DNA of 64,000 nt from a virus (Duplodnaviria; Caudoviricetes), in IMG/VR virus record IMGVR_UViG_3300028832_000097, positions 32,001 through 96,000 of that record. One strand, 5' to 3'. The notes below the pieces were generated by a model that saw only the letters and a program-made list of their open reading frames with translations, was not told the origin of the DNA and searched no databases. Shown in pieces: positions 1 through 64,000 of the stretch; position 1 is the first letter of the stretch, and the number at the start of each line of letters is the position of its first letter. A program made the translations under genes and the position numbers.

Positions 1-582
1 TACAGAAATAACATCTAATGCATGTAAATCGTTGGAACAATAAGATCTGTTAGCATTTTCCCATATCCAGAATCCATCTACTAAAGGGTAATCAAATGCA
101 TATCCAGGAAGATTAATTACTGCATCAAGTTTATCTGCAGTTAAATTGCTAGGTATGATAAATCCCGGTAATGATTTAAATTTAGCTAATCCTAACCATT
201 GTGTAACTGCAGTAGCGTTAGGATATTCACGTGCGGTAGATACCAAGTTGCCTGCAAAGAATTCAAATCCTGAAGAATCATGTAAAAATTTATCTAACAG
301 CCTATCTGCAATAGTATGACCTACTAATGCCGTATCGTTTATCATATCATGTGTAAATAATATTCCTTGAACCCACGTGGTACCTTCAGACGGCACTGTT
401 CTAGATACTACATTATCTTCAATGAATTTTGTAAGGAGTTTATCATCTCCTGTTTCAGCTTGCACATATCCTTGTGCAACTTGATCAATCATGCCCCGAT
501 CGTTGTATCGAATAGTTAAAGGAACACCTACGGGAACTACTGTTGCATAACATCCTGCTTTAAGAAAGTTTCTTACTAACAT
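1..582 (-). CDS. NAD-dependent DNA ligase-like protein, degenerate adenylation domain (runs off the window edge)
   Basis: Manually translated open frame from ATG 582 (GGAGG RBS at 591-595) to position 1: MLVRNFLKAG...VPVGVPLTIRYNDRG...TWVQGILF...FEFFAG...YPLVDGFWIW. Resembles LigA motifs I, III, IIIa and IV, but the KxDG lysine is absent. Confidence 0.45.
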   Translation of the reverse strand, partial: MLVRNFLKAGCYATVVPVGVPLTIRYNDRGMIDQVAQGYVQAETGDDKLLTKFIEDNVVSRTVPSEGTTWVQGILFTHDMINDTALVGHTIADRLLDKFLHDSSGFEFFAGNLVSTAREYPNATAVTQWLGLAKFKSLPGFIIPSNLTADKLDAVINLPGYAFDYPLVDGFWIWENANRSYCSNDLHALDVISV

Positions 583-607
583 ATGTTAGACCTCCATGAA
601 TAAATTT

Positions 608-2521
608 TTAATATTTTCTAATTCCAGGGAACATGTTAAATCCTCCGGAATTTGAATATCGTGGACCGTTTACACTTGCAATCGCACTAGCAAGTGTTTT
701 AGGTGCGACAGGCACTCCAGGGTTAGTGAGGATAGCGTTCCATACAGCCCCAGCAAAGGAGTCCGAAGCGTCTTTGCTGAATCCGGGCAAATGGTCGCAT
801 CGGCCTGTTGTACTATCACGTTGCAGTCGAATGAGCTCATCTTCAAGTAATTGGACATGTAGCATAGTTATTCTCTGTTCAACAAGAATTGTCCTCAAGG
901 TCATGTATCCTTCAGGAGTACGATCAAGTGAAAGTTTCTTAACATTGAATCCTTGTTCCTCAAGTATCTGACCCATGTATTCACTTTGGAACTGGTCTCG
1001 ACTTACACCCTGAATGTTGAATCCTGCTTTACGCAACCAGCATATAAACGCAGTAATTTTGCTGTATGCGATGTTTGCTCCTCGAGGCGCTTGTATAGAT
1101 ACCGTGAATATATGTTCAAACACCGGCATAGAGATGGTTTTACCATCAACATCTATATCTTTCCTTCCTGAAATTGCGACACCTGAGATACCGGTTTTAT
1201 CCGTGTTTAACGACAAGTCGAGATGTATAAACATAGGTAACCGCCTTAGGTGTTCGGGAATAACATCCATGTGGAAGAATTCTTCAATAGTTAATGCATC
1301 TTTAGTACCTACAGAGATTATATCTGTAAAGAATGGGTTCTTGCGTGATTGTGTAATACAGTGATTCAATACTTCTTGTGTGATGAATGATAATGTACCA
1401 GGAATACTTACTCCCGCAATATCTCGAAGTGCAATATCAAAATCGGCTAAGAATCTTGTTTTATTGTCTTCAGGAACATCCATTAATTTGTATCCTTGTG
1501 CTGCAAGATCTGCGTAACTCTCTTCGTTCATTTGATCATCAGGAATAACAAAACTTCTAAGATTTCTGCCACCAAGTGCAATTTTAAACATCTTATCCGA
1601 AGAATATTTAGATTTAGGCCAAACTTCCCATTGAGGTTTATCAAATATATACATATGCGGATTGTTTGCTTTCTTCTGAGCAGCAATGTAATCTTCCATG
1701 AAGTCTGAATCACTGTTTTTAGAACTAATTATGTATAATCGTCCATATACCTCACCGTGTCGTACGAATGTACCTGTAACACGGGCAACCAGTGTATCAT
1801 ACTTAGCTTTCATTCTTATTTTGGCCTTGTTGATGTCTTTTATTCCGGCGGCTGCGAAATTACACTCGTCGAAAATTACTATTGCTGTGGCAAGACCAAG
1901 CGCCTGTGATGAATCTGACCCATATCGTAGTTCAATCTTGCCATCCGGAATATATGTAGGGGTAGCTTCACTCTTATTCATATGTCCATGTTCCATGAAC
2001 CAAGGTGATTCAGAAATAGTTGTCATCATTTCTTTGAATGCAACACCTTTTGCAAGTGCCATTGTAAGATTAAAAAAGAACACTAAGATAGTTGTGGTAG
2101 GTTTCAACCCAAAATAACTTTGAGGATCTCGCATACACATTATTCTGTATAGTTGGTAACATGCGTCTGAAACTGCTGTAGATGTTTTACCTGTACGAGT
2201 TGCACCTGTAAATACTATTTCATTATATTGATTTCCTGTGCGCTCAAGTTCAAGCATTACTTCCATCCATGTAGGATATATAGAAGCTCCATTGTTATTT
2301 GTGCTTCCTAAGTAGTAGGGGTGAGTTAAAAATGTTTTCTTGTCTACTGGAATTTCTTTGTAATCTGCAAGCCATACTTGCTCGTAAGTGGTAGAATATC
2401 CATAAGTAGCTAGCTCCTGGAGTATTGTACGGAGTATTTTCTGCTCTTCATGAGAACAACTGTTATATACTGCTTTTATTTTTGCAGGTAAATCAGCTGG
2501 TTGCGTCGTCATCCATATCAC
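608..2521 (-). CDS. terL: Terminase large subunit
   Basis: Walker A GATRTGKT, Walker B IIFDE, RNase H-type HLDLS and C-terminal SKDASD. Probable start ATG 2512. Confidence 0.9.
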   Translation of the reverse strand: MIWMTTQPADLPAKIKAVYNSCSHEEQKILRTILQELATYGYSTTYEQVWLADYKEIPVDKKTFLTHPYYLGSTNNNGASIYPTWMEVMLELERTGNQYNEIVFTGATRTGKTSTAVSDACYQLYRIMCMRDPQSYFGLKPTTTILVFFFNLTMALAKGVAFKEMMTTISESPWFMEHGHMNKSEATPTYIPDGKIELRYGSDSSQALGLATAIVIFDECNFAAAGIKDINKAKIRMKAKYDTLVARVTGTFVRHGEVYGRLYIISSKNSDSDFMEDYIAAQKKANNPHMYIFDKPQWEVWPKSKYSSDKMFKIALGGRNLRSFVIPDDQMNEESYADLAAQGYKLMDVPEDNKTRFLADFDIALRDIAGVSIPGTLSFITQEVLNHCITQSRKNPFFTDIISVGTKDALTIEEFFHMDVIPEHLRRLPMFIHLDLSLNTDKTGISGVAISGRKDIDVDGKTISMPVFEHIFTVSIQAPRGANIAYSKITAFICWLRKAGFNIQGVSRDQFQSEYMGQILEEQGFNVKKLSLDRTPEGYMTLRTILVEQRITMLHVQLLEDELIRLQRDSTTGRCDHLPGFSKDASDSFAGAVWNAILTNPGVPVAPKTLASAIASVNGPRYSNSGGFNMFPGIRKY

Positions 2522-3008
2522 CTAATTCTGCTAAAATATTCTGTGCAGCTAATCTTACATTATCTCTGCTATCTTTATCTAGGATAGCGGTCATAGGATT
2601 AGCATCTGACCCTGCATCTTTCATCTGAAGCGTTTGAATGGTATCAGCTACTTGCATGTAAGGCTCGAGTAACTTCTGACTCTCAATCATGTTTTTCTGT
2701 AATTGAGTTTGGATATTCAGGAGTGTCAAGAAAGTTGACATATCTTCGTCACGCATCTTGTCCATACGAGCTTCAATGGACGCATACAACTTAGCTTCAA
2801 GTTTATCCATCAAATCAAGGTAGCGAATTATTCTTGCTACTTGATGGTATATCCTAAGTACTGTGATATTCTGTAATGCAATAGGAGCGGAATTTGGATC
2901 CACTGAACATGATAAAAGCGCCGTCCGCATCTGTGCCACGTCGCTTTTCTGTTTTTGCAATAACGGATCTAGCAACTGGCCGTCATCAACAGTTTTAATG
3001 TCGTCCAC
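2493..3008 (-). CDS. Helical protein overlapping terL, candidate terminase small subunit
   Basis: 171 aa, GTG start with GAGG RBS, immediately upstream of terL. Assignment from position only. Confidence 0.4.
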   Translation of the reverse strand: MDDIKTVDDGQLLDPLLQKQKSDVAQMRTALLSCSVDPNSAPIALQNITVLRIYHQVARIIRYLDLMDKLEAKLYASIEARMDKMRDEDMSTFLTLLNIQTQLQKNMIESQKLLEPYMQVADTIQTLQMKDAGSDANPMTAILDKDSRDNVRLAAQNILAELGDMDDDATS

Positions 3009-3058
3009 AACTTCACCTCAATGTATGTAATTGTAATGATATATTTATATACGTAAAT

Positions 3059-3064
3059 AAGGTT
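3059..3064 (-). promoter_or_regulatory. AACCTT-class (putative late) promoter motif
   Basis: Coding-strand CAACCTTATTTA about 50 bp upstream of the terminase operon; one of about 16 similar sites. Confidence 0.55.
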
Positions 3065-3074
3065 GTAATATCGC

Positions 3075-3563
3075 TTAGTTGCGTTTCATGGTTGCTTTCA
3101 ATTCATCGGGCAAACTTTTATTATGTAGTAGCTCACGCCTGACAACTTTTTCTGGATAATTTGATAATGCTGCTAATACATCAACAGGTGTGCGAACATT
3201 ACCTGCAATAACAGCTAATATGTAGTTCTTTCGAGAAGGATTAGGAAATTCAATGTATAAATCATAAAGCTTCCTTAATGTTTCAGGATATCTCGAATAA
3301 CGTGCTAACGTGCTGTGTATCAGTTTATAATCTAAATCACACAGTATTTGTTCAAATTCAGGCGGAAGATTTTTATTACACCCCAACCAATCTAAAACAT
3401 ATACATGATCTGGATTTTCATCATATTCCTTTAGTATCTTTCGAAGTGTCCTAACATCTGAAGACGTTTTAGCAATGCCTTGTAGCTCCTGCCATGAAAG
3501 GTCATTAAGAGAGGCTACTGCACAAGTTATGCTGTGCTTAGGATATTTAGTAAATGATTTCAT
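3075..3563 (-). CDS. LRV/HEAT-like repeat protein with class B leader
   Basis: IAGNVRTPVDVLAALS and VRRELLHNKSLP repeats; N-terminus MKSFTKYPKHSITCA. Confidence 0.7.
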   Translation of the reverse strand: MKSFTKYPKHSITCAVASLNDLSWQELQGIAKTSSDVRTLRKILKEYDENPDHVYVLDWLGCNKNLPPEFEQILCDLDYKLIHSTLARYSRYPETLRKLYDLYIEFPNPSRKNYILAVIAGNVRTPVDVLAALSNYPEKVVRRELLHNKSLPDELKATMKRN

Positions 3564-3580
3564 ATTCTACCTCAGCGAAA

Positions 3581-4534
3581 TTAATATTGGAGATACCCCT
3601 TTATTCGTAAAAGAGTATCACGAGCATTGGATGCAACAATTGTACTGCCATCCTTCTTTAGGCGCTCTAATGTATCTTCAGAAGCATTCATGTTTTCCGC
3701 TACACAGTTTCGCACAATAGTAGAAGGGTGCTTACTTAACTTATCTAGTAACTCCTGGGAGATATCAGAACGCCCTGCAACTGCAGCACACACCTCAGAA
3801 ACCTCATCATCTGCTAATTTTTCAATTATATCAACTAGGGTATTAGGATTTAATGCTACGTGCATTCTAACAGTTGCTGAATCATCATCCGAGTATTCTT
3901 CAATTATATCTTCAGGTAAATTAGGATTATGTAACAAATCAACTTTAAGCCAATCTTGCGGTAATTTAGATAACCTACGGATAAGTCGAATGTCTGCAGA
4001 TGTACTTGCCATATCGGAAATATCCTTGTCTGACAGATCCTCTAAAGGCTGTATGCTACATGTTACGACAGATTCTGCAATATAATCAGGATCTATTTGC
4101 AACTTTATGTATTCAGGAGTATTACTATTATCTAATAATGCATCACGTACCATTTGAGTATCATCATCCACCATGGATTCTAAGATTTCTGCGGATGTGT
4201 TTTCTGAGCTTGCAACCAGATACCTAACAAATTTACTTGCATCATGTGCAAGTCGCATCAATGTCTTTTCTGAAGTAGAAGGATTGTCCGCAATATCGCA
4301 TCGTATTGCCATAGGTGCATTCACTACTATTGTATCTAGAATATCTGAAGGGGTATTCTGATTACACGCAAGTCCAGAAAGAACATAATCATCAACATCA
4401 TTAGCAAGTTTCCGCAATAACCGAGTATCATGTGAAAATCTAGCAAGATCGTATCGTGTGTCTACATCTAATTCGGATAATGACTGCACTGCGCATCGTA
4501 TGTAAGTTTTTGGATAGGTAGTAAATTTATTCAT
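3581..4534 (-). CDS. LRV/HEAT-like repeat protein (two modules) with class B leader
   Basis: About 24-aa VRxxVAxNPNTxxxxLxxLAxD repeats; N-terminus MNKFTTYPKTYIRCA. Confidence 0.8.
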   Translation of the reverse strand: MNKFTTYPKTYIRCAVQSLSELDVDTRYDLARFSHDTRLLRKLANDVDDYVLSGLACNQNTPSDILDTIVVNAPMAIRCDIADNPSTSEKTLMRLAHDASKFVRYLVASSENTSAEILESMVDDDTQMVRDALLDNSNTPEYIKLQIDPDYIAESVVTCSIQPLEDLSDKDISDMASTSADIRLIRRLSKLPQDWLKVDLLHNPNLPEDIIEEYSDDDSATVRMHVALNPNTLVDIIEKLADDEVSEVCAAVAGRSDISQELLDKLSKHPSTIVRNCVAENMNASEDTLERLKKDGSTIVASNARDTLLRIKGYLQY

Positions 4535-4535
4535 G

Positions 4536-4970
4536 TTATCCCTCTAACATTCCGATATTCAATAATGTTGTATATGCACTGTAGCGTACCACTTCATCAA
4601 AATCTTGTCTCAAATTACGCAAAGTATCTGCAGGTGTGTTATGATTGCTTGCAACTGCGCGTCGCACACTCACATAAGGATTTTTTGATAGTTGTGTCAA
4701 CGTATCTGCAGATGTATTTGGATTAGAAGCTACACAACCTGCAACTGCAGATATGTCCTTCGAAAGTTTGTCAAGCAATGCTGCAGGTGTGTTTGGATTA
4801 TCAGCCACCGCAGCACGGACAGACCAACTCTTAGAATTAGCTAATCTCCGTAATGATCTTACATCATCTGTGGTAATTGCAATATCTTGTTGTATATCGA
4901 GATCTTCATCTTCGACAGGCTGCACAGATGCATTTATAGTATATTTAGGACATATTGTATAATGTTTCAT
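4536..4970 (-). CDS. LRV/HEAT-like repeat protein with class B leader
   Basis: VRAAVADNPNTPAALLDKLSKD repeats; N-terminus MKHYTICPKYTINAS. Confidence 0.8.
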   Translation of the reverse strand: MKHYTICPKYTINASVQPVEDEDLDIQQDIAITTDDVRSLRRLANSKSWSVRAAVADNPNTPAALLDKLSKDISAVAGCVASNPNTSADTLTQLSKNPYVSVRRAVASNHNTPADTLRNLRQDFDEVVRYSAYTTLLNIGMLEG

Positions 4971-4987
4971 GTTATGTAACCTTTCAA

Positions 4988-6271
4988 TTACTTTTCTACG
5001 ATAGGAACGTATCCGTCATTGCAGCTAACAAGTGTAGGACACTCAGATTTATTTACTACAAGTTCTTTGATACCTGCGAAATCATAATCAGCATCTTCTG
5101 CGTCCCAAACAACTGTAAGCTTACTGCAGTTATCAAATACACCAATTGAAAGCATATCCTCATCACGGAGTGTTACAGATTGATCTAATTCGATATCTTT
5201 TGCAAAGGAATATGCACCGAATACAACACCTTCAGTATTGAATATTGCAGTCTTTAATTTAGTACAACGATAGAATGCTCTTTCACCAATATGTGTTACA
5301 CCGGATAAATCAATGTTAGTTAATGCAGAATCTTCAAACGCATTGCGACCAATTTTAGTTACATTATTAAATGTTACTTTAGTTACATTTGATCCCTGGA
5401 AGAAACTACCTTCAATACTTGTAATACTATTAGGAAGTACAACCTCTGTAACAGATCTAGGCAGTGCAATATCAGGAATCTCGGTTACACCTTCATCAAA
5501 CTTAACATATGTAGCAGAAGAGTCAATTCTTACAATACTGTTTGCACAGTAAGTTACACCATCCTTGACATAAACCTTGAAGTATTCCCCGATAACAGGA
5601 TGTTGTGCACAGAAATCATAGAAAGCAGGCATACCTTGAGAACGATCATCAATATCATACCAGGAATCTGTTTGAAGATGTAATTGATACTTCTCGCTAG
5701 GGTCAGATTTATTCAGGAAAATAAACAAAGGTCCTTGAGATGTGTATCGCTTCCAATAGTGATCATTACCTTCGTAGGCAGTGCACCAAGAAGCTTTTTT
5801 ACCACCATCCCTAGCAAGCGAAATTGATCCTGCGTAGGTGAGTGGTTGCCAAACTTCCCAATTATCTTCTGACACAAGGAATTTTTTATCGTCGTCCGAA
5901 GCATGATGTGCTTGTTTCTTGAGCAGTTTCGCTTTCTCTTTTTCTGTTAATTCTCTGTTACCTACAGCATGTGTTGCTGCTAGAAAATCTTCAAAAGTTT
6001 TATAAGCCCCAATATCTGGGTTAGGATATCTCTTGTACTGCTTAGAGAACAGGTCTAATGCGTCTTTCAGATTATCATAATCAGATTCTGTAATATTTCC
6101 TGCATTGTATTGTTTCAAGATCCAAGGGCAATACTTGCCCCCTTTACCCGAAGAATAATTAGAGGTAGGATCTAATTCAATTAATTCCGTAAATACATCC
6201 TCTGGAATTTCTTTTGCAAATTGTGTTTTAAGATTCTCTACGGATACCGCAGATCTAATGTATCGTTTCAT
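4988..6271 (-). CDS. WCTA-motif domain plus BspA-type leucine-rich repeats, class A leader
   Basis: SWCTA...GPLFIF..EKYQLH domain; C-terminal VTKIGRNAF/VTHIGERAFYRC LRR_5-like repeats; starts MKRYIRSA. Confidence 0.7.
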   Translation of the reverse strand: MKRYIRSAVSVENLKTQFAKEIPEDVFTELIELDPTSNYSSGKGGKYCPWILKQYNAGNITESDYDNLKDALDLFSKQYKRYPNPDIGAYKTFEDFLAATHAVGNRELTEKEKAKLLKKQAHHASDDDKKFLVSEDNWEVWQPLTYAGSISLARDGGKKASWCTAYEGNDHYWKRYTSQGPLFIFLNKSDPSEKYQLHLQTDSWYDIDDRSQGMPAFYDFCAQHPVIGEYFKVYVKDGVTYCANSIVRIDSSATYVKFDEGVTEIPDIALPRSVTEVVLPNSITSIEGSFFQGSNVTKVTFNNVTKIGRNAFEDSALTNIDLSGVTHIGERAFYRCTKLKTAIFNTEGVVFGAYSFAKDIELDQSVTLRDEDMLSIGVFDNCSKLTVVWDAEDADYDFAGIKELVVNKSECPTLVSCNDGYVPIVEK

Positions 6272-6298
6272 ATGATGTACCTCTGAAGAGTCAGTGTA

Positions 6299-6679
6299 TT
6301 AATAGCCCCAATCGTCATCCCATTCTTCATCTTCAGAATAGGCATCGTCTAGTTCGTCATCTTCAATAGATTCTAACTGAGACATATCAAATTTTTCAAT
6401 CTTTTCATATGCCTTATCATCAATCCAACCCATAAATCGCTCAGGGTTGATCCAGCCAATATTCTTATCATCGTAGTAAATTACGCAATTTCCAGATTTA
6501 TCTGCTTCACCAAACTGAACATGAGGATCATTTACAATGTTCATGAATACTTGTAGCATCGGCTCGCCTTTGTGCTCTTTGAGAGAATTCTTTATGATCT
6601 GCTTAGGTGTAAATACTAAACTAGCAAGTTGTGTAGCTTTGTTTGTAAACTTATTTGCACATCTGATATACTTCTTCAT
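6299..6679 (-). CDS. Hypothetical protein with class A leader and acidic tail
   Basis: Start refined to ATG 6679 (AGGAGG RBS); MKKYIRCA. Confidence 0.7.
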   Translation of the reverse strand: MKKYIRCANKFTNKATQLASLVFTPKQIIKNSLKEHKGEPMLQVFMNIVNDPHVQFGEADKSGNCVIYYDDKNIGWINPERFMGWIDDKAYEKIEKFDMSQLESIEDDELDDAYSEDEEWDDDWGY

Positions 6680-6729
6680 AATATCCTCCTTATAGGAATA
6701 CATAGTTTTAAATAATGATAACAATATGA

Positions 6730-6735
6730 AAGGTT
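6730..6735 (-). promoter_or_regulatory. AACCTT-class promoter motif
   Basis: TAACCTTTCATA about 50 bp upstream of the 6679-3075 leader-gene operon. Confidence 0.55.
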
Positions 6736-6852
6736 ATACACAGTTGAATGCATAACCTTAATATATCAAACGACATTGTAGGAGAATCCGCAATGTATTG
6801 TGACTGCTCTAGAAACCTGCAATGAATTTCCATTCATAGTAATAACAATTAG

Positions 6853-7467
6853 TTATTTGATGTCTTGAGGTTTAGCTTCTTCCTTTGTCCAAGGGAGGGC
6901 TTTCATTATCGGTTGTAGATCATGCATTACTCCGTTTCCATTGAAAGGATCTTGAGTATAGCACTTAAACATTTCACCATACACTTCACGTTCTTCTTTA
7001 GTATAATAACCCTTTTCCATACACTGATGATAGTTTTCTAGTAATCTTTCTCGAAGTATACCTGTTAATGATTGGATTATTGCTTTTTGAACAACTGCGT
7101 TTTCTTTGTCCTGTTTGTCGCGAAGCTCTCTATATTTTTTAGTTTCATCATTTGCTTGTTGTAACAGCAATATATCAGATTTAATATCCTGTGTGCCTGA
7201 TGATATAGAGTCTACTTTCTCAGAAAGTAGTGCAAAATGTTCTGTAAGTGTATCTACCTTTTTCTCTAATCCACTTTCTTTGCTGAGTTTATCTCGTTTA
7301 GCTTGATCTTTAGCCTGCTGCCATTGCCAGAACCCTGTACCTCCAAATATAGCACCGATTGTTATTATCACCTGTATCATAACAGGGATATAATCGGCGA
7401 TATCAGCAGAAAGTAATATAAGATACTGCATTTGTTTATACTTCCTTACACATGTGTTATTGTTCAA
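6853..7467 (-). CDS. Membrane protein (TM helix plus coiled coil), holin-associated type
   Basis: Hydrophobic IQVIITIGAIFGG segment; RERLLENY..KGY...GNG motif resembles proteins in Firmicute phage lysis modules. Start may be 7431. Confidence 0.45.
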   Translation of the reverse strand: MNNNTCVRKYKQMQYLILLSADIADYIPVMIQVIITIGAIFGGTGFWQWQQAKDQAKRDKLSKESGLEKKVDTLTEHFALLSEKVDSISSGTQDIKSDILLLQQANDETKKYRELRDKQDKENAVVQKAIIQSLTGILRERLLENYHQCMEKGYYTKEEREVYGEMFKCYTQDPFNGNGVMHDLQPIMKALPWTKEEAKPQDIK

Positions 7468-7560
7468 CTATATGTAAGGTTGTATACTTGGATCTTGTAA
7501 GCTCAATTTAGAAGAAAATAAAAACATACTCGTGCTTACAAAATATTCTCTTTAAGTATT

Positions 7561-8007
7561 TCATTCCGCACCACCATTCATCTTTGCTCCGCAATTAGGG
7601 CAGAAATTGTAATATGGTTTTTGACTATATCCACCAAAAACAATATGTCCGCACCCTGAGCAATGCCAATTACCTATATTAGGGTTTGCGTCATATTGTG
7701 CATATTTCCACTCACCTTGTGGTCTTTCTTCATATCTCCAACCCTGTAACATATCAGGTACTACTTGTCCGCTTGACATAAACATTCTATAAGGTTGCCC
7801 GTCTGAACCATATTCTATTCGTGGTTCAACTGTTGGGGCATTGTCGATAGCGTGTAATATGTCCCTTACATGCACATAAGGTTCAAACATTTCGGGGTGT
7901 TCTAAACTCCTGAAAGGTTCTAATTCACCATTAGGCAAACAAGCAAATTTATCCCAAGTTTCAATCGCCTTTCTCAAAGCCTCACGGCTGATTAAATCGT
8001 TACTCAT
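7561..8007 (-). CDS. Firmicute-phage hypothetical with C-terminal Zn ribbon
   Basis: DLISREAL...NAPTVE...CSGCG...FCPNCGAKM. Confidence 0.7.
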   Translation of the reverse strand: MSNDLISREALRKAIETWDKFACLPNGELEPFRSLEHPEMFEPYVHVRDILHAIDNAPTVEPRIEYGSDGQPYRMFMSSGQVVPDMLQGWRYEERPQGEWKYAQYDANPNIGNWHCSGCGHIVFGGYSQKPYYNFCPNCGAKMNGGAE

Positions 8008-8167
8008 TCTCTACCCCCTTCTCTTTGCTTTTATCATATTCAAAAATACAAGGATTGCGGGATAATTCTTTTTCGCAGGCATAAATCTTCACACCATCAA
8101 ATCCGTAAAAATCATATGCTTTGTAATTTTTACAGTAGCGACATTGATTGAGTGTTTTCTTGTTCAT
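8000..8167 (-). CDS. Small Cys-rich hypothetical protein (55 aa)
   Basis: Manual translation MNKKTLNQCRYCKNY...; overlaps both neighbours. Confidence 0.55.
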   Translation of the reverse strand: MNKKTLNQCRYCKNYKAYDFYGFDGVKIYACEKELSRNPCIFEYDKSKEKGVENE

Positions 8168-8373
8168 TCCACCCCGCCTTCCTCAAACGCAACCTCATCA
8201 ATGACTTCATTAACAATATAGATAACTTCTTCCATACTGTAATCTGTCCTACCCTGACTTGCTCTGTACTTGAACTCGTCTGCTATTGCTTTCTTAATTT
8301 TATCAGTCATACTTATTTCCGTCTTAAAATTTGGCTTTACCCCAAAGGTACTAAGAATCCGCCTTTCAAACAT
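8164..8373 (-). CDS. Hypothetical protein
   Basis: GAGG RBS; coupled to the downstream gene. Confidence 0.55.
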   Translation of the reverse strand: MFERRILSTFGVKPNFKTEISMTDKIKKAIADEFKYRASQGRTDYSMEEVIYIVNEVIDEVAFEEGGVE

Positions 8374-8374
8374 A

Positions 8375-8500
8375 TCAATTTACCTCGTCTTTACCATATT
8401 TTTTAATTAATCTATCCAGAATCTTATCTATCTTTAAATGTCTGCTGGACTTTTCCAATCAGTTACTTCCCATGTAACTCCATTTTTCTTCACCGGTCAT
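8375..8500 (-). pseudogene. Small ORF interrupted by an in-frame TGA
   Basis: MTGEEKWSYMGSN*LEKSSRHLKIDKILDRLIKKYGKDEVN*; TGA at 8459-8461; spans exactly between two junction repeats. Confidence 0.5.
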
Positions 8501-8501
8501 A

Positions 8502-8696
8502 TCAATTTACCTCACTTCTTAATCGTGCTTTGCAGTTATCACAATACTTGTAACACTGAATAGACCTTCCATAAGGTACAAATAATTCATTACTGCACTT
8601 TGGACAACGATAAAGCGAACCTCCTATTGCCATCTTAGGATTGAGATGCGCTACTTCCCATACAGGAATATCCTTAACAAGTATGAAATCTGTCAT
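8502..8696 (-). CDS. Zn-ribbon hypothetical protein
   Basis: CPKC...YCDNC. Confidence 0.6.
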   Translation of the reverse strand: MTDFILVKDIPVWEVAHLNPKMAIGGSLYRCPKCSNELFVPYGRSIQCYKYCDNCKARLRSEVN

Positions 8697-8697
8697 A

Positions 8698-9168
8698 TCA
8701 ATTTACCTCCGCAGCAATTACATCATTCTCGATATAGTTTCGAATGTCTTCGGTAATCTCATCATAAATTTCAATATCTTTAACGAATGTTACTTCATAA
8801 GAAGTTAATTTATCAAACTTCTTGCCGTGTCTTGTTATCTTAAACATCTTAGAAGGTATGCTTGAATATCTATTGTACAGAGGCTCTAAGGTGAGTCCTA
8901 TGACAAATTTAGCCCTGTCCCAAATTTCCACACGTTGTGTTTCGTAGTTGTAAAGTGGGATAAATATTCTAGTTAAACTACGTGATCCAGCTTCGCAGTA
9001 TTTGCAGTTATCTATTGTGCAGTGTGCATAATGATATGGGCTATCTTCAGTAGGTTCGACACGATGAACTGCATATGTATAGTCAGACAAGTAAGCATCT
9101 ATTATAGGCACCAAGAATCTAACTCTTGCAGAAGCCTTATCGTCATCTAGATGAAAGAAGTGTAACAT
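8698..9168 (-). CDS. gp32-like single-stranded DNA-binding protein (short)
   Basis: VRFL...H...CxxxxCxxC...FIPLYN...IW...FKITRHG..TSYE pattern of phage Zn-binding SSBs; no long acidic tail. Confidence 0.6.
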   Translation of the reverse strand: MLHFFHLDDDKASARVRFLVPIIDAYLSDYTYAVHRVEPTEDSPYHYAHCTIDNCKYCEAGSRSLTRIFIPLYNYETQRVEIWDRAKFVIGLTLEPLYNRYSSIPSKMFKITRHGKKFDKLTSYEVTFVKDIEIYDEITEDIRNYIENDVIAAEVN

Positions 9169-9224
9169 GAATCTGTACCTCCGGGTAGTTTTGATAAGTG
9201 TTGTTTTATGGTTACATGTACTAT

Positions 9225-9230
9225 AACGAT
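9225..9230 (-). promoter_or_regulatory. ATCGTTA-class (putative early/middle) promoter motif
   Basis: GAATCGTTATA just downstream of a terminator, about 55 bp upstream of the SSB gene; one of 10 similar sites. Confidence 0.55.
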
Positions 9231-9237
9231 TCTAGGT

Positions 9238-9275
9238 AAAAAAAAATAAACCTCAGCCGATGATTGACTGAGGTT
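9238..9275 (-). terminator. Rho-independent terminator
   Basis: AACCTCAGTC/GGCTGAGGTT stem followed by a long T run on the minus strand. Confidence 0.8.
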
Positions 9276-9341
9276 CCTGTGTAGCAATAAATCAGTTTAC
9301 ACGCTATTCAAGTTTAAGATACGTTTAATTATTTATTAGCA

Positions 9342-9791
9342 TCAATAACCGGAGTAAGGCAACTGCTTTTGCAAGTATTGCTCTAGTACCTGCTTCGCCT
9401 TCTGAAGGTCAGCATAATCGCGGATGATGATTTTGTATGTGCCCCATTGAGAATTTTGATAGTTACGAACTTCATCAAGCCCGAAATCATAAAATGCATC
9501 TAGTAATTGTGCATTATCCTTGCTGTCCAGAATTTCCAATACACAAGGATATTTATCAGCAGCCGAAGAACTATACAAGCCGCCCGGCACCCATCCAGAA
9601 GTATCTCGTCTACCTACGCATATGGAAAGTCCATGACCATAATCACGAGGAAATGAAAATACATATTGTTTTGATCCGGAAAGATAATCTTTCTTGAGAT
9701 TATATTCCGAAAATACACGAGTAACTGCATCGCAGATCTCGTCTTTGGTTGAAAATCCATCTGAACTGTTGGCACGAATATATCTTTTCAT
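9342..9791 (-). CDS. Hypothetical protein with class A leader
   Basis: MKRYIRANS. Confidence 0.7.
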   Translation of the reverse strand: MKRYIRANSSDGFSTKDEICDAVTRVFSEYNLKKDYLSGSKQYVFSFPRDYGHGLSICVGRRDTSGWVPGGLYSSSAADKYPCVLEILDSKDNAQLLDAFYDFGLDEVRNYQNSQWGTYKIIIRDYADLQKAKQVLEQYLQKQLPYSGY

Positions 9792-9917
9792 AATCTATTT
9801 CTCATCTTATGCTCATTCTATTTTTGATAAGCTTTTACATGCATCTTCATCTTAGATTATCGTACTAGATTATAGTATAAATTATTTAGTATTATCTAAA
9901 TATCTTATATAATCTAT

Positions 9918-11171
9918 TTATGAGAATGAAATTCTCAATGGGCTAACGACATGCCCTCTATCCCATTGCTCGAAAGCGTTTGGGACTACTTTTTTCATTA
10001 TTTGATATGCACCGTTGATATCTGCATTGATTAGCAGCCCTTCATTTGATTTGAATAATCCTCTGTGAACCCTTCTAGATTTGTTATAGTAATCTTTGTT
10101 AGGTTCTTCACCATCTAAAAAGCTAGTTCCGCTAGTGTATGATTCTTCTGTACAGATTGTATCAATTCCATTAACTTGACCTTTATATTTCACCATATCA
10201 ATAAATCTAGTATGTGGAATATAGACGAAATTCTGATTAGTTCTACTTCCCAGATTGATAGAGCCTTTCCAGCTATCATTCTTACCGATAATTATTGTAT
10301 TGATATCATTCTGAACGCAATATTCAATCAAGTATTTAGAAGCACAATGTAAGTAATCTTCAATCTTCCGACGTCGCTTTTCAGTTAATCTATCAAGACG
10401 ATGTGTCCAATCTAAGTTATGACGGATCTTTGCTTCTGACCTCAATTCTGACTGCTTCTTGTTATAATATTGATTTATAGATTTTAGACTCTTGCCATTG
10501 ATAACAAACGGGTGCAAACTTTGATCGTTTGTCACGCAAGCTGCTAGATTATCTAAACCTAAGTCAATACTTAAATATCTAGAATTGTCAGGCTTGGTAT
10601 CAGGAACCTCAACAGTGTATGCTATAAATATTTCAATTTGATACTTCTTAGAAATTATTTTAATCTCGTTGACTCGCTGAAATCCTTCTTTGTGGAAACA
10701 AGCAGTATAGATTTTCAATCCATTGAATTTCTTCGGCAGCTTGAAAGAACCGTCGGGTAATAGGTATGCGCTATAATCTCTGCCATTAGGACCAGTTGTA
10801 ATTGTAAATGGATATCTACCGTCTTTTTTCAGATACTTTGGTATTTTAGGCTCTCCTGGATATTTATCTGGATTCTGTTTCCAATTTTTATGAGCTGCAA
10901 AGTAAGCTTTCCAAGTACTGGATACTTGCCTTAAAACTTGTTGAGCAGAAGCCATATCTAACATGTTCCGATAATCTCGATATTCTGTATCATCTCGAAG
11001 AATGGATTCAAAATTTGATGCAAACTGAAAATTTTCATTAAACAGTGAGTGCCTTGTGAGATAAAGAGATTTGTTATATAGATTTTTAGCTCTAAAGCAC
11101 AGATCGTCTAATTGTTCAAATCGTGGATCAGATTTAGTTACTATTTGTCTTTCAGTCAACTTAGTCTTCAC
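9918..11171 (-). CDS. tnpB: TnpB RNA-guided nuclease (rearranged RuvC-II type)
   Basis: LYNK helix, SIDLGLDN (RuvC-I), IIIGKN, EESYTS, NADING (RuvC-III); GTG start with AGGAGG RBS. Confidence 0.9.
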   Translation of the reverse strand: MKTKLTERQIVTKSDPRFEQLDDLCFRAKNLYNKSLYLTRHSLFNENFQFASNFESILRDDTEYRDYRNMLDMASAQQVLRQVSSTWKAYFAAHKNWKQNPDKYPGEPKIPKYLKKDGRYPFTITTGPNGRDYSAYLLPDGSFKLPKKFNGLKIYTACFHKEGFQRVNEIKIISKKYQIEIFIAYTVEVPDTKPDNSRYLSIDLGLDNLAACVTNDQSLHPFVINGKSLKSINQYYNKKQSELRSEAKIRHNLDWTHRLDRLTEKRRRKIEDYLHCASKYLIEYCVQNDINTIIIGKNDSWKGSINLGSRTNQNFVYIPHTRFIDMVKYKGQVNGIDTICTEESYTSGTSFLDGEEPNKDYYNKSRRVHRGLFKSNEGLLINADINGAYQIMKKVVPNAFEQWDRGHVVSPLRISFS

Positions 11172-11222
11172 GGTTTCACCTCCTTTCTATATAATTTCAT
11201 GAAGTTGATCCTATTAATTAAT

Positions 11223-11669
11223 TTAATTATTTTCTTCTATCAATTCCTTTATTTTCTTTCTAGTATTCCGCTTAGAATATAATTTCATTGAGTAGCAGTG
11301 TAGCAAGCTAATAATTTCTTCAAAGATTTCCTCACTGTCTAGCTTTGGAGATCCTACTTCGCTCATAACTTCTATTTCACAGTTGTATTTCTTAAAAAGG
11401 TGATAGAATAGATCAAATCCTACTCTAGATAATCTATCTTTGTAGGAAATAACAACTCGTTCAACTCTCCCTTCGATAACATCGTCAAGCATTTCAAAGA
11501 ATTGTGTTCGTTTCTCAAAACTTATTCCGCTTGCAATGTCTGAATAGATAGCTGATATGGAATATCCTTGATTAAAGCACCATTGCCTCAACATCTCTAT
11601 TTGATTTTCGAGATCTTTCTTTTGAGTAGATGCAGAAACTCTAGCATAAATATAAGTCTTGCGCTTCAC
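11223..11669 (-). pseudogene. tnpA: IS607 serine recombinase TnpA lacking the N-terminal HTH
   Basis: YARVS..QK.DL..Q, DIASG and KDRLSR motifs. The upstream in-frame remnant SDVYKIAYGN is preceded by a stop, and there is no RBS. Confidence 0.75.
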
Positions 11670-11694
11670 ATTTCCGTAAGCTATCTTATATACA

Positions 11695-11916
11695 TCAGAA
11701 TTTGTTTATATATTTTTCGTAGATTGCATCAAACCCGCCTTCCCATCGCTCTATCCACTTAACGCATTCTTGCCGACTAGAAAATCCAGAATCGTATCCA
11801 TGTTCATATAAGTAATCTGATACTTCCTTAGCTTGTTCAGTATTTAATTCAGAATTCTGCGAAATGAATCTAGGGCTAAAGATTCCATTCCAAGACGCTT
11901 TTATATATCTCTTCAT
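11695..11916 (-). CDS. Hypothetical protein with class A leader
   Basis: Start refined to 11916 (GGAGG RBS); MKRYIKAS. Confidence 0.7.
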   Translation of the reverse strand: MKRYIKASWNGIFSPRFISQNSELNTEQAKEVSDYLYEHGYDSGFSSRQECVKWIERWEGGFDAIYEKYINKF

Positions 11917-11936
11917 AATGGGTTTCCTCCTGTTAT

Positions 11937-12260
11937 TTACCAAGTAGCTGTCATAACTAATCTATTTCTTAGATATGCAGGTCTACCCTTGTATTTTATC
12001 ATACTCCTAGTGTTGAATTCACCCTTAGTCAGGTACTGAACATCTCGCTTTTCAAATGATATATCAAAACCATTATCAGCAAACCACTTACCTAACATTC
12101 CGTCGTCCATAACAAATTCTACAGTAGAATCTGGGCCGAACGGAATTACAATTCGATGATTAGCTAAATCAACTGTGCTTCCTTTGAAGCCCTCGGCAAA
12201 CTCAACCGCTTGGTCTAATGTTGATTTTGGTATTTCTGTGCATCTAATGTATCGTTTCAT
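11937..12260 (-). CDS. Hypothetical protein with class A leader
   Basis: MKRYIRCT. Confidence 0.7.
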   Translation of the reverse strand: MKRYIRCTEIPKSTLDQAVEFAEGFKGSTVDLANHRIVIPFGPDSTVEFVMDDGMLGKWFADNGFDISFEKRDVQYLTKGEFNTRSMIKYKGRPAYLRNRLVMTATW

Positions 12261-12287
12261 TAAAAGGTACCTCTCATGTTTATCAAA

Positions 12288-12689
12288 TTACTCATCATAA
12301 CGACGTGTATAATAATGCAGACGTTTCTGCAGATTTCGCATACAATTCTTTGTGCGCCATTCTGATTCGGTCCACTCGATAGTTGAACTAGTTTCACCAA
12401 TGACTGTAAATTCAAATCGAATGACTATCACATATTCACCCCAAACCATGTGTTTAGGGAATACTTCAATTTCGTCAATCTCTACATTAGGGTATTTATT
12501 AGCAAAAGCAACAAGTTTTGGCTCTACTTCTGCTAGTAATTCAGCACATTCATTATCCATCAAAGATTGACGTTTCTCAGCTGCGTTGCGACGATTACTA
12601 GCAATATCATCAGAAATTGGATATTCATACACAATCTCATTGGACTTACTTAAAAAATTTGTTGTTGTAGATTTAATGTATCGTTTCAT
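12288..12689 (-). CDS. Hypothetical protein with class A leader
   Basis: MKRYIKST. Confidence 0.7.
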   Translation of the reverse strand: MKRYIKSTTTNFLSKSNEIVYEYPISDDIASNRRNAAEKRQSLMDNECAELLAEVEPKLVAFANKYPNVEIDEIEVFPKHMVWGEYVIVIRFEFTVIGETSSTIEWTESEWRTKNCMRNLQKRLHYYTRRYDE

Positions 12690-12708
12690 TGAGAGTGTCT
12701 CTTAGTTG

Positions 12709-12927
12709 TCAGAACTGACATTCAATTGTATTGTTATCAACTGTGGTCTTAGATTGCCATTTGCACCCAGGGAAAGTTTCGTTGAATTCTTCTGTTGTAA
12801 GATCTGGAAAATATCCAGAGAATTCTGAATTAATGATGTCGATGATATCATCTGCAGAAAGATGTTCAGAAATCATGTAACCTACTACTCTATTACGATT
12901 AGTAGCGAAAATTGGAACTATAGTCAT
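12709..12927 (-). CDS. Hypothetical protein
   Basis: AAGGAG RBS; N-terminus MTIVPIFAT. Confidence 0.6.
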   Translation of the reverse strand: MTIVPIFATNRNRVVGYMISEHLSADDIIDIINSEFSGYFPDLTTEEFNETFPGCKWQSKTTVDNNTIECQF

Positions 12928-12940
12928 GAATTATATCTCC

Positions 12941-12964
12941 TTATGTTTTTATGTATCGTTTCAT
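12941..12964 (-). other. Leader-only mini-ORF MKRYIKT*
   Basis: ATG AAA CGA TAC ATA AAA ACA TAA between two genes. Confidence 0.6.
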
Positions 12965-12969
12965 GTTAA

Positions 12970-13875
12970 TCACCAATCATATTCAGTTTCAAGTATCTTA
13001 CGCATACTTGTAATTTCACGACGAATACTACGAAGTTGTTTGAATGCTTCTCGTGTAGCATAAGAATTAAGTCCCATATCTTCTCCATATTTTTCTATAC
13101 TCTGCTTGACAGATTCGAGGCTATGAAGAGCAATCCTATAATCACGAACTGAATTTCCAAAACGATGCATTAGATTTTCATATGCGGTGCTAGAATAATC
13201 AAGATTACCTTCACGGTCCTTACCAAACGTGAATGAATCTACGTTGAATAGATCATCTTTCAGAGCTGCAAGGTCATCATGAACTTCTTGAGCTGTTTCA
13301 GCAAGTTTGTCTAACCCCTCCTTAGAGCTATAGAATTTTAACAGTCTTTCATCAGGATTAGGGATTATGTAGCCTGACTTATCACGTTTATCACTACCAT
13401 ATCTACCGCGAGAAGTTGTTCTACCTTGTGCGGACCAACCGCCTGCATCCCAACTAGACGCGTCTTTGTAGTATTGACCAGCATACTTGCCATATTGATC
13501 ATATCTAGGATCTTGATAGCGCTCCTTACTAGGCTTGGCGTTATCTGCGATATTTACATAGACAATGTCTGCAATAGGCAGATTTTTCTTTGCAATATAC
13601 TTTACTGCCTTATATCCACCATCATAAGGATCTGTGAAATACTCGTTGTCGTTGTATAGTCCTGGAATCCAAACTGTAGGCCATGTGCGAGATGCACCCT
13701 GTTTCTGCAATAAGTAGACTGTATACTGCTCGCCACTTTTTCCTGTTTTTGATGTGCTGAATGTAGCATTCTTCAAATCAATTCCAGCCCTAGCAAGTGC
13801 TCTGAGCGCATTCTTATCATTTTGCAGCCAACTAGGTATCCAGTTATCAAATGATGCTCTAATGTACCTTTTCAT
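12970..13875 (-). CDS. Hypothetical protein with class A leader
   Basis: MKRYIRAS; AAGGAG RBS; AACCTT motif at 13946-13951. Confidence 0.75.
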   Translation of the reverse strand: MKRYIRASFDNWIPSWLQNDKNALRALARAGIDLKNATFSTSKTGKSGEQYTVYLLQKQGASRTWPTVWIPGLYNDNEYFTDPYDGGYKAVKYIAKKNLPIADIVYVNIADNAKPSKERYQDPRYDQYGKYAGQYYKDASSWDAGGWSAQGRTTSRGRYGSDKRDKSGYIIPNPDERLLKFYSSKEGLDKLAETAQEVHDDLAALKDDLFNVDSFTFGKDREGNLDYSSTAYENLMHRFGNSVRDYRIALHSLESVKQSIEKYGEDMGLNSYATREAFKQLRSIRREITSMRKILETEYDW

Positions 13876-13957
13876 ACGATTTCTCCTTTATGTGGGTATA
13901 GTTACTTCAACTAATTACTCAATTGTGTAGTATCATAACATATGAAAGGTTAAAGCA

Positions 13958-14269
13958 TCAACAATCTATTGATGATTTTATTTTATTATACAGTGGTAGA
14001 ATACTTTCAGGAATATCTCTAGCAATTTGTTTAATGTTAATATCATAATATACCTGTAACGCCGTGATACTTAACGATAACTCCTCGATTGTAGGTATCT
14101 TAATAGTTTCCCCACCCGCATACTTGCACAGGGTTATCAGGCTATCTGCGCCAATTATAGAAAATAATTCAGGTAACCATGCATATTCAGGAACTTCATG
14201 CAAGACAGGCATCAGTTCAAGTAAATATGCAAAATCAACTTCTTCAGATTTACTTAAGTTATTCTTCAT
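13958..14269 (-). CDS. Mor-like DNA-binding protein (tentative)
   Basis: IIG...L...GGETIKIP pattern; start refined to 14269. Confidence 0.4.
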   Translation of the reverse strand: MKNNLSKSEEVDFAYLLELMPVLHEVPEYAWLPELFSIIGADSLITLCKYAGGETIKIPTIEELSLSITALQVYYDINIKQIARDIPESILPLYNKIKSSIDC

Positions 14270-14733
14270 ACATTTTCGTGTATTCATCAAGAAATCTAGG
14301 GATATCTTGATTAGCAAGTTGCTGAAATACTACACTTAGGTCAGAAGCAGGTAAATTAATATTCTCCATTGCAGTATTGAGCAACTGAGTTTGTAAATAC
14401 AGCTTGATCTGATTGATATCTGATTTTGTCATAGATTCCTCCGAGTATATTCGTCAAGTTCATTCCCTAATACGTTAGGATGATATTTTTCGTATCGCAA
14501 TGTAGGTTCAAAATCTGAATGAACCTCCTTCTGGCACTGAGATATAAGAAATTTAAGTAATTGCAAAAATCGTTTCATTTAGGTTCTGCCCTCTTTGCTG
14601 CTGTACCTTCAGTATGTATGCTACTATATAGTTCATTACGCCAGCAGTTAAATCTATGCACATCTTCTTTGTTAGATTTATCTAAATTAGCAAGTGCTTC
14701 TCTAACAGCTTTCAAATATTCCGCGTGTGTCAT
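14259..14733 (-). other. Three translationally coupled small ORFs (14259-14432, 14429-14578, 14575-14733)
   Basis: Manual translation gives 57, 49 and 52 aa ORFs with overlapping stop/start codons that fill the gap. Confidence 0.55.
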
Positions 14734-16527
14734 TTAATTCTCCTTAGAAATATTTACTACGTTTACAGAATCTATGTAATCAGGTAATGCAACCACACCT
14801 GCAATGATCAGTTGAACATCCGATACGTTGCTAAGTCGTTCAAACAAACTACACAGATTAGTAGGATCTAGATGATCAAACAAATCATCTACCACAAGCA
14901 ATTTAAGATTAGAAGAGGACTGCTTGACTAATGCAACTAATAAAGCTAGAGTATATATACATTTTTCTCCGCTAGACAATAGATCAAAAGTTATGTATTT
15001 GTTGTTTCGCACAAGCCCAAAACTAAATGTGTTTGTCTTACCCTGTGAATTGAACTGTATCTTTGCATCAGAAAATACTTGGGGTAAGTAGTCTGTAATA
15101 GATTTTGAAAATTCTACAAATGGATCGTCTCCGGAAGTTGCTTGCAACCCATTGATGCCGGTAAGTGCATCCCACTTTTTCAAAATATCAACACTCTGAT
15201 CTATCATTGATTTTTCTTGAGTAAGTGTATCGATCATTGTTTGATACTTCTGGTTAGCTTCTAGCTTGATTAATGAATCATGTAACTGATCTAATTTGCT
15301 GTTTATATCTTCCATAGTACAAAGATCATTCGGTATCTCTGGAAGCGGAAGTATAGCTGCATTTAATACTGCTATCTTATGATTTGTTAGCTCTGAATCC
15401 TGAAGCTGTTGTTTTTTAACAGATAATTTAGTTTTTATAGATGAAAGCTCTTCTTGAAGTTTAAGTACTTGTGTTTTATATTCAGACAGCTTTGCAGTAT
15501 CTTGTATAACTTGATTTCGATAAGATGCGACTAACACAGATATTTCATTGCAATGACTTGCAGTATAAGGGCATACACCTCCACCGTTTATAACTTTTGT
15601 TTTCATAGAAATTTCAGACTCTAGCCCAGCAATACTTGGATTGAGTTTAAGTATCTTAGCGGATACTGCGTCAAAATCAATCTGTAAAGTTTCAATGTTG
15701 CTTCGTAACTCATCTATATCAACATCATTATGTAAATTGTTTATTTGCATTCTAACTGTATCATTCTTAGAACGCACTGTATTGTAGTCAATTAGCAACT
15801 GCTTCTGAGCTTCATACTTACTGATTTCAGATTTGATAGCATCAACTGACATAGTAGATGAAAAATCATCGTAGTATACTAAAGATTGCATGGTGTTTTG
15901 CAATCTTTGTGCAGACTGCTTCTTAAATGATAACATAGATTTGATATATTCATTGGCCTTCCTCAATTCTTCAATTCCAGATAGACCGAATGATTTTATT
16001 TCAGAAACAGTAGTAGGCAGTAATTCTGTATCCAGTATATTAGCTACACCGCTATTATTAGACAGAACAGTCTCCCAATCAGTTTCAAAAGATGTGCTAG
16101 GTAAGAAGTTTAAGAACCAATCTTTCAAACTATTAGAAGTCATGTTTATGAAATCACTGAAATTAAATACAGGTAATTCAATATCTGATATTATATCGTC
16201 AATTGTGTAGTTATCTGGGTCTATCGTGAACGTATTAACATATTTGACACCACATCGAGATAATGACCTAAACAATCGAATTTCACCACTATCTGACTCA
16301 ATATGCAATTCAACATTCATAGAATTCTTACTAGAATGTCTAAACAATGCTTCGTAACTATTTTTCTTTGTGCCGGGTACATATCCAAATAGCCCGTACT
16401 CTATAGCATTTAATATAGTTGATTTACCAGCACCATTAGGCCCTGTGATGTAATTTATGTTGTCGAATTCATATGTTTTGCTATCAACATTGTGAAATCC
16501 AGAAATGGTTATTGATTTAAGTTTCAT
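14734..16527 (-). CDS. SbcC/Rad50-like SMC ATPase
   Basis: GPNGAGKS Walker A, coiled coils with a central CPYxxxxC hook, LSSGEK signature, LLVVDD Walker B; start refined to 16527. Confidence 0.85.
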   Translation of the reverse strand: MKLKSITISGFHNVDSKTYEFDNINYITGPNGAGKSTILNAIEYGLFGYVPGTKKNSYEALFRHSSKNSMNVELHIESDSGEIRLFRSLSRCGVKYVNTFTIDPDNYTIDDIISDIELPVFNFSDFINMTSNSLKDWFLNFLPSTSFETDWETVLSNNSGVANILDTELLPTTVSEIKSFGLSGIEELRKANEYIKSMLSFKKQSAQRLQNTMQSLVYYDDFSSTMSVDAIKSEISKYEAQKQLLIDYNTVRSKNDTVRMQINNLHNDVDIDELRSNIETLQIDFDAVSAKILKLNPSIAGLESEISMKTKVINGGGVCPYTASHCNEISVLVASYRNQVIQDTAKLSEYKTQVLKLQEELSSIKTKLSVKKQQLQDSELTNHKIAVLNAAILPLPEIPNDLCTMEDINSKLDQLHDSLIKLEANQKYQTMIDTLTQEKSMIDQSVDILKKWDALTGINGLQATSGDDPFVEFSKSITDYLPQVFSDAKIQFNSQGKTNTFSFGLVRNNKYITFDLLSSGEKCIYTLALLVALVKQSSSNLKLLVVDDLFDHLDPTNLCSLFERLSNVSDVQLIIAGVVALPDYIDSVNVVNISKEN

Positions 16528-16569
16528 ATTTACCGCGCCTTTCAATATTATATGTTGAAGTATAACGAT

Positions 16570-16971
16570 TCAACGTACTCTTGTCCATCTCCTTCGTTTT
16601 CCTGAAACAGATAACTGATATTCGTATATCCCAGGCACTAAGAGTCCACTGTGAATAGTAACATTACCTAGTACGTCATAACTATCTAATATTTCTGGAA
16701 AATGATACTTCAATACATGCTCCAATACAGAGGTTTTATTAACATCATGTTTAAGATGTACATTAGGATATACATATATACTTGGATCAAATATTATGTA
16801 TTTGTTGAAGTCCTTTCCTGCAATATCTAAAATATCAAGTTGTCGGGATCTGTCATCGTCAACTCCTATTATACATCGATACGTTACCTTGCGGCAATCG
16901 GCACGACTTGATAAATGCGAAGATAATGCACGCAGAAATTGTTCAGTTAATACAGTCCTATTCATTTCCAT
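16570..16971 (-). CDS. Hypothetical protein
   Basis: Overlaps the helicase stop. Confidence 0.55.
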   Translation of the reverse strand: MEMNRTVLTEQFLRALSSHLSSRADCRKVTYRCIIGVDDDRSRQLDILDIAGKDFNKYIIFDPSIYVYPNVHLKHDVNKTSVLEHVLKYHFPEILDSYDVLGNVTIHSGLLVPGIYEYQLSVSGKRRRWTRVR

Positions 16972-18526
16972 TGCCTTTCAATACACATAGATTATTTTTT
17001 GCTCGAGTGATCCCTACATAATATAAATTGAAATTATCTTCGTTGTCCAATCGAAATGTAGAAGTATGCACTCTATTTAATATAACATTATCATATTCTA
17101 ATCCCTTTGCAGAATGTATAGTACCTACATACAGACCTGCATTAGAATCTTTATATTTAAGTATGATTATGCTTAACGCATATATCACATCATCCTTACA
17201 AGTTATGTCACTACTAACTTCCCATAGAATATCCTTGTCTATGTTGTAAAATTCGGCTAATTGCATCAAATGTATTGCATAACTTGATGTATCTCCTAGT
17301 TGCAGCTTAAGTTGCAATATTTCATCAAAGTACTTATGAACAGATTCATTGTTAAATGATTCAACTAACTGTGTACTTGATAGTTCAGGATTCAAAGAAC
17401 GCTGTCGTATAAACTCTACAAATTCATCTTGTGATAAAAACTTAGAAAGGAATGTAACTGCATACATATCATCCAAACAAGATTCATACACATCTACACT
17501 ATAACATAGCTGTAAGTATTTTTCGTAGTTCATGAAATATTGTGCATACCGAGTACGTATATTATCAACTTCTTTGTTAGTTCTGCACAATACTGCAGTA
17601 ACCCCACCTAATGATAAATAGTCGGAAATATGTTTATCCAATGTGTCAATGGTATCTACGATTACATCGGAACCTTCTCGCTCAGAACGTATTTCTATTC
17701 TATATTGGTTATCTGCATAATGACTCATAGAATTTGCAAACCTACATATTTGTTTTGTTGATCTATAGTTTTGCATGAGGCGTAATGTGGCCCAATTTGG
17801 GTCTGCAGCTAGTTCTTTTATTAATCTAGACGTAGTTCCTCGGAAGGAATAAAGATTCTGTAACGCATCCCCTACTACAAATATACTCGCATCGGGAAAT
17901 GAAGTTACAAATCTCCACTGCACTTCATCACTATCTTGGAATTCATCTACCATTATAACTTTATACGTATATTTATACTGCTGTACTAATGGAGAATCCT
18001 CTACAAATAACTTACAAACATCGTTACATATCTTATCAAATGTTATAGCATTGTTTTTCTGGAGCAATCTATCTAAAAATTTCTGGAATACTGTGTATTC
18101 AAATTTATGATTAGGTGTAGTTAGATTCTCACCATGTAATTGTTTTGCAGATAATTTAACACCACTGTCTAACTTAGCAGTACTGACCAAAAGCTTGTAT
18201 TCAGCATCACTTATTATATGAGGTATGAAATCATAACCTAAACATCTGCGTAACTCTGCATCTTTAACAATCAACGAATAGCAGAATGCATGGAATGTTT
18301 TGAATTCCGGAGAATTTGCACCCTCAAATCTATCTCGCATATTCTGTGCAGCAGCATTTGTGAATGTAAGTACTAGAATAGATTGTGGAGATACGCCGTC
18401 TGCTATTAGTCGGTTTATTCTATGTAACATGGAAAATGTCTTACCAGTACCTGCACCGGCAAGACATACAATATATGGATGATTACATTCAACGACTACT
18501 TCCTGCTCGTAATTTAACTGGCTCAT
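16958..18526 (-). CDS. UvrD/PcrA-like SF1 helicase
   Basis: AGAGTGKT, DEFQD, VGDxxQxLYxFRG, NYRS, TIHSAKGLE, YVGITRA. Confidence 0.92.
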   Translation of the reverse strand: MSQLNYEQEVVVECNHPYIVCLAGAGTGKTFSMLHRINRLIADGVSPQSILVLTFTNAAAQNMRDRFEGANSPEFKTFHAFCYSLIVKDAELRRCLGYDFIPHIISDAEYKLLVSTAKLDSGVKLSAKQLHGENLTTPNHKFEYTVFQKFLDRLLQKNNAITFDKICNDVCKLFVEDSPLVQQYKYTYKVIMVDEFQDSDEVQWRFVTSFPDASIFVVGDALQNLYSFRGTTSRLIKELAADPNWATLRLMQNYRSTKQICRFANSMSHYADNQYRIEIRSEREGSDVIVDTIDTLDKHISDYLSLGGVTAVLCRTNKEVDNIRTRYAQYFMNYEKYLQLCYSVDVYESCLDDMYAVTFLSKFLSQDEFVEFIRQRSLNPELSSTQLVESFNNESVHKYFDEILQLKLQLGDTSSYAIHLMQLAEFYNIDKDILWEVSSDITCKDDVIYALSIIILKYKDSNAGLYVGTIHSAKGLEYDNVILNRVHTSTFRLDNEDNFNLYYVGITRAKNNLCVLKGNGNE

Positions 18527-18890
18527 ATTTATGTCCTCGGCACACTACATTATAAGTTTGAACACTTTTTTGATATAATTTCTTGTATCCACCATGACAT
18601 ACAACGTCAAAGTAAAGTGCAGAACTGTAATTAGCAAGCATATTTATGTATTCATGGTTCTTGGCTAATATCATACACCCTAGTCCTGCAATATTAGGCA
18701 TGAAATGATAACATGTCCAGGCAATCAAAGTAATTACTGAAGCAACGATGGTTGTGTTAGTAAGTGCTGATACATGCAGCAAATATCCTTGGTCAATGTC
18801 GCTATGTGTCAACATGATAGCTTCAAAACATAACCATACCGCAATGCCTGACCATAAACATGATGTTGCAATAATCAGTTTACGTTTCAT
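18489..18890 (-). CDS. Membrane protein
   Basis: Two hydrophobic segments; GGAGG RBS. Confidence 0.55.
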   Translation of the reverse strand: MKRKLIIATSCLWSGIAVWLCFEAIMLTHSDIDQGYLLHVSALTNTTIVASVITLIAWTCYHFMPNIAGLGCMILAKNHEYINMLANYSSALYFDVVCHGGYKKLYQKSVQTYNVVCRGHKYEPVKLRAGSSR

Positions 18891-18979
18891 ACTCGTACCT
18901 CCTTAAATTAGTTTGTTACACACAATAACGATTCACCGATTATCTCGATGAATCGTCATTGCTAGCAGAAAAAATGATG

Positions 18980-19372
18980 TCAGATTAGCTTAACATCCTG
19001 TATATTCACGTAAGTGTCTACTTCGGCATTAGAAGTATCAATTTCATCGTCATCATAGAACCTAACACCGTATATGCTGTATTCAATAGTAACTTTTAAT
19101 TCTACTAAATAGTCACCTGGAGTAGTAACACCAAATGAAACTACGTCAGCGGCTGCGTTTATGAGCTCTTCTTCAAGTTCATCACTAGAAATGACAAGCA
19201 GAGCATACTCGTTATCATAGATGTCTTCAATACCTTCAGTATCTGTGAATTCAATGTAGTCCGGACCTACATACATAGGCAAAGTCAGTTCCAGTGTTAT
19301 TACATCAGATGTATCTTCAGATACACTATCAGGAACATCCATCCAAGGTTCATGTCTATCATTGTATCCCAT
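18980..19372 (-). CDS. Acidic hypothetical protein
   Basis: Start refined to 19372 (GGAGG RBS); D/E-rich. Confidence 0.6.
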   Translation of the reverse strand: MGYNDRHEPWMDVPDSVSEDTSDVITLELTLPMYVGPDYIEFTDTEGIEDIYDNEYALLVISSDELEEELINAAADVVSFGVTTPGDYLVELKVTIEYSIYGVRFYDDDEIDTSNAEVDTYVNIQDVKLI

Positions 19373-19388
19373 ATTGTTTAAACCTCCA

Positions 19389-20393
19389 TTATTCAGAAAA
19401 TTGATTCCAATCATGGTTATATTCGTATTTATTCACAAGCTTATTTGTGAAAGTTTCTGTATATCTTAAAGAAAGATCAGACGGTCTGCGTATCTTACGC
19501 ATGTCGATTTTTGTAGATATTGCATAATCATACTCATCGTCAGTAAATTCTAGTGTTATAGTTTTGTAGTCATCTTCTAAGAATGCATCTTGAAACGACA
19601 GATCATTTGAGTTGCTCCAACCATTTCGATACAACCAGCTGTTTGCGTTCTCAGCAACTTCTTCACCTAACTCTACTAATTCTTCCTTTGTCCAAAATGC
19701 ATAAGGATCTATATCAAATGCACCACCATAATTTGGTAAAGTTTCACAAGTTACTTTAGCAGAAGCTTCGATAAGATCAGAAGGTACATATGCAGTTATT
19801 ATACCAGGCTCATCTACATCAAAATAAGCATCTTGAGAAATTTCTGCAACAATAGGATCAAGTTCAGCAGCTAGCTCTACTATATCCGCATATCCTAATT
19901 CCGCACGTACCTGAACAGCAAGATATCTGCCGTCTGTAGTAGGGCTAACATCTACTGTATAGTAATCCACTACGTCTTCACTAGCGAATCCTTGAGATAT
20001 CATAAAGTTCTTTGTAAGTTTTGTTAATTTATCTACAAGTGTAGAATATTTCATATCAGGCCCTCCCAGTATTGCAGAATTAGCAAGATCTTCAGATGCA
20101 AATGCAGGTTCGTCTTCTAACTCTGCAGTAGATGTAGGCTTACCAGAGCCTATTGGATCATTATCAAATTCATGCTCTTCAATGTCAAGAAGTGTAACAA
20201 TACCATTTGATTTATCGGCAGTGAATTCGGCACCGCAGTTTGTGCATTCTAAATAGTCCCCATACTCAATGTCATTGTAGCTCTTTGCATTAGTATCTGT
20301 ATCATACACCGCTTTTATATGACACTTTGGGCACATGAGCGCGATATCTGCAACATCTGATGACCCATCCGCATACTTAATCTTTTTGATCAT
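19389..20393 (-). CDS. Acidic multi-module protein with N-terminal Zn ribbon
   Basis: CPKC...CTNC; linkers containing IEAS and VTCE; start refined to 20393. Confidence 0.6.
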   Translation of the reverse strand: MIKKIKYADGSSDVADIALMCPKCHIKAVYDTDTNAKSYNDIEYGDYLECTNCGAEFTADKSNGIVTLLDIEEHEFDNDPIGSGKPTSTAELEDEPAFASEDLANSAILGGPDMKYSTLVDKLTKLTKNFMISQGFASEDVVDYYTVDVSPTTDGRYLAVQVRAELGYADIVELAAELDPIVAEISQDAYFDVDEPGIITAYVPSDLIEASAKVTCETLPNYGGAFDIDPYAFWTKEELVELGEEVAENANSWLYRNGWSNSNDLSFQDAFLEDDYKTITLEFTDDEYDYAISTKIDMRKIRRPSDLSLRYTETFTNKLVNKYEYNHDWNQFSE

Positions 20394-20408
20394 GTTGAAT
20401 ACCTTCAA

Positions 20409-20603
20409 TCAATTAGTTTTATCAAACAACCTAGATACAACATCTTCTGCAAGTTTCTTGTTATTGAACCGACGTAGAATACCGTCATATACGTCAGATC
20501 TGCTAAGAAATCCATACTTTGCATCGGATTCATATTCTGCATAAACTTTATCAAAAAGTTCTTGAGAATATGTTAGATCTCTGTGTTTGAAAAATCGTAG
20601 CAT
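20409..20603 (-). CDS. Hypothetical protein
   Basis: Start refined to MLRFFKH; AACCTT motif at 20635-20640. Confidence 0.5.
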   Translation of the reverse strand: MLRFFKHRDLTYSQELFDKVYAEYESDAKYGFLSRSDVYDGILRRFNNKKLAEDVVSRLFDKTN

Positions 20604-20631
20604 AAAGAAATCCTTATAATCTACAGAAATA

Positions 20632-21300
20632 TTAAAGGTTGTTTGGTGTAAAATACTTAGTGATTGAAAGCTGGTCTGCAAACTGTAACATATGCACAAG
20701 CGGATAGTTTTCGTTAGCATACTGCAGTTCATTACATTCGCTATCAACAATCCTCCATGCGCCCATGTGCCATCTAATAGCTAATGCTTCTTCGTCAGAT
20801 AGGTTGAACCATTTACTAGCAAGATACATGGAAGCTGCGCCATGCCCTAATGCAATCATAGGCGATCCTGAATACTTGAACGCTTGAGTCTTGACCCAAT
20901 TACCGGTTGCGTCTTTCACATTTTTGTCATAGGAAGTATAGAACCCAATCTTACACCAATCATGCACCAAGGCTACTAATATAGCACTCGCAAGATCAAC
21001 AGAACTAAAAACAGGTAATTTGCTAAGTGTAATTATGTTATCAACTACTTTCAGAGTATGGTCGCATAACCCGCCTATGTAAGATTCATGATACTGTGTA
21101 CTTGCAGGTGCGGTGTAAAATCCTGAATTATCTAACCATTTGTATAAACTTTCTAAACTGTTATAATTGCGTGTATCTGTATCGTCAGCAGATCCATCAG
21201 GAAACTTCCTAGCTAACACTGCCCATCTCATCAACAGATTGTATTTAGCTTTAGAATCTTCCGAACTATTGATTAACTCCCATAAATGTGAATAAATCAT
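20632..21300 (-). CDS. HD-domain phosphohydrolase
   Basis: APAS..YH...GGL..H, HD.CK, RWHMG and AD motifs. Confidence 0.85.
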   Translation of the reverse strand: MIYSHLWELINSSEDSKAKYNLLMRWAVLARKFPDGSADDTDTRNYNSLESLYKWLDNSGFYTAPASTQYHESYIGGLCDHTLKVVDNIITLSKLPVFSSVDLASAILVALVHDWCKIGFYTSYDKNVKDATGNWVKTQAFKYSGSPMIALGHGAASMYLASKWFNLSDEEALAIRWHMGAWRIVDSECNELQYANENYPLVHMLQFADQLSITKYFTPNNL

Positions 21301-21358
21301 AATTGTGTGTACCTCCCAAGTATTAAGTTACGTACATTAACGATTCTATAACATAGTA

Positions 21359-21387
21359 GCAGGTAGCTACTGTGGGTAACTACCTGC
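21359..21387 (-). terminator. Stem-loop after the holin gene
   Basis: GCAGGTAG/CTACCTGC inverted repeat; weak T tail. Confidence 0.5.
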
Positions 21388-21422
21388 CGAGGTACAATTA
21401 CAGAACTAAAGTATGGCAAGTT

Positions 21423-21686
21423 TTAGTTCGTTTTGAGCTGTTTATACACCTGATTAACACCTGTTGCAGCTAATCCGGAAGCAAGTCCGATTGCAGCAGC
21501 TGTTATGATATCTTGTGCAGGCATATCAGGAATATGAATAAGGAATGCAACAATACCTAAAATTATTCCGGCACCTCCTACAAAAACAGGTATCCATTTA
21601 TTATCAATAGGTGTTCTTTTTACAACTTCGCCTACAAAGTAGCAAAGTATTGTGATTGCAGCTACGTTTGCAATACCAAATGTCAT
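21423..21686 (-). CDS. Holin
   Basis: 87 aa, three hydrophobic segments, NKWIP and GLASGLAATG motifs typical of Firmicute phage holins. Confidence 0.75.
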   Translation of the reverse strand: MTFGIANVAAITILCYFVGEVVKRTPIDNKWIPVFVGGAGIILGIVAFLIHIPDMPAQDIITAAAIGLASGLAATGVNQVYKQLKTN

Positions 21687-21742
21687 AATTACTTACCTCC
21701 TATTATGGATTTATGTAATTAAACAAGGTTGGTGATATGATT

Positions 21743-22048
21743 TCAACTATACTGGTTGTTTTCATCTATCTTCTTCACATTTGCAATATCTAAATATGTA
21801 TCGCCTTTGATTTCAACATAGCCAAGTTTTATCAACTTGCGACAGATAACCTCTGCAAAGCAATCTGCATTTTCTCTAAATGCATCATCAACCACTTCGC
21901 TTGTCACGAATCTTACGAAGCCCCTCAACTCAACAAGTTCAGTAAGCCACTCTGCTAACTGTCTATGTTCTTCCGCACAATCCTCACAACAACCTGCTCT
22001 GTCATTCGCTACTTCTTCACAATGCTTTATTGCTTCATCAAGTGTCAT
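21743..22048 (-). CDS. Hypothetical protein (CAEEHRQLAEWL family)
   Basis: MTLDEAIKHCEEVA...CAEEHRQLAEWL. Confidence 0.65.
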   Translation of the reverse strand: MTLDEAIKHCEEVANDRAGCCEDCAEEHRQLAEWLTELVELRGFVRFVTSEVVDDAFRENADCFAEVICRKLIKLGYVEIKGDTYLDIANVKKIDENNQYS

Positions 22049-22329
22049 TCTTCTTTACCTCTCATATCTGTAATACTGATTACTATGTTATTTCCATTGT
22101 ATTCATCAGTCGTACATATAGTTGCTTTGTCGTTCATATCAAATTCCAATAACATAGAAATTAAATCTTTAATCTTAATACGGCACTCAAACTTACCATG
22201 TTCGGGTTCTTCAAGAGCATTGATTGCAAGGGCAATAGCCGTGTGTTCTTCCTCGCAACTTTCGTTTGTATGGGTTATGAGATAATGCTCTATCTGCTCT
22301 AACACTCTAATTGCCGTTTTATTCTTCAT
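22045..22329 (-). CDS. Hypothetical protein
   Basis: Overlapping start/stop with neighbours. Confidence 0.6.
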   Translation of the reverse strand: MKNKTAIRVLEQIEHYLITHTNESCEEEHTAIALAINALEEPEHGKFECRIKIKDLISMLLEFDMNDKATICTTDEYNGNNIVISITDMRGKEE

Positions 22330-22502
22330 TCTTCCTCACTCCTTTCTTTCATAATCCAACCGATGCTAATACTCCACTTTGCAAAATTGATAAACAAATA
22401 GGTTTCACCAAATCCATGTGATATGCAACTTCCGAAACTCCATGCACCTTCAAATTGTCTATCAATTTTAATACCAAAGCCATAGTTTGATTTTTCGTTC
22501 AT
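22326..22502 (-). CDS. Small hypothetical protein (58 aa)
   Basis: Manual translation MNEKSNYGFGIKID...; GGAGG RBS. Confidence 0.55.
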   Translation of the reverse strand: MNEKSNYGFGIKIDRQFEGAWSFGSCISHGFGETYLFINFAKWSISIGWIMKERSEEE

Positions 22503-22505
22503 TCT

Positions 22506-22676
22506 TCATCCTCCTAATGGCTCTATGTCCCAATCACACGGCGCTTTGTCCAATAAAGCACATTCCACATAGTGATAATCGTCGTCACGAGGTCTACCAA
22601 ACACACATCTTCTACATTGTGTTTTCTCGCAGTAGTTCTTAATTGATTCTAATGCTTTAATCGGTGGTCTGCTCAT
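22506..22676 (-). CDS. Small Cys-rich protein
   Basis: C..C..CxxC...C..PC.W; start refined. Confidence 0.55.
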   Translation of the reverse strand: MSRPPIKALESIKNYCEKTQCRRCVFGRPRDDDYHYVECALLDKAPCDWDIEPLGG

Positions 22677-22815
22677 TCTTCTTCTCTCCTTTCTCATTTT
22701 TAACTGGAGCATACTCATAACAAACTGTATGATTAGCCGTACTAATTCCTACATCGCTATGCTCGCAAGTGAACATATACCTACAAGTATCACAAAGTGA
22801 TTTATTATCATTCAT
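22657..22815 (-). CDS. Small Cys-rich protein
   Basis: MNDNKSLCDTC...C...C; start refined. Confidence 0.5.
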   Translation of the reverse strand: MNDNKSLCDTCRYMFTCEHSDVGISTANHTVCYEYAPVKNEKGEKKNEQTTD

Positions 22816-23096
22816 TCTTCCCCTCCGAACAGTTCCAAAATCTTCGCAAAGGCTCTCTTCATTATGCACTCTCTCGTAAATGCACTCTCTCCATCTGCCT
22901 CTGCTATCTCTGCCTTGTAATCGGCTATAATGGTGCAAATATCGTCATAATGAGTAAGCCACTCTGCTAACTGTTTATTCTCCGCTGCACACTCGTTGTA
23001 ATAGTCGGCATTAACCTGCAACGTCTCGTCGTCAGCGGTTTCTCTTAAAGCAGCTGCCCTAACTGTAAAATTGTTTATTGCGTTCTTAATTGTCAC
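22812..23096 (-). CDS. Hypothetical protein (paralog of 21743-22048)
   Basis: ECAAENKQLAEWL. Confidence 0.6.
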   Translation of the reverse strand: MTIKNAINNFTVRAAALRETADDETLQVNADYYNECAAENKQLAEWLTHYDDICTIIADYKAEIAEADGESAFTRECIMKRAFAKILELFGGEE

Positions 23097-23523
23097 TCCG
23101 GTCTCCTTTCCTCATATCTGCACCACACCAAAAACAAAATGGATGTATATCTGAACTATGTCCACCGCATTGATTACACTTGTATGTTCCATATGGATTG
23201 CCAAATTCTGTGTGTTTGGCGTCAAATATCCACTTCCCTGCTGGTATTTCTTTTTTACCTCGCTTGTAGCCTTGCAAATAACCTTTTGCATACATTTCAT
23301 ATGCTTCATCATTAGCTTCTGAATCATCGGCTGCCAATGTAGTAACGAGCGGTTCCTCAATGGCCTTTTCAAGTGCATATATTATCTCGTTAGCATAATA
23401 CATAACGACTCCGCTATCTGCTTTCTGATAACTTTCTGCGTCTGTAATACTTTCAAATACCTGCTTGCAATCGTCATATGCGTTTTGCAGATTAAAATTA
23501 TCATTTCCATAGTATTTATTCAT
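23086..23523 (-). CDS. Hypothetical protein with Zn ribbon
   Basis: GKW...CNQCG...FCFWCGADM. Confidence 0.65.
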   Translation of the reverse strand: MNKYYGNDNFNLQNAYDDCKQVFESITDAESYQKADSGVVMYYANEIIYALEKAIEEPLVTTLAADDSEANDEAYEMYAKGYLQGYKRGKKEIPAGKWIFDAKHTEFGNPYGTYKCNQCGGHSSDIHPFCFWCGADMRKGDRSDN

Positions 23524-23538
23524 TTTCTCACCATTCCC

Positions 23539-23760
23539 TCATATCTGCTCCACAGCAAGCACAGAATTTAGTCCAATTCCCTTTTTTAGAGGTTCAGATA
23601 TATCAGCATTCTTAAACCACATAGATGATATAATTACTGCTCGTTTCATAGCATCATTCCAACCTGCTTTATAAGAAACACACTCTTTAGATGCAGTTTC
23701 TATATCAAAAGTTTCTTCTTCGAGCATATCAATTAAAATGTCTATACTGATATTATTCAT
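23539..23760 (-). CDS. Hypothetical protein
   Basis: YKAGWNDA motif; operonic spacing. Confidence 0.55.
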   Translation of the reverse strand: MNNISIDILIDMLEEETFDIETASKECVSYKAGWNDAMKRAVIISSMWFKNADISEPLKKGIGLNSVLAVEQI

Positions 23761-24230
23761 TCTATATTTATCTCCTTGTCACCTAATTTGATTTTTCTTA
23801 AAATACTTTGTATAAATTCTACAGTGTCTATATCCATTTGCAATTCATAAGATTGCCAGCGACCATACTTGGCACTGAATTTAACAAACTCATTAGGAAA
23901 TTCTGTTGTAGCCCAAATATCTTCGTCATACGGCTCAAAATAAGCATACGTTCCAGTACAAGAACAATTAGCTTTATTGAAAAATAATCCGAATTTTTGT
24001 CTGTATCTTTCATATCCGTAAGAAACAAATGAATCTGTTTCAGATAACAACTTCCAAGGCAATTTTACTTCGGCATTATTCATTCTCACGCCACAAGACG
24101 GGCAAAAATGATATACAGATCTCCAAGTATCTAAATCATTTTGACCAATGAATTCATCCTTACAATTTGAACACGATATTGTAATTTCTGATGATCCTAC
24201 TAGTTGCGTTGCAATCCAATATCCGTTCAT
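23757..24230 (-). CDS. Hypothetical protein with Zn ribbon
   Basis: CSNC...FCPSCGVRM. Confidence 0.6.
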   Translation of the reverse strand: MNGYWIATQLVGSSEITISCSNCKDEFIGQNDLDTWRSVYHFCPSCGVRMNNAEVKLPWKLLSETDSFVSYGYERYRQKFGLFFNKANCSCTGTYAYFEPYDEDIWATTEFPNEFVKFSAKYGRWQSYELQMDIDTVEFIQSILRKIKLGDKEINIE

Positions 24231-24234
24231 TGTG

Positions 24235-24453
24235 TTAAATGCCCCTATCGGTATGACTTAAACTATGTGCCCAATAGCTATGACTATTCTCTGTATTTAT
24301 TGCCCCCATCTGGGCTTCTTTATGAAGCATCCAAATAGCTCCTATTAAACATATGCAAAAATATACTGCAAGTATTATAGAGCTAACCATAAGTATGACG
24401 AACAAGAGGTGAGATAAATCTGATAATATTCCATTTATGGATAAATCAACCAT
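24235..24453 (-). CDS. Small membrane protein
   Basis: Long hydrophobic stretch. Confidence 0.5.
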   Translation of the reverse strand: MVDLSINGILSDLSHLLFVILMVSSIILAVYFCICLIGAIWMLHKEAQMGAINTENSHSYWAHSLSHTDRGI

Positions 24454-24679
24454 TGTAATTCTCCTTCATAGACATAAGATGCTTTCTCTCATCTGCTCTT
24501 CCCCTTTCATATGCTTGATTAAGTGCATAGCTCTGTTGTACTGCAGTAATCCAAGCATTTGCGACATCTACTCCATAAGAAGAAAGATTCTTGGCATATA
24601 CTAATGCTGTACACAACTCCATATCCGATAACTTAGATAATTCGTCAATCAGCATTTCTCGATCAGGTGAATTTTTCAT
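24446..24679 (-). CDS. Hypothetical protein
   Basis: Start refined to MKNSP (GAGGAG RBS); ATCGTTA motif at 24730. Confidence 0.55.
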   Translation of the reverse strand: MKNSPDREMLIDELSKLSDMELCTALVYAKNLSSYGVDVANAWITAVQQSYALNQAYERGRADERKHLMSMKENYNG

Positions 24680-24741
24680 ATTTTCTCTCCTCAAGTAACT
24701 CAACACGATTTAGTAGTTACAATAACCATAACGATTCTTAC

Positions 24742-24773
24742 AAAAAAAAACATAGACCACTAGGCCTATGTTG
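24742..24773 (-). terminator. Rho-independent terminator
   Basis: AACATAGGCC/GGTCTATGTT stem plus T run. Confidence 0.75.
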
Positions 24774-24798
24774 TAGATAAATATAAAAAATCAAACGC

Positions 24799-25302
24799 TC
24801 AAGTTTCAGTGCGCAACCTATCAATTGTATCTACAAGTTCTACTAAATCACCTTCATAATCTAGCAGATTTTTGCGATTATTAGGTACTGTAGGTATTTC
24901 CACATAAGGTATGTCCCACTTGTTGAGTTTTTGGATGTTAAGTGATTTCTTTCCGGATTGGCTTAACTTGTCAATATCTCTGATATCAAGTATGAATGCT
25001 CTTTTATGGGAAATGTATAGTATGATTATTAGTCCCCATACATTTTGTATCTTAGATTTCTTAAGGAGGTTTTCATACTGATAGTCAGATATCAGGCTGA
25101 AATCAAATCTATCTTCATAAGTTGATTTGCTTTCAATATAATATAAATTAGGAGTATGGAAGCACATGAAATCACATATATTCTTGCTACCATATAAACC
25201 GTTCATCTGATCAGGGATTCTATCAATAGAATAGCCCAACTCTGGATGGTCGAGCCACTCTTTAATTTTTTCTTCTGCTTTCTTATGAACGTCGTTACTC
25301 AT
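24799..25302 (-). CDS. recU: RecU-like Holliday junction resolvase
   Basis: CDF...YYIESKST PD-(D/E)xK motif followed by F...I..YQ..L pattern. Confidence 0.75.
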   Translation of the reverse strand: MSNDVHKKAEEKIKEWLDHPELGYSIDRIPDQMNGLYGSKNICDFMCFHTPNLYYIESKSTYEDRFDFSLISDYQYENLLKKSKIQNVWGLIIILYISHKRAFILDIRDIDKLSQSGKKSLNIQKLNKWDIPYVEIPTVPNNRKNLLDYEGDLVELVDTIDRLRTET

Positions 25303-25885
25303 TATCTACTTCATTGTCTGGAAAATATGAAGGTCCATACTGCTCCACAAGCTTATTCAATTTACCTTCTACAGCTCTTTCAGCGTGTTCGTAAGATTTA
25401 AAAGACCTTTTATTTACTATCAATTCGCAAAAAGTAGTATTCCAGTAATCAGGCAAATCCGGATATTCAGAATTTATGTGCTGCAAACTATTCTGTTCAT
25501 GTTTTGCATACCTACGCTTGCTACTATCAGTAGCTTCGTGCATAGATAATCTAAAGTCTATAAGTATCTTTCCATCAAGTTCTCCATAACCGTTCTTAAC
25601 CCCAATATAAAAATAAGTAGATTGAGGTGTGATATTATCTAACGGAGATATAGTTCCTTTTTGCTCGAGGAGTAGCACCAATGACGGATTATTTATTATT
25701 TGCTTACGCACAAAATAGATAAAGTTATTCCAATCGGCAAGTACTTGCGTATCATCTAATATGCCCTCACCAATCATTTGAGCAGACTGTACATAATTAG
25801 TAACATCAACAGATAACTCTATGTATATTGTATCTAGAGTTCGTATATCGGATATAAAGTTTGGAAGTACTGTGTAATGTTTCAT
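25295..25885 (-). CDS. Hypothetical protein with class B-like leader
   Basis: MKHYTVLP...YVQSA. Confidence 0.65.
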   Translation of the reverse strand: MKHYTVLPNFISDIRTLDTIYIELSVDVTNYVQSAQMIGEGILDDTQVLADWNNFIYFVRKQIINNPSLVLLLEQKGTISPLDNITPQSTYFYIGVKNGYGELDGKILIDFRLSMHEATDSSKRRYAKHEQNSLQHINSEYPDLPDYWNTTFCELIVNKRSFKSYEHAERAVEGKLNKLVEQYGPSYFPDNEVDNE

Positions 25886-25891
25886 AGTTTG

Positions 25892-26236
25892 TTACTGGTC
25901 TACTAAATAAGCGCCATTTGAATTGTATCGTTTGTCCTTTGCCATAGCATACATCTTAGCTTTTGCTTCTTGCTTAGATTGTGCATATACACATAACGAT
26001 AATTTATGTTCATTGGGTAGTATGAATTCGTATTTATTGACCTCAGGTTCTACATGTGCCTCCTTCACAGAAGGATTTTGTATTTCTACCCATGACTTTG
26101 CGTCCTCGAGATCAATAAATGTTTCTACTACATTATCAAACTCATCTCGAACAATGTATTGATTTCCATCCTTCTCAATGCTGTCATAGGTGTATGAAGC
26201 GCTTATGTACTTTGGAGTTACTCTAAATGATTTCAT
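25892..26236 (-). CDS. Hypothetical protein with class B leader
   Basis: MKSFRVTPKYISAS. Confidence 0.7.
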   Translation of the reverse strand: MKSFRVTPKYISASYTYDSIEKDGNQYIVRDEFDNVVETFIDLEDAKSWVEIQNPSVKEAHVEPEVNKYEFILPNEHKLSLCVYAQSKQEAKAKMYAMAKDKRYNSNGAYLVDQ

Positions 26237-26242
26237 GACGTG

Positions 26243-26575
26243 TTACCACCGTGGATAATTTTCCTTGAAATCCTCAAACGTATACACCTTAGGTAAGTAA
26301 TTATCGTATCCAGGAGCTACAGGTGCAATTGTCTCATCATCGAACTTAACTAAATACATGTAGTCTTCACTAGAATAATTATCACGAGGAATCAATGCGC
26401 AGATTATTGTACTATTAGGGAAATGACGATAGATCCTATCTTCAAAATAATCGGACTCATAATCGTCTCCGCCGTAATCATTATAGAACTTATCTAAATC
26501 CATACATGTAAAGTATTTGTTCCACCAACCGCGTCTAGATGTTGCAAGTATAGGTGTTTTTCTAAATTGCCTCAT
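26243..26575 (-). CDS. Hypothetical protein with class B-like leader
   Basis: MRQFRKTPILAT. Confidence 0.65.
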   Translation of the reverse strand: MRQFRKTPILATSRRGWWNKYFTCMDLDKFYNDYGGDDYESDYFEDRIYRHFPNSTIICALIPRDNYSSEDYMYLVKFDDETIAPVAPGYDNYLPKVYTFEDFKENYPRW

Positions 26576-27075
26576 AGTACAATCTCCCCGGTTTCTACAT
26601 TCTTTATTTCAAAATCTTGGTCAGTGAATTCGTATAATCCGCATTCATGGCATCTCTGAACTTCAAGATCTAGCCTATCAACGCACTCCTGCAATGTGCC
26701 ATATTCGTTACCATACTCACCATATCCTTGTCCGGATATAGGAAGTCCTGTAGCTTTATCAATGACAACAAATACGCGTTGATAAGCTTCAGGAGTTACG
26801 CCACATTCAACACACTCAGATTCACTGCCCCAAATATCTTCTTCTTTTTGAATCCATTCAGGATAGATATCATACTGTTTAAGTTCTTTAGAAGTAAGAA
26901 ATCTATCTAAGTATATAGCAGTAAACCAATGAGGTAGATCCTCCGACTTTAGAAGTGTTACATCTTTAGGAAGTGTTCCAGGGCCTGTGCCGTGTTTTGT
27001 TAAGTAACGATAACCTTCGCCAGGATACTCTCTAGAAGCTTTTACATACTTAGGAGATACTGTAAATTTACGCAT
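26572..27075 (-). CDS. DarA C-terminal-like domain protein with class B leader
   Basis: YRY..H..GPGTLPK...YLDRFLT.KE..QYDI.P recalls the Defence-against-restriction A C-terminal domain; MRKFTVSPKYVKAS. Confidence 0.5.
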   Translation of the reverse strand: MRKFTVSPKYVKASREYPGEGYRYLTKHGTGPGTLPKDVTLLKSEDLPHWFTAIYLDRFLTSKELKQYDIYPEWIQKEEDIWGSESECVECGVTPEAYQRVFVVIDKATGLPISGQGYGEYGNEYGTLQECVDRLDLEVQRCHECGLYEFTDQDFEIKNVETGEIVL

Positions 27076-27084
27076 TATGTAACC

Positions 27085-27444
27085 TCACACCTCTTGAATA
27101 TCTTCAATGTTTTTTATTACCCACTTTAACGATTGATCAGTATCTTTTCCGCATAAGGGACAAATACCTGTTAAAGACTCAACAGGTTGATCTGATAGTA
27201 TTACTGCGGAAATAAATATCCCGTGACAGCTTTCGCATTCTGCGATGTAATGGTTTTCGATGTTGTTATCAATTTCAATTGAGGGATCATCCTCTTCAAC
27301 ATCCATCTCCTCCTCTTCAACTTCAGCAGTTTCTTCCTCAGAACCAAGTTCGTCATCATCGAATGCTTCGTCATCAAACATCGGTCTACCGTCAAACCCT
27401 TCATCAGCTGCGAATATAGCTCTATGATGTCTAGAAAGTTTCAT
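27085..27444 (-). CDS. Acidic Zn-ribbon protein with basic leader
   Basis: MKLSRHHRAIFAA, E/D-rich stretch, CESC...CPLC. Confidence 0.65.
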   Translation of the reverse strand: MKLSRHHRAIFAADEGFDGRPMFDDEAFDDDELGSEEETAEVEEEEMDVEEDDPSIEIDNNIENHYIAECESCHGIFISAVILSDQPVESLTGICPLCGKDTDQSLKWVIKNIEDIQEV

Positions 27445-27461
27445 ATAATCATCGCCTCCAA

Positions 27462-27680
27462 TTATTTCTTGAGCTCAAGCAGCACAACGCTCATATTTGC
27501 AATCGCACCCTGTACTGCCTGCTTTTCTTCAGGTGTTTTACAGCTTGACATTATAGTCCCGAGCTGATCAATAGCAGATTTAACAACCTTCTGAGATTGC
27601 TCAGAAGCTGTAATAACATCCGGCTGCCTAACTAATTTCTTGCCTGCAGTTACTTTACGTTTTGTTCTATTTATCTGCAT
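27462..27680 (-). CDS. Small protein with basic leader
   Basis: KRKVTAG...VITAS. Confidence 0.6.
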   Translation of the reverse strand: MQINRTKRKVTAGKKLVRQPDVITASEQSQKVVKSAIDQLGTIMSSCKTPEEKQAVQGAIANMSVVLLELKK

Positions 27681-27701
27681 TGTAATATGACCTCCTACAA
27701 T

Positions 27702-28037
27702 CTATTGATTATCTTTAATTACTATATGCCACAACCCATCTACCATAGGACTATATCCTACTGCAAGTTCAATGCCATCAGGAGTATGTAGTATCCAGAT
27801 AGGAAACACCCTACCATGACGTTGAGATATATCATAGACAGCATTAGTAGCTTTAGCAACAGAGGATACAAACTGCTGTGTATCTTCGTCAGTTGCGTCA
27901 TCTGGGATCAAAAAATCAAACCATGTTTCGTCTTCGCCGTAATCTACTAATTCATAATCAGTAGTATCCAACATACCAAAAATTTGATCTTGAATTTTTT
28001 CAAGGCCTGAAACAGACGATTTAATGTATCTCTTCAT
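27702..28037 (-). CDS. Hypothetical protein with class A leader
   Basis: MKRYIKSS. Confidence 0.7.
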   Translation of the reverse strand: MKRYIKSSVSGLEKIQDQIFGMLDTTDYELVDYGEDETWFDFLIPDDATDEDTQQFVSSVAKATNAVYDISQRHGRVFPIWILHTPDGIELAVGYSPMVDGLWHIVIKDNQ

Positions 28038-28060
28038 GTTGTCTCCGTACCGCTAGAATC

Positions 28061-28558
28061 TTACCAAATATCAAGTTCACCAAGAGCTGCTTCTATGATA
28101 TAATCAGTATCTTTATCAATATCTTTAATAAGATCGGACTTAGGTATCTGAAATTCGTGAATAGTTCCTTTACTACTATAAACGATCAAATAAATATTGT
28201 CGATGCTTTCATGGTAAGTAGAGGTAGCATCATAACTCTCTAATGCCGCGTCTACCTCTTCCATAAGATCTTCATAATAATTTAAAGTGTCAGCTTCATC
28301 AGATTCTCCTGTTATGATATCTAGCGAAGGACTAATACTAACTGTGTTAGTTGCAGAAAAGATGTCAGCTGAAAATTCGTCAGTTAATAGTTCATACAAC
28401 CTGTCATCGTCGCAGATAACTTCTAAAAGTTCGTCAGCATCTACGTCTAGAAGGTCATTCACACCGAATGCATCACGAAGTTTATCACCATAGACCGGCT
28501 GATTCTCATCTATCCAATCAATGATTTCTGAAATATCAACTGAATGCTTGTTGCTCAT
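28061..28558 (-). CDS. Acidic protein, paralog of 28912-29550
   Basis: Shared EFxxPxSDL...D.DY C-terminal module and IxxWI module. Confidence 0.6.
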   Translation of the reverse strand: MSNKHSVDISEIIDWIDENQPVYGDKLRDAFGVNDLLDVDADELLEVICDDDRLYELLTDEFSADIFSATNTVSISPSLDIITGESDEADTLNYYEDLMEEVDAALESYDATSTYHESIDNIYLIVYSSKGTIHEFQIPKSDLIKDIDKDTDYIIEAALGELDIW

Positions 28559-28779
28559 TCCTCGCCTCCGATAATGTCCGCAATCTGTGCAATTATATCT
28601 GTTAACTGTGCATGTAGCTCATTTGCTACTTCAATACCAGAACTACGTGAAGGTCCGCCGTCTCGGTCAAGCTTCTCTAATCCACTTACTGCGTAGTCAA
28701 AATCATCTTCAATCACGTCAATCATATCTTTGAGACGTGTGTCTTCAGATGCTTCAGCACTCATAATTACTCGTTTCAT
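28555..28779 (-). CDS. Small acidic protein with class A-like leader
   Basis: MKRVIMSA; AACCTT motif at 28821-28826. Confidence 0.65.
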   Translation of the reverse strand: MKRVIMSAEASEDTRLKDMIDVIEDDFDYAVSGLEKLDRDGGPSRSSGIEVANELHAQLTDIIAQIADIIGGEE

Positions 28780-28911
28780 ATTGACACCTCATAATTAACA
28801 GTATTTGTATATTAGTATTTAAGGTTCAATCACAACAATAGCCGAAGTGTGCCTACTCCGACTACTATTGTGTACGCAATATGTATCACCATGACAAATG
28901 GAGATCAAATA

Positions 28912-29550
28912 TTATAGAAATGCTGCCTCAATCTCAGAAACTACATAATCTAGATCGTCATCCAAGGTATCAACATCGCAAGATAAATCAGACAACGGTA
29001 CATTGAATTCTTCAACAGTTCCATCTGCCATCGTAACAGAAATTTCAAAACTCTGTTTGTTGAATGAACATTCAACTGAATCGCAGTCAACGTCAGAACC
29101 TATTATAGCATCATTTATCTCCCAGCAGAATTTTTCTACAAATTCAGGAGATGCTGCAGACGATGCTGTAATTGTTGAGCTATTAGTACAACACATTAGT
29201 TCATGCTCTTCAGCTAGTTCAGGGAATCTGTTGCAGAAATCTCTGCATAAAGTATCGTGATCAGATATCCAACCAATTACTTTATCTAATGTGATGTCTT
29301 CTTCAGGAACATCTTGGAAGTAGAAGTTGAAATCATCATAAGCAGTTTCATGTTCCTGTAGCCAACCTACAATGTTATCAATATCTGTTAGCTCGTCATC
29401 TATGAAACCTAAAACAGGTTCTTGATTAGTATCACAGCTGTTGCGCTCGCTTATCTTGAGCTTTTCAGCAGAATCAATCAACCCGGAAGATAATTCATCA
29501 ATTCTACTTTCAAATGCATCAATCATGTCAGTTAAGTTTCCTTTAGGCAT
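28912..29550 (-). CDS. Acidic multi-module protein
   Basis: Duplicated IVGWLQEH/VIGWISDH modules; ITAS linker. Confidence 0.65.
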   Translation of the reverse strand: MPKGNLTDMIDAFESRIDELSSGLIDSAEKLKISERNSCDTNQEPVLGFIDDELTDIDNIVGWLQEHETAYDDFNFYFQDVPEEDITLDKVIGWISDHDTLCRDFCNRFPELAEEHELMCCTNSSTITASSAASPEFVEKFCWEINDAIIGSDVDCDSVECSFNKQSFEISVTMADGTVEEFNVPLSDLSCDVDTLDDDLDYVVSEIEAAFL

Positions 29551-29564
29551 ATTTAAAATCCTCC

Positions 29565-30026
29565 TTAGTATTCATCATCTGAATCGTCATCTTGGTCATA
29601 TCCAATATCATCATCCTCGTCTTCATCTCTCAGGACAAATTCATAAGGACCTGAACAATTATAGATATCACCTTCTGTAGGTTCTGATTCTAGCGAACTA
29701 ACAAAATCTGGTGTTAAAACTCTATCAGCAAGTTCGACAAGCAACTCAGCGTAATCTGACTCATCTACACAATCCTCAATGCCATCTAATATCGATTTAG
29801 TGATAGGAACATATTTAACTAACCAGTTAGCATAAGATGATAGATCATTTGCCCATCCAGCTAAAAGGTGCGTATTATCAAATACGTCACCGTCATTGTA
29901 AAATTTAAAAATCAATTTGTTGATAGCTGTAACCATTTGTGTAGCTTTAGAAGGACCCTGGCCACGAGCAGGTAGATATTCTGATAGCACGTCATCAAAT
30001 TTATTGAAATAACTAGAGCTAATCAT
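29565..30026 (-). CDS. Acidic hypothetical protein
   Basis: Full-length ORF with GGAGG RBS. Confidence 0.65.
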   Translation of the reverse strand: MISSSYFNKFDDVLSEYLPARGQGPSKATQMVTAINKLIFKFYNDGDVFDNTHLLAGWANDLSSYANWLVKYVPITKSILDGIEDCVDESDYAELLVELADRVLTPDFVSSLESEPTEGDIYNCSGPYEFVLRDEDEDDDIGYDQDDDSDDEY

Positions 30027-30030
30027 TTTA

Positions 30031-30909
30031 TTATCCTCCGACAGAAGCTAACTCAGAAGGGAGATCCCAATATTGAGGTTCACCAGATGCATCGTATACA
30101 GGACCTGTAGTAGTTTTGCGAATACGCTGTGTATACTTGAACATATCAACTACTGAAGATTCTCTACCATCAGCCTTAAGTTTTTCATAATCATCTTTGT
30201 AATGAGAAGGTATTACGTTTACAACGTATTGGGAAGGTGTTTCTCTTAATATTCTAAGATATACGTTACGACCCCAATATGGTGAATTCTCCCAATTGTA
30301 TACAAGAATTGCAACGCCCTTATCACCTACAATATCTTCCATATCTGCAGTAGCAAACTGTGAGTCCCAATTTTCATATGCAGGTTTTTCTGGTAAAGGT
30401 TCTCCTTCATTCCAGGTATTAGGAGCTTCTTTATCCAGCAGGTCTTTCCAATCTACATCATTTAGATATTCAAGTGCAAACAATGTTTGTCTCAAGGATT
30501 TCAACTGTGCAGGTGTTGTTGCGCTCAAACCGCTCCACGAACCTGTGTCAGAAACAACATTGCCATTGTAATCAAGTCCGACTTCGTACTCCCATCTGAG
30601 TGCATCATCGTCGCTCCTGTCAGATTCATTACAACGAATTCTAACCTTAACGTATGTGCGCTCACTATCATAAGATGCAGGATATGCAATATCAAATTGT
30701 GCAGAAACCTCAAATCTAAGCGTGTTGAACACTTTCAGATTCTGCATTATTTCTTCTTTGATGGGTTCAGTTATTGCTTCCCTAGCCTCTCGAGCTACTC
30801 GAGATTTTGCTTTATATGCATCTTCATATGCTTGGGACTTCGCATCATAATCAGCTTTGCGCGTTTCAACCTCAATGCGATTTGCACGCTTTGTTGCAGT
30901 AATCTTCAT
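30031..30909 (-). CDS. Hypothetical protein
   Basis: MKITAT start; N-terminal coiled coil. Confidence 0.65.
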   Translation of the reverse strand: MKITATKRANRIEVETRKADYDAKSQAYEDAYKAKSRVAREAREAITEPIKEEIMQNLKVFNTLRFEVSAQFDIAYPASYDSERTYVKVRIRCNESDRSDDDALRWEYEVGLDYNGNVVSDTGSWSGLSATTPAQLKSLRQTLFALEYLNDVDWKDLLDKEAPNTWNEGEPLPEKPAYENWDSQFATADMEDIVGDKGVAILVYNWENSPYWGRNVYLRILRETPSQYVVNVIPSHYKDDYEKLKADGRESSVVDMFKYTQRIRKTTTGPVYDASGEPQYWDLPSELASVGG

Positions 30910-30912
30910 AAA

Positions 30913-31164
30913 TCAATCCTCCTCAAAATCAGATGTTTCCCAAAAATGAGTAGCAAACCAATCATATGCAAGATCCATTGCTTCTTCGGCAGTATGCACA
31001 TCCAAGTAATCTCCCCATTTGTTATGCATCTTGAATGCTACATTACTTAGAGCATTGTAAACCTCAGATTTTAATTCTGCTTGAAACTCATCAAAAGAAC
31101 TATCTAGAGATGCTTTGATAGGTGTTGAGCGCTTAGCGCTTGGGTTGTGTTTCATGATCTTCAT
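30913..31164 (-). CDS. Small protein with basic leader
   Basis: MKIMKHNPSAKRSTPIKAS followed by an acidic body. Confidence 0.65.
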   Translation of the reverse strand: MKIMKHNPSAKRSTPIKASLDSSFDEFQAELKSEVYNALSNVAFKMHNKWGDYLDVHTAEEAMDLAYDWFATHFWETSDFEED

Positions 31165-31168
31165 AGAA

Positions 31169-33847
31169 TCATTCCTCCCCTAACAATAAGTTTAATACTG
31201 TTTCGTTATTAAGATCTAGTTTGTTGTCTACAATATATGTAGACACGCCGTGCTTCTTATACAATAAAGAATGTACTGCATCGTCTACAGTATCCTGTGT
31301 TATTATTGTATGCACTTTAACCGACTTTGTTGTACCTATTCTATATGTTCTGTCTTCAGCCTGTTCCTTGTCAGAAGGCGTCCAGGGTTCATCATAGAAT
31401 ATAACAGTAGACGCGGCAGTAAATGTATGTGTAGTACCGGCTGCACCTATTGTGCCTAGAAGTACCTTATAATCTGGATTGGTTTGAAAAACACGTTTGT
31501 GTTTCTGCCGATCTGATTCACTCATTGTTCCAGTAAAACAACAAGTTTTGTACTTCTTTGATACGAATTTATATAAGGTTCTGAGCGGTTCTACCCAGTT
31601 AGAAAATACTATTACTTTCTCGCCGTTGCTAATAGCATCATCTAGAAGTTCCATTAACTTCTGCAACTTTGCATTGTACTTTATATAGTGATCATTAACT
31701 TGTAAAGAAGCATCTATAATTTCCGGAGAGCCATTAACTTGTCGCAATCTGATGAAACTAATATCAGGGTGGTTTAATCTTACCGCTTCTGCCTTTTGCT
31801 TTGCTAACTCGGCTCGGATCTGACGATACAGTTTCTGTTGATAATCAGTATTTTCTACATATTCTGTATAGTAGATTTTAGGTGGAAGATCCAGTACATC
31901 ATCTTTGCGCCTTCTTATCATGTTATCTTGAAGCAAAGATTTCAGATAAGGTATGTTCTTATATCCTACTACTTCATAGTCACCATATCCGCCAAATATA
32001 CAGAAATTCTCAGACCATTGATAATAGCTTTTGAAATTGTGCCCACCAACTAATCGGAGTGGTAGAAATACATCAGTAGGTCGATTTACTATAGGTGTGC
32101 CTGTCATTGGTATCCAAGTTATTGTTTTAGTTTGACTTTTGTATATTCTAAGTAGCTGTTTACCTTGTTGAGAAGTATGTGAAGTGTTTTTGTGCACCTC
32201 ATCTACAGCAATCATACCAATCTCACCATTATTGATTAACTTGATGATTTGATCCGCAATGGGGAAAGTTTTGCCTACTTTGTATCTAAGAGATTCTATA
32301 TTAGTAATTAGGAAGAATGGAGCATCTTCATCTTCACCATATTTCTTCAGAGTTTGCAAATCTTCAAGTTTCTTAGCAGTTTCAGTATCATATCTAATCG
32401 TTCCATTTCGCTTGTATCGGCTGCCTAAAATATATCCTTCATACTCTCCTCGAGTATGCTCTTCAATATCTTCCTTCCAATTATACTTTGAAGAATTAAC
32501 GCAACATAATATGAGGCAATGTTTGATATGATATTGCTTTTTGTTGTAGATAGCCAAATTCATTACTTCTAGCGTTTTTCCGCAATTATGCACAATCATG
32601 TTGTTACAAATAAAATTATGTATGGTAGGATGATCAATACTAATGTCCCAAACATGCTGCAAATTACAAGCTTCAATGGATACAATAGGTGATAACTTTG
32701 GCACTAAATAAGTACGCTTACCTTTACGCTCAATGTAATCCAAATTGGTGTTGTACTGCGGAAGATTCTGTGTATAAGTGTCTTGATGCAACATAGCATG
32801 TTCATGATGTGTTACCAGCTCTAGATTTTCAATGCGATTATCTGTTTTTATCCCGTTCTTATGATGAATAGCTTCAACTTTAATATCAACAACGTGTCCT
32901 GTATGCTCATACCACACTTGATGGTGTTCATACACACCCATACCAGAAGTTTTTCTATATGTAGGCATATCACGCGTAGCTTCACCAAATAATCTAACAT
33001 ATCCGTCTTCATCAATTTTCTTAATTAACCCATTGTATTTAGTACCGTTGCGAGATTCATACATACAAGACCTGCAGTATCCATAAAATTTAGCATGAGG
33101 ATAAGATATTAGATTATCCGTAGCACCGCACAAGGGACAAGCTGCTTGTCCATTTGTGAATACTTTATCGCCAACAGTTAACTCTCCTGCAGCTATCCAC
33201 CCCCTATCAGTATAAATAAGATGATCTGCAGTACATTCCAAGGATGTGTCAGCAGTAGTTAACTTGATAGTAGATTTATATCCTTGATCTAAAACCCGGT
33301 TAATAGGTAAATATAAGAATTGCCCATTGGCCATGCATTTTATCTGAATAGTAGGATCTGCAGATAACAGACGATTAAGTGTAACAATTGTAACACGTCG
33401 CGTTGCAGGTTTCCCTTGTTCCTTTATGCATACTTCGCTATTGCCTGCAACACACCCTTGCTCATCCGCAAGGATAAATCCTCGCATGTTGCCTCTGAGC
33501 TGTCGATCAATTGCGAATTTCATGAAGTCTATCTGATGTGAATAGAGCTCACTACCTTCCTTGACATACATAGGTATCCTAGATATGTCAATATCAGGAA
33601 TTTTCAAAGTAGAATCTACTGTGCTGTTTATGTTGATTTCTTCATCAGAATGAATATCAAGTGAATTTTCATAGTTAGTCCCTCTAACCTGGTTCACTAG
33701 AAATCCTAATCTATCCTTTGGAATTGTCCAAACCTTCTTATCCGGTACCCAAGTACGTCCTGGTACCTGTTTAAGAATTTCGATAAATTGTACATCATAT
33801 CGAAATTTTAATTCGTATACATCATCATTTTGTACTACTGCAATCAT
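31169..33847 (-). CDS. HARP-domain SNF2-family helicase containing an intein
   Basis: N-terminal HARP-like FRYD...GRTW..KKVW; LADEQG[intein]CGKT, DEVH, TGTP, QAEDRTYRIG. Confidence 0.9.
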   Translation of the reverse strand: MIAVVQNDDVYELKFRYDVQFIEILKQVPGRTWVPDKKVWTIPKDRLGFLVNQVRGTNYENSLDIHSDEEININSTVDSTLKIPDIDISRIPMYVKEGSELYSHQIDFMKFAIDRQLRGNMRGFILADEQGCVAGNSEVCIKEQGKPATRRVTIVTLNRLLSADPTIQIKCMANGQFLYLPINRVLDQGYKSTIKLTTADTSLECTADHLIYTDRGWIAAGELTVGDKVFTNGQAACPLCGATDNLISYPHAKFYGYCRSCMYESRNGTKYNGLIKKIDEDGYVRLFGEATRDMPTYRKTSGMGVYEHHQVWYEHTGHVVDIKVEAIHHKNGIKTDNRIENLELVTHHEHAMLHQDTYTQNLPQYNTNLDYIERKGKRTYLVPKLSPIVSIEACNLQHVWDISIDHPTIHNFICNNMIVHNCGKTLEVMNLAIYNKKQYHIKHCLILCCVNSSKYNWKEDIEEHTRGEYEGYILGSRYKRNGTIRYDTETAKKLEDLQTLKKYGEDEDAPFFLITNIESLRYKVGKTFPIADQIIKLINNGEIGMIAVDEVHKNTSHTSQQGKQLLRIYKSQTKTITWIPMTGTPIVNRPTDVFLPLRLVGGHNFKSYYQWSENFCIFGGYGDYEVVGYKNIPYLKSLLQDNMIRRRKDDVLDLPPKIYYTEYVENTDYQQKLYRQIRAELAKQKAEAVRLNHPDISFIRLRQVNGSPEIIDASLQVNDHYIKYNAKLQKLMELLDDAISNGEKVIVFSNWVEPLRTLYKFVSKKYKTCCFTGTMSESDRQKHKRVFQTNPDYKVLLGTIGAAGTTHTFTAASTVIFYDEPWTPSDKEQAEDRTYRIGTTKSVKVHTIITQDTVDDAVHSLLYKKHGVSTYIVDNKLDLNNETVLNLLLGEE
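32585..33454 (-). mobile_element. Intein (290 aa) with HNH homing endonuclease
   Basis: Begins CVAG, block B TADH, ends IVHN|C; internal YEHH..W...HHKNGIKTDNRIENL. Confidence 0.9.
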
Positions 33848-34149
33848 ATACGCACAAATGTATATCCGCTACGCTTCTTGCCGGTCTTCAAACTATCACT
33901 GACCTGTGCAGGGTCAATGCTATATGCTTTAGCAGCATCTGATTGTTTTTGGAAAATTTCACCAGTCTCGACACACTGTATTTGAGGTAACCGTCTATTC
34001 ATTGCCGCAGCAAGACTAATTATCTTGCCGTCTAACCTAAATTTGTATCCATTCTCTGACATCTGTTTCATATATGAATACGGAATATACTCCTCATAGA
34101 TAGTTGACATCTTGCACTGACCATCTGGACCAATAACCTCAAATTTCAT
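33844..34149 (-). CDS. NUMOD1/IENR1-like HTH protein
   Basis: CVETGEIF....AAK...I...V...L..G...GYTF. Confidence 0.6.
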   Translation of the reverse strand: MKFEVIGPDGQCKMSTIYEEYIPYSYMKQMSENGYKFRLDGKIISLAAAMNRRLPQIQCVETGEIFQKQSDAAKAYSIDPAQVSDSLKTGKKRSGYTFVRI

Positions 34150-34293
34150 GTTAACATTCTCCTAAATAAACTATAATTAACGCGAAAAGTAACACTAAGA
34201 TCACCAATTGAAGTTTGATTACATACTTAGGTAACTTGTGCATACAATAACGATCCACCTTCTATACATTTCGCAACAACAATAACGATGCAC

Positions 34294-34324
34294 AAAAAAG
34301 CTGCAAGGTGTTACCCTTGCAGCA
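34294..34324 (-). terminator. Rho-independent terminator
   Basis: GCTGCAAGG/CCTTGCAGC stem plus T run. Confidence 0.8.
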
Positions 34325-34352
34325 GTGGAGGTACTTATCACGAAAGATGATA

Positions 34353-34787
34353 TCAGATATCAGAAGTTCTTGCAAAACCAAATGCAAATCCATCTTGACC
34401 TGCAACTTTAAAAGCGACCTTTGTAAAGTCACTGCTTGATGCAGACTCAATTATGATTACTGCACCGGAAATAGTTGTAAGATAGAAATCTACATTAGGT
34501 ACTTTATAGAGCTTTAGGTTGTCTACAACTTTAGAACTAGAAGCTTTCTCAGACTTCTTCTCCTCTACAGGTGCTGCAACCTCTTCTACCTTTTCTGCTT
34601 TCTTGGATTTCTTAGCCGGTTTAGGCTCTTCTACAGGTGCTTCGTCAGCTACCTCTGCAACTTCAGGCTCTGCGACAGGTGCTTCTGCAACAGCTTCCTC
34701 TGCAGGTGCTTCAGCTGCTAAAACTTCCTCTGCAGGAGATTCAACGATCTGCTCAGATTCATCAACAGTCTTTTTTGCTCTTGCCAT
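34353..34787 (-). CDS. Ala/Glu/Pro-rich low-complexity protein
   Basis: AEAPAEE repeats; GGAGG RBS; AACCTT motif at 34890-34895. Confidence 0.65.
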   Translation of the reverse strand: MARAKKTVDESEQIVESPAEEVLAAEAPAEEAVAEAPVAEPEVAEVADEAPVEEPKPAKKSKKAEKVEEVAAPVEEKKSEKASSSKVVDNLKLYKVPNVDFYLTTISGAVIIIESASSSDFTKVAFKVAGQDGFAFGFARTSDI

Positions 34788-34802
34788 TGTTAATATTCCT
34801 CC

Positions 34803-35231
34803 TTAATGAATATAATCCCAGAGCAACTTTGTTAATATGCGTACTCGGGAATACTTATGTGAGTCTAATTGTGAATTGTATATGTATGTAAGGTTGTGTA
34901 CGTGCATACTGCTATTTATACTGGCGAGTACGCTGTTTCTCACATCAATGTCATAGATATCATTTAACCATAACCGTATACGCTCATCACGTTTTTCGGA
35001 TTCTGATTTATAATTTATTATAGATCGTGGTTTATCACCAGTTAACAACCACGAGAGCGCCTCCGCATGAGATATATTACCGCAATACAGATTAGATAGT
35101 GCACGGGCCTGAGCGCCAATGATACTAACTGCACCATATTTACCTACAGCTTCGCATACTTGTGTATAATATTCGTTGTTTGTCCAATAATCCATATTTC
35201 CGCGCACATAGTAATTAAAGGAATGTATCAA
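34803..35231 (-). CDS. Hypothetical protein
   Basis: ORF track; start uncertain. Confidence 0.5.
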   Translation of the reverse strand: MIHSFNYYVRGNMDYWTNNEYYTQVCEAVGKYGAVSIIGAQARALSNLYCGNISHAEALSWLLTGDKPRSIINYKSESEKRDERIRLWLNDIYDIDVRNSVLASINSSMHVHNLTYIYNSQLDSHKYSRVRILTKLLWDYIH

Positions 35232-35592
35232 TGTTATCAGTTACTTCTGGAAAATGATCTTTAGTAAATTTAACGAGTCGCTTATGAAATTCGTCTACGT
35301 TAGTAATGTGTTTTTCCGGTTCAATTCCGCGATTTCCTTCACCGGGTAAAAGAAATGTAATATCAGAATACCCACCATCGGCATCTTCTAGATATCGAAC
35401 CTTGAACAAGACCTTAGACTTATCTATAGGTACACCGGCTCGATTACACGGCATGACCTTTGCAACAATATGACCATCTGAAGTTATCTCAGGAGTATCC
35501 AACAAGAATCCGCCCTTCTTTAGTTGATATGAAAGTTTATTGAATCCTTGTCTAAGTTGCTTGATAGTTTTGGTTAGTGCAGTTAATGACAT
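35215..35592 (-). CDS. Hypothetical protein
   Basis: AGGAG RBS. Confidence 0.55.
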   Translation of the reverse strand: MSLTALTKTIKQLRQGFNKLSYQLKKGGFLLDTPEITSDGHIVAKVMPCNRAGVPIDKSKVLFKVRYLEDADGGYSDITFLLPGEGNRGIEPEKHITNVDEFHKRLVKFTKDHFPEVTDNIDTFL

Positions 35593-35612
35593 CTTTATGC
35601 TCCTATAATAGA

Positions 35613-35653
35613 GTAACAGCCGGGCCCTGAAACATCCAGAACTCGGCTGTTAC
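35613..35653 (-). terminator. Stem-loop, probable terminator
   Basis: GTAACAGCCG/CGGCTGTTAC inverted repeat. Confidence 0.55.
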
Positions 35654-35677
35654 AATTATTCAAAAGGCAGATAAAAA

Positions 35678-36082
35678 TTACTTTCTAATAGCCCTTCTAG
35701 CAGCTCTACGAGCAGCTGTTGAAGCTTTAACAGCTCTGCGAGCAGTTCCCTTTGTAGAAGCCTTGATAGCCTTCTTACCAAGAACCTTTGTAGAAGCTTC
35801 GAGGAGCTCCTCATCACCTTCAGGTGATACTGTGAACTCGTCCTCGCCTACTGCGAATGTAACAGTGCCGTCATCCTCAACTGTAACGTCAACAGGCTCA
35901 CCAGCGATCTCAGCTACGAGCTCAGCAACATCCTCAGTCTCGAAAAGAAGCTCTGTAGCAGCTTCGTCAACTGTGATTTCGTCCTCTTCGATGTCTACGT
36001 CTACATCCTCAACAGGTGCATCAACATTAACATCAATCTCTTCATCTGCAACGATACGCTTACGATTCTTTGAAATGAACAT
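35678..36082 (-). CDS. Acidic protein with basic Ala/Arg tail, candidate head core protein
   Basis: D/E-rich body; tail AIKASTKGTARRAVKASTAARRAARRAIRK. Confidence 0.55.
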   Translation of the reverse strand: MFISKNRKRIVADEEIDVNVDAPVEDVDVDIEEDEITVDEAATELLFETEDVAELVAEIAGEPVDVTVEDDGTVTFAVGEDEFTVSPEGDEELLEASTKVLGKKAIKASTKGTARRAVKASTAARRAARRAIRK

Positions 36083-36128
36083 TGTAGTAATCTCCTTATA
36101 CTTATTTTTTTTATAGTTGTATACTTAT

Positions 36129-36839
36129 TTAGTTAAGAACAACAAGCTTCTGCTTATGTGTTTCTAACTCTTGTCTAATAGCTTCAAGTTCCGCATTAGC
36201 TTCGGCTAATAATGCTTCGCCATCTAAAGATACATTAGACCCTTCTACTGTATATTTAGATCTTGCTCGACCTAAAGCTTTTTTCAAATTTGCTTCGCTC
36301 ATCCTGACTAGATAGTTTATCCAAGTTTCATTCTGTATTTCAGATACATCTTGATAATCGGGTACATATCTAATTGTGACAGAAGCAGGCCTAGGATCTC
36401 TGTGAGTAATATAAACCACATCATTATGTGGATCATATTTCCATTGAAAGTCTGTGCTTAATGTATTTCTAACTTGTGCCATCGCCATCTCGGTCATAAT
36501 TGGGTCGATATTCAACGACGATGTATTTCCTATAGCACTATAGACGTTGACTGATGCAGCAACTTGAAATACATTGCCGCTATCAATAGAGCTCATTGTC
36601 AGACCTAATCTTGGAATTGCAGCTTGTACGTACAGTACTTGTTTAGTTACAATTCCTGCATCTTTAAGAACAATTCTGGTACTAAAAGGTACTGTCTTTT
36701 CTACAGGATCTCTCATGTACCGTTTGAGTTCTCTAAACGCAATTAAAACTGCTTTCTCAGGATCTAAGCATTCTACATTATCTACAGCAGGTTGCCCTAA
36801 CATGAATGTAACTTGATCTACGATCTCTGCCATATCCAT
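36129..36839 (-). CDS. Neck protein (T4 gp13-like)
   Basis: C-terminal LGRARSKY...LDGEALLAEA..ELE.L pattern of gp13-type adaptors. Confidence 0.6.
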   Translation of the reverse strand: MDMAEIVDQVTFMLGQPAVDNVECLDPEKAVLIAFRELKRYMRDPVEKTVPFSTRIVLKDAGIVTKQVLYVQAAIPRLGLTMSSIDSGNVFQVAASVNVYSAIGNTSSLNIDPIMTEMAMAQVRNTLSTDFQWKYDPHNDVVYITHRDPRPASVTIRYVPDYQDVSEIQNETWINYLVRMSEANLKKALGRARSKYTVEGSNVSLDGEALLAEANAELEAIRQELETHKQKLVVLN

Positions 36840-36880
36840 ATCAAGGTCAACCTCCTAGAAGATAAATGTGTTTTAGATTA

Positions 36881-37633
36881 TCAGGCCTCAGGTGCAAGAA
36901 CTAACTGACTCAAATCAATTGTTTGAGTTGTTTCTTTACCTTCAAAAGTTGTAATGATTTTGAAAGTAAACTCATCAGTAACGATCCATACACCATTGAG
37001 ATCCTCATCTAGCTCAGTCGGATTTTTGATCCCTGCTTTAACAGTAACACCTTCAGGTACATTACCAAACTGTAACGCGATGAAGTTGCCAGGCATTCCA
37101 AATGCATCTACTACGTCACCTTCAGATACATAATTAAGTGTTCCAGTTGCTACACCATCTTTGATCGTGATTGACTGCAGGTCTGCAGGATTGATATTAT
37201 AACTATCAACATGCAATATAGATGTTGCAGGTTGCGCGGAGATATTGATAACCAATTCCCCATACTCTTTATCACCAATCTTTGTGTAGTAGCCTTGATC
37301 AGCTAAATTAGTAGCCATCTGTGACCAATAAAGCTCTTCTTCATATCCACTGATTTCAAATGCAACGCCTTTATTGTAGCCACCTACTAATTGTGTATTA
37401 GCATAACTGATTACAGCGCGTTCAAATTGAGCAAATTTAGCATTAGTTGATGCCATAGGCAATAACCCTGCAAGCTTTCCCCAACCTTCTACATTAGTAT
37501 CATAGATAGTACCTGCATAAATAGCAGAATCTACATATGAATCATCAGGGAGAAAAATCCTAGCGATATTGGAACCAACCCGGATAATTTGTTTGATAGG
37601 TCCGTTGTATATGATTTTTACGTCGGTTGCCAT
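36881..37633 (-). CDS. Putative virion structural protein, paralog of 37645-38055 with extra beta-rich C-terminus
   Basis: Shares about 125 aa with the upstream gene. Confidence 0.55.
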   Translation of the reverse strand: MATDVKIIYNGPIKQIIRVGSNIARIFLPDDSYVDSAIYAGTIYDTNVEGWGKLAGLLPMASTNAKFAQFERAVISYANTQLVGGYNKGVAFEISGYEEELYWSQMATNLADQGYYTKIGDKEYGELVINISAQPATSILHVDSYNINPADLQSITIKDGVATGTLNYVSEGDVVDAFGMPGNFIALQFGNVPEGVTVKAGIKNPTELDEDLNGVWIVTDEFTFKIITTFEGKETTQTIDLSQLVLAPEA

Positions 37634-37644
37634 ATCATGTTACC

Positions 37645-38055
37645 TCACGCGGGCTCAATGCCGTACTTATTGCTACCAACTTCGATGTAGAAGCCCTGCT
37701 GCCACATATTAGCAGCAATCTGATTCCAATAGAGCTCATCCTCATATCCGTCGATGCTGAATGTGATTCCATCATCGCCTGCAAGAATAGCCTGCTCGAA
37801 CTCAGCAAACTTAACTGTTGTAGATGCCATAGGTGCAAGACCTGCAAGAGCGCCAAGACCCTCTACGTTTGTAGCGTAGATGGACTTACCGTATGTACCC
37901 TCATCACCTACTGCGTCTGCGTTAGCGTAGCCCTCAACAAATACTGCAGAATCAACATAAGAATTGTTAGGAACAAAAATTCTTGAGATGCTGGAACCTG
38001 CACGTACAATGTCAACAACTGTGCCTGTGTAAATAATCTTTACAGTAGTAGCCAT
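37645..38055 (-). CDS. Putative virion structural (decoration-like) protein
   Basis: AGGAGG RBS, AACCTT motif at 38120-38125, next to the neck gene. Confidence 0.5.
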   Translation of the reverse strand: MATTVKIIYTGTVVDIVRAGSSISRIFVPNNSYVDSAVFVEGYANADAVGDEGTYGKSIYATNVEGLGALAGLAPMASTTVKFAEFEQAILAGDDGITFSIDGYEDELYWNQIAANMWQQGFYIEVGSNKYGIEPA

Positions 38056-38259
38056 GTAATAGCTCCTCCTTCTTGTAATAATATAGATATCTCACCCTCT
38101 ATTTATTACAATTTCATATAAGGTTAGGTAACTTAAGTGGGATTCCACATATGAAACATCTATCAGGTTCACCAGAAACAATTTTAGTTCTATTTTTACA
38201 GATAGGGCACTGTAATTCTTTATAAGACACGCCTGATGTAGTCTTATTGATACTCAAAA

Positions 38260-38424
38260 TCACCCATTGGTATGGTACATCCATCTATGCTCCTCATTTA
38301 TGTGTTGTTGTATTGTATATACTAGTTCATACGGATCAGATTCTGAAAGGATGACCATACCAATAGATGCTGCAAAGAACAATATTAGTAACCATATTAT
38401 TACAGCATCTTGGATCAATTTCAT
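38260..38424 (-). CDS. Small membrane protein
   Basis: MKLIQDAVIIWLLILFFAASIG; start refined. Confidence 0.5.
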   Translation of the reverse strand: MKLIQDAVIIWLLILFFAASIGMVILSESDPYELVYTIQQHINEEHRWMYHTNG

Positions 38425-38425
38425 A

Positions 38426-38599
38426 TTAGATAGATTCAGTCTCAGGCATCGCAATAGGAACTCGATATTCAATATCTGCACCACAATTAGCACAATGGCA
38501 TACATGCACAATACCAGCACCATCATATCCATAATCTTCAAAATCAAAATCGTTGTCCCATATTACAGATTTATTTCCGCAATGAAAACATTCATACAT
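38426..38599 (-). CDS. Small Zn-ribbon protein (57 aa)
   Basis: Manual translation MYECFHCG...CANCG; GAGG RBS. Confidence 0.6.
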   Translation of the reverse strand: MYECFHCGNKSVIWDNDFDFEDYGYDGAGIVHVCHCANCGADIEYRVPIAMPETESI

Positions 38600-38617
38600 A
38601 GTTAATTTACCTCACTG

Positions 38618-38866
38618 TTAATTTTCCGGTGTAACGGGATCAGATGTAGAACCAGGATCGTCTGTTGTAAATTGTGTATCCATGTGCTCAGCGAGCTCTA
38701 GTATACTTATTGCAAATATTCTCAACATCTTTATAGGATCTCGATGTTTAGCAACTGCAATACCGGTGATAGTTTGTACACAAGATAATTCAAGGTCCTC
38801 TATAGTTTTAGCTAAACTTATTCGGTCTAAATTATCTAGTATGTCCCTAAATTCATCGTCAGTCAT
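38618..38866 (-). CDS. Hypothetical protein
   Basis: ORF track; AAGG RBS. Confidence 0.55.
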   Translation of the reverse strand: MTDDEFRDILDNLDRISLAKTIEDLELSCVQTITGIAVAKHRDPIKMLRIFAISILELAEHMDTQFTTDDPGSTSDPVTPEN

Positions 38867-38883
38867 AATAGATTACCTTATAA

Positions 38884-39171
38884 TTATGTTATAATCTTAG
38901 GTTTTGTAACTTCTGGATGTACTAACTTTATTTTAGCTATCATCTTCTCAAGCATATCAATAGAATCCGCAGGATTATTAACAAGTACATCTACATCATC
39001 TGCAAGACCTATTACAAGATTATCTGGAAAACTAGCTTGTAGCGTCTGAAAGGTATATTGTACATTATCTGGCAACATGGTTTCCTTGAATCGAAATAGG
39101 ATCACATCATCATTGGCAACTTTGATTGTACTTATGGCCTGTTTTAATTCATCGTGGGTCATAGTTAACAC
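38884..39171 (-). CDS. Hypothetical protein
   Basis: GAGGAG RBS; ATCGTTA motif at 39187. Confidence 0.55.
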   Translation of the reverse strand: MLTMTHDELKQAISTIKVANDDVILFRFKETMLPDNVQYTFQTLQASFPDNLVIGLADDVDVLVNNPADSIDMLEKMIAKIKLVHPEVTKPKIIT

Positions 39172-39203
39172 CTCCTCGTCATCTATAACGATTCCATAGA
39201 TGT

Positions 39204-39233
39204 AAAATAGCTTGATACAAAAGTACCAAGCTG
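39204..39233 (-). terminator. Probable terminator
   Basis: AGCTTG/CAAGCT stem followed by ATTTT. Confidence 0.55.
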
Positions 39234-39279
39234 TGTAAGTATGTGATTTAGCAACACATTACCAACAACCAATTAGCTG

Positions 39280-39579
39280 TTAATCTTTACGATACAGCCC
39301 GTGTGTATGCTCCGGCAGGTAGTACACAATATCCTGATACATTGCTTGCCAATCAATGCTACTATACGCATTAGACAGTGCACGTCCAATAACAGTACGA
39401 AGTTCATAATCCGGAATGTTTTTCAACAATTTAGAAAATACGAATTCTCGAATTTCTTTATCAGTGTACTGCGGAATGTCCTTGGGTGCATCAGAATCTA
39501 CATACATACTAGGGTTGTTAGAAGAATCTGAAGATATGATTATACAACTATTAGGGTGTTTTGTAAATGTACGTTTCAT
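39280..39579 (-). CDS. Hypothetical protein with class B leader
   Basis: MKRTFTKHPNSCIIISS. Confidence 0.65.
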   Translation of the reverse strand: MKRTFTKHPNSCIIISSDSSNNPSMYVDSDAPKDIPQYTDKEIREFVFSKLLKNIPDYELRTVIGRALSNAYSSIDWQAMYQDIVYYLPEHTHGLYRKD

Positions 39580-39587
39580 AGCTCCTC

Positions 39588-39905
39588 TTAGTCCTCTATT
39601 CTAGTATAATCACCTGCTTGAATACCTTTAACTTGTCTTTCATAAGTACTCATAGCAACATGCACAGCTTCGTTAAGTTGTTTAGAAGCTTGTAAGAGTT
39701 GATGGGCTTTATCGGAATCTCCGGCATTATGTGCTTCTACGTAAGTATCCCATACAATATCAGAATCTGAATACTGTACAAAATTATATAATGTCATCTC
39801 AGCATCTTTTAGATTCTGCCAAATATCGTCCCAGGTCACTCCGTCAATACTAGAAGCTGCAATAACTTTTTGGTTTGCAGGTCGAGTAGTAAATTGTCGT
39901 TTCAT
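39588..39905 (-). CDS. Hypothetical protein with class B leader
   Basis: MKRQFTTRPANQKVIAAS. Confidence 0.7.
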   Translation of the reverse strand: MKRQFTTRPANQKVIAASSIDGVTWDDIWQNLKDAEMTLYNFVQYSDSDIVWDTYVEAHNAGDSDKAHQLLQASKQLNEAVHVAMSTYERQVKGIQAGDYTRIED

Positions 39906-39928
39906 TTTTTATGTCCTCCGGTTACAAG

Positions 39929-40378
39929 TTATCTAGATTGAAGTTCCTTCTTTGCAAGTGCCCTAACTCCACGATACTTACTAGCTTCTGCTTCGGTTTC
40001 TAATATTGAATATGGAGTATTAGGGTTTGTTATCACAGCTCGAACTATGAGTTCATTTGAATCTTTGTATTCGTCCCAAATATCAATAAGTATATCTGCA
40101 GGTGTATTTATATTTCCAGCAATACTTTCGTTTAATTTAAAAGAATCAAATTCAGTCTGCGTAGCTAAGTAAGTTAAAAATTCTGGATCCTTTGAATAAG
40201 CTGCAGAGTACAGAATTGCGTTGACAACAGCTGTACGAGGACCTGTAGTAGAATCCTGCAAGATGTACCCAAAACCTTGTTCCTCAAGTCTACGGATCAA
40301 TTCACTAGAAAATGTGGTAGGATTCAATATAGATGCTTCAATGTTGTTATTGGGATACGTAGTAAATGTTCGTTTCAT
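39929..40378 (-). CDS. LRV-repeat protein with class B leader
   Basis: MKRTFTTYPNNNIEAS; IAGNINTP and VITNPNTP repeats. Confidence 0.7.
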   Translation of the reverse strand: MKRTFTTYPNNNIEASILNPTTFSSELIRRLEEQGFGYILQDSTTGPRTAVVNAILYSAAYSKDPEFLTYLATQTEFDSFKLNESIAGNINTPADILIDIWDEYKDSNELIVRAVITNPNTPYSILETEAEASKYRGVRALAKKELQSR

Positions 40379-40381
40379 GTA

Positions 40382-40864
40382 TTATTCCTCGTCTTCATTC
40401 TCATCTTCGTCAGGTATTCTTATCTGTATTGACCAATTCCATACATATGATCCCGCAAGATCTTTAGACATTTTCCACTCTTCTGCAACATCTTCAACTT
40501 TTTGATTGTAATCGCTGTAACCGCCACATTCATCAAGAAATTCGAATATTTCAGGCTCAAGACTCGTATCGTATTCAAAGACCTGAAGATAATTAGTAAA
40601 TTTAGCAAAGTCGTTGAAGCATCCTAACCCAGTTAATTCTGCTTCATAGTCACGGGCCCATTCATCACCTCGAAGATCCTCTAAATCATGAAGTAGATCT
40701 TGATAATCGTCATAACTAAGATCTAGCTCACTTGCTAAATAGTATGCCCAATCATCTGCATCGTATTCGTTAAGAGACTTAGAATCAAATCCATATGGCT
40801 GTACATCTTCCTGCCAAGACGCCTTTACATAAGATGAGGGGAGTTTCGTGAATTGTTTTTTCAT
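40382..40864 (-). CDS. Acidic protein with class B leader
   Basis: MKKQFTKLPSSYVKAS. Confidence 0.7.
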   Translation of the reverse strand: MKKQFTKLPSSYVKASWQEDVQPYGFDSKSLNEYDADDWAYYLASELDLSYDDYQDLLHDLEDLRGDEWARDYEAELTGLGCFNDFAKFTNYLQVFEYDTSLEPEIFEFLDECGGYSDYNQKVEDVAEEWKMSKDLAGSYVWNWSIQIRIPDEDENEDEE

Positions 40865-41502
40865 ACTTCTTGCCTCTTCACAAAATAATTCAGTTGCTTA
40901 TTCCAATATCTTAACCATTCATCTAATGTACTCTGAACATCAGATGTCTGATTAGGATATGCAAATGTTATTGCATCTATGTATGATTGAATATAGCGAG
41001 TTATGATATCCAAACTCTCCTGAAATTCGTAAGACTGTACCTTGATATATTCGTTACACCATTCAGGTTCCGGTACTGCACCGCACTTTTCTACCAGTAG
41101 CTCACCCAAAGTATCAATCTCCTTGATAAGCTCCTCATACATCTCTTCTGAAAGTAGATGGAGCTTCATCATATCATTGCCCTTCGCCATCCAATGTAAA
41201 ATGTATAAGTTACGATACATTGTGATTCCGGACTTGAATGCTTGATCTAAGCTTTCACACGGATCAATAGGGCAATCTGCACATTTCTTAATATCAAAAC
41301 CTTCATCGTCTACAACTACAGCAAAGGTCTGTGGAGAAGTAGTTAAAGCATTACAAAATTCAGGGCTTTCAACTAAGCACTCTACATCGTCTAAAGTATC
41401 TGAAGGACTATAATTGGAATTTAGGCCTAATATGCTAACCTCATTTGAACATTCTATTTTATGAAGTTTGATTAGGAATTTATTAGAATATAATTTATCC
41501 AT
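40861..41502 (-). CDS. Dps/ferritin-like domain protein
   Basis: LHWMAKG..MMKLH..SEEMYEEL...IDTLGE matches the Dps ferroxidase motif. Confidence 0.7.
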   Translation of the reverse strand: MDKLYSNKFLIKLHKIECSNEVSILGLNSNYSPSDTLDDVECLVESPEFCNALTTSPQTFAVVVDDEGFDIKKCADCPIDPCESLDQAFKSGITMYRNLYILHWMAKGNDMMKLHLLSEEMYEELIKEIDTLGELLVEKCGAVPEPEWCNEYIKVQSYEFQESLDIITRYIQSYIDAITFAYPNQTSDVQSTLDEWLRYWNKQLNYFVKRQEV

Positions 41503-41556
41503 ATGTTGTGCCTCTCCTATTCATTGTATTTTTTAACACTGTATAAATGTATCTTT

Positions 41557-41796
41557 TTATTCAAACACCTCATATAATTCATATGCATCTTCTGTATGAT
41601 CAGTAACTTTAGCTTGTCGTATCCAGTCATAATATTTCTTAGGTAAGGTTATTCCATCGTATGTTCGTTTCTTCCACCCTGCACCATTAGTATAATTTAC
41701 TGTATACATATCATATCCCTGAGATTTATCTACAGAGTGTACTATGTAAGATACTTCATAAGGGATTGCTTCTGATGATCTAATGTATCTTTTCAT
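41557..41796 (-). CDS. Hypothetical protein with class A leader
   Basis: MKRYIRSS. Confidence 0.7.
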   Translation of the reverse strand: MKRYIRSSEAIPYEVSYIVHSVDKSQGYDMYTVNYTNGAGWKKRTYDGITLPKKYYDWIRQAKVTDHTEDAYELYEVFE

Positions 41797-41799
41797 AAA

Positions 41800-42246
41800 T
41801 TAATCTCCAAAATCAAAATTATCTAATACATGATTACCTGTCAAATTAGGAACATAATAATGTGAACTAGGTATTACATCATATCTTTGATTTGCAATAC
41901 TGAATTCCTCTGCAATCAGCTTTATTGCATTTTTATCTTCCGCAATTTCTTGACTACAGATTATTTCAAACACTTGTGACCTAATATCATAAACTACTCG
42001 ACCTCTTTCTATTGATCGGTACCCTTTTGGTATCATATCAATAGCTCCAGGTAACTGCTTTTTAATAATAGATTCCCATTCAGTTATATGATTTTTTGTT
42101 TTGCTGAATTGTAGATAACCTCGGTCATCAACAGCATCTTCAATAGGGCAATATTCACCAACAACAGTATTGTCATAAAACCACCAGATACCTACATTAC
42201 CCTCGTGTTGAGGCTTTTCTTCTACTGTTCTGATGTATCTTTTCAT
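41800..42246 (-). CDS. Hypothetical protein (GIWW...RGRV motif) with class A leader
   Basis: Start refined to MKRYIRTV at 42246. Confidence 0.7.
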   Translation of the reverse strand: MKRYIRTVEEKPQHEGNVGIWWFYDNTVVGEYCPIEDAVDDRGYLQFSKTKNHITEWESIIKKQLPGAIDMIPKGYRSIERGRVVYDIRSQVFEIICSQEIAEDKNAIKLIAEEFSIANQRYDVIPSSHYYVPNLTGNHVLDNFDFGD

Positions 42247-42254
42247 GCTGACCC

Positions 42255-42485
42255 TCACAAAGTGACTAATTGAGAACCGTCTCCGAAACTTTCGTAAGTC
42301 TCTTCAGCAGTCCCATCTTTCCAGTAGTAGTTGATACGCACACGATCATTTGATTGAAGTGTTTCTGTTTTGATATAATCACTGGACGCATCTAGGGTGA
42401 TTACGACATCCTCGCCGTCTTGATTAGTACCTGTAACTACTGAGTTTCCGTTAAGTAAGTCTAATAAATACTCATAAGTTATCAT
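42255..42485 (-). CDS. Hypothetical protein
   Basis: GAGG RBS; AACCTT motif at 42517-42522. Confidence 0.55.
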   Translation of the reverse strand: MITYEYLLDLLNGNSVVTGTNQDGEDVVITLDASSDYIKTETLQSNDRVRINYYWKDGTAEETYESFGDGSQLVTL

Positions 42486-42502
42486 AGTAAACCCTCATGT
42501 AT

Positions 42503-42871
42503 CTATAAACATATGTAAGGTTGGCTTCCGTGAGGTCTAACACCAAAAATATCCTTATGCCAATCAGAGTAATAGTCCCAAGTATGTGGGTCAATCTCTC
42601 CGTAAGATTTTCCAGAAATATGCTCGTTGACCCATGCGTTAAACTTATCAATATTCTCGTTGTAGTATTCCTCATCAGAAATAGCAGTGAGATTAGAGTA
42701 TGTTGCATAAGCTGCATCCCATATGTTATACTCATCAATGTACCCATTGCAGTCTAACACTGCGGTAACTTTCTGCATGAGAACCTTGCGATCCTGACAA
42801 GACATCTTCATGATATCCTCATAGCTAACTGTGTACTCTTTAATGAGCTGATCTAATATGATGTTATTCAT
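42503..42871 (-). CDS. Hypothetical protein
   Basis: GAGGAGG RBS; YSDWHKDIFGVRP motif; TATAAT at 42911-42916. Confidence 0.6.
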   Translation of the reverse strand: MNNIILDQLIKEYTVSYEDIMKMSCQDRKVLMQKVTAVLDCNGYIDEYNIWDAAYATYSNLTAISDEEYYNENIDKFNAWVNEHISGKSYGEIDPHTWDYYSDWHKDIFGVRPHGSQPYICL

Positions 42872-42997
42872 AGTAACAACCTCCTCTTGGAACATTGATG
42901 TATATTGTTAATTATAGACGGATGGTCCAGGAATTAAAAGAGAGAATTTTGGAAAATAATAAAATTCAAATAATTCCTGTCGAAAGATTGGTCTATT

Positions 42998-44908
42998 TTA
43001 TTTTGTTACATGAATCACATATTCGTTGTTCACGCCTAAATGACTTTTGTTTTGAATAGTTTCAACAACGTATTTTTCCCAACCCGGATCAACTACCTTA
43101 CAAACCATAGTAGCATCTACGAAGTTAGGCGCATTTTTCATTGCGATTTCAAGCCATTGACATTGTGTTAAGGATTGTGCAGATTCGTCAAATCCTTCGA
43201 AATTGTAATCTTCAAAACACCTACCAGTATTTGGATCAGAATATGGTGGGCAAATAAATATAGAACATGATTTGTCTGTTTTGAATTCACGACCGTCACA
43301 CCATTCAATATGTGTTTTACCTACTTCATCATACCATTGTACCAGGTCTTTATTGTAGTCACAAGCAATATATTCTCTGTTGAGTTCTTTACAAGCATCG
43401 GCTCTAGCGCCCCAACCTGCAGCTAGGTCGTATATGTTGTCACTGCTACAGTAGTTTGTTATGAGTGATTTTGCACGCTCTTTGCTAAACCATGAAGGCT
43501 GTTTACATGTTCGTGTTACATTCATCGCAGTTAGTATTTGTTTGCTATCTATGAACCCACCAGAATAGTTAATACGATTGAGTATCATTTTCCAACGAAT
43601 TTCAGGATCATAAAACGCTTCATGTGAACTTAATTTTCCATCTACTCTTACATCGTAGAAGCATTTTGGGCGATCTTTAGCATACGGAAACTTTGGACTT
43701 TCTTTGAATAATTCAAAATCTACGCCTATTAAAGGATTAGGGCATTTATCTGAATATTTTAACCCATTGGATTCACTACTATTCGGCTGACCAAATATCG
43801 AATTCACCTTATCAGTTTTATCTGTGATAACAATGACATGATTCTGCCTATATACATCTAATTTTGCAGATATTGGTACTGTCTGTGCATAATCATACAC
43901 TCCATCTAATAAATGTGGACCTTTGACTTCAAGTAGTATATTATCTACTTTGAAATCAATAAGTGTAATGTGTTGTTTACCTGCATATTCAAATGTTAAG
44001 GGCACTTGTGTCTCAATATTGTCGTAGCCTAGATTCAACAAGAAATTATAGAACTGTAATTCGTAATTACTATCAAACCGCTTACCGTCCTTTGCAATAT
44101 TATTTTCTTTATTCAACATCATTCTCTTATGAATCTCTGGAGATTGTGACACATACTCTACCCCAAATTTCTCTCTGTTAGTGTCCTTAGATTTCTGCTT
44201 GACTTCATCTAATTGAAATACATTATCTACACCCTTGTTTTTGAGTGTTTCCGCCCGCTTGTTTTTAACTACTTCAGAAGATAAAAAATGTCTAGTCCCA
44301 TAGTTTTCTAATGAAGTTGCCTTAACTCTTTGTTTATACTCGTCTGTTTGCGTGTACCAATCAACTCCATGCTTCTTTCGATTAGTTTCCTTGATTTTTT
44401 CTACAGAACTATGAAGTTGCATAGGATTATCAACCCCGTGTTTTGATTGCATAGTGTTCCGAAGTGTAGATACCATAGCTTCAATATCCTTATTTTCAGA
44501 AGCTAACTTATACCTACATGTCTTACTACAAGTTTTAACACTAGAATCTCGCCTTACATCTATTTCAAATTGATTACCGCACACTGCGCAAGTTTGATAA
44601 TGCGGATTCTTGCAATAAACATCTCTAACAGAGGATGGCTCAAATTCTTCACCACACCACTTACATATCTTTTTAGAAAGTTTTGCAGAAGTCTCACGCT
44701 TGGATTTTATAAACGCAACTTGGCATTTTTCACTACAAGTTTGCTTTGTATCGGAAGTAGTACAATGTGTTTCAAATTCATTTCCGCAATAAGCACATTT
44801 CCGCAAAATGATAGAATTACAACACTTCTGTCTAGTGGAATTTGGATGGAATCGCTTACCGCACAATATACATGTATACAGCAAATCTGGATCAACTATC
44901 TTTCCCAT
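42998..44908 (-). CDS. Zn-finger repeat / PD-(D/E)xK nuclease / SAM-dependent DNA methyltransferase fusion
   Basis: Four CxxCG..F repeats; (H/Y/F)GVD-type repeats; FDS..E...IDF......LEVKG; IYDLAAGWGAR (motif I) and FICPPY (motif IV). Confidence 0.7.
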   Translation of the reverse strand: MGKIVDPDLLYTCILCGKRFHPNSTRQKCCNSIILRKCAYCGNEFETHCTTSDTKQTCSEKCQVAFIKSKRETSAKLSKKICKWCGEEFEPSSVRDVYCKNPHYQTCAVCGNQFEIDVRRDSSVKTCSKTCRYKLASENKDIEAMVSTLRNTMQSKHGVDNPMQLHSSVEKIKETNRKKHGVDWYTQTDEYKQRVKATSLENYGTRHFLSSEVVKNKRAETLKNKGVDNVFQLDEVKQKSKDTNREKFGVEYVSQSPEIHKRMMLNKENNIAKDGKRFDSNYELQFYNFLLNLGYDNIETQVPLTFEYAGKQHITLIDFKVDNILLEVKGPHLLDGVYDYAQTVPISAKLDVYRQNHVIVITDKTDKVNSIFGQPNSSESNGLKYSDKCPNPLIGVDFELFKESPKFPYAKDRPKCFYDVRVDGKLSSHEAFYDPEIRWKMILNRINYSGGFIDSKQILTAMNVTRTCKQPSWFSKERAKSLITNYCSSDNIYDLAAGWGARADACKELNREYIACDYNKDLVQWYDEVGKTHIEWCDGREFKTDKSCSIFICPPYSDPNTGRCFEDYNFEGFDESAQSLTQCQWLEIAMKNAPNFVDATMVCKVVDPGWEKYVVETIQNKSHLGVNNEYVIHVTK

Positions 44909-44997
44909 AATGCAAGGACCTCCTGTTATATGTATAATAACGATTTTATAGAAGGTTTTGAATAGAGGTGATATTCAGCGGTACTCTGTTTTATTAC

Positions 44998-45032
44998 AAA
45001 AAAAAATAGGTCCCATCTTTCGACAGGACCTA
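44998..45032 (-). terminator. Terminator after the major capsid gene
   Basis: TAGGTCC/GGACCTA stem plus T run. Confidence 0.8.
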
Positions 45033-45097
45033 CTTTGAATTTCAGATTCTATATAATAAACGAGGGTGAGAAAAGTTTAACTTAGAATCTTTCCTTA

Positions 45098-46570
45098 TCA
45101 GAATACGCCGAGGATCTTACCGCTGACGATTGTATCAGGGTTGACAATCTTTGTGCCGTACATCGTACAATATCCTTGTTGTACAGAGCTATTAGCAAGA
45201 CCAATTGCATCCGTATTTGTCAGAGGCATATATTCTCCGAAGAGAGCACTGTTTCTTCTGATGTCTGCGGACTTGCAGCACATTACCCAAGTATCAGGCT
45301 GATAGTTAGGATCAACGATGATATCGAAGTTGTCAAGTCTACCGGACTTGTAAGGACCAACGTTCTCAGAAGCGCCTTCTGCTACGAAACCGTTCACCAT
45401 ACCAAGGTATGTGTTAACGTTTGTACCAACGATGAGCTTGTTAGGCTGAGCAAGTCTTGTTGATTGATAGATAGAAGCAGCTGCCTGGTTCAGCTTAAGC
45501 TTGAACATGTTGAGGTAATCAGAAGGTACTACAGAACCTGAAAGTACAGGAGAAGCATCGAAGTTGAACTGAGGCTTCAATGTAGCAGCATCTGCGAGTT
45601 CCTTGAAGCAAGCAGAGTTGATCTCAGCTGTGAGCTCTGAGAAAGCAGCTTCCTTAGCGATGTCGCCGATGTTTGCACCGTATTCCTGCTGAGCAGCAAA
45701 TGCGGAGAAGACAGACCAATAGCAAGCAAGCTGATGAGCTTCTGCTACCATGTTGATCTCATCAAGCTGGAGGTAGCCCTTACCCATCTGTGCGCCATAC
45801 TCATAACCGTAACCACCGTTACCAGGTACACGAGGACCAACGTTCTCGTTGTCGTACTGATATGTACCGGATACTACGTTACCAGCAGCAGCGGCGATAA
45901 CACCAGAAGAGAAGCTAATAGCGCCTGTTGAATAATTGATGTAACCTACAGGTGTTGTAGAACCGCTCTGGCAAAGATTTCCGTTACCGTCATCAACGAA
46001 GAGTGTTGTTGCACCAGATGCTGTGTACTTGATTGTAACAGAATTAGGAAGTACAGGAGTATAAACGAGAACCTGTGAGTCTGTGATAGCTGTACCCTCA
46101 GACATGATTTCGTTCTTTACAACCCTACCTGTGAAGTTAGGATCAATACCCTGTCTGTTTGCGAAAGGACTAGAGAATACATCTCCTGCCTTTGTTTCGC
46201 CCTTTGTATTCTCAGCGATGAACTTGAAGTAAGGAATGAGCTGCTGACGAGACTTCATTGCAACTGAACCAAATACGTCAAGAACGAGGAGCTTCTGTAC
46301 GAAGAGAGGAAGCAGCTCAAGGAAATCAGGACGAGCCATGATGTTTGTTGTGTTAGTAGCAGCTGTAACGGGCTGGAGCTGTCTAGCGTTAGCCTTTAAC
46401 TGCATAGCAAACTTTCTCTGCTCGGGAGAAAGGCTTGCCATAATAGAAGATGAAGGTGTTGTAACCTTGCGAGGAGCTGCAGCAGAAGTAACACTTCTAG
46501 AAGCCATGATAGGTCTTCTTGCATAGCTAGCAGGAGCAGCAGCTCTACGTGTAACTTTAGTAATAGCCAT
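45098..46570 (-). CDS. Major capsid protein (T4 gp23-like)
   Basis: ELTAEIN, YMPL and G..TMYG motifs; directly downstream of the prohead protease and followed by a terminator. Confidence 0.85.
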   Translation of the reverse strand: MAITKVTRRAAAPASYARRPIMASRSVTSAAAPRKVTTPSSSIMASLSPEQRKFAMQLKANARQLQPVTAATNTTNIMARPDFLELLPLFVQKLLVLDVFGSVAMKSRQQLIPYFKFIAENTKGETKAGDVFSSPFANRQGIDPNFTGRVVKNEIMSEGTAITDSQVLVYTPVLPNSVTIKYTASGATTLFVDDGNGNLCQSGSTTPVGYINYSTGAISFSSGVIAAAAGNVVSGTYQYDNENVGPRVPGNGGYGYEYGAQMGKGYLQLDEINMVAEAHQLACYWSVFSAFAAQQEYGANIGDIAKEAAFSELTAEINSACFKELADAATLKPQFNFDASPVLSGSVVPSDYLNMFKLKLNQAAASIYQSTRLAQPNKLIVGTNVNTYLGMVNGFVAEGASENVGPYKSGRLDNFDIIVDPNYQPDTWVMCCKSADIRRNSALFGEYMPLTNTDAIGLANSSVQQGYCTMYGTKIVNPDTIVSGKILGVF

Positions 46571-46595
46571 GTTGATTCTCCTTTAAAGAATTATA

Positions 46596-48080
46596 TTATA
46601 GTGTAACAAGTCCGTCGTCTGTATCACCTAATGAGGAAATCTCCTGCATAGCAGTTTCTTCAATAGCTGTTGTCGACTTAATCATCTGCTTCAATTGCGA
46701 AACAGAAGTCGAACCTGTTACAGCGACGTTGTTTAGAGATACTCCAACTGCGCTTGCGTAGAGATTAGCATAAGCATCTTGGTACTCCGCAATGATCTTA
46801 TGTGCAGACTCTAATTCAGATCTAAGGTGTGAAAGCTCTGCATCTCGGTTTGATGAGGCAGTTTGGATACTACGTGCAGCAGTGACAGTTTCATTGAGCT
46901 TCGTTTCCAGATCTGCAATGTTATCTTCCTTAGCCTGAATGGCTTGCGTAGAGGATTGGATCTTCTGTTTATATTTAAGGTTATCAGCCTTTAATATATC
47001 GATTTCTTTCTGCAACGCTTCTATTTTATTAGCATATTTTGAAGATTGCGTGTCCATTGTAGCTTGTATATCTTGAGATGCTGTAATAGATCTCTTCAAC
47101 TCTTGATTATTCTTAGCGATTTGAGATTCTAAAACAGAAACTTTATCACGGAGTTTTGTAGATGCTTGAATTGCTTTAGCCCGGTCACTAGAAATAGATG
47201 CTAACTGCATGTCCATATCATGTAACTGTGCGGACATTATCCTTTCCATTGTCTTCTGTTTACGCTTATGAGCCTTAGATTCATCGGCAAGTGACTTCTT
47301 AAGAGATGCAATAACTACATCTTTTTCTTTACATGCTTGCGAAGCTTCTACATAAAGTTCTGTAAGTGCTTCAATCTTATTACCTTCGACATCAACTACA
47401 TCTTCTAGTTCTTCAGAAGTAATTGCTGCCTTCTTTGCTTCAAGTTTTCTAAATGTATCAGACTGCCTAGCAAAACATGACTGAATAACTTCAATGGACT
47501 CCTTTGTATTAAGACCATCTATGTTATTATCAACTGCTGCACAAATCTTCTTATATTTCTGCCTACTTTCGGTATCAGTAGCTGCAGCAATTTCAGTAAA
47601 TGTTGGAATTGATTCAGGGAATGCAGGGAATGTTACAATATCAAACCCGCGGAATACAAATGTTTCAGGATCAACGGAATTACCTACAATATCTCCTGCA
47701 CCTCTAACAGAGATTCCAAATGTTACTCCTGCATCAATGAATGTTTTTACTATTCTACCAACAGGAGTGTCAACAAGGTCAAATTTTCCATATATTTTAC
47801 CACTATCATCAATATGACCTTCAGTCATAACGATACAAGCATCTTGGAAGTTCATACAATTAGGATCTTCCGGATGTCCGAGATAGCCAATATACCATTT
47901 TTTCTCAATTGCCTCTTTGTAATCATCCGATTTAAATACGTTCTCCCATACCTCACGAGTAATGTCTAATCCATTTTTATTCGTGATGTTTGCATCAGCG
48001 CATTCGCCTTCAAATGTCCCTAAGATTGCTTTGTCCTTTACATCTGCAACAATTGGAGATTTAACTGCCATATTACTCAC
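46596..48080 (-). CDS. Prohead protease (T4 gp21-like) fused to coiled-coil scaffold
   Basis: N.NG, GYLGHP, TPVG, GISVRGAG and FDIV..PAF motifs; C-terminal coiled coil. Confidence 0.88.
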   Translation of the reverse strand: MSNMAVKSPIVADVKDKAILGTFEGECADANITNKNGLDITREVWENVFKSDDYKEAIEKKWYIGYLGHPEDPNCMNFQDACIVMTEGHIDDSGKIYGKFDLVDTPVGRIVKTFIDAGVTFGISVRGAGDIVGNSVDPETFVFRGFDIVTFPAFPESIPTFTEIAAATDTESRQKYKKICAAVDNNIDGLNTKESIEVIQSCFARQSDTFRKLEAKKAAITSEELEDVVDVEGNKIEALTELYVEASQACKEKDVVIASLKKSLADESKAHKRKQKTMERIMSAQLHDMDMQLASISSDRAKAIQASTKLRDKVSVLESQIAKNNQELKRSITASQDIQATMDTQSSKYANKIEALQKEIDILKADNLKYKQKIQSSTQAIQAKEDNIADLETKLNETVTAARSIQTASSNRDAELSHLRSELESAHKIIAEYQDAYANLYASAVGVSLNNVAVTGSTSVSQLKQMIKSTTAIEETAMQEISSLGDTDDGLVTL

Positions 48081-48084
48081 CTCT

Positions 48085-48429
48085 TTATTTTAGTAGTTTA
48101 CTTGATAGTCTAATCATACCACCAAGTAATAATGTTTTGATTGCTTCTTTAATTATACCAGATTCAATGTATTCATCACCGGATGCATCTTCAGAATCTT
48201 CAACTAAATCTTCATATACTTCGTCGTTGATATCTGCAATAGTATTAAGTGCAGTTTCATCTACAACTACTTCTGCCTGTGCAGTCTTCAATATATAATA
48301 TGAATCATCTACTTGTAGCTGTATATTGCCATCAAGTGTTTCTGAAATTGCGAGAGAATGCTCGTCAAATTCTGGTATCTGCGAAAGAAGTTCAAGTAAT
48401 GCAGATGATGTGAAAACTAGTTCTTCCAT
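48085..48429 (-). CDS. Acidic hypothetical protein in head operon
   Basis: GGAGG RBS. Confidence 0.55.
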   Translation of the reverse strand: MEELVFTSSALLELLSQIPEFDEHSLAISETLDGNIQLQVDDSYYILKTAQAEVVVDETALNTIADINDEVYEDLVEDSEDASGDEYIESGIIKEAIKTLLLGGMIRLSSKLLK

Positions 48430-48444
48430 ATCAATAATGCCTCC

Positions 48445-49320
48445 TTATGTATCTAACGGGTAGTATATATTATCACCGTCTTCTTCAGGAAGCCCGGCAA
48501 GCTGAGAAACACTACCAATCTGTATCTTCCATATAACTTGTACAACCTGGTTAACACCAACACGTAATATGTTTTGCTTAAGTAACTGACGATTAGCTTC
48601 AACAGTCATGTCCCAATCGCTAACATTAGGAGGTACAATTCTATAAGCTGCAAGTAATCCGTTATCTCCACTATCTACCCAAGTTTTTCTCGACCACATA
48701 CCTACTTCAGAAATGAATACATAGTCCTTACCGTCTTCCCTAAATTGCTTCAGAGCACCGGTTGATATCATTGTACTAAAAACAACATCGATTGTTTCAG
48801 GTAATTCGGATTGTGACTCAGGAAGTGTATCTCTATAAGAAATCAACGACCTAGGGAATGATTCAGAAATGAGTTCACATTTAACTGTGTGAGATGGATC
48901 AGGACGATTTTCAAATGTAGGTCCTAATCCTAAATATTCTCTTCCATTGTTTTCATTTGGATCATATCCATCTGCTCCATACCCTGGGACGTGTCGCATG
49001 TATTCAGCGAAACGAACTTCCTCAGCACCTTCCCCATCACCAACACCTTCCGGCAATCCAGATGCATCCTCATCTTGATTGAATAATCCCATTGTACCTA
49101 AAGATATGTAGCGTGGTACATAGTTTTTCAGCATCTCGTATCCTTGGTTAAGGACACCATCACCTGAAAGGTAATGCGCAATACCTAATAACATAGAGTT
49201 TGTTGCACAATTATGACCTTCGTGCGATTGTAGTATCTTACCAGTCCTTTGATCTAATACATTGATCGAAAGATTGTGAGATATTCCTAAATTTTTACCT
49301 GCTTCTAATATGCTATTCAT
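48445..49320 (-). CDS. Putative virion/baseplate-associated protein
   Basis: Position; HN..T and EVG..W motifs. Confidence 0.4.
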   Translation of the reverse strand: MNSILEAGKNLGISHNLSINVLDQRTGKILQSHEGHNCATNSMLLGIAHYLSGDGVLNQGYEMLKNYVPRYISLGTMGLFNQDEDASGLPEGVGDGEGAEEVRFAEYMRHVPGYGADGYDPNENNGREYLGLGPTFENRPDPSHTVKCELISESFPRSLISYRDTLPESQSELPETIDVVFSTMISTGALKQFREDGKDYVFISEVGMWSRKTWVDSGDNGLLAAYRIVPPNVSDWDMTVEANRQLLKQNILRVGVNQVVQVIWKIQIGSVSQLAGLPEEDGDNIYYPLDT

Positions 49321-49607
49321 GGTACCTCAGTATCCGTAGACGACTCATCATGTAAGTTTATTTTTGCATACCTATAAGAATTTACACCGCCTACAATCAG
49401 CTCATGATATCTAGGAGATAATTCAGGTAACTCCCTATCTGTTGCTTGTATTCTACGATGTAAATTTGGATGAGTATACCCTAAAGCATCTTTAGCAAGG
49501 GCTTCTGCATCAGCAGGAACCGCAAGTCCTTGTGCCATAGGCTCAATAACATGTACGTTACCTTCGGCATCTGTAAATGTAATTGCATCAGCCATACTCA
49601 ACCTCAT
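49317..49607 (-). CDS. Hypothetical protein
   Basis: AACCTT motif at 49628-49633. Confidence 0.5.
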   Translation of the reverse strand: MRLSMADAITFTDAEGNVHVIEPMAQGLAVPADAEALAKDALGYTHPNLHRRIQATDRELPELSPRYHELIVGGVNSYRYAKINLHDESSTDTEVP

Positions 49608-49662
49608 TATTATAGATACTATGATACAAGGTTGTAGAATGCGTATAATTATAATTACATTA

Positions 49663-50664
49663 TTAAGTTATGCCCATATCGGCAAGTGTGCAGTTTGCTT
49701 CTAACAATACGTTACCATTCTGGTCTTTGATATCCATTGTATTGAACAAAATAACAACAGGAAGCTGTTCGAGTTGGTAACTAAGACCATCCCAACCAGA
49801 ACCTGTATCATTATATACACCATACTCTGGAATAGTATATGTGCTACCTCTTCCGGAAAACTGTACTGCATATGCCGTATTCACTCGAGAAGTATTTCTA
49901 TATAATTTAGAATTTGATGTATTGTAATAAGGGTTATCTACAGTATTTGTTGTCATACAGATATAGTATCTATTATCTGCCCATAACATGTATGCATCAA
50001 CAACATTTGCATATCCTGTTGGTTTTATGAAATCTTTAGGTTTAGAATTATACATGGCTTGTTCCATGCTAATTATTTGACCATTTCCCCAGTTATCTGT
50101 AAAGAATGGATGACAGCCAGATCCCAAACTAGTAAATTGACTCGGCATACTAAACAAAGTCCCTGAAATATTATCATTGCTAGCATTAGATAACCCACTT
50201 ACAACCCAACCTTCTACACTATCAATAGGATAAAAAATTTCACGCCCATATTGTCCAACTTCGGTATTAAAATTAGATCCGTTCCAGCCAGCAACCCAAG
50301 TAGCGCCGTCACTAAATAAATGCATGTGCTTCAAATGCCCATGCTCAGAAGCAATAGCAGACACAGGATGCATAGCGAAATTATATTCAGATTTTATGAT
50401 GCCTATATACATCATAGCATACCCAGGCTCTACTGGAGGGTAACGAAACCAGCATGCTAACTTGTAATTAGTATTCAAACTTTTCGCAACGCCTAACGTG
50501 TGATACCAATTGTCTAAAAATTGCTCAGGGCGCAATCCTGTATCTATTGCTTGAATCGCTGCGGGCATCTCAGAAATTCTATACTTATCTGAAGTACCTG
50601 TTTTAGCTTGTATAGCAAGTGCGATGTTATTTACATATTCTTCTGTATATAGCTTCTTTGTCAT
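49663..50664 (-). CDS. Tail-fibre/receptor-binding-like protein
   Basis: N-terminal KLY.E...IA.AI..K.G....Y..S.M..AI anchor shared with the adjacent gene. Confidence 0.55.
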   Translation of the reverse strand: MTKKLYTEEYVNNIALAIQAKTGTSDKYRISEMPAAIQAIDTGLRPEQFLDNWYHTLGVAKSLNTNYKLACWFRYPPVEPGYAMMYIGIIKSEYNFAMHPVSAIASEHGHLKHMHLFSDGATWVAGWNGSNFNTEVGQYGREIFYPIDSVEGWVVSGLSNASNDNISGTLFSMPSQFTSLGSGCHPFFTDNWGNGQIISMEQAMYNSKPKDFIKPTGYANVVDAYMLWADNRYYICMTTNTVDNPYYNTSNSKLYRNTSRVNTAYAVQFSGRGSTYTIPEYGVYNDTGSGWDGLSYQLEQLPVVILFNTMDIKDQNGNVLLEANCTLADMGIT

Positions 50665-50677
50665 CTAAATTCCTCCA

Positions 50678-51370
50678 TTAGGTTGACGGAATAGCATCAG
50701 TTACAACTAAATCATTCCCTACAAATATTTTCTTACTAACAGTATCATAAATACAAGGAAAATCTGTGCCATCTTGCACTGTGATAGTTGCACCTACGTA
50801 ATTAGCAATGAGCTGTGAAGTAGCTGCATTAGATATCTTTAAATATTCTATATAAGCCTGTGAAGGAGTTGTACTTAGTCCGCCAATATATCCTACTGTA
50901 TAATTAGTACCACCTGTTGGTCCTGTGTAACTTGCAATTGCAACTTGATCATCTAGCATAATAGCAGTTCCTTCGCCTTCGTAATGTATAGTATGCTCTC
51001 CGGGAGTAAATGCAATTCCGGATCCTTGATTACAGAACCAAAATTGATCTGCATACGTCAACCATGTGAATGCCAGGCGTGAATCCCAACTACCATCAGA
51101 TGATCCAAGTACCACTCCATTGGAATAATAATTTGACACATAGGCCTTGCAGTCAACTGCATGGATGCGGGATTGCTCTGTAGGAGTAGTAAAGGTGCTC
51201 ACCTTAAAATATTTATGCTGCACAATTTCAATAGCACTACCACCTGATGGTATATTATCTATAGCATCGGCCATCTGAGATACTTTGTAAGTAGTAGATT
51301 CTCCATTCTTACCTCGTATTGCGTTTGCAATCGCTTGTATATCTGACTCATTATATAACTTTAATGCCAT
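50678..51370 (-). CDS. Tail-fibre/receptor-binding-like protein
   Basis: Same anchor; beta-rich C-terminus ending ...YDTVS. Confidence 0.55.
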   Translation of the reverse strand: MALKLYNESDIQAIANAIRGKNGESTTYKVSQMADAIDNIPSGGSAIEIVQHKYFKVSTFTTPTEQSRIHAVDCKAYVSNYYSNGVVLGSSDGSWDSRLAFTWLTYADQFWFCNQGSGIAFTPGEHTIHYEGEGTAIMLDDQVAIASYTGPTGGTNYTVGYIGGLSTTPSQAYIEYLKISNAATSQLIANYVGATITVQDGTDFPCIYDTVSKKIFVGNDLVVTDAIPST

Positions 51371-51380
51371 CTACTTCACC

Positions 51381-51617
51381 TCAGTAAGATATATTTGTCC
51401 CGTTTACATCAACTGCGACCCAGTTGCCGGATGCATCTACAATGAGCATCTTACCTTGATCTGCAGAAGTAACTGCAGGCAATGTTCCAAATAAGTTGCC
51501 TAGATGCTGTCCGGTTATCTTGTAAGACGCTTCGTCGAGTTCTGCTAAGAACAAACAGCTATTCACAGAAGAACCTTGTGGTATTTCAGTTAGTTGGTCT
51601 AGTTTTAATCTACTCAT
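51381..51617 (-). CDS. Small tail-fibre-associated protein
   Basis: LPAVTSADQGKMLIVDASGNW motif. Confidence 0.5.
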   Translation of the reverse strand: MSRLKLDQLTEIPQGSSVNSCLFLAELDEASYKITGQHLGNLFGTLPAVTSADQGKMLIVDASGNWVAVDVNGTNISY

Positions 51618-51620
51618 AAG

Positions 51621-52832
51621 TTATTCTCCATTATTTACAATGTCTATTGAATGATCGTTTGTTAAATCAATATTATTATCATTTGTAGTTACAATATCAT
51701 TATCATTCTCTTCTACAAGTATATCAGGTTCAGCTGTTTTAGTATATTGGGTATTTGTAGAATCCATAACCATTGCATCTCCGACAGAGAACATGATAGG
51801 ATTGATTTGTGGTTTAGGATGTGTATAATCACCAGGGACAGTTCTATCTGGATCAAGTGTATATACATCTGTGGTGTCATCATTACCTTTATCATATCGA
51901 AGATTCCATGCATAAGGTCTATCTGCATCAGGCTTGAGCGGAATATCTCCGTAGAATACTTCAACATCTGTAGGTGTGTAGCCTAATCCAAATATAGGAG
52001 GACGTTCTGAACTTGGGTCATCAGGATCAAGTAGGGCTTTAACAATATGTTCATTGTTACATAACTGAAGCGAAGATAGCGCTCTATATCCTGCGTTAAT
52101 TGTAGGAGTTACTTCGTATTCAGAATTTCTATACCAAGCAGGATCACGCCCATCTGCAGAATTAAGTGTCATTGTATCTTCATCAGTCATTTTCTGAAGT
52201 CTTGCATAATCATCTCTAGTATAGTGGCCAACACGTGTAGGTCCCATAGTTGTTCCAATATCCTTTGTATTAGTTAATCTTGCATCAATCGATATCTTAG
52301 TTCTAGCATCAAATCGTACGCCGGGAGTAGCAAACAAATACATTCCTACAGGTCTAACATATTCAATACAGGCATCTACAGGCTCTTTTGAACTAAAATA
52401 TACTACATCAATATATCCTTCAGCAGTATGAGGTGTAACATATGCAGCATTTACAGGAATAGATGTATCTTCTAAGCGATTATACAGTATATCTTTTTCT
52501 TTTCCATATTCCAGCACGTTAAATTGTGCTAAATTAACTTCCGCTGCAAGCGTTACTCCATCCTTGCTACCACGATTTCGTATCATTGACATGAAATATA
52601 CAAGTACTAATCGGTTGAATGCAGTAGGTAGTCTGTCATCATATTTGAATCCCATAGTGTCGCACAACATCCAAAGTAACCAATCTGGACATTTCAGCGG
52701 ATCGTAGATGTCAGGTAGATTTTCAGTATCATGCTGTATCTTAGATAACGCAGTACTGAACCACCTAATAAATAGGCGAAAATCACTACTTGTTTCATAT
52801 ATCTCAGGTACTGAAACTTCAGATATGTTCAT
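51621..52832 (-). CDS. Baseplate wedge protein (P2 gpI/T4 gp7-like)
   Basis: DP..CP..LL..L...MG...R.RGS motif; follows the J-like gene. Confidence 0.65.
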   Translation of the reverse strand: MNISEVSVPEIYETSSDFRLFIRWFSTALSKIQHDTENLPDIYDPLKCPDWLLWMLCDTMGFKYDDRLPTAFNRLVLVYFMSMIRNRGSKDGVTLAAEVNLAQFNVLEYGKEKDILYNRLEDTSIPVNAAYVTPHTAEGYIDVVYFSSKEPVDACIEYVRPVGMYLFATPGVRFDARTKISIDARLTNTKDIGTTMGPTRVGHYTRDDYARLQKMTDEDTMTLNSADGRDPAWYRNSEYEVTPTINAGYRALSSLQLCNNEHIVKALLDPDDPSSERPPIFGLGYTPTDVEVFYGDIPLKPDADRPYAWNLRYDKGNDDTTDVYTLDPDRTVPGDYTHPKPQINPIMFSVGDAMVMDSTNTQYTKTAEPDILVEENDNDIVTTNDNNIDLTNDHSIDIVNNGE

Positions 52833-52837
52833 CTATG

Positions 52838-54733
52838 TTATGCTCCTACTATATATTCTTCTGCAATGCGTATGTTATTAGATCCTAACACATCTAAGTA
52901 TCTTGCGAAACTTATTGGGTTGAAGTACTCCGGATCACAATTGTCCCAGACGATTACCGGGTTAGTTAAACTCCCTGCATCAAAATAATCAATTCTATCA
53001 TCCGCTTTTCTTATTATGTTCACGACTTCCATAAGTGTAGGCTTATCACCTATATTGCGATTGGAAGGTGCATAATATAGGGCTAGTGCTTCTTTCACTC
53101 TAGCAACGATATTATTTGCTACGTCCCGACTAACAGGTTTCTTAGGATATATTTGTCCTACTACATGAAATGTAAATAATCTAAGATATCCAAATGCTAA
53201 TTCAACGGACATGGCCTGTAAAGGTCTGTAATCTCTTATTACATTTTCAACAAACTGAATAGGTGGCTTGTATTGCGTAAATACAATCCTATCAGAAAAC
53301 CTTTGAGATACTTTACTTTGAGAAATCTGACTGTTTCCCCAAGAACTATTCTGAAAATCATTGTGAATTGCGAAACACATTGCTGTGTAAGTTTTAAAAT
53401 TGGAGATGAATTTCTTAGAATCTTCGACATTGTATTTCGCATTCAACATCGGAGTCCAATCTCGATTAGGATCACCTTGTGGAAAATCTTGATTGGTGAT
53501 ATACATTTTAGCCTTCTGTATATCGCTTAAGGTAGTATCATCAAATATTGCTTCATTTATTTCTAATGCCTTTTGACAATCAATAACTACGCCACAATCT
53601 ACACCAGGTTCACGATTCAGAAATCTTGTGAAGTCTGGCAAAGTAATTAAGCTGTCCCATGTGTTTATGTAGTTACGGCTAGATACATATGCTTCTTTTG
53701 CAGTTTCAGGGCTCTTACCGGTTACTGTGTAGGTATGAGGTAATTCGACTGTGTTAGAAAGGTTCGATATCAGCAGATCCCCGGACTGCTCCAATCCAGT
53801 ATCAGGATTCTTTGCTGATAGGAAATTACTAAGTACGTTAGTACCTACACACCCAATAACACCTGAACAATCAATCCAATAAACGGTAAGATAGTTATTC
53901 TCATAATTCTCAAGCTGATTCAAGTAGTTACTAACTTGTATTTGTGCATTTGAATAAGAATCATATGTAACTGCGAACCTAGGTTCGGGTACTACAAACT
54001 CTGCAGGGCTCTTACATTGTACCCATTGCGTAGCTAAGAAGCTATCTGCGTTCTGCGAAGCTTTAGCTTTTATCCATATTGCAGTAGTATCAATGTGCTG
54101 AGATGGTACATTTATAATGTAGTTATTTTGTTTGACCTGCTGAACAGATACACTGTAACTACGTAATTCACCTTCGACTGCTACACGAGTAACACTTTCG
54201 CCAGGTGATAATGTAACTTCGTCAGTATCTGCAAATATATTTATTGCTTCTGTAGTAGTTACACGTTTACTGCGGGTATCTTGTGTACCGTATGTATTTG
54301 TCATAGGAAGTATGTTGTAAGTAATTACACGAGATTGATCTGTTATATCTGTATAAGCATTCAATGTTGCGAAGTTAGCGCCATTGAATCCAAAATCAAG
54401 TCGGAAAGTGTAATCAGAATTATTAGTAAATGTAACTTCCGTTCTAGCTGCTGTAAACCATCCAAGATCATATCCAATCAAGCCAAAAAGCTTCTCAGCG
54501 TTTTTCCTCTGAGATACCGAAGGTGCAAATAACTCATTGGCTAACCAATCTAAGTTAACACCTAAAACATCTGCTACACTTGCAAGGAATTTACCAAGTA
54601 CTACACCAGGATCTGCATCGGCTTCAGGCTTCCATAATTCAGTCATAGTAGGAACTATTGCCCAAAAATCCTCCATTATGGATTGATAATCTCGGGATGT
54701 ATACTTAACAACGCCGCGTGTATAATCGTCCAT
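52838..54733 (-). CDS. Baseplate wedge protein (T4 gp6/baseplate J-like)
   Basis: YTSRDYQSI, DPG, G..PET...LIT..DF motifs. Confidence 0.8.
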   Translation of the reverse strand: MDDYTRGVVKYTSRDYQSIMEDFWAIVPTMTELWKPEADADPGVVLGKFLASVADVLGVNLDWLANELFAPSVSQRKNAEKLFGLIGYDLGWFTAARTEVTFTNNSDYTFRLDFGFNGANFATLNAYTDITDQSRVITYNILPMTNTYGTQDTRSKRVTTTEAINIFADTDEVTLSPGESVTRVAVEGELRSYSVSVQQVKQNNYIINVPSQHIDTTAIWIKAKASQNADSFLATQWVQCKSPAEFVVPEPRFAVTYDSYSNAQIQVSNYLNQLENYENNYLTVYWIDCSGVIGCVGTNVLSNFLSAKNPDTGLEQSGDLLISNLSNTVELPHTYTVTGKSPETAKEAYVSSRNYINTWDSLITLPDFTRFLNREPGVDCGVVIDCQKALEINEAIFDDTTLSDIQKAKMYITNQDFPQGDPNRDWTPMLNAKYNVEDSKKFISNFKTYTAMCFAIHNDFQNSSWGNSQISQSKVSQRFSDRIVFTQYKPPIQFVENVIRDYRPLQAMSVELAFGYLRLFTFHVVGQIYPKKPVSRDVANNIVARVKEALALYYAPSNRNIGDKPTLMEVVNIIRKADDRIDYFDAGSLTNPVIVWDNCDPEYFNPISFARYLDVLGSNNIRIAEEYIVGA

Positions 54734-54769
54734 CTATAACCTCCAGTAACATTATAATTTAATAGAAGG

Positions 54770-55465
54770 TTATTTACTGTACTTAATAGTATTTCCTTCT
54801 ATTGTGCGAGTGATGTATGTAGAAGATAGTACCACCTTGTCCGCTTCTAATATCTCTGCCTTTGTAGCTCCTAAGAAATATTCTTGATATCCATTTGCAG
54901 ATTCTCGAAGTATTGTATATCTGATAGTAGACGGTCCTTTATCATACTTCAATATGAAATCATCAATAATTACTTTGTTCCAATCAAATGAATCATCTGA
55001 AGTTATTCTAAATTCTACGGCATTACCAAATATAGATATTTTAACATAATTGTCCTTACAATAGGTGTACCACATTTCGTTTAGATCTTCAAAATCCTCA
55101 ATGAGATATTCTAACTCATTGGCAGTGTAAGGGCATTTACTGCCGAGCCCTACATATTGTTTCAAAATGTTCGTGTATTTAAGCTCGCAATAAATATCAA
55201 ATCGCGTTCTATCAGCAATTGTAGGAGTTAATGTGTGTAAGTATTCATACAAACAGTACCAATAAACAACTACACCATCCTCTTTATCTGCTCCAGCGTT
55301 TTCTATAAGAAAATCAATGTCAGTAGGGCAAAGATGCTGTATTCCTCGTGACATATAAGTAGTAGAAGGAACATGTAAATCTACTGAATATAAATTTCCT
55401 GAACGGTCTAACAAATAAGAACCCTTTTGTAATGATATGTTAGCTGTGATATATCGCTTCATCAT
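54770..55465 (-). CDS. Hypothetical protein with class A leader
   Basis: (M)MKRYITAN. Confidence 0.65.
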   Translation of the reverse strand: MMKRYITANISLQKGSYLLDRSGNLYSVDLHVPSTTYMSRGIQHLCPTDIDFLIENAGADKEDGVVVYWYCLYEYLHTLTPTIADRTRFDIYCELKYTNILKQYVGLGSKCPYTANELEYLIEDFEDLNEMWYTYCKDNYVKISIFGNAVEFRITSDDSFDWNKVIIDDFILKYDKGPSTIRYTILRESANGYQEYFLGATKAEILEADKVVLSSTYITRTIEGNTIKYSK

Positions 55466-55980
55466 GTTTGTCCTCCGACTTTATTTATTACATTCAAGAT
55501 ACCTAGGTTTTCATACTGAGCGTACATACTAAGAAATTCCCTTATTATCCTAGATAAATCGTAGTCCATACTATCAATGCATGCAACCATGTTTTCATAT
55601 TCTAATAGTTTTGTTATCTGCGCTTCATAATTTTTATCTGCATCTATCCAAGCATGATAATCGTCGTAGGATCTAGAATCATGATATCTTGATTCAAGTT
55701 TCTTGACCCATTGTGATTCTAATTCAAGCGAAGGACATATTAGCAATACAACTTCCGTGGAATTTACTAGTGCATCGCAAACAGGTTCTAATGCATCAAG
55801 AAAAACGATGTATCCTTGTGCAGATAAACGTGTTGCTACCATTACGTAAGTTTTGACCCAAAGTGAAACGTCAGATCTATCTGCACGGAATGGCCAACTA
55901 TCAAGATCAACATACTTGAATCCGGGATGTTGTTCACAAAGTGTAGTTCTACCAATTCCAGAATATCCTAATACAATCAT
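55462..55980 (-). CDS. P-loop nucleotide kinase-like protein
   Basis: IVLGYSGIGRTT (Lys replaced by Arg) and VDLD. Confidence 0.55.
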   Translation of the reverse strand: MIVLGYSGIGRTTLCEQHPGFKYVDLDSWPFRADRSDVSLWVKTYVMVATRLSAQGYIVFLDALEPVCDALVNSTEVVLLICPSLELESQWVKKLESRYHDSRSYDDYHAWIDADKNYEAQITKLLEYENMVACIDSMDYDLSRIIREFLSMYAQYENLGILNVINKVGGQT

Positions 55981-56010
55981 CGTTTCACCTCGTTGATTCT
56001 AAATGCATGT

Positions 56011-56817
56011 TTAACCCATCTTTGTAAAGTATACACCATCTATGCAAACATATGGAGTACCAAAATTATGATAATGTCCATTTCTAAATGCAAGTACGTT
56101 TCTAGGTAGCGTAGGGCCGTCATTTATAACAGATATTACAGCATTCATACAAGACTGACTTGGTGTTGTATATCGCACCCGACTTGCCGGACTAAATACT
56201 CCAGGTTCATATATTACACTTAGTGCAGATTTGTTGTATTTCAGCATTCGGTTTATAATTACGCTTGCAATTGCTTGTTGACATGAATAACTTTGTGATC
56301 CTGCTTCTAGATATACAAGTGCTGCAATGTCACGAATTTCTGAATCTGTAACCGATACTATAGGTGCAGGCGTAGGTGTTGGAGTTGGAATATATTCATT
56401 CAATCTTTCAATGTCGGACTGCATCTGTTGCATCTGGTTGAAATTATCATTCAATCTATCAACTTGTGTCTCAGCATATTCTTGAATATCACTCATGGCC
56501 TCGGCGTGTTCAACTTGTGTGTCAGCTAACTGCGAAATTTCACAGGCCATGGACGCATAGGTCACAGATGCAGCTTCTGTATCTAATTTTCTCTGCAATT
56601 CAGAATCTTCTAATTTAAAATATAAATTAGTGCAAGTAACTGCGAGTATTATCAATGCACTTGTAAATACAACGTCTTTGAAAGGTATATTTATGTTTGC
56701 TGCAAATCTTCGAAAACTAATTAATGCTAATTCGCATCGTAGGCACATTAAATGTAATTCAGAACGAATATAATTGATGATGAATGTACTTAAACTTGTC
56801 TTAACTATAAATTTCAT
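56011..56817 (-). CDS. SleB-type cell wall hydrolase with membrane anchor
   Basis: TM segment, coiled coil, PTPTP linker, LVYLEAG...VIINR...VIYEPGVF. Confidence 0.8.
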   Translation of the reverse strand: MKFIVKTSLSTFIINYIRSELHLMCLRCELALISFRRFAANINIPFKDVVFTSALIILAVTCTNLYFKLEDSELQRKLDTEAASVTYASMACEISQLADTQVEHAEAMSDIQEYAETQVDRLNDNFNQMQQMQSDIERLNEYIPTPTPTPAPIVSVTDSEIRDIAALVYLEAGSQSYSCQQAIASVIINRMLKYNKSALSVIYEPGVFSPASRVRYTTPSQSCMNAVISVINDGPTLPRNVLAFRNGHYHNFGTPYVCIDGVYFTKMG

Positions 56818-56864
56818 ATAAATTTGTTACATTACCTCACATAAAATATAAGAAATATATAATT

Positions 56865-58232
56865 CTAATTAATGCTATATAAAAGTACCATAGATTTTAT
56901 ATTTTTCTTACTATAAACAGCCTTAAGTATAGAATCTTCTAGCTGAACTCGGTATTTCAATCCCGAGTTTTTAATTTGTATATATAACGATTTTATATCA
57001 TCAAAAGCACCAGAATAGTTCAATTCTTCCAATGACTGGACTATTTTAGTTTTTGCTTCTGCAGATATATCAAACATTATATTTTTATTAATAGGTTTAT
57101 CTTTCTTAGAATATTGATGGTGGAATTCGTAAGCTCTGCGACCTAATTCTATAGAAGCTAAACACATGTCAGGTAATCCAGTATCTCGATAGATTAGATT
57201 GCCCTCAAATGAAGAGTAGTTAGCTACTACTTTATATAATCTAATCCCACATCTATCACAATATTTTTCAATCAAAGAATAGAAAATATTTCTATTCCAT
57301 TGGTTATTGACTAATCTATTAAATCGACGACCTCTTCCAGTATCATTAGATATAATTTCTAACTTCTCAATTGCAAATAGTTCACATTTATAATGCTTAG
57401 CTATCTCTACTAGAAATTTAGCAGAATCTATATTTTCATATGTTCTTTTATTATTTAGGTATATACGTTCTATGTCATATGAAGAAATATGAAGAGCACT
57501 ATCAGCAGCGTTAATCTGTCTATTAGATATAACACCGGCATCTATTACTGTCTTCTGAGTAGAAGATACCCAATCTACTACTGACCACCCAATATAATTA
57601 GGATTTAGATCTATAGCAAATACTCTATCAACTTTATGTGACGGGCTAACTTCAGAGAGTTCATTAAATGTGATATAGATGTACTTCAAATCTAGCTTAT
57701 ATGTAATAGGTATACTACAACTGTTCTGTGATGCTATTAACTTCTGTATATCATGTCTATAGTTCTTCCTAAGTTTGGGTAGTTGTAATGTAATATGCGT
57801 GTGTCTGTCCGGCTTAAATAATATCGCACTCTCAGATTTAATTTCAAACTTACGATTACCTAATTTACAAGCTTCTCCAATGGATAATAGTGGTTGCAAT
57901 CTATTTGAATGGTATTCTTGCTTCGATATGTTACCCTTACATCTTTGAATATAGTTGTATCTCCCTCCAAATATTACTTTTGTTCTTCCCCTGAGTTGTT
58001 TAGCTTCATATTGAGCCGAGTTTAAAAAATGAGAATCTATAAACACATTATTCATAGATTTTTGCATTTCAGTAAGTTGTTTAGTAGATAATTTAAAATT
58101 ATTATCGCATAGTCTATTATATGTAAATCGAAGTACATTATTATAGTTAGCAATATACTTACTAATTATATCAAGTGACTCTGAGCTATAAGGTAACTTA
58201 ATTGTTCGTATTGACACTACTATCTTCCTCAA
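56865..58232 (-). CDS. tnpB: TnpB-family RuvC nuclease
   Basis: AIDLNP (RuvC-I), AIEKL (RuvC-II), ANYSS, PDM.LAS (RuvC-III); no Zn finger. Confidence 0.8.
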   Translation of the reverse strand: MRKIVVSIRTIKLPYSSESLDIISKYIANYNNVLRFTYNRLCDNNFKLSTKQLTEMQKSMNNVFIDSHFLNSAQYEAKQLRGRTKVIFGGRYNYIQRCKGNISKQEYHSNRLQPLLSIGEACKLGNRKFEIKSESAILFKPDRHTHITLQLPKLRKNYRHDIQKLIASQNSCSIPITYKLDLKYIYITFNELSEVSPSHKVDRVFAIDLNPNYIGWSVVDWVSSTQKTVIDAGVISNRQINAADSALHISSYDIERIYLNNKRTYENIDSAKFLVEIAKHYKCELFAIEKLEIISNDTGRGRRFNRLVNNQWNRNIFYSLIEKYCDRCGIRLYKVVANYSSFEGNLIYRDTGLPDMCLASIELGRRAYEFHHQYSKKDKPINKNIMFDISAEAKTKIVQSLEELNYSGAFDDIKSLYIQIKNSGLKYRVQLEDSILKAVYSKKNIKSMVLLYSIN

Positions 58233-58821
58233 GTTCTTTTCTAATCTTATTAAGTTTTCGCCTATGTGAATATGACTTCATAGTAAAATAATGAATAATT
58301 GAGATTAAATCTTCAGTTAATTCCTGTTCGTATGTTCTATTATCTAAGGCATCATTTAGAACCATAATTTGTGTGCCATAATACTTAAAAATCAGCTGAA
58401 GTGTATCAAAATTAAATCGGGTTAATCTGTCCTTATTTTCAATTACCAACAAGCCAATTTCTCCTTTAACCACTCTTTCAATGAGTTTTTGAAATCCTTT
58501 TCGATCAGCATCCATACCAGACTTTATATCTTCTATCTGCTCATCTAATTCGATGCCTTTACTTATACAGTAATTATATATTCGTAAAGTCTGTTCTTTA
58601 AGTTGATCTTTTTGAGCTTGCGTAGATACCCTAGAATAAGAAATATTAACTTTGTGATTACGATTAAATTTCTGACCCAAGAATTCATATACAGATTCTT
58701 CATCATAATTATATTGACCATTCTTTAATCTATCTACTTTAATAATGCCCGATTTGACATACTTGCATAATGTCACTCTTGAAATACCTAATCTATCTAA
58801 TACTTCATTAGCTTTCATCAT
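58198..58821 (-). CDS. tnpA: IS607 serine transposase TnpA
   Basis: MerR-like HTH (LGISRVTL) plus YSRVST..QK..L..Q and KDRLTRF. Confidence 0.9.
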   Translation of the reverse strand: MMKANEVLDRLGISRVTLCKYVKSGIIKVDRLKNGQYNYDEESVYEFLGQKFNRNHKVNISYSRVSTQAQKDQLKEQTLRIYNYCISKGIELDEQIEDIKSGMDADRKGFQKLIERVVKGEIGLLVIENKDRLTRFNFDTLQLIFKYYGTQIMVLNDALDNRTYEQELTEDLISIIHYFTMKSYSHRRKLNKIRKELEEDSSVNTNN

Positions 58822-58960
58822 GTCACCTCTAATCGTTATACTCTAATATAAGGTTATAATAATTTAGAGATTATTAAAGTTTACTTTATGATTTATATAA
58901 TATATAATATAATTTAATATAAGCTAATTAATATTTGTTTACACAACAATACATTAACGA

Positions 58961-59359
58961 TCATGTGTCGTTTAATTCTACAGATAGATCATCCCCAAAT
59001 ACAGTTCTAAGTCCTACAGTCATCTTGAAGTGATTTGGATGTTCATAAGTGTCACCATCTCCTGTGAATATCAAACCATCAGCAAATGTTGTATCATCGG
59101 CAACTACGCAAGGTTCAAACAATCGAAGTTCTTCGCGTATATTATCTTGCATACGTGCCTTAGTATTCTCATTGTTATATTGAAACATGTACTTTTTGAG
59201 ACCTACACCAAATGTTGGATTATTATATAATTCTGTAGGATCAGAGAGCATGAGCAATCGAGAACGATTCACAATCGACTTATCATCTTCTACAATACTT
59301 ACACAGTTTCGTGTAGGATCAATCAAATTTGGAAAACTCCATGAATTAGTTCTGGACAT
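58961..59359 (-). CDS. Baseplate gp25-like protein
   Basis: L.S...E...NPTFG.GL...F...I...FEP. Confidence 0.75.
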   Translation of the reverse strand: MSRTNSWSFPNLIDPTRNCVSIVEDDKSIVNRSRLLMLSDPTELYNNPTFGVGLKKYMFQYNNENTKARMQDNIREELRLFEPCVVADDTTFADGLIFTGDGDTYEHPNHFKMTVGLRTVFGDDLSVELNDT

Positions 59360-59360
59360 A

Positions 59361-59660
59361 TCAACCTCCTATGTTGGTAGCACCTGTATAGTATGAACCA
59401 CCGGTTAGACCTATTATTATGAAATCTGTACTCTTTTCATTTGTAGTCATCAATGCAACTACTTCACCTTCTACTGGAGTATGTGGCAATATTACAGAAG
59501 GGAAGAAAGGCAGATCGGCATCTTGAACATAGCCACGAGGGAGTTTACCTCGATAATCATCTTGTCTGAATGGGCCATGAATAGCAGGTATTCGGGTCTG
59601 TACTAAAAATGTACCATCTCCGGTATATCGATAATCTTTTACATATCCATATGTTAACAT
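59361..59660 (-). CDS. Baseplate spike OB-fold (gp5/gpV N-terminal-like) protein
   Basis: VQTRIP.IHG...P..GEVV. Confidence 0.55.
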   Translation of the reverse strand: MLTYGYVKDYRYTGDGTFLVQTRIPAIHGPFRQDDYRGKLPRGYVQDADLPFFPSVILPHTPVEGEVVALMTTNEKSTDFIIIGLTGGSYYTGATNIGG

Positions 59661-59669
59661 GTTATCTCC

Positions 59670-61412
59670 TTAAGTGAAATATGTTCCCCAATTTATTACG
59701 TAATCAATTTTCTTGCCTTTTAACCCTGTGAGGTCTAATTTTCTGTTGTTTGTTTGCACTCCGTCAAAATCAGGGCTCCACTTGTTCCATTCAACCATAT
59801 TAACATATGGTTTCTTAGGATGGTAATGTCCCCACTTATTTGTAGAAGATCCATTACCTTTACCTTTTGAATCTGCAAGAATTGCATTGAACGATGTCCC
59901 GTCTTTCAGAACAACTGTCACGATTTCTCCAATATTAGCAAAGGTTGTGGTCATAGCAATTAGATAGTATCCCTTTATTTTGGCTATGTTGCGTTCTCCT
60001 TGTTTGCCAAGTTTGACCCACTCTTCTGCTACTTTCCTGCCAGCAAATCCTTTATTCTGTCGCATCATTACACTGCCTACCCAACCATAACTTTCATATG
60101 TTTCATCAATTCCATAATCATATGCATCATCTGGAACTACTACCTTTTTCTTAGCAGAAGTTAATACCTTGCCGGATTGTGTAACAATCGACATATTGCT
60201 AGAAGTAGACGAATAACTACCAGATGCTATAGGTATAATAACGATTTGAGGCCACATATCACGTATATTTATGGATCTTATTTTCATTGCATCTTCAAGC
60301 CCATTGAGTTGCTCGTAGTTTTTGAAGAATAATTCTGCACTAGCAATTGCGCCTTGAATAGATATATCTGTTACAAGATACAGTGAATCAATTAAATTTT
60401 TGTGTTTAGAACACATATCCTCCCATAAGAAATCACATTGTCCTGTGAGATTAGTAGGCCAATTAGGTACTTTGTCTAATAGACGTTTACGACGTTCTCC
60501 TGACCACTGAAGAATTCCTAATTCAGATCCGCTGTTACTTGCTTTATTTGTAGTAAAGCTACTGCGAGCTTGAATACATCCTAATATACCTACTACATTA
60601 GCAATATTAAGTCCTTTGTCTAACAGATACTTTGCAATTACACGTGCATTCTGGTCACGTATATTAGATACATCTATTTTATATTGAGTTGTTAGACCCT
60701 TACTTCCAAAATAATTAAATAGCGATGCAAGCCCCACTGTATAGTTTATAGCAGATACCGCAATATCTGTTGAAGATAAAGTTACAGAACCTTTACCGGA
60801 AATGTAACCGACCTCTCGCATATCTGCATCTTCTGCAGTGTTATATGTGTTATACAGTGGCTCAAATGTACCTCCTCCAGAAGCAGCTGAACCGTCATCG
60901 GGTATGCCTATTAAAGTCCAATTTGGATGATAATATCCGTTCACAGAAGTAGTTGAAGGTTTTAACGTACGGCTACCGCAAGCATTGCTCTTATTACCTT
61001 CAATGGTAGTTATAGTATCTCCTGAAACATATGCAACTATGCCTATATGGTCGCTGAAGTATTCGTAATTGTATTTACTAGCACCGGAAGTTCCTCGGGC
61101 CTTCCATCTAAAAGAGATTAAATCTCCAGGAGCAGGAGTATAGGATACACCGTGCCAACCTGCCCTATGCCATGTTCCTAGTTTCTTTTCGGTACCATAT
61201 TTGAACCAGCTACCTGCACCACCCCAAGAGTTAGCACCCATAACTTTACCATACAGCCCGCCTACTGACTTACAACATGCATATACAAAAGCTGCACACC
61301 ATGCCGAAGTATCTGCAGGATATCCTGTCATTTTCTTGACCCAGTTTCGAGCAGCAGAACTTTCGCCCTTATGACTCAATGCTGTATTGATAAAATCATC
61401 GCGTTTAGACAT
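59670..61412 (-). CDS. Tail-associated peptidoglycan hydrolase: CHAP + phage-lysozyme2-like + C-terminal domain
   Basis: WCAAFV, HIGIV and TIEGN (CHAP); GILG....S..GILQW...R (lysozyme-like). Confidence 0.8.
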   Translation of the reverse strand: MSKRDDFINTALSHKGESSAARNWVKKMTGYPADTSAWCAAFVYACCKSVGGLYGKVMGANSWGGAGSWFKYGTEKKLGTWHRAGWHGVSYTPAPGDLISFRWKARGTSGASKYNYEYFSDHIGIVAYVSGDTITTIEGNKSNACGSRTLKPSTTSVNGYYHPNWTLIGIPDDGSAASGGGTFEPLYNTYNTAEDADMREVGYISGKGSVTLSSTDIAVSAINYTVGLASLFNYFGSKGLTTQYKIDVSNIRDQNARVIAKYLLDKGLNIANVVGILGCIQARSSFTTNKASNSGSELGILQWSGERRKRLLDKVPNWPTNLTGQCDFLWEDMCSKHKNLIDSLYLVTDISIQGAIASAELFFKNYEQLNGLEDAMKIRSINIRDMWPQIVIIPIASGSYSSTSSNMSIVTQSGKVLTSAKKKVVVPDDAYDYGIDETYESYGWVGSVMMRQNKGFAGRKVAEEWVKLGKQGERNIAKIKGYYLIAMTTTFANIGEIVTVVLKDGTSFNAILADSKGKGNGSSTNKWGHYHPKKPYVNMVEWNKWSPDFDGVQTNNRKLDLTGLKGKKIDYVINWGTYFT

Positions 61413-61983
61413 ATTTTTCCTCTATATCAAAGAATGCTGGGTCTAACAATCTTTCTAGGTCAGATAATTTAGTTACATGCTTTATTGTCCAAAGCAACCA
61501 ATCTTTTTGATGAGCTGACCAGGTTATGTTACTTAGAAACGATTCTTTACATTGAATACCTATTTTACCTTTGAGACCTAATCTTGTAAGTTCAGTTTTA
61601 TATGTGTTTAAAATATTATCATTATTTTGTATGCTTCCACCATTTATTTGCATAACTATCCAAACACCTAACGTAGGAGAGTATTTTCGTATCAAGAAAG
61701 ATAATTGATATATTTCATCTTGTGCTTCTTTAGTTGTTTTTGCACGCCCATACATCAGCCAACCTATAGGTAACTTATTAGTAAGTGCCTCATCTACTTG
61801 TTTATATGCAAGAGGATTTCTAAAAATTGTAACACGTTTATGTGGTAACTCAAATAAATATCCGCCTTCAACAACAACTCCGGATACTCCAGATTTTTTC
61901 ATTGCAACATAATCTACTTTAGAATGAGTATCTCGAGTTAATGTTATAACATAGGGTTTAAGCTTTGTATAATCAATTGCCAT
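61405..61983 (-). CDS. GH25-like protein, catalytically degenerate
   Basis: VDY..MK.SGV..V, LPIG..Y and A..E features; DxE position reads VMQ. Confidence 0.5.
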   Translation of the reverse strand: MAIDYTKLKPYVITLTRDTHSKVDYVAMKKSGVSGVVVEGGYLFELPHKRVTIFRNPLAYKQVDEALTNKLPIGWLMYGRAKTTKEAQDEIYQLSFLIRKYSPTLGVWIVMQINGGSIQNNDNILNTYKTELTRLGLKGKIGIQCKESFLSNITWSAHQKDWLLWTIKHVTKLSDLERLLDPAFFDIEEKYV

Positions 61984-62473
61984 CGTCTACCTCATCAAAC
62001 GTTACATTCTGAAGTAAACTCTGTGTCATTGAAACTTCTGAACCATAATCTAGCCAAGATTCATATCCATTCAATAGTAAATCAATAGGATCATGTTTAT
62101 AAAATGTTTGCCCTGTTAGCATAACTTTAAACCTGTTAGGGTCTTCTGTAGATAAATACTCAACATGCACAAATTCATCAGGGACTCCGACTTCATGATA
62201 CGAATCAACCAGCTCACCGGACTTTACAACAAGCGACTTCATATTTTGAAATGCAACCGCATGTGTTTGATTATACTGAATAATGACTGTATAGTGTTTC
62301 TGCATATCTTTGCCAATGTATACAACAGTTCCAGGAAATGGACTATAAACTTTATCACAAAGAATATCTACACCCGTATGCCATCCGACTGTACCTTTAT
62401 GATACGGAAGTTTTTCAGAAATATTAAAATACTTTAATATTTTTACATTGCCTTGTGTCACAGTTGTTTCCAT
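61973..62473 (-). CDS. M23 peptidase-like protein
   Basis: HTGVD, VYSP..GTV, V..G..V; HxH reads FVH. Confidence 0.6.
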   Translation of the reverse strand: METTVTQGNVKILKYFNISEKLPYHKGTVGWHTGVDILCDKVYSPFPGTVVYIGKDMQKHYTVIIQYNQTHAVAFQNMKSLVVKSGELVDSYHEVGVPDEFVHVEYLSTEDPNRFKVMLTGQTFYKHDPIDLLLNGYESWLDYGSEVSMTQSLLQNVTFDEVDDGN

Positions 62474-62474
62474 G

Positions 62475-63929
62475 TTACACTCCTATTGATATCATATCAG
62501 TGAAATTAGGATACAACGCCCCAAAATCTACTTTGTATGGTGTTTTAATATTAGATGTAACTGTGTATGCACTACTAGGATATCTGTTAGTTCCTTGGAT
62601 GTATATACCTTGCCCTGCAGCTACCTGATTTGCAGAACTTATTGTTAATCTCTGAACCTTCAAAGTAGTTATGAATGAAGAAGATATTGTATGAGATACA
62701 GACATTATGCTGTAAACTCCGGATACAGGTGAAACGGTATTACCGGTCATAACTAATAACGATATTGGTTGTGCTACGGAATACATTTTTAAACTACCAG
62801 GAATCTGTATTGTAAAATCTCCGCTAAATTGCGTTGCAATCGCACTAACATCATTTATGATGTTTGCAGTTTGGAATACATCGGCTAACCTAGAACTCCA
62901 ACTATTTACTACAGAAGCATCCTGTACAACTGTATTACCACTACAATCTACAGAAAATCCTACTTCCTGGAATCGCATGTCCGTCATGTTATATGCTACA
63001 CCATTGTAAGAACCATTTAAAGAAAGTATATTGGTATTAGAAGTACCATACTGTAGAACATCTGATAACTGAGAAGTTGCTAGTCCTGCTTGGCTTTTGT
63101 AATGTATTACACCTGGTTTAGTCATGGTGGGTTCGTCTACCCAATACACAAATGAAGCACATTGAGGGGTAGTATCTGTATTAGATTTCTTCAAGTAGTT
63201 CTGTAGCGGAGTTACAGACAAATTATTTATCAGTGTATTCAGTTTCTTCGCGCCTAATATACCTGCAGCATCTCTAGAACTGCTGTACGATTTAGATAAC
63301 TTAAGCAGTCCTGGAAATGTATCATAATCATCTTGACCAGAAAATGTACCTCTAACATATTGATTGAAGCTAGTGTTAAGTGCACCATGATAGACCATTG
63401 TAGGTGCGTCATTGTGGTCAATATCTAATTCATAATAATTAGTAGCTTTCACCGCTTTTGCTAATGCTTCTACAATAGCAGAGGGTTGCACAACTCCGCT
63501 AACTTCTGGAATTCGTAATACAGGCATACTGGTTTGTATAGCGAGTGTTGCAAATCCGGTTATGTTATACGTCATGTATAATCCGGATGTACTTACAGAA
63601 AATTTAAGTGTGAATCCTTGATAAGAAAGATAAGTACTTACATTCCCGTGAGAATCTAACCACCCAAATGCAAAAGAAACTGGTATTCCACTAGCGTCAG
63701 GATATGCACTAGCGGCTTGCGCTGCAGAATACAATAATGCTTCAAATGCAGCTACATTGATCTTTCTAGACGCATCACCACCTACAGTGCAACGAAGTGT
63801 CCAGGAGGTGCAACTAGTAATTTCACTATTAGACAATTCTAGAGAAACAAACGGCGAAGGTACTTTAAGACCAAACTCACTTAAGTTGACTCCAGCTAAT
63901 ACAAAACTGCACCATGGTTGTTTCTTCAT
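62475..63929 (-). CDS. Baseplate hub-like tail protein
   Basis: Position; C-terminal SGVY.I.SVSH.I...F.T.L pattern of hub proteins. Confidence 0.55.
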   Translation of the reverse strand: MKKQPWCSFVLAGVNLSEFGLKVPSPFVSLELSNSEITSCTSWTLRCTVGGDASRKINVAAFEALLYSAAQAASAYPDASGIPVSFAFGWLDSHGNVSTYLSYQGFTLKFSVSTSGLYMTYNITGFATLAIQTSMPVLRIPEVSGVVQPSAIVEALAKAVKATNYYELDIDHNDAPTMVYHGALNTSFNQYVRGTFSGQDDYDTFPGLLKLSKSYSSSRDAAGILGAKKLNTLINNLSVTPLQNYLKKSNTDTTPQCASFVYWVDEPTMTKPGVIHYKSQAGLATSQLSDVLQYGTSNTNILSLNGSYNGVAYNMTDMRFQEVGFSVDCSGNTVVQDASVVNSWSSRLADVFQTANIINDVSAIATQFSGDFTIQIPGSLKMYSVAQPISLLVMTGNTVSPVSGVYSIMSVSHTISSSFITTLKVQRLTISSANQVAAGQGIYIQGTNRYPSSAYTVTSNIKTPYKVDFGALYPNFTDMISIGV

Positions 63930-64000
63930 TATTATTCACTTCCTAAATTTAAAGTAGTAGGATTTACAGATTGTAGTATTTCACCCTTGTTAAACAGGAC

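Follow-up and report, generated by a model that had tools for sequence, protein, structure and literature searches.

A portable N-terminal leader on unrelated proteins of an uncultured myovirus: a candidate tag for loading proteins into the phage head

Introduction

The closest described counterpart of the leader reported here is the capsid-targeting sequence (CTS) of phage T4, MKTYQEFIAE (PMC8442874), in which the targeting residue is the tyrosine at position 4 and the processing residues are those at positions 8 and 10 (I-x-E; PMC9026906). T4 internal proteins are 'highly basic' (PMC8442874) and, like the proteins considered below, hypervariable (PMC3012670, PMC9026906). Our subject is a 171-kb uncultured myovirus with 238 genes, of which a stretch of 64,000 nucleotides (the window) was analysed in detail; every feature given below by coordinates lies on the minus strand (-). 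As with the T4 CTS, a short N-terminal peptide is the sole common part of diverse, fast-evolving proteins (PMC3012670, PMC9026906, PMC8442874). Both peptides start M-K-x-Y and end in an I-x-(P1) tripeptide, here I5-x-A7; homologues of gp21 and gp23 are encoded, and tripeptides of this shape are found again in both the capsid propeptide and the scaffold-like region. The differences are substantial: the leader has 7–8 residues (about 12–17 in a long form) compared with 10 in T4; P1, as predicted from sequence, would be small (A/S/C) rather than Glu; about 49 genes are tagged, a fifth of the genome, as against a handful; and the putative cargo is acidic here but basic in T4.

In the giant phages phiKZ, 201phi2-1 and SPN3US, gp21-like proteases (gp175, gp245) process propeptides and ejection proteins (PMC9026906, PMC10052503). 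The likeness lies in a diverged gp21-family protease that trims many head proteins, in several redundant sites per propeptide and in autoprocessing of the protease (PMC9026906, PMC10052503). However, those enzymes cleave behind Glu in every case (A-X-E in SPN3US), and the propeptides are mostly long (111–254 aa) and protein-specific, with no single shared short tag. The rule predicted here, unlike that of T4, phiKZ and SPN3US, would not be Glu-specific and resembles the V-x-A|S of herpesvirus assemblins, which have the same fold.

The general herpesvirus consensus is (V/L/I)-X-A|S, and we know of no leader-tagged cargo in herpesviruses. Assemblin shares with the phage enzyme its fold class and the fusion of protease to scaffold domain. 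A substrate mimic for the HCMV enzyme, R-G-V-V-N-A-S-S-R-L-A, has the shape V-x-A|S (PMC3853728, PMC13486704), resembling Y-I-R-A-S and P-I-M-A-S here, and a conserved E-I-A-A-S ends the phage protease domain where the assemblin release site sits (architecture in PMC4498786). In both sequence and structure the phage enzyme is nevertheless nearer to gp21.

A further likeness is to the polyvalent proteins of phages and conjugative elements, the source of the Pfam family ART-PolyVal: one leader protein carries an ART-PolyVal domain (a PARP-like ADP-ribosyltransferase). Iyer et al. in 2017 reportedly described this domain from proteins presumed to accompany the DNA on delivery. Here, however, the proteins are separate and small, each with its own tag, and are not strung together in one giant protein.

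Results and Discussion

Form and distribution of the leader

About one in five genes of the whole genome (some 49 of 238) start with the leader, which takes two forms: a short form (class A), MKRYI[RK][AS], in 28 genes and a long form (class B), MK-x-F-T-x-x-P...[IV]-K-[AS], in 21. The architecture is a prefix M-K-[RK]-[YF], to which the long form adds T-x-x-P and a few residues, followed by a terminal motif [IV]-x-[A/S/C]-[A/S/T]. Taken by itself, the terminal motif is low in information content. The three coding-strand frames contain the string K[RK]YI 25 times, in 24 cases immediately preceded by Met; 22 called N-termini carry it, and the interior of the called proteins (52,541 residues) has no copy. 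Searched genome-wide, a degenerate DNA pattern for M-K-R-Y-I has 18 matches on the coding strand, compared with none on the opposite strand and none for a reversed control, a signal far above chance. In an unbiased positional scan the terminal motif was enriched three- to five-fold at residues 1–5 in the genome under study (G000) and in its likewise uncultured relatives G002 and G003; the same scan showed enrichment at residues 11–15 in G000, corresponding to the long class.

The initial annotation had counted eleven leader genes and one variant in the window. All twelve are genuine minus-strand gene starts encoding the peptides claimed for them (6271, 6679, 9791, 11916, 12260, 12689, 13875, 28037, 41796, 42246, 55462/55465 and the variant at 28779), but the total was too low: eleven long-form genes (MK-x-F-T-x-x-P...[IV]-x-[AS]) are also present.

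Three leader cassettes lie behind promoter-like AACCTT sites. The site at 6730..6735 precedes cassette 6679–3075 and stands 56 nt upstream of a class A gene of 126 aa (6299..6679; MKKYIRCA). This cassette also holds a class A gene of 427 aa (4988..6271; MKRYIRSA), with a body made of an N-domain and BspA-type LRR (PF13306 LRR_5, E = 3.8e-19), and three class B genes: 4536..4970 (144 aa; starts MKHYTICPKYTINAS; LRV/HEAT repeats, PF01816, E = 5e-16), 3581..4534 (317 aa; PF01816 LRV, E = 1.2e-17) and the LRV/HEAT-like 3075..3563 (162 aa; starts MKSFTKYPKHSITCA), which is paralogous to the other two. Gene 3581..4534 consists of two leader-plus-LRV units in tandem, its internal junction V-T-C-S being followed by a body start resembling that of its paralogues.

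The second cassette (13875–11695), behind AACCTT at 13946..13951, is headed by a class A gene of 301 aa (12970..13875; MKRYIRAS; site 76 nt upstream) and includes three more: 12288..12689 (133 aa; MKRYIKST; no Pfam family), 11937..12260 (107 aa; MKRYIRCT) and 11695..11916 (73 aa; MKRYIKAS). It also holds an orphan mini-ORF, 12941..12964, which encodes MKRYIKT and then a stop codon, 37 nt before the next gene. The third cassette (28779–25295), behind the site at 28821..28826, starts with the variant class A gene 28555..28779 (74 aa; MKRVIMSA), whose product, alone among the leader proteins, has been kept in each of the five genomes compared; prefixes differ among its orthologues, and every one ends [IV]-x-[AST]-[AS]. 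Four class B genes in a row at 25295..27075 (196, 114, 110 and 167 aa; MK-x-[FY]-[TR]-x-x-P...[IV]-x-[AS]) share its AACCTT operon, and a class A gene of 111 aa lies at 27702..28037 (MKRYIKSS).

The remaining class A genes are 9342..9791 (149 aa; MKRYIRAN; no Pfam family), 41557..41796 (79 aa; MKRYIRSS), 41800..42246 (148 aa; MKRYIRTV), whose orthologue in G002 is 74% identical and starts MKLYVRTA, and 54770..55465 (231 aa; MMKRYITA), which sits in the baseplate operon behind an AACCTT site, flanked by structural genes. Four further class B genes stand in a row at 39280..40864 (99, 105, 149 and 160 aa; MKRTFTKHP, MKRQFTTRP, MKRTFTTYP and MKKQFTKLP). Direct reading suggested two possible atypical leader genes, which the tallies leave out: 27462..27680 (72 aa), with a basic, capsid-propeptide-like N-terminus containing K-V-T-A-G and V-I-T-A-S, and 30913..31164 (83 aa), with 17 basic residues and the end P-I-K-A-S.

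A motif shared with the capsid propeptide and the protease

The data support the presence of T4-type head machinery, that is, a capsid protein resembling gp23 and a protease resembling gp21, in an operon with an AACCTT promoter-like site at 49628..49633. Gene 46596..48071 fuses a gp21-type prohead protease (aa 1–165) to a coiled-coil scaffold-like tail (PF03420, E = 2.3e-8; phrog_207, E = 7e-25); a model of residues 1–200 has T4 gp21 as its best match (5JBL, E = 2e-6) and assemblins as the next structural matches, and H66 and S121 are invariant. Gene 45098..46570 encodes a gp23-type major capsid protein (PF07068, E = 2.7e-15) whose propeptide is basic and some 79 aa long; the sites PIMAS, VTSA, SIMAS, VTAA and NIMA-R all lie ahead of the conserved core.

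The leader-end motif, written as [IV]-x-[A/S]-[A/S], recurs three to five times per basic capsid propeptide in 44 relatives. In the form [IV]-x-[ASG]-[ASG] it occurs 168 times in the 44 distinct propeptides of the clade, compared with 35.5 in composition-matched shuffles, although the 44 tests are not independent because the propeptides are mutually related. The tail of the phage's own protease contains eight copies, compared with 2.4 in shuffles (p = 0.002). Conserved I/V-x-A-[AS] sites fall at the N-terminus of the protease, at residues 161–164 and in the tail; E-I-A-A-S closes the protease domain, and the tail carries R-I-x-[AS]-x-Q, T-V-T-A and V-T-A-S-T. As read from sequence, the leader ends in a motif shaped like the one repeated in capsid propeptide and protease, a relation equivalent to that between the T4 CTS and the gp21 cleavage site; most likely, therefore, the leader is a T4-like tag for loading proteins into the head, to be trimmed off afterwards.

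Glutamate is absent from 18 of the 44 clade propeptides and occurs at most once in 42, so a Glu cutting rule cannot apply; Lys and Arg together average 13.6. Propeptides of Thornevirus-like relatives, by comparison, have six Glu and four to six x-x-E motifs. The predicted rule would thus differ from that of every characterised gp21-type protease (P1 = Glu), a difference that the initial annotation had missed. No repeated N-terminus was found in the distant relative LIS04, whose propeptide is acidic and Glu-rich. Because two further genomes, G004 and G005, share these propeptide motifs and yet contain few leader genes, the protease rule alone does not explain the expansion of the leader.

Loading into the head, and its alternatives

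We give about an even chance to the proposal that the leader is a T4-CTS-like tag for loading and trimming, read by a head protease with an [IV]-x-A|S specificity like that of herpesvirus assemblin. Tagged proteins would be made mainly alongside structural genes, and the tag would draw them to the core of the assembling prohead, with its gp21-type protease and coiled-coil scaffold-like tail. Once the shell had assembled, the protease would cut behind the small residue that ends [IV]-x-[A/S], taking off a tag of 7–15 residues, and by the identical rule would degrade the capsid propeptide and its own tail; the trimmed cargo would remain in the head and accompany the DNA into the next host cell. 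Binding, cleavage, packaging and ejection of the tagged proteins are all steps that we infer. The cargo would comprise some 50 different proteins, mostly small, acidic and hypervariable, including LRR, LRV/HEAT repeat and PARP-like ADP-ribosyltransferase proteins. Among the considerations against this proposal are that some 50 packaged proteins would be unusually many for a genome of 171 kb and that the bodies are mostly acidic (median pI 4.8; pI above 8 in only 2%). The head-loading tag put forward in the initial annotation survives in part: the leader is portable, selected as a peptide and carried by unrelated, hypervariable proteins in a phage that encodes T4-type head machinery, but its mostly acidic putative cargo is unlike that of T4.

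Timing gives a mixed picture. AACCTT lies upstream of terminase, portal, sheath, capsid/protease and baseplate genes, and ATCGTTA upstream of replication genes. In G000, 27 leader genes are behind AACCTT, nine behind ATCGTTA and 11 have neither assigned, as against 63 and 71 other genes behind the two motifs (Fisher p = 0.004, a value that is too optimistic because genes in one operon are not independent). With exact motif strings the association was not replicated in G003 (6 vs 6), and in G002 it seemed reversed until inspection of gene order placed the leader-gene arrays within tail and baseplate operons. The suggestion that most leader genes follow the structural-type motif is borne out in part, with 27 such genes against nine behind the replication-type motif and a mixed picture in the relatives; replication genes themselves do lack the leader, as had been noted. 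Late expression of the leader genes, as judged from these motifs, is only partly supported.

The nine genes behind the replication-type motif are among the reasons for considering a different addressee, whether a chaperone, an enzyme that modifies the proteins, a proteolytic or degradation system of the host, or a site in the cell; the resemblance to the capsid propeptide motif would then be coincidental or due to a common non-protease partner. The motif is short, and the N-terminus of T4 gp23 directs proteins to GroEL, as cited in PMC10052503 (its reference 29). We nonetheless regard such a partner as rather unlikely. No gene family follows leader abundance across the five genomes; direct reading of the leader proteins revealed no hydrophobic signal-peptide core, lipobox or twin-arginine motif, and no hydrophobic stretch behind the leader, in agreement with the initial annotation; and the protease itself carries the motif at its N-terminus, domain boundary and tail, an indication that the protease is the partner.

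If the protease is the reader, the tagged proteins might still be something other than delivered cargo: transient core or scaffold-like parts destined for degradation and expulsion, proteins that trimming activates, or proteins trimmed by protease at work outside the prohead. The same sharing of motifs would underlie this arrangement, small acidic proteins fit poorly with packaging beside DNA, and the tandem protein 3581–4534, with its internal leader-like junction, looks polyprotein-like. We consider it unlikely, however: hypervariable, lineage-specific proteins are improbable assembly components, T4-type proteases act only inside proheads (established for T4; PMC9026906), and the ADP-ribosyltransferase, LRR and HEAT repeat proteins look effector-like.

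Selection on the peptide

The leader is conserved as a peptide and not as a nucleotide sequence. Third codon positions are 58% identical, compared with 82–88% at positions 1–2, and Arg is encoded by CGA (12), AGA (9), AGG (1) and CGC (1), which bears out the synonymous variation first remarked on; identity in the 40 nt flanking each side is at the random level (0.28–0.32). Tyrosine codons favour TAC 19:6, opposite to the genome preference for TAT (69:31), which hints at some RNA-level constraint or at recent copying of the leader. This skew, together with over-use of CGA and a general preference for MK starts, is what might be expected if the shared start were a feature of translation initiation or mRNA (an A/T-rich unstructured start, or a translational operator like that of T4 RegA) with no functional peptide. 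Such an origin is very unlikely: Arg alternates between the codon families of CGA and AGA, variation at third positions greatly exceeds that at the first two, and in the long class and orthologue variants it is residue type, not bases, that is kept. Moreover, highly expressed structural genes lack the leader, upstream regions have nothing in common, and the motif never follows an internal Met.

Portability and variability of the tagged proteins

With the first 22 residues removed, BLAST sorts 44 leader proteins into 40 clusters, confirming that their bodies are unrelated. One body domain has the short leader here and the long leader in G002, and orthologues retain a leader although the prefix varies. 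In 36 orthologues of the ART protein both the leader and the fold behind it are conserved, and the linker that joins them is variable and has indels; in an AF2 model of this family (pLDDT 85) residues 1–7 have pLDDT below 50 and residues 1–11 are coil, so the tag is predicted to lie outside the ART fold. These observations support a portable tag. That the N-termini are instead the first beta-strand of diverged paralogous families, an inherited fold and no tag, is scarcely credible despite true paralogues such as the LRV group, some 30 MKIY[AC]S proteins in G002 and a MSIYVK family in G005 whose conservation continues into the body, given the 40 unrelated clusters, the diversity of body folds (all-helical repeats, LRR, ART fold), the variable linker and the predicted lack of structure in the ART leader.

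The tagged proteins are hypervariable: of 47 leader proteins, 38 (81%) are without a homologue in the four relatives, compared with 78 of the 191 remaining genes (Fisher p = 6e-7).

A short N-terminal leader on unrelated proteins

The window covers bases 32001–96000 of a 170,977-bp IMG/VR source record, which is complete according to CheckV and carries almost all of its genes on the minus strand; our own gene call of this genome gave 238 genes, on which the tallies below rest. Each start from which the initial annotation had read an MKRYI-like leader proved to be a real minus-strand start encoding the peptide reported. A degenerate DNA pattern for M-K-R-Y-I matched the coding strand of the genome 18 times, and gave no match on the other strand or with a reversed control. 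In coding-strand frames K[RK]YI occurs 25 times, directly after Met in all but one case (24/25); it is present at 22 called N-termini and nowhere internally among 52,541 residues of called protein.

The short form of the leader (class A, n = 27) has Met at position 1 in 27 sequences, Lys at position 2 in 26, Arg at position 3 in 23, Tyr at position 4 in 25 and Ile at position 5 in 26. Position 6 is Arg or Lys in 18 of 27, position 7 is Ser, Ala, Thr or Cys in every sequence and position 8 is Ser, Ala, Thr or Asn in 23; conservation does not extend further. A longer form (class B), M-K-x-[FY]-[TR]-x-x-P followed after a few residues by [IV]-x-[AS], opens 11 genes in the window and approximately 21 in the genome, and the total stands at approximately 49 of the 238 genes, two mis-called starts included. 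A literature search with the string MKRYI returned no match.

The initial annotation had argued that conservation acts on the peptide, and this is borne out: Arg is encoded by both CGA and AGA, third codon positions are far more variable than first and second positions, and the DNA flanking the leaders is identical at the random level only. We therefore attribute the leader to selection on the peptide. The bodies (the proteins minus their N-terminal tag) are unrelated, as had also been proposed; when 44 leader proteins were clustered by BLAST without their first 22 residues, 40 clusters resulted. One short N-terminal peptide is thus found on otherwise unrelated proteins, as in the capsid targeting sequence (CTS) of T4. 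The stated lack of a hydrophobic h-region likewise stands, residues 8–25 being polar and dissimilar from protein to protein. A Sec, Tat or lipoprotein signal was considered and rejected by direct reading of the leader proteins, from which the 7–15-residue hydrophobic core is absent, as are a lipobox and a twin-arginine motif.

Codon usage within the class A leaders is skewed. Across the genome their Tyr codons favor TAC by 19:6, against a genome preference for TAT of 69:31, and their Arg codons include an excess of CGA; the skew may stem from recent copying of leaders or from an RNA-level constraint. At window 12941–12964 (minus strand) a leader stands by itself, a stop codon coming directly after MKRYIKT. 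An unrelated 72-aa gene follows 37 nt downstream, and the orphan may be the scar of a cassette exchange at the leader.

Leaders in related genomes and the proteins that carry them

In four related genomes our first, narrow pattern for class A found 27 genes in G003, 15 in G002 and three each in G004 and G005, counts that miss the MKVYI, MKLYI, MKIY[AC]S and MKR[IV][IV]xCS forms present in these relatives. A wider look at G002 revealed MKVYI, MKLYI and approximately 30 MKIY[AC]S paralogues, and leaders of the MKR[IV][IV]xCS form occur in G004 and G005. The G002 paralogues (MKIY[AC]S...G-K-D-x-W-V-K-V) are located at 113–116 kb and 137–148 kb, within tail and baseplate operons; G005 contains arrays of small paralogues at 75–87 kb and 107–109 kb (14 MS[IV]YVK proteins).

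Leader proteins are less often conserved than the remainder of the genome: 38 of 47 are without a homologue in the four relatives, compared to 78 of the 191 genes without a leader (p = 6e-7). Among orthologues the prefix drifts and the end remains [IV]-x-[AST]-[AS], and a single body domain follows the short leader in the source genome and the long leader in G002. Most bodies are acidic, with a median pI of 4.8; the few recognized by Pfam are BspA-type LRR, LRV/HEAT repeats and ART-PolyVal. Gene families tracking leader abundance (in G000, the source genome, G002 and G003; not in G004 and G005) were also sought: apart from leader genes, a single gene showed this distribution, and it sits in a mobile-element-like region.

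One cargo matches ART-PolyVal (PF18760, E = 1.8e-14) and has 38 metagenomic relatives. Of 36 aligned relatives nearly all keep the leader, and a linker of variable sequence separates it from a conserved H-Y-E fold, with H45, Y74 and E173 invariant among orthologues. In an AF2 model of the family (pLDDT 85) residues 1–7 are of low confidence and residues 1–11 are coil; the best fold matches are PARP ART domains. On the basis of the Pfam match, the H-Y-E residues and the modelled fold we assign this single cargo to the ART-PolyVal/PARP-like ADP-ribosyltransferase family. The copy in the source genome (locus L014:5300–6018; genome 153300–154017, minus strand) is frameshifted: its last ~43 residues, among them the E-F-V-C-F segment in which the orthologues have their invariant Glu, are in another frame. 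The gene may be a pseudogene, the shift may be programmed, or the assembly may be wrong at this point.

At window 3581–4534 (minus strand) two leader-plus-LRV units stand in tandem within one ORF. The internal junction reads V-V-T-C-S, after which the sequence resembles the beginning of the body in the paralogues; the junction has the look of a processing site that was kept, which makes the ORF a possible two-part polyprotein.

The capsid protein and the prohead protease

As in T4, a gp23-family capsid protein and a gp21-family protease are encoded in one genome. The gp23-type major capsid protein (PF07068, phrog_138) is at window 45098–46570 on the minus strand; directly upstream, at window 46596–48071 on the same strand, is a 491-aa Peptidase_S77 (gp21-type) prohead protease (PF03420, phrog_207), which scores 34.2 bits in Pfam against a cut-off of 27. 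PDB sequence and profile searches with the protease returned only coiled-coil matches, from its tail, and T4 gp21 was reached only by a fold search with a model of the N-terminal domain. That AF2 model (residues 1–200, pLDDT 80) finds the 5JBL chains of T4 gp21 as its best Foldseek matches (E = 2e-6, TM 0.57–0.70) and herpesvirus assemblins next, which predicts a gp21/assemblin fold. H66 (in L-G-H-P) and S121 (in G-I-S-V-R-G) are invariant in 23 of 23 aligned clade sequences and are the candidate catalytic pair. In the same 23 members residues 200–491 form a poorly conserved coiled coil, and the layout is therefore that of a protease domain continued by a scaffold-like tail. Searched with blastn, cultured phages gave no match to the head region; tblastn found only relatives at ~27% identity.

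A motif common to leader, propeptide and protease

Residues 1–79 of the capsid protein are basic and contain P-I-M-A-S, V-T-S-A, S-I-M-A-S, V-T-A-A and N-I-M-A-R, just ahead of the conserved core. Across 52 related IMG/VR loci (53–73% capsid identity) the propeptides diverge freely yet retain three to five copies of [IV]-x-[ASG]-[ASG]; 44 distinct propeptides hold 168 copies, compared to 35.5 in shuffles of the same residues. The protease tail has eight copies where 2.4 are expected, and the motif holds a conserved position at the protease N-termini, in the E-I-A-A-S that closes the protease domain and at three tail sites. An unbiased scan of all proteins found this tetrapeptide shape enriched 3–5-fold at residues 1–5, and in the source genome also at residues 11–15, which corresponds to the long class. 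The end of the leader is thus the motif of the capsid propeptide and of the scaffold-like tail – sharing of the kind seen for a T4-type CTS – and from sequence we infer that this common motif is a cleavage site.

The Glu-directed cleavage site ([LI]-x-E) that accompanies the T4 CTS is missing: leader position 7 is Ser, Ala, Thr or Cys, and the 44 propeptides average 0.66 Glu to 13.6 Lys plus Arg, with no Glu at all in 18. All characterized gp21-family proteases cut after Glu (PMC9026906), and the SPN3US protease uses an A-X-E site (PMC10052503). The nearest cultured relatives, Bacillus phage HSE3, Streptococcus phage GXN1 and Listeria phage LIS04 (~27% capsid identity), share the layout of long protease plus capsid protein; however, their propeptides are acidic, with six Glu and four to six x-x-E motifs, and no repeated N-terminus was found in the three. 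Basic Glu-free propeptide, [IV]-x-[A/S] motif and leader therefore co-occur in the clade.

Herpesvirus proteases in general follow the consensus (V/L/I)-X-A|S. The shape of the clade motif is like that of the HCMV assemblin substrate V-V-N-A-S-S (PMC3853728, PMC13486704). The motif statistics would predict an assemblin-type specificity (small P1, then Ser or Ala, with a beta-branched P3).

Host proteases of the Prp type cut after Phe-Phe or His-Phe; their substrates include ribosomal protein L27 and the capsid protein of phage 80-alpha. Processing of the leader by such an enzyme was rejected because no aromatic pair precedes the small residues and because the phage protease, too, bears the motif.

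Promoter-like motifs and timing

Two classes of intergenic promoter-like sequence recur through the genome, AACCTT and ATCGTTA (for example at window 49628–49633 and 16563–16569, respectively), both with TATAA ~10 nt downstream. AACCTT precedes the terminase, portal, sheath, capsid/protease, baseplate and fibre genes; ATCGTTA precedes the clamp loader, helicases, SbcC, ligase and TGT. The initial annotation had placed most leader genes behind AACCTT. In the source genome this is partly borne out: 27 leader genes are assigned to AACCTT, nine to ATCGTTA and 11 to neither, compared to 63, 71 and 42 of the other genes (odds ratio 3.4; p = 0.004, a value inflated because genes of one operon are not independent). 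Six AACCTT sites head cassettes of almost only small leader genes. In the relatives the association replicates poorly with the exact strings – leader genes divide 6:6 between AACCTT and ATCGTTA in G003 and 3:12 in G002, most genes are assigned to neither, and G003 has TTGACT-type sites too – but the leader arrays of G002 lie within tail and baseplate operons. We therefore regard late timing of leader genes overall as partly supported; most of them, with some exceptions, are likely to be expressed late.

A proposed load-and-trim tag and its alternatives

The ten N-terminal residues of the T4 CTS, MKTYQEFIAE, are the sole part common to diverse internal proteins; they target these proteins to the scaffolding core and are removed by gp21, residue 4 serving targeting and residues 8 and 10 processing (PMC3012670, PMC9026906, PMC8442874). 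The leader shares M-K-x-Y with the CTS and has I-x-A where T4 has I-x-E. By analogy, its anatomy matches CTS logic, and for this reason we favor a load-and-trim tag, read by a protease of altered, assemblin-like specificity, a reading in which our confidence is evenly poised. The leader would be bound at the assembling head and cleaved there, and its cargo would be packaged and ejected. Modelling of a 73-aa leader protein in complex with the protease domain (alignment A2) scored 0.02, which we count neither for nor against any reading.

The strongest rival is that the leader addresses its proteins to some other partner or location. The leader ends in the motif of the head proteins, and no other enzyme was seen to co-vary with it across the five genomes; we consider this rival rather unlikely. 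Somewhat less probable still is a protease tag that serves no delivery, a reading which shares the motif evidence and is countered by an ADP-ribosyltransferase among the cargo, which looks like an effector. That the leader is a feature of the initiation region would accord with the codon skew; selection on the peptide makes this very improbable. An inherited structural element, on bodies so unrelated, we scarcely credit.

Returning to the load-and-trim tag, a fuller and more tentative version, to which we lean slightly less than evenly, is that an uncultured clade of ~120–250 kb myoviruses has re-tuned its T4-type prohead protease from Glu to an assemblin-like [IV]-x-(A/S)|(S/A), and that a minimal 7-residue tag (M-K-R-Y plus I-x-A) loads up to ~50 swappable, mostly acidic effectors per genome into the capsid for co-delivery with the DNA. 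On this version the tag would serve as a sequence index of injected counter-defence or host-takeover proteins, and the enzyme would form a functional bridge from phage gp21 to herpesvirus assemblin. The principle of a loading tag is already known from T4; the novelty lies in this particular tag, in its presence on a fifth of the genes and in a gp21-family protease predicted to follow a rule other than Glu.

In T4 the anti-restriction protein IPI* and the ADP-ribosyltransferase Alt are present from the onset of infection. If the load-and-trim reading is correct, then a short sequence rule would identify in each phage dozens of proteins of this class, which reach the cell at the very start of infection, with hundreds of unexplored families across the clade. 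At seven residues the tag would be about the smallest capsid-loading signal known. Among head proteases of the gp21 family the enzyme would be the first with a predicted cut after a small residue in place of Glu, and its assemblin-like site shape would bear on the evolution of protease specificity along the phage–herpesvirus lineage.

Other genes and elements

An 892-aa SNF2-type helicase (window 31169–33847, minus strand) contains an intein-like insertion with an HNH endonuclease: residues 175–421, ahead of the SNF2 domain, match Intein_splicing, PT-HINT and HNH_3. At the end of the clamp-loader cluster is a queuine tRNA-ribosyltransferase (TGT/DpdA-like; locus L012:341–1330, genome 112337–113329, minus strand) that matches phrog_887 (E = 8e-35).

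Four genes of ~600 aa share a Cys-rich N-terminus. One is at window 42998–44908 (minus strand) and matches DUF7487, N6_N4_Mtase (weakly) and homing-endonuclease PHROGs; the others are at genome positions 13376–15208 and 15294–17096 (both minus) and 18211–19854 (plus). Both promoter-like motifs lie upstream of the three minus-strand copies.

Two further regions are, from their sequence, possible mobile elements. At window 9918–11669 (minus strand) an ORF with a serine-recombinase-like N-terminus, Y-A-R-V-S...Q, adjoins a 417-aa ORF; at window 56865–58818 (minus strand), inside the baseplate operon, a helix-turn-helix-like 206-aa ORF is accompanied by one of 450 aa.
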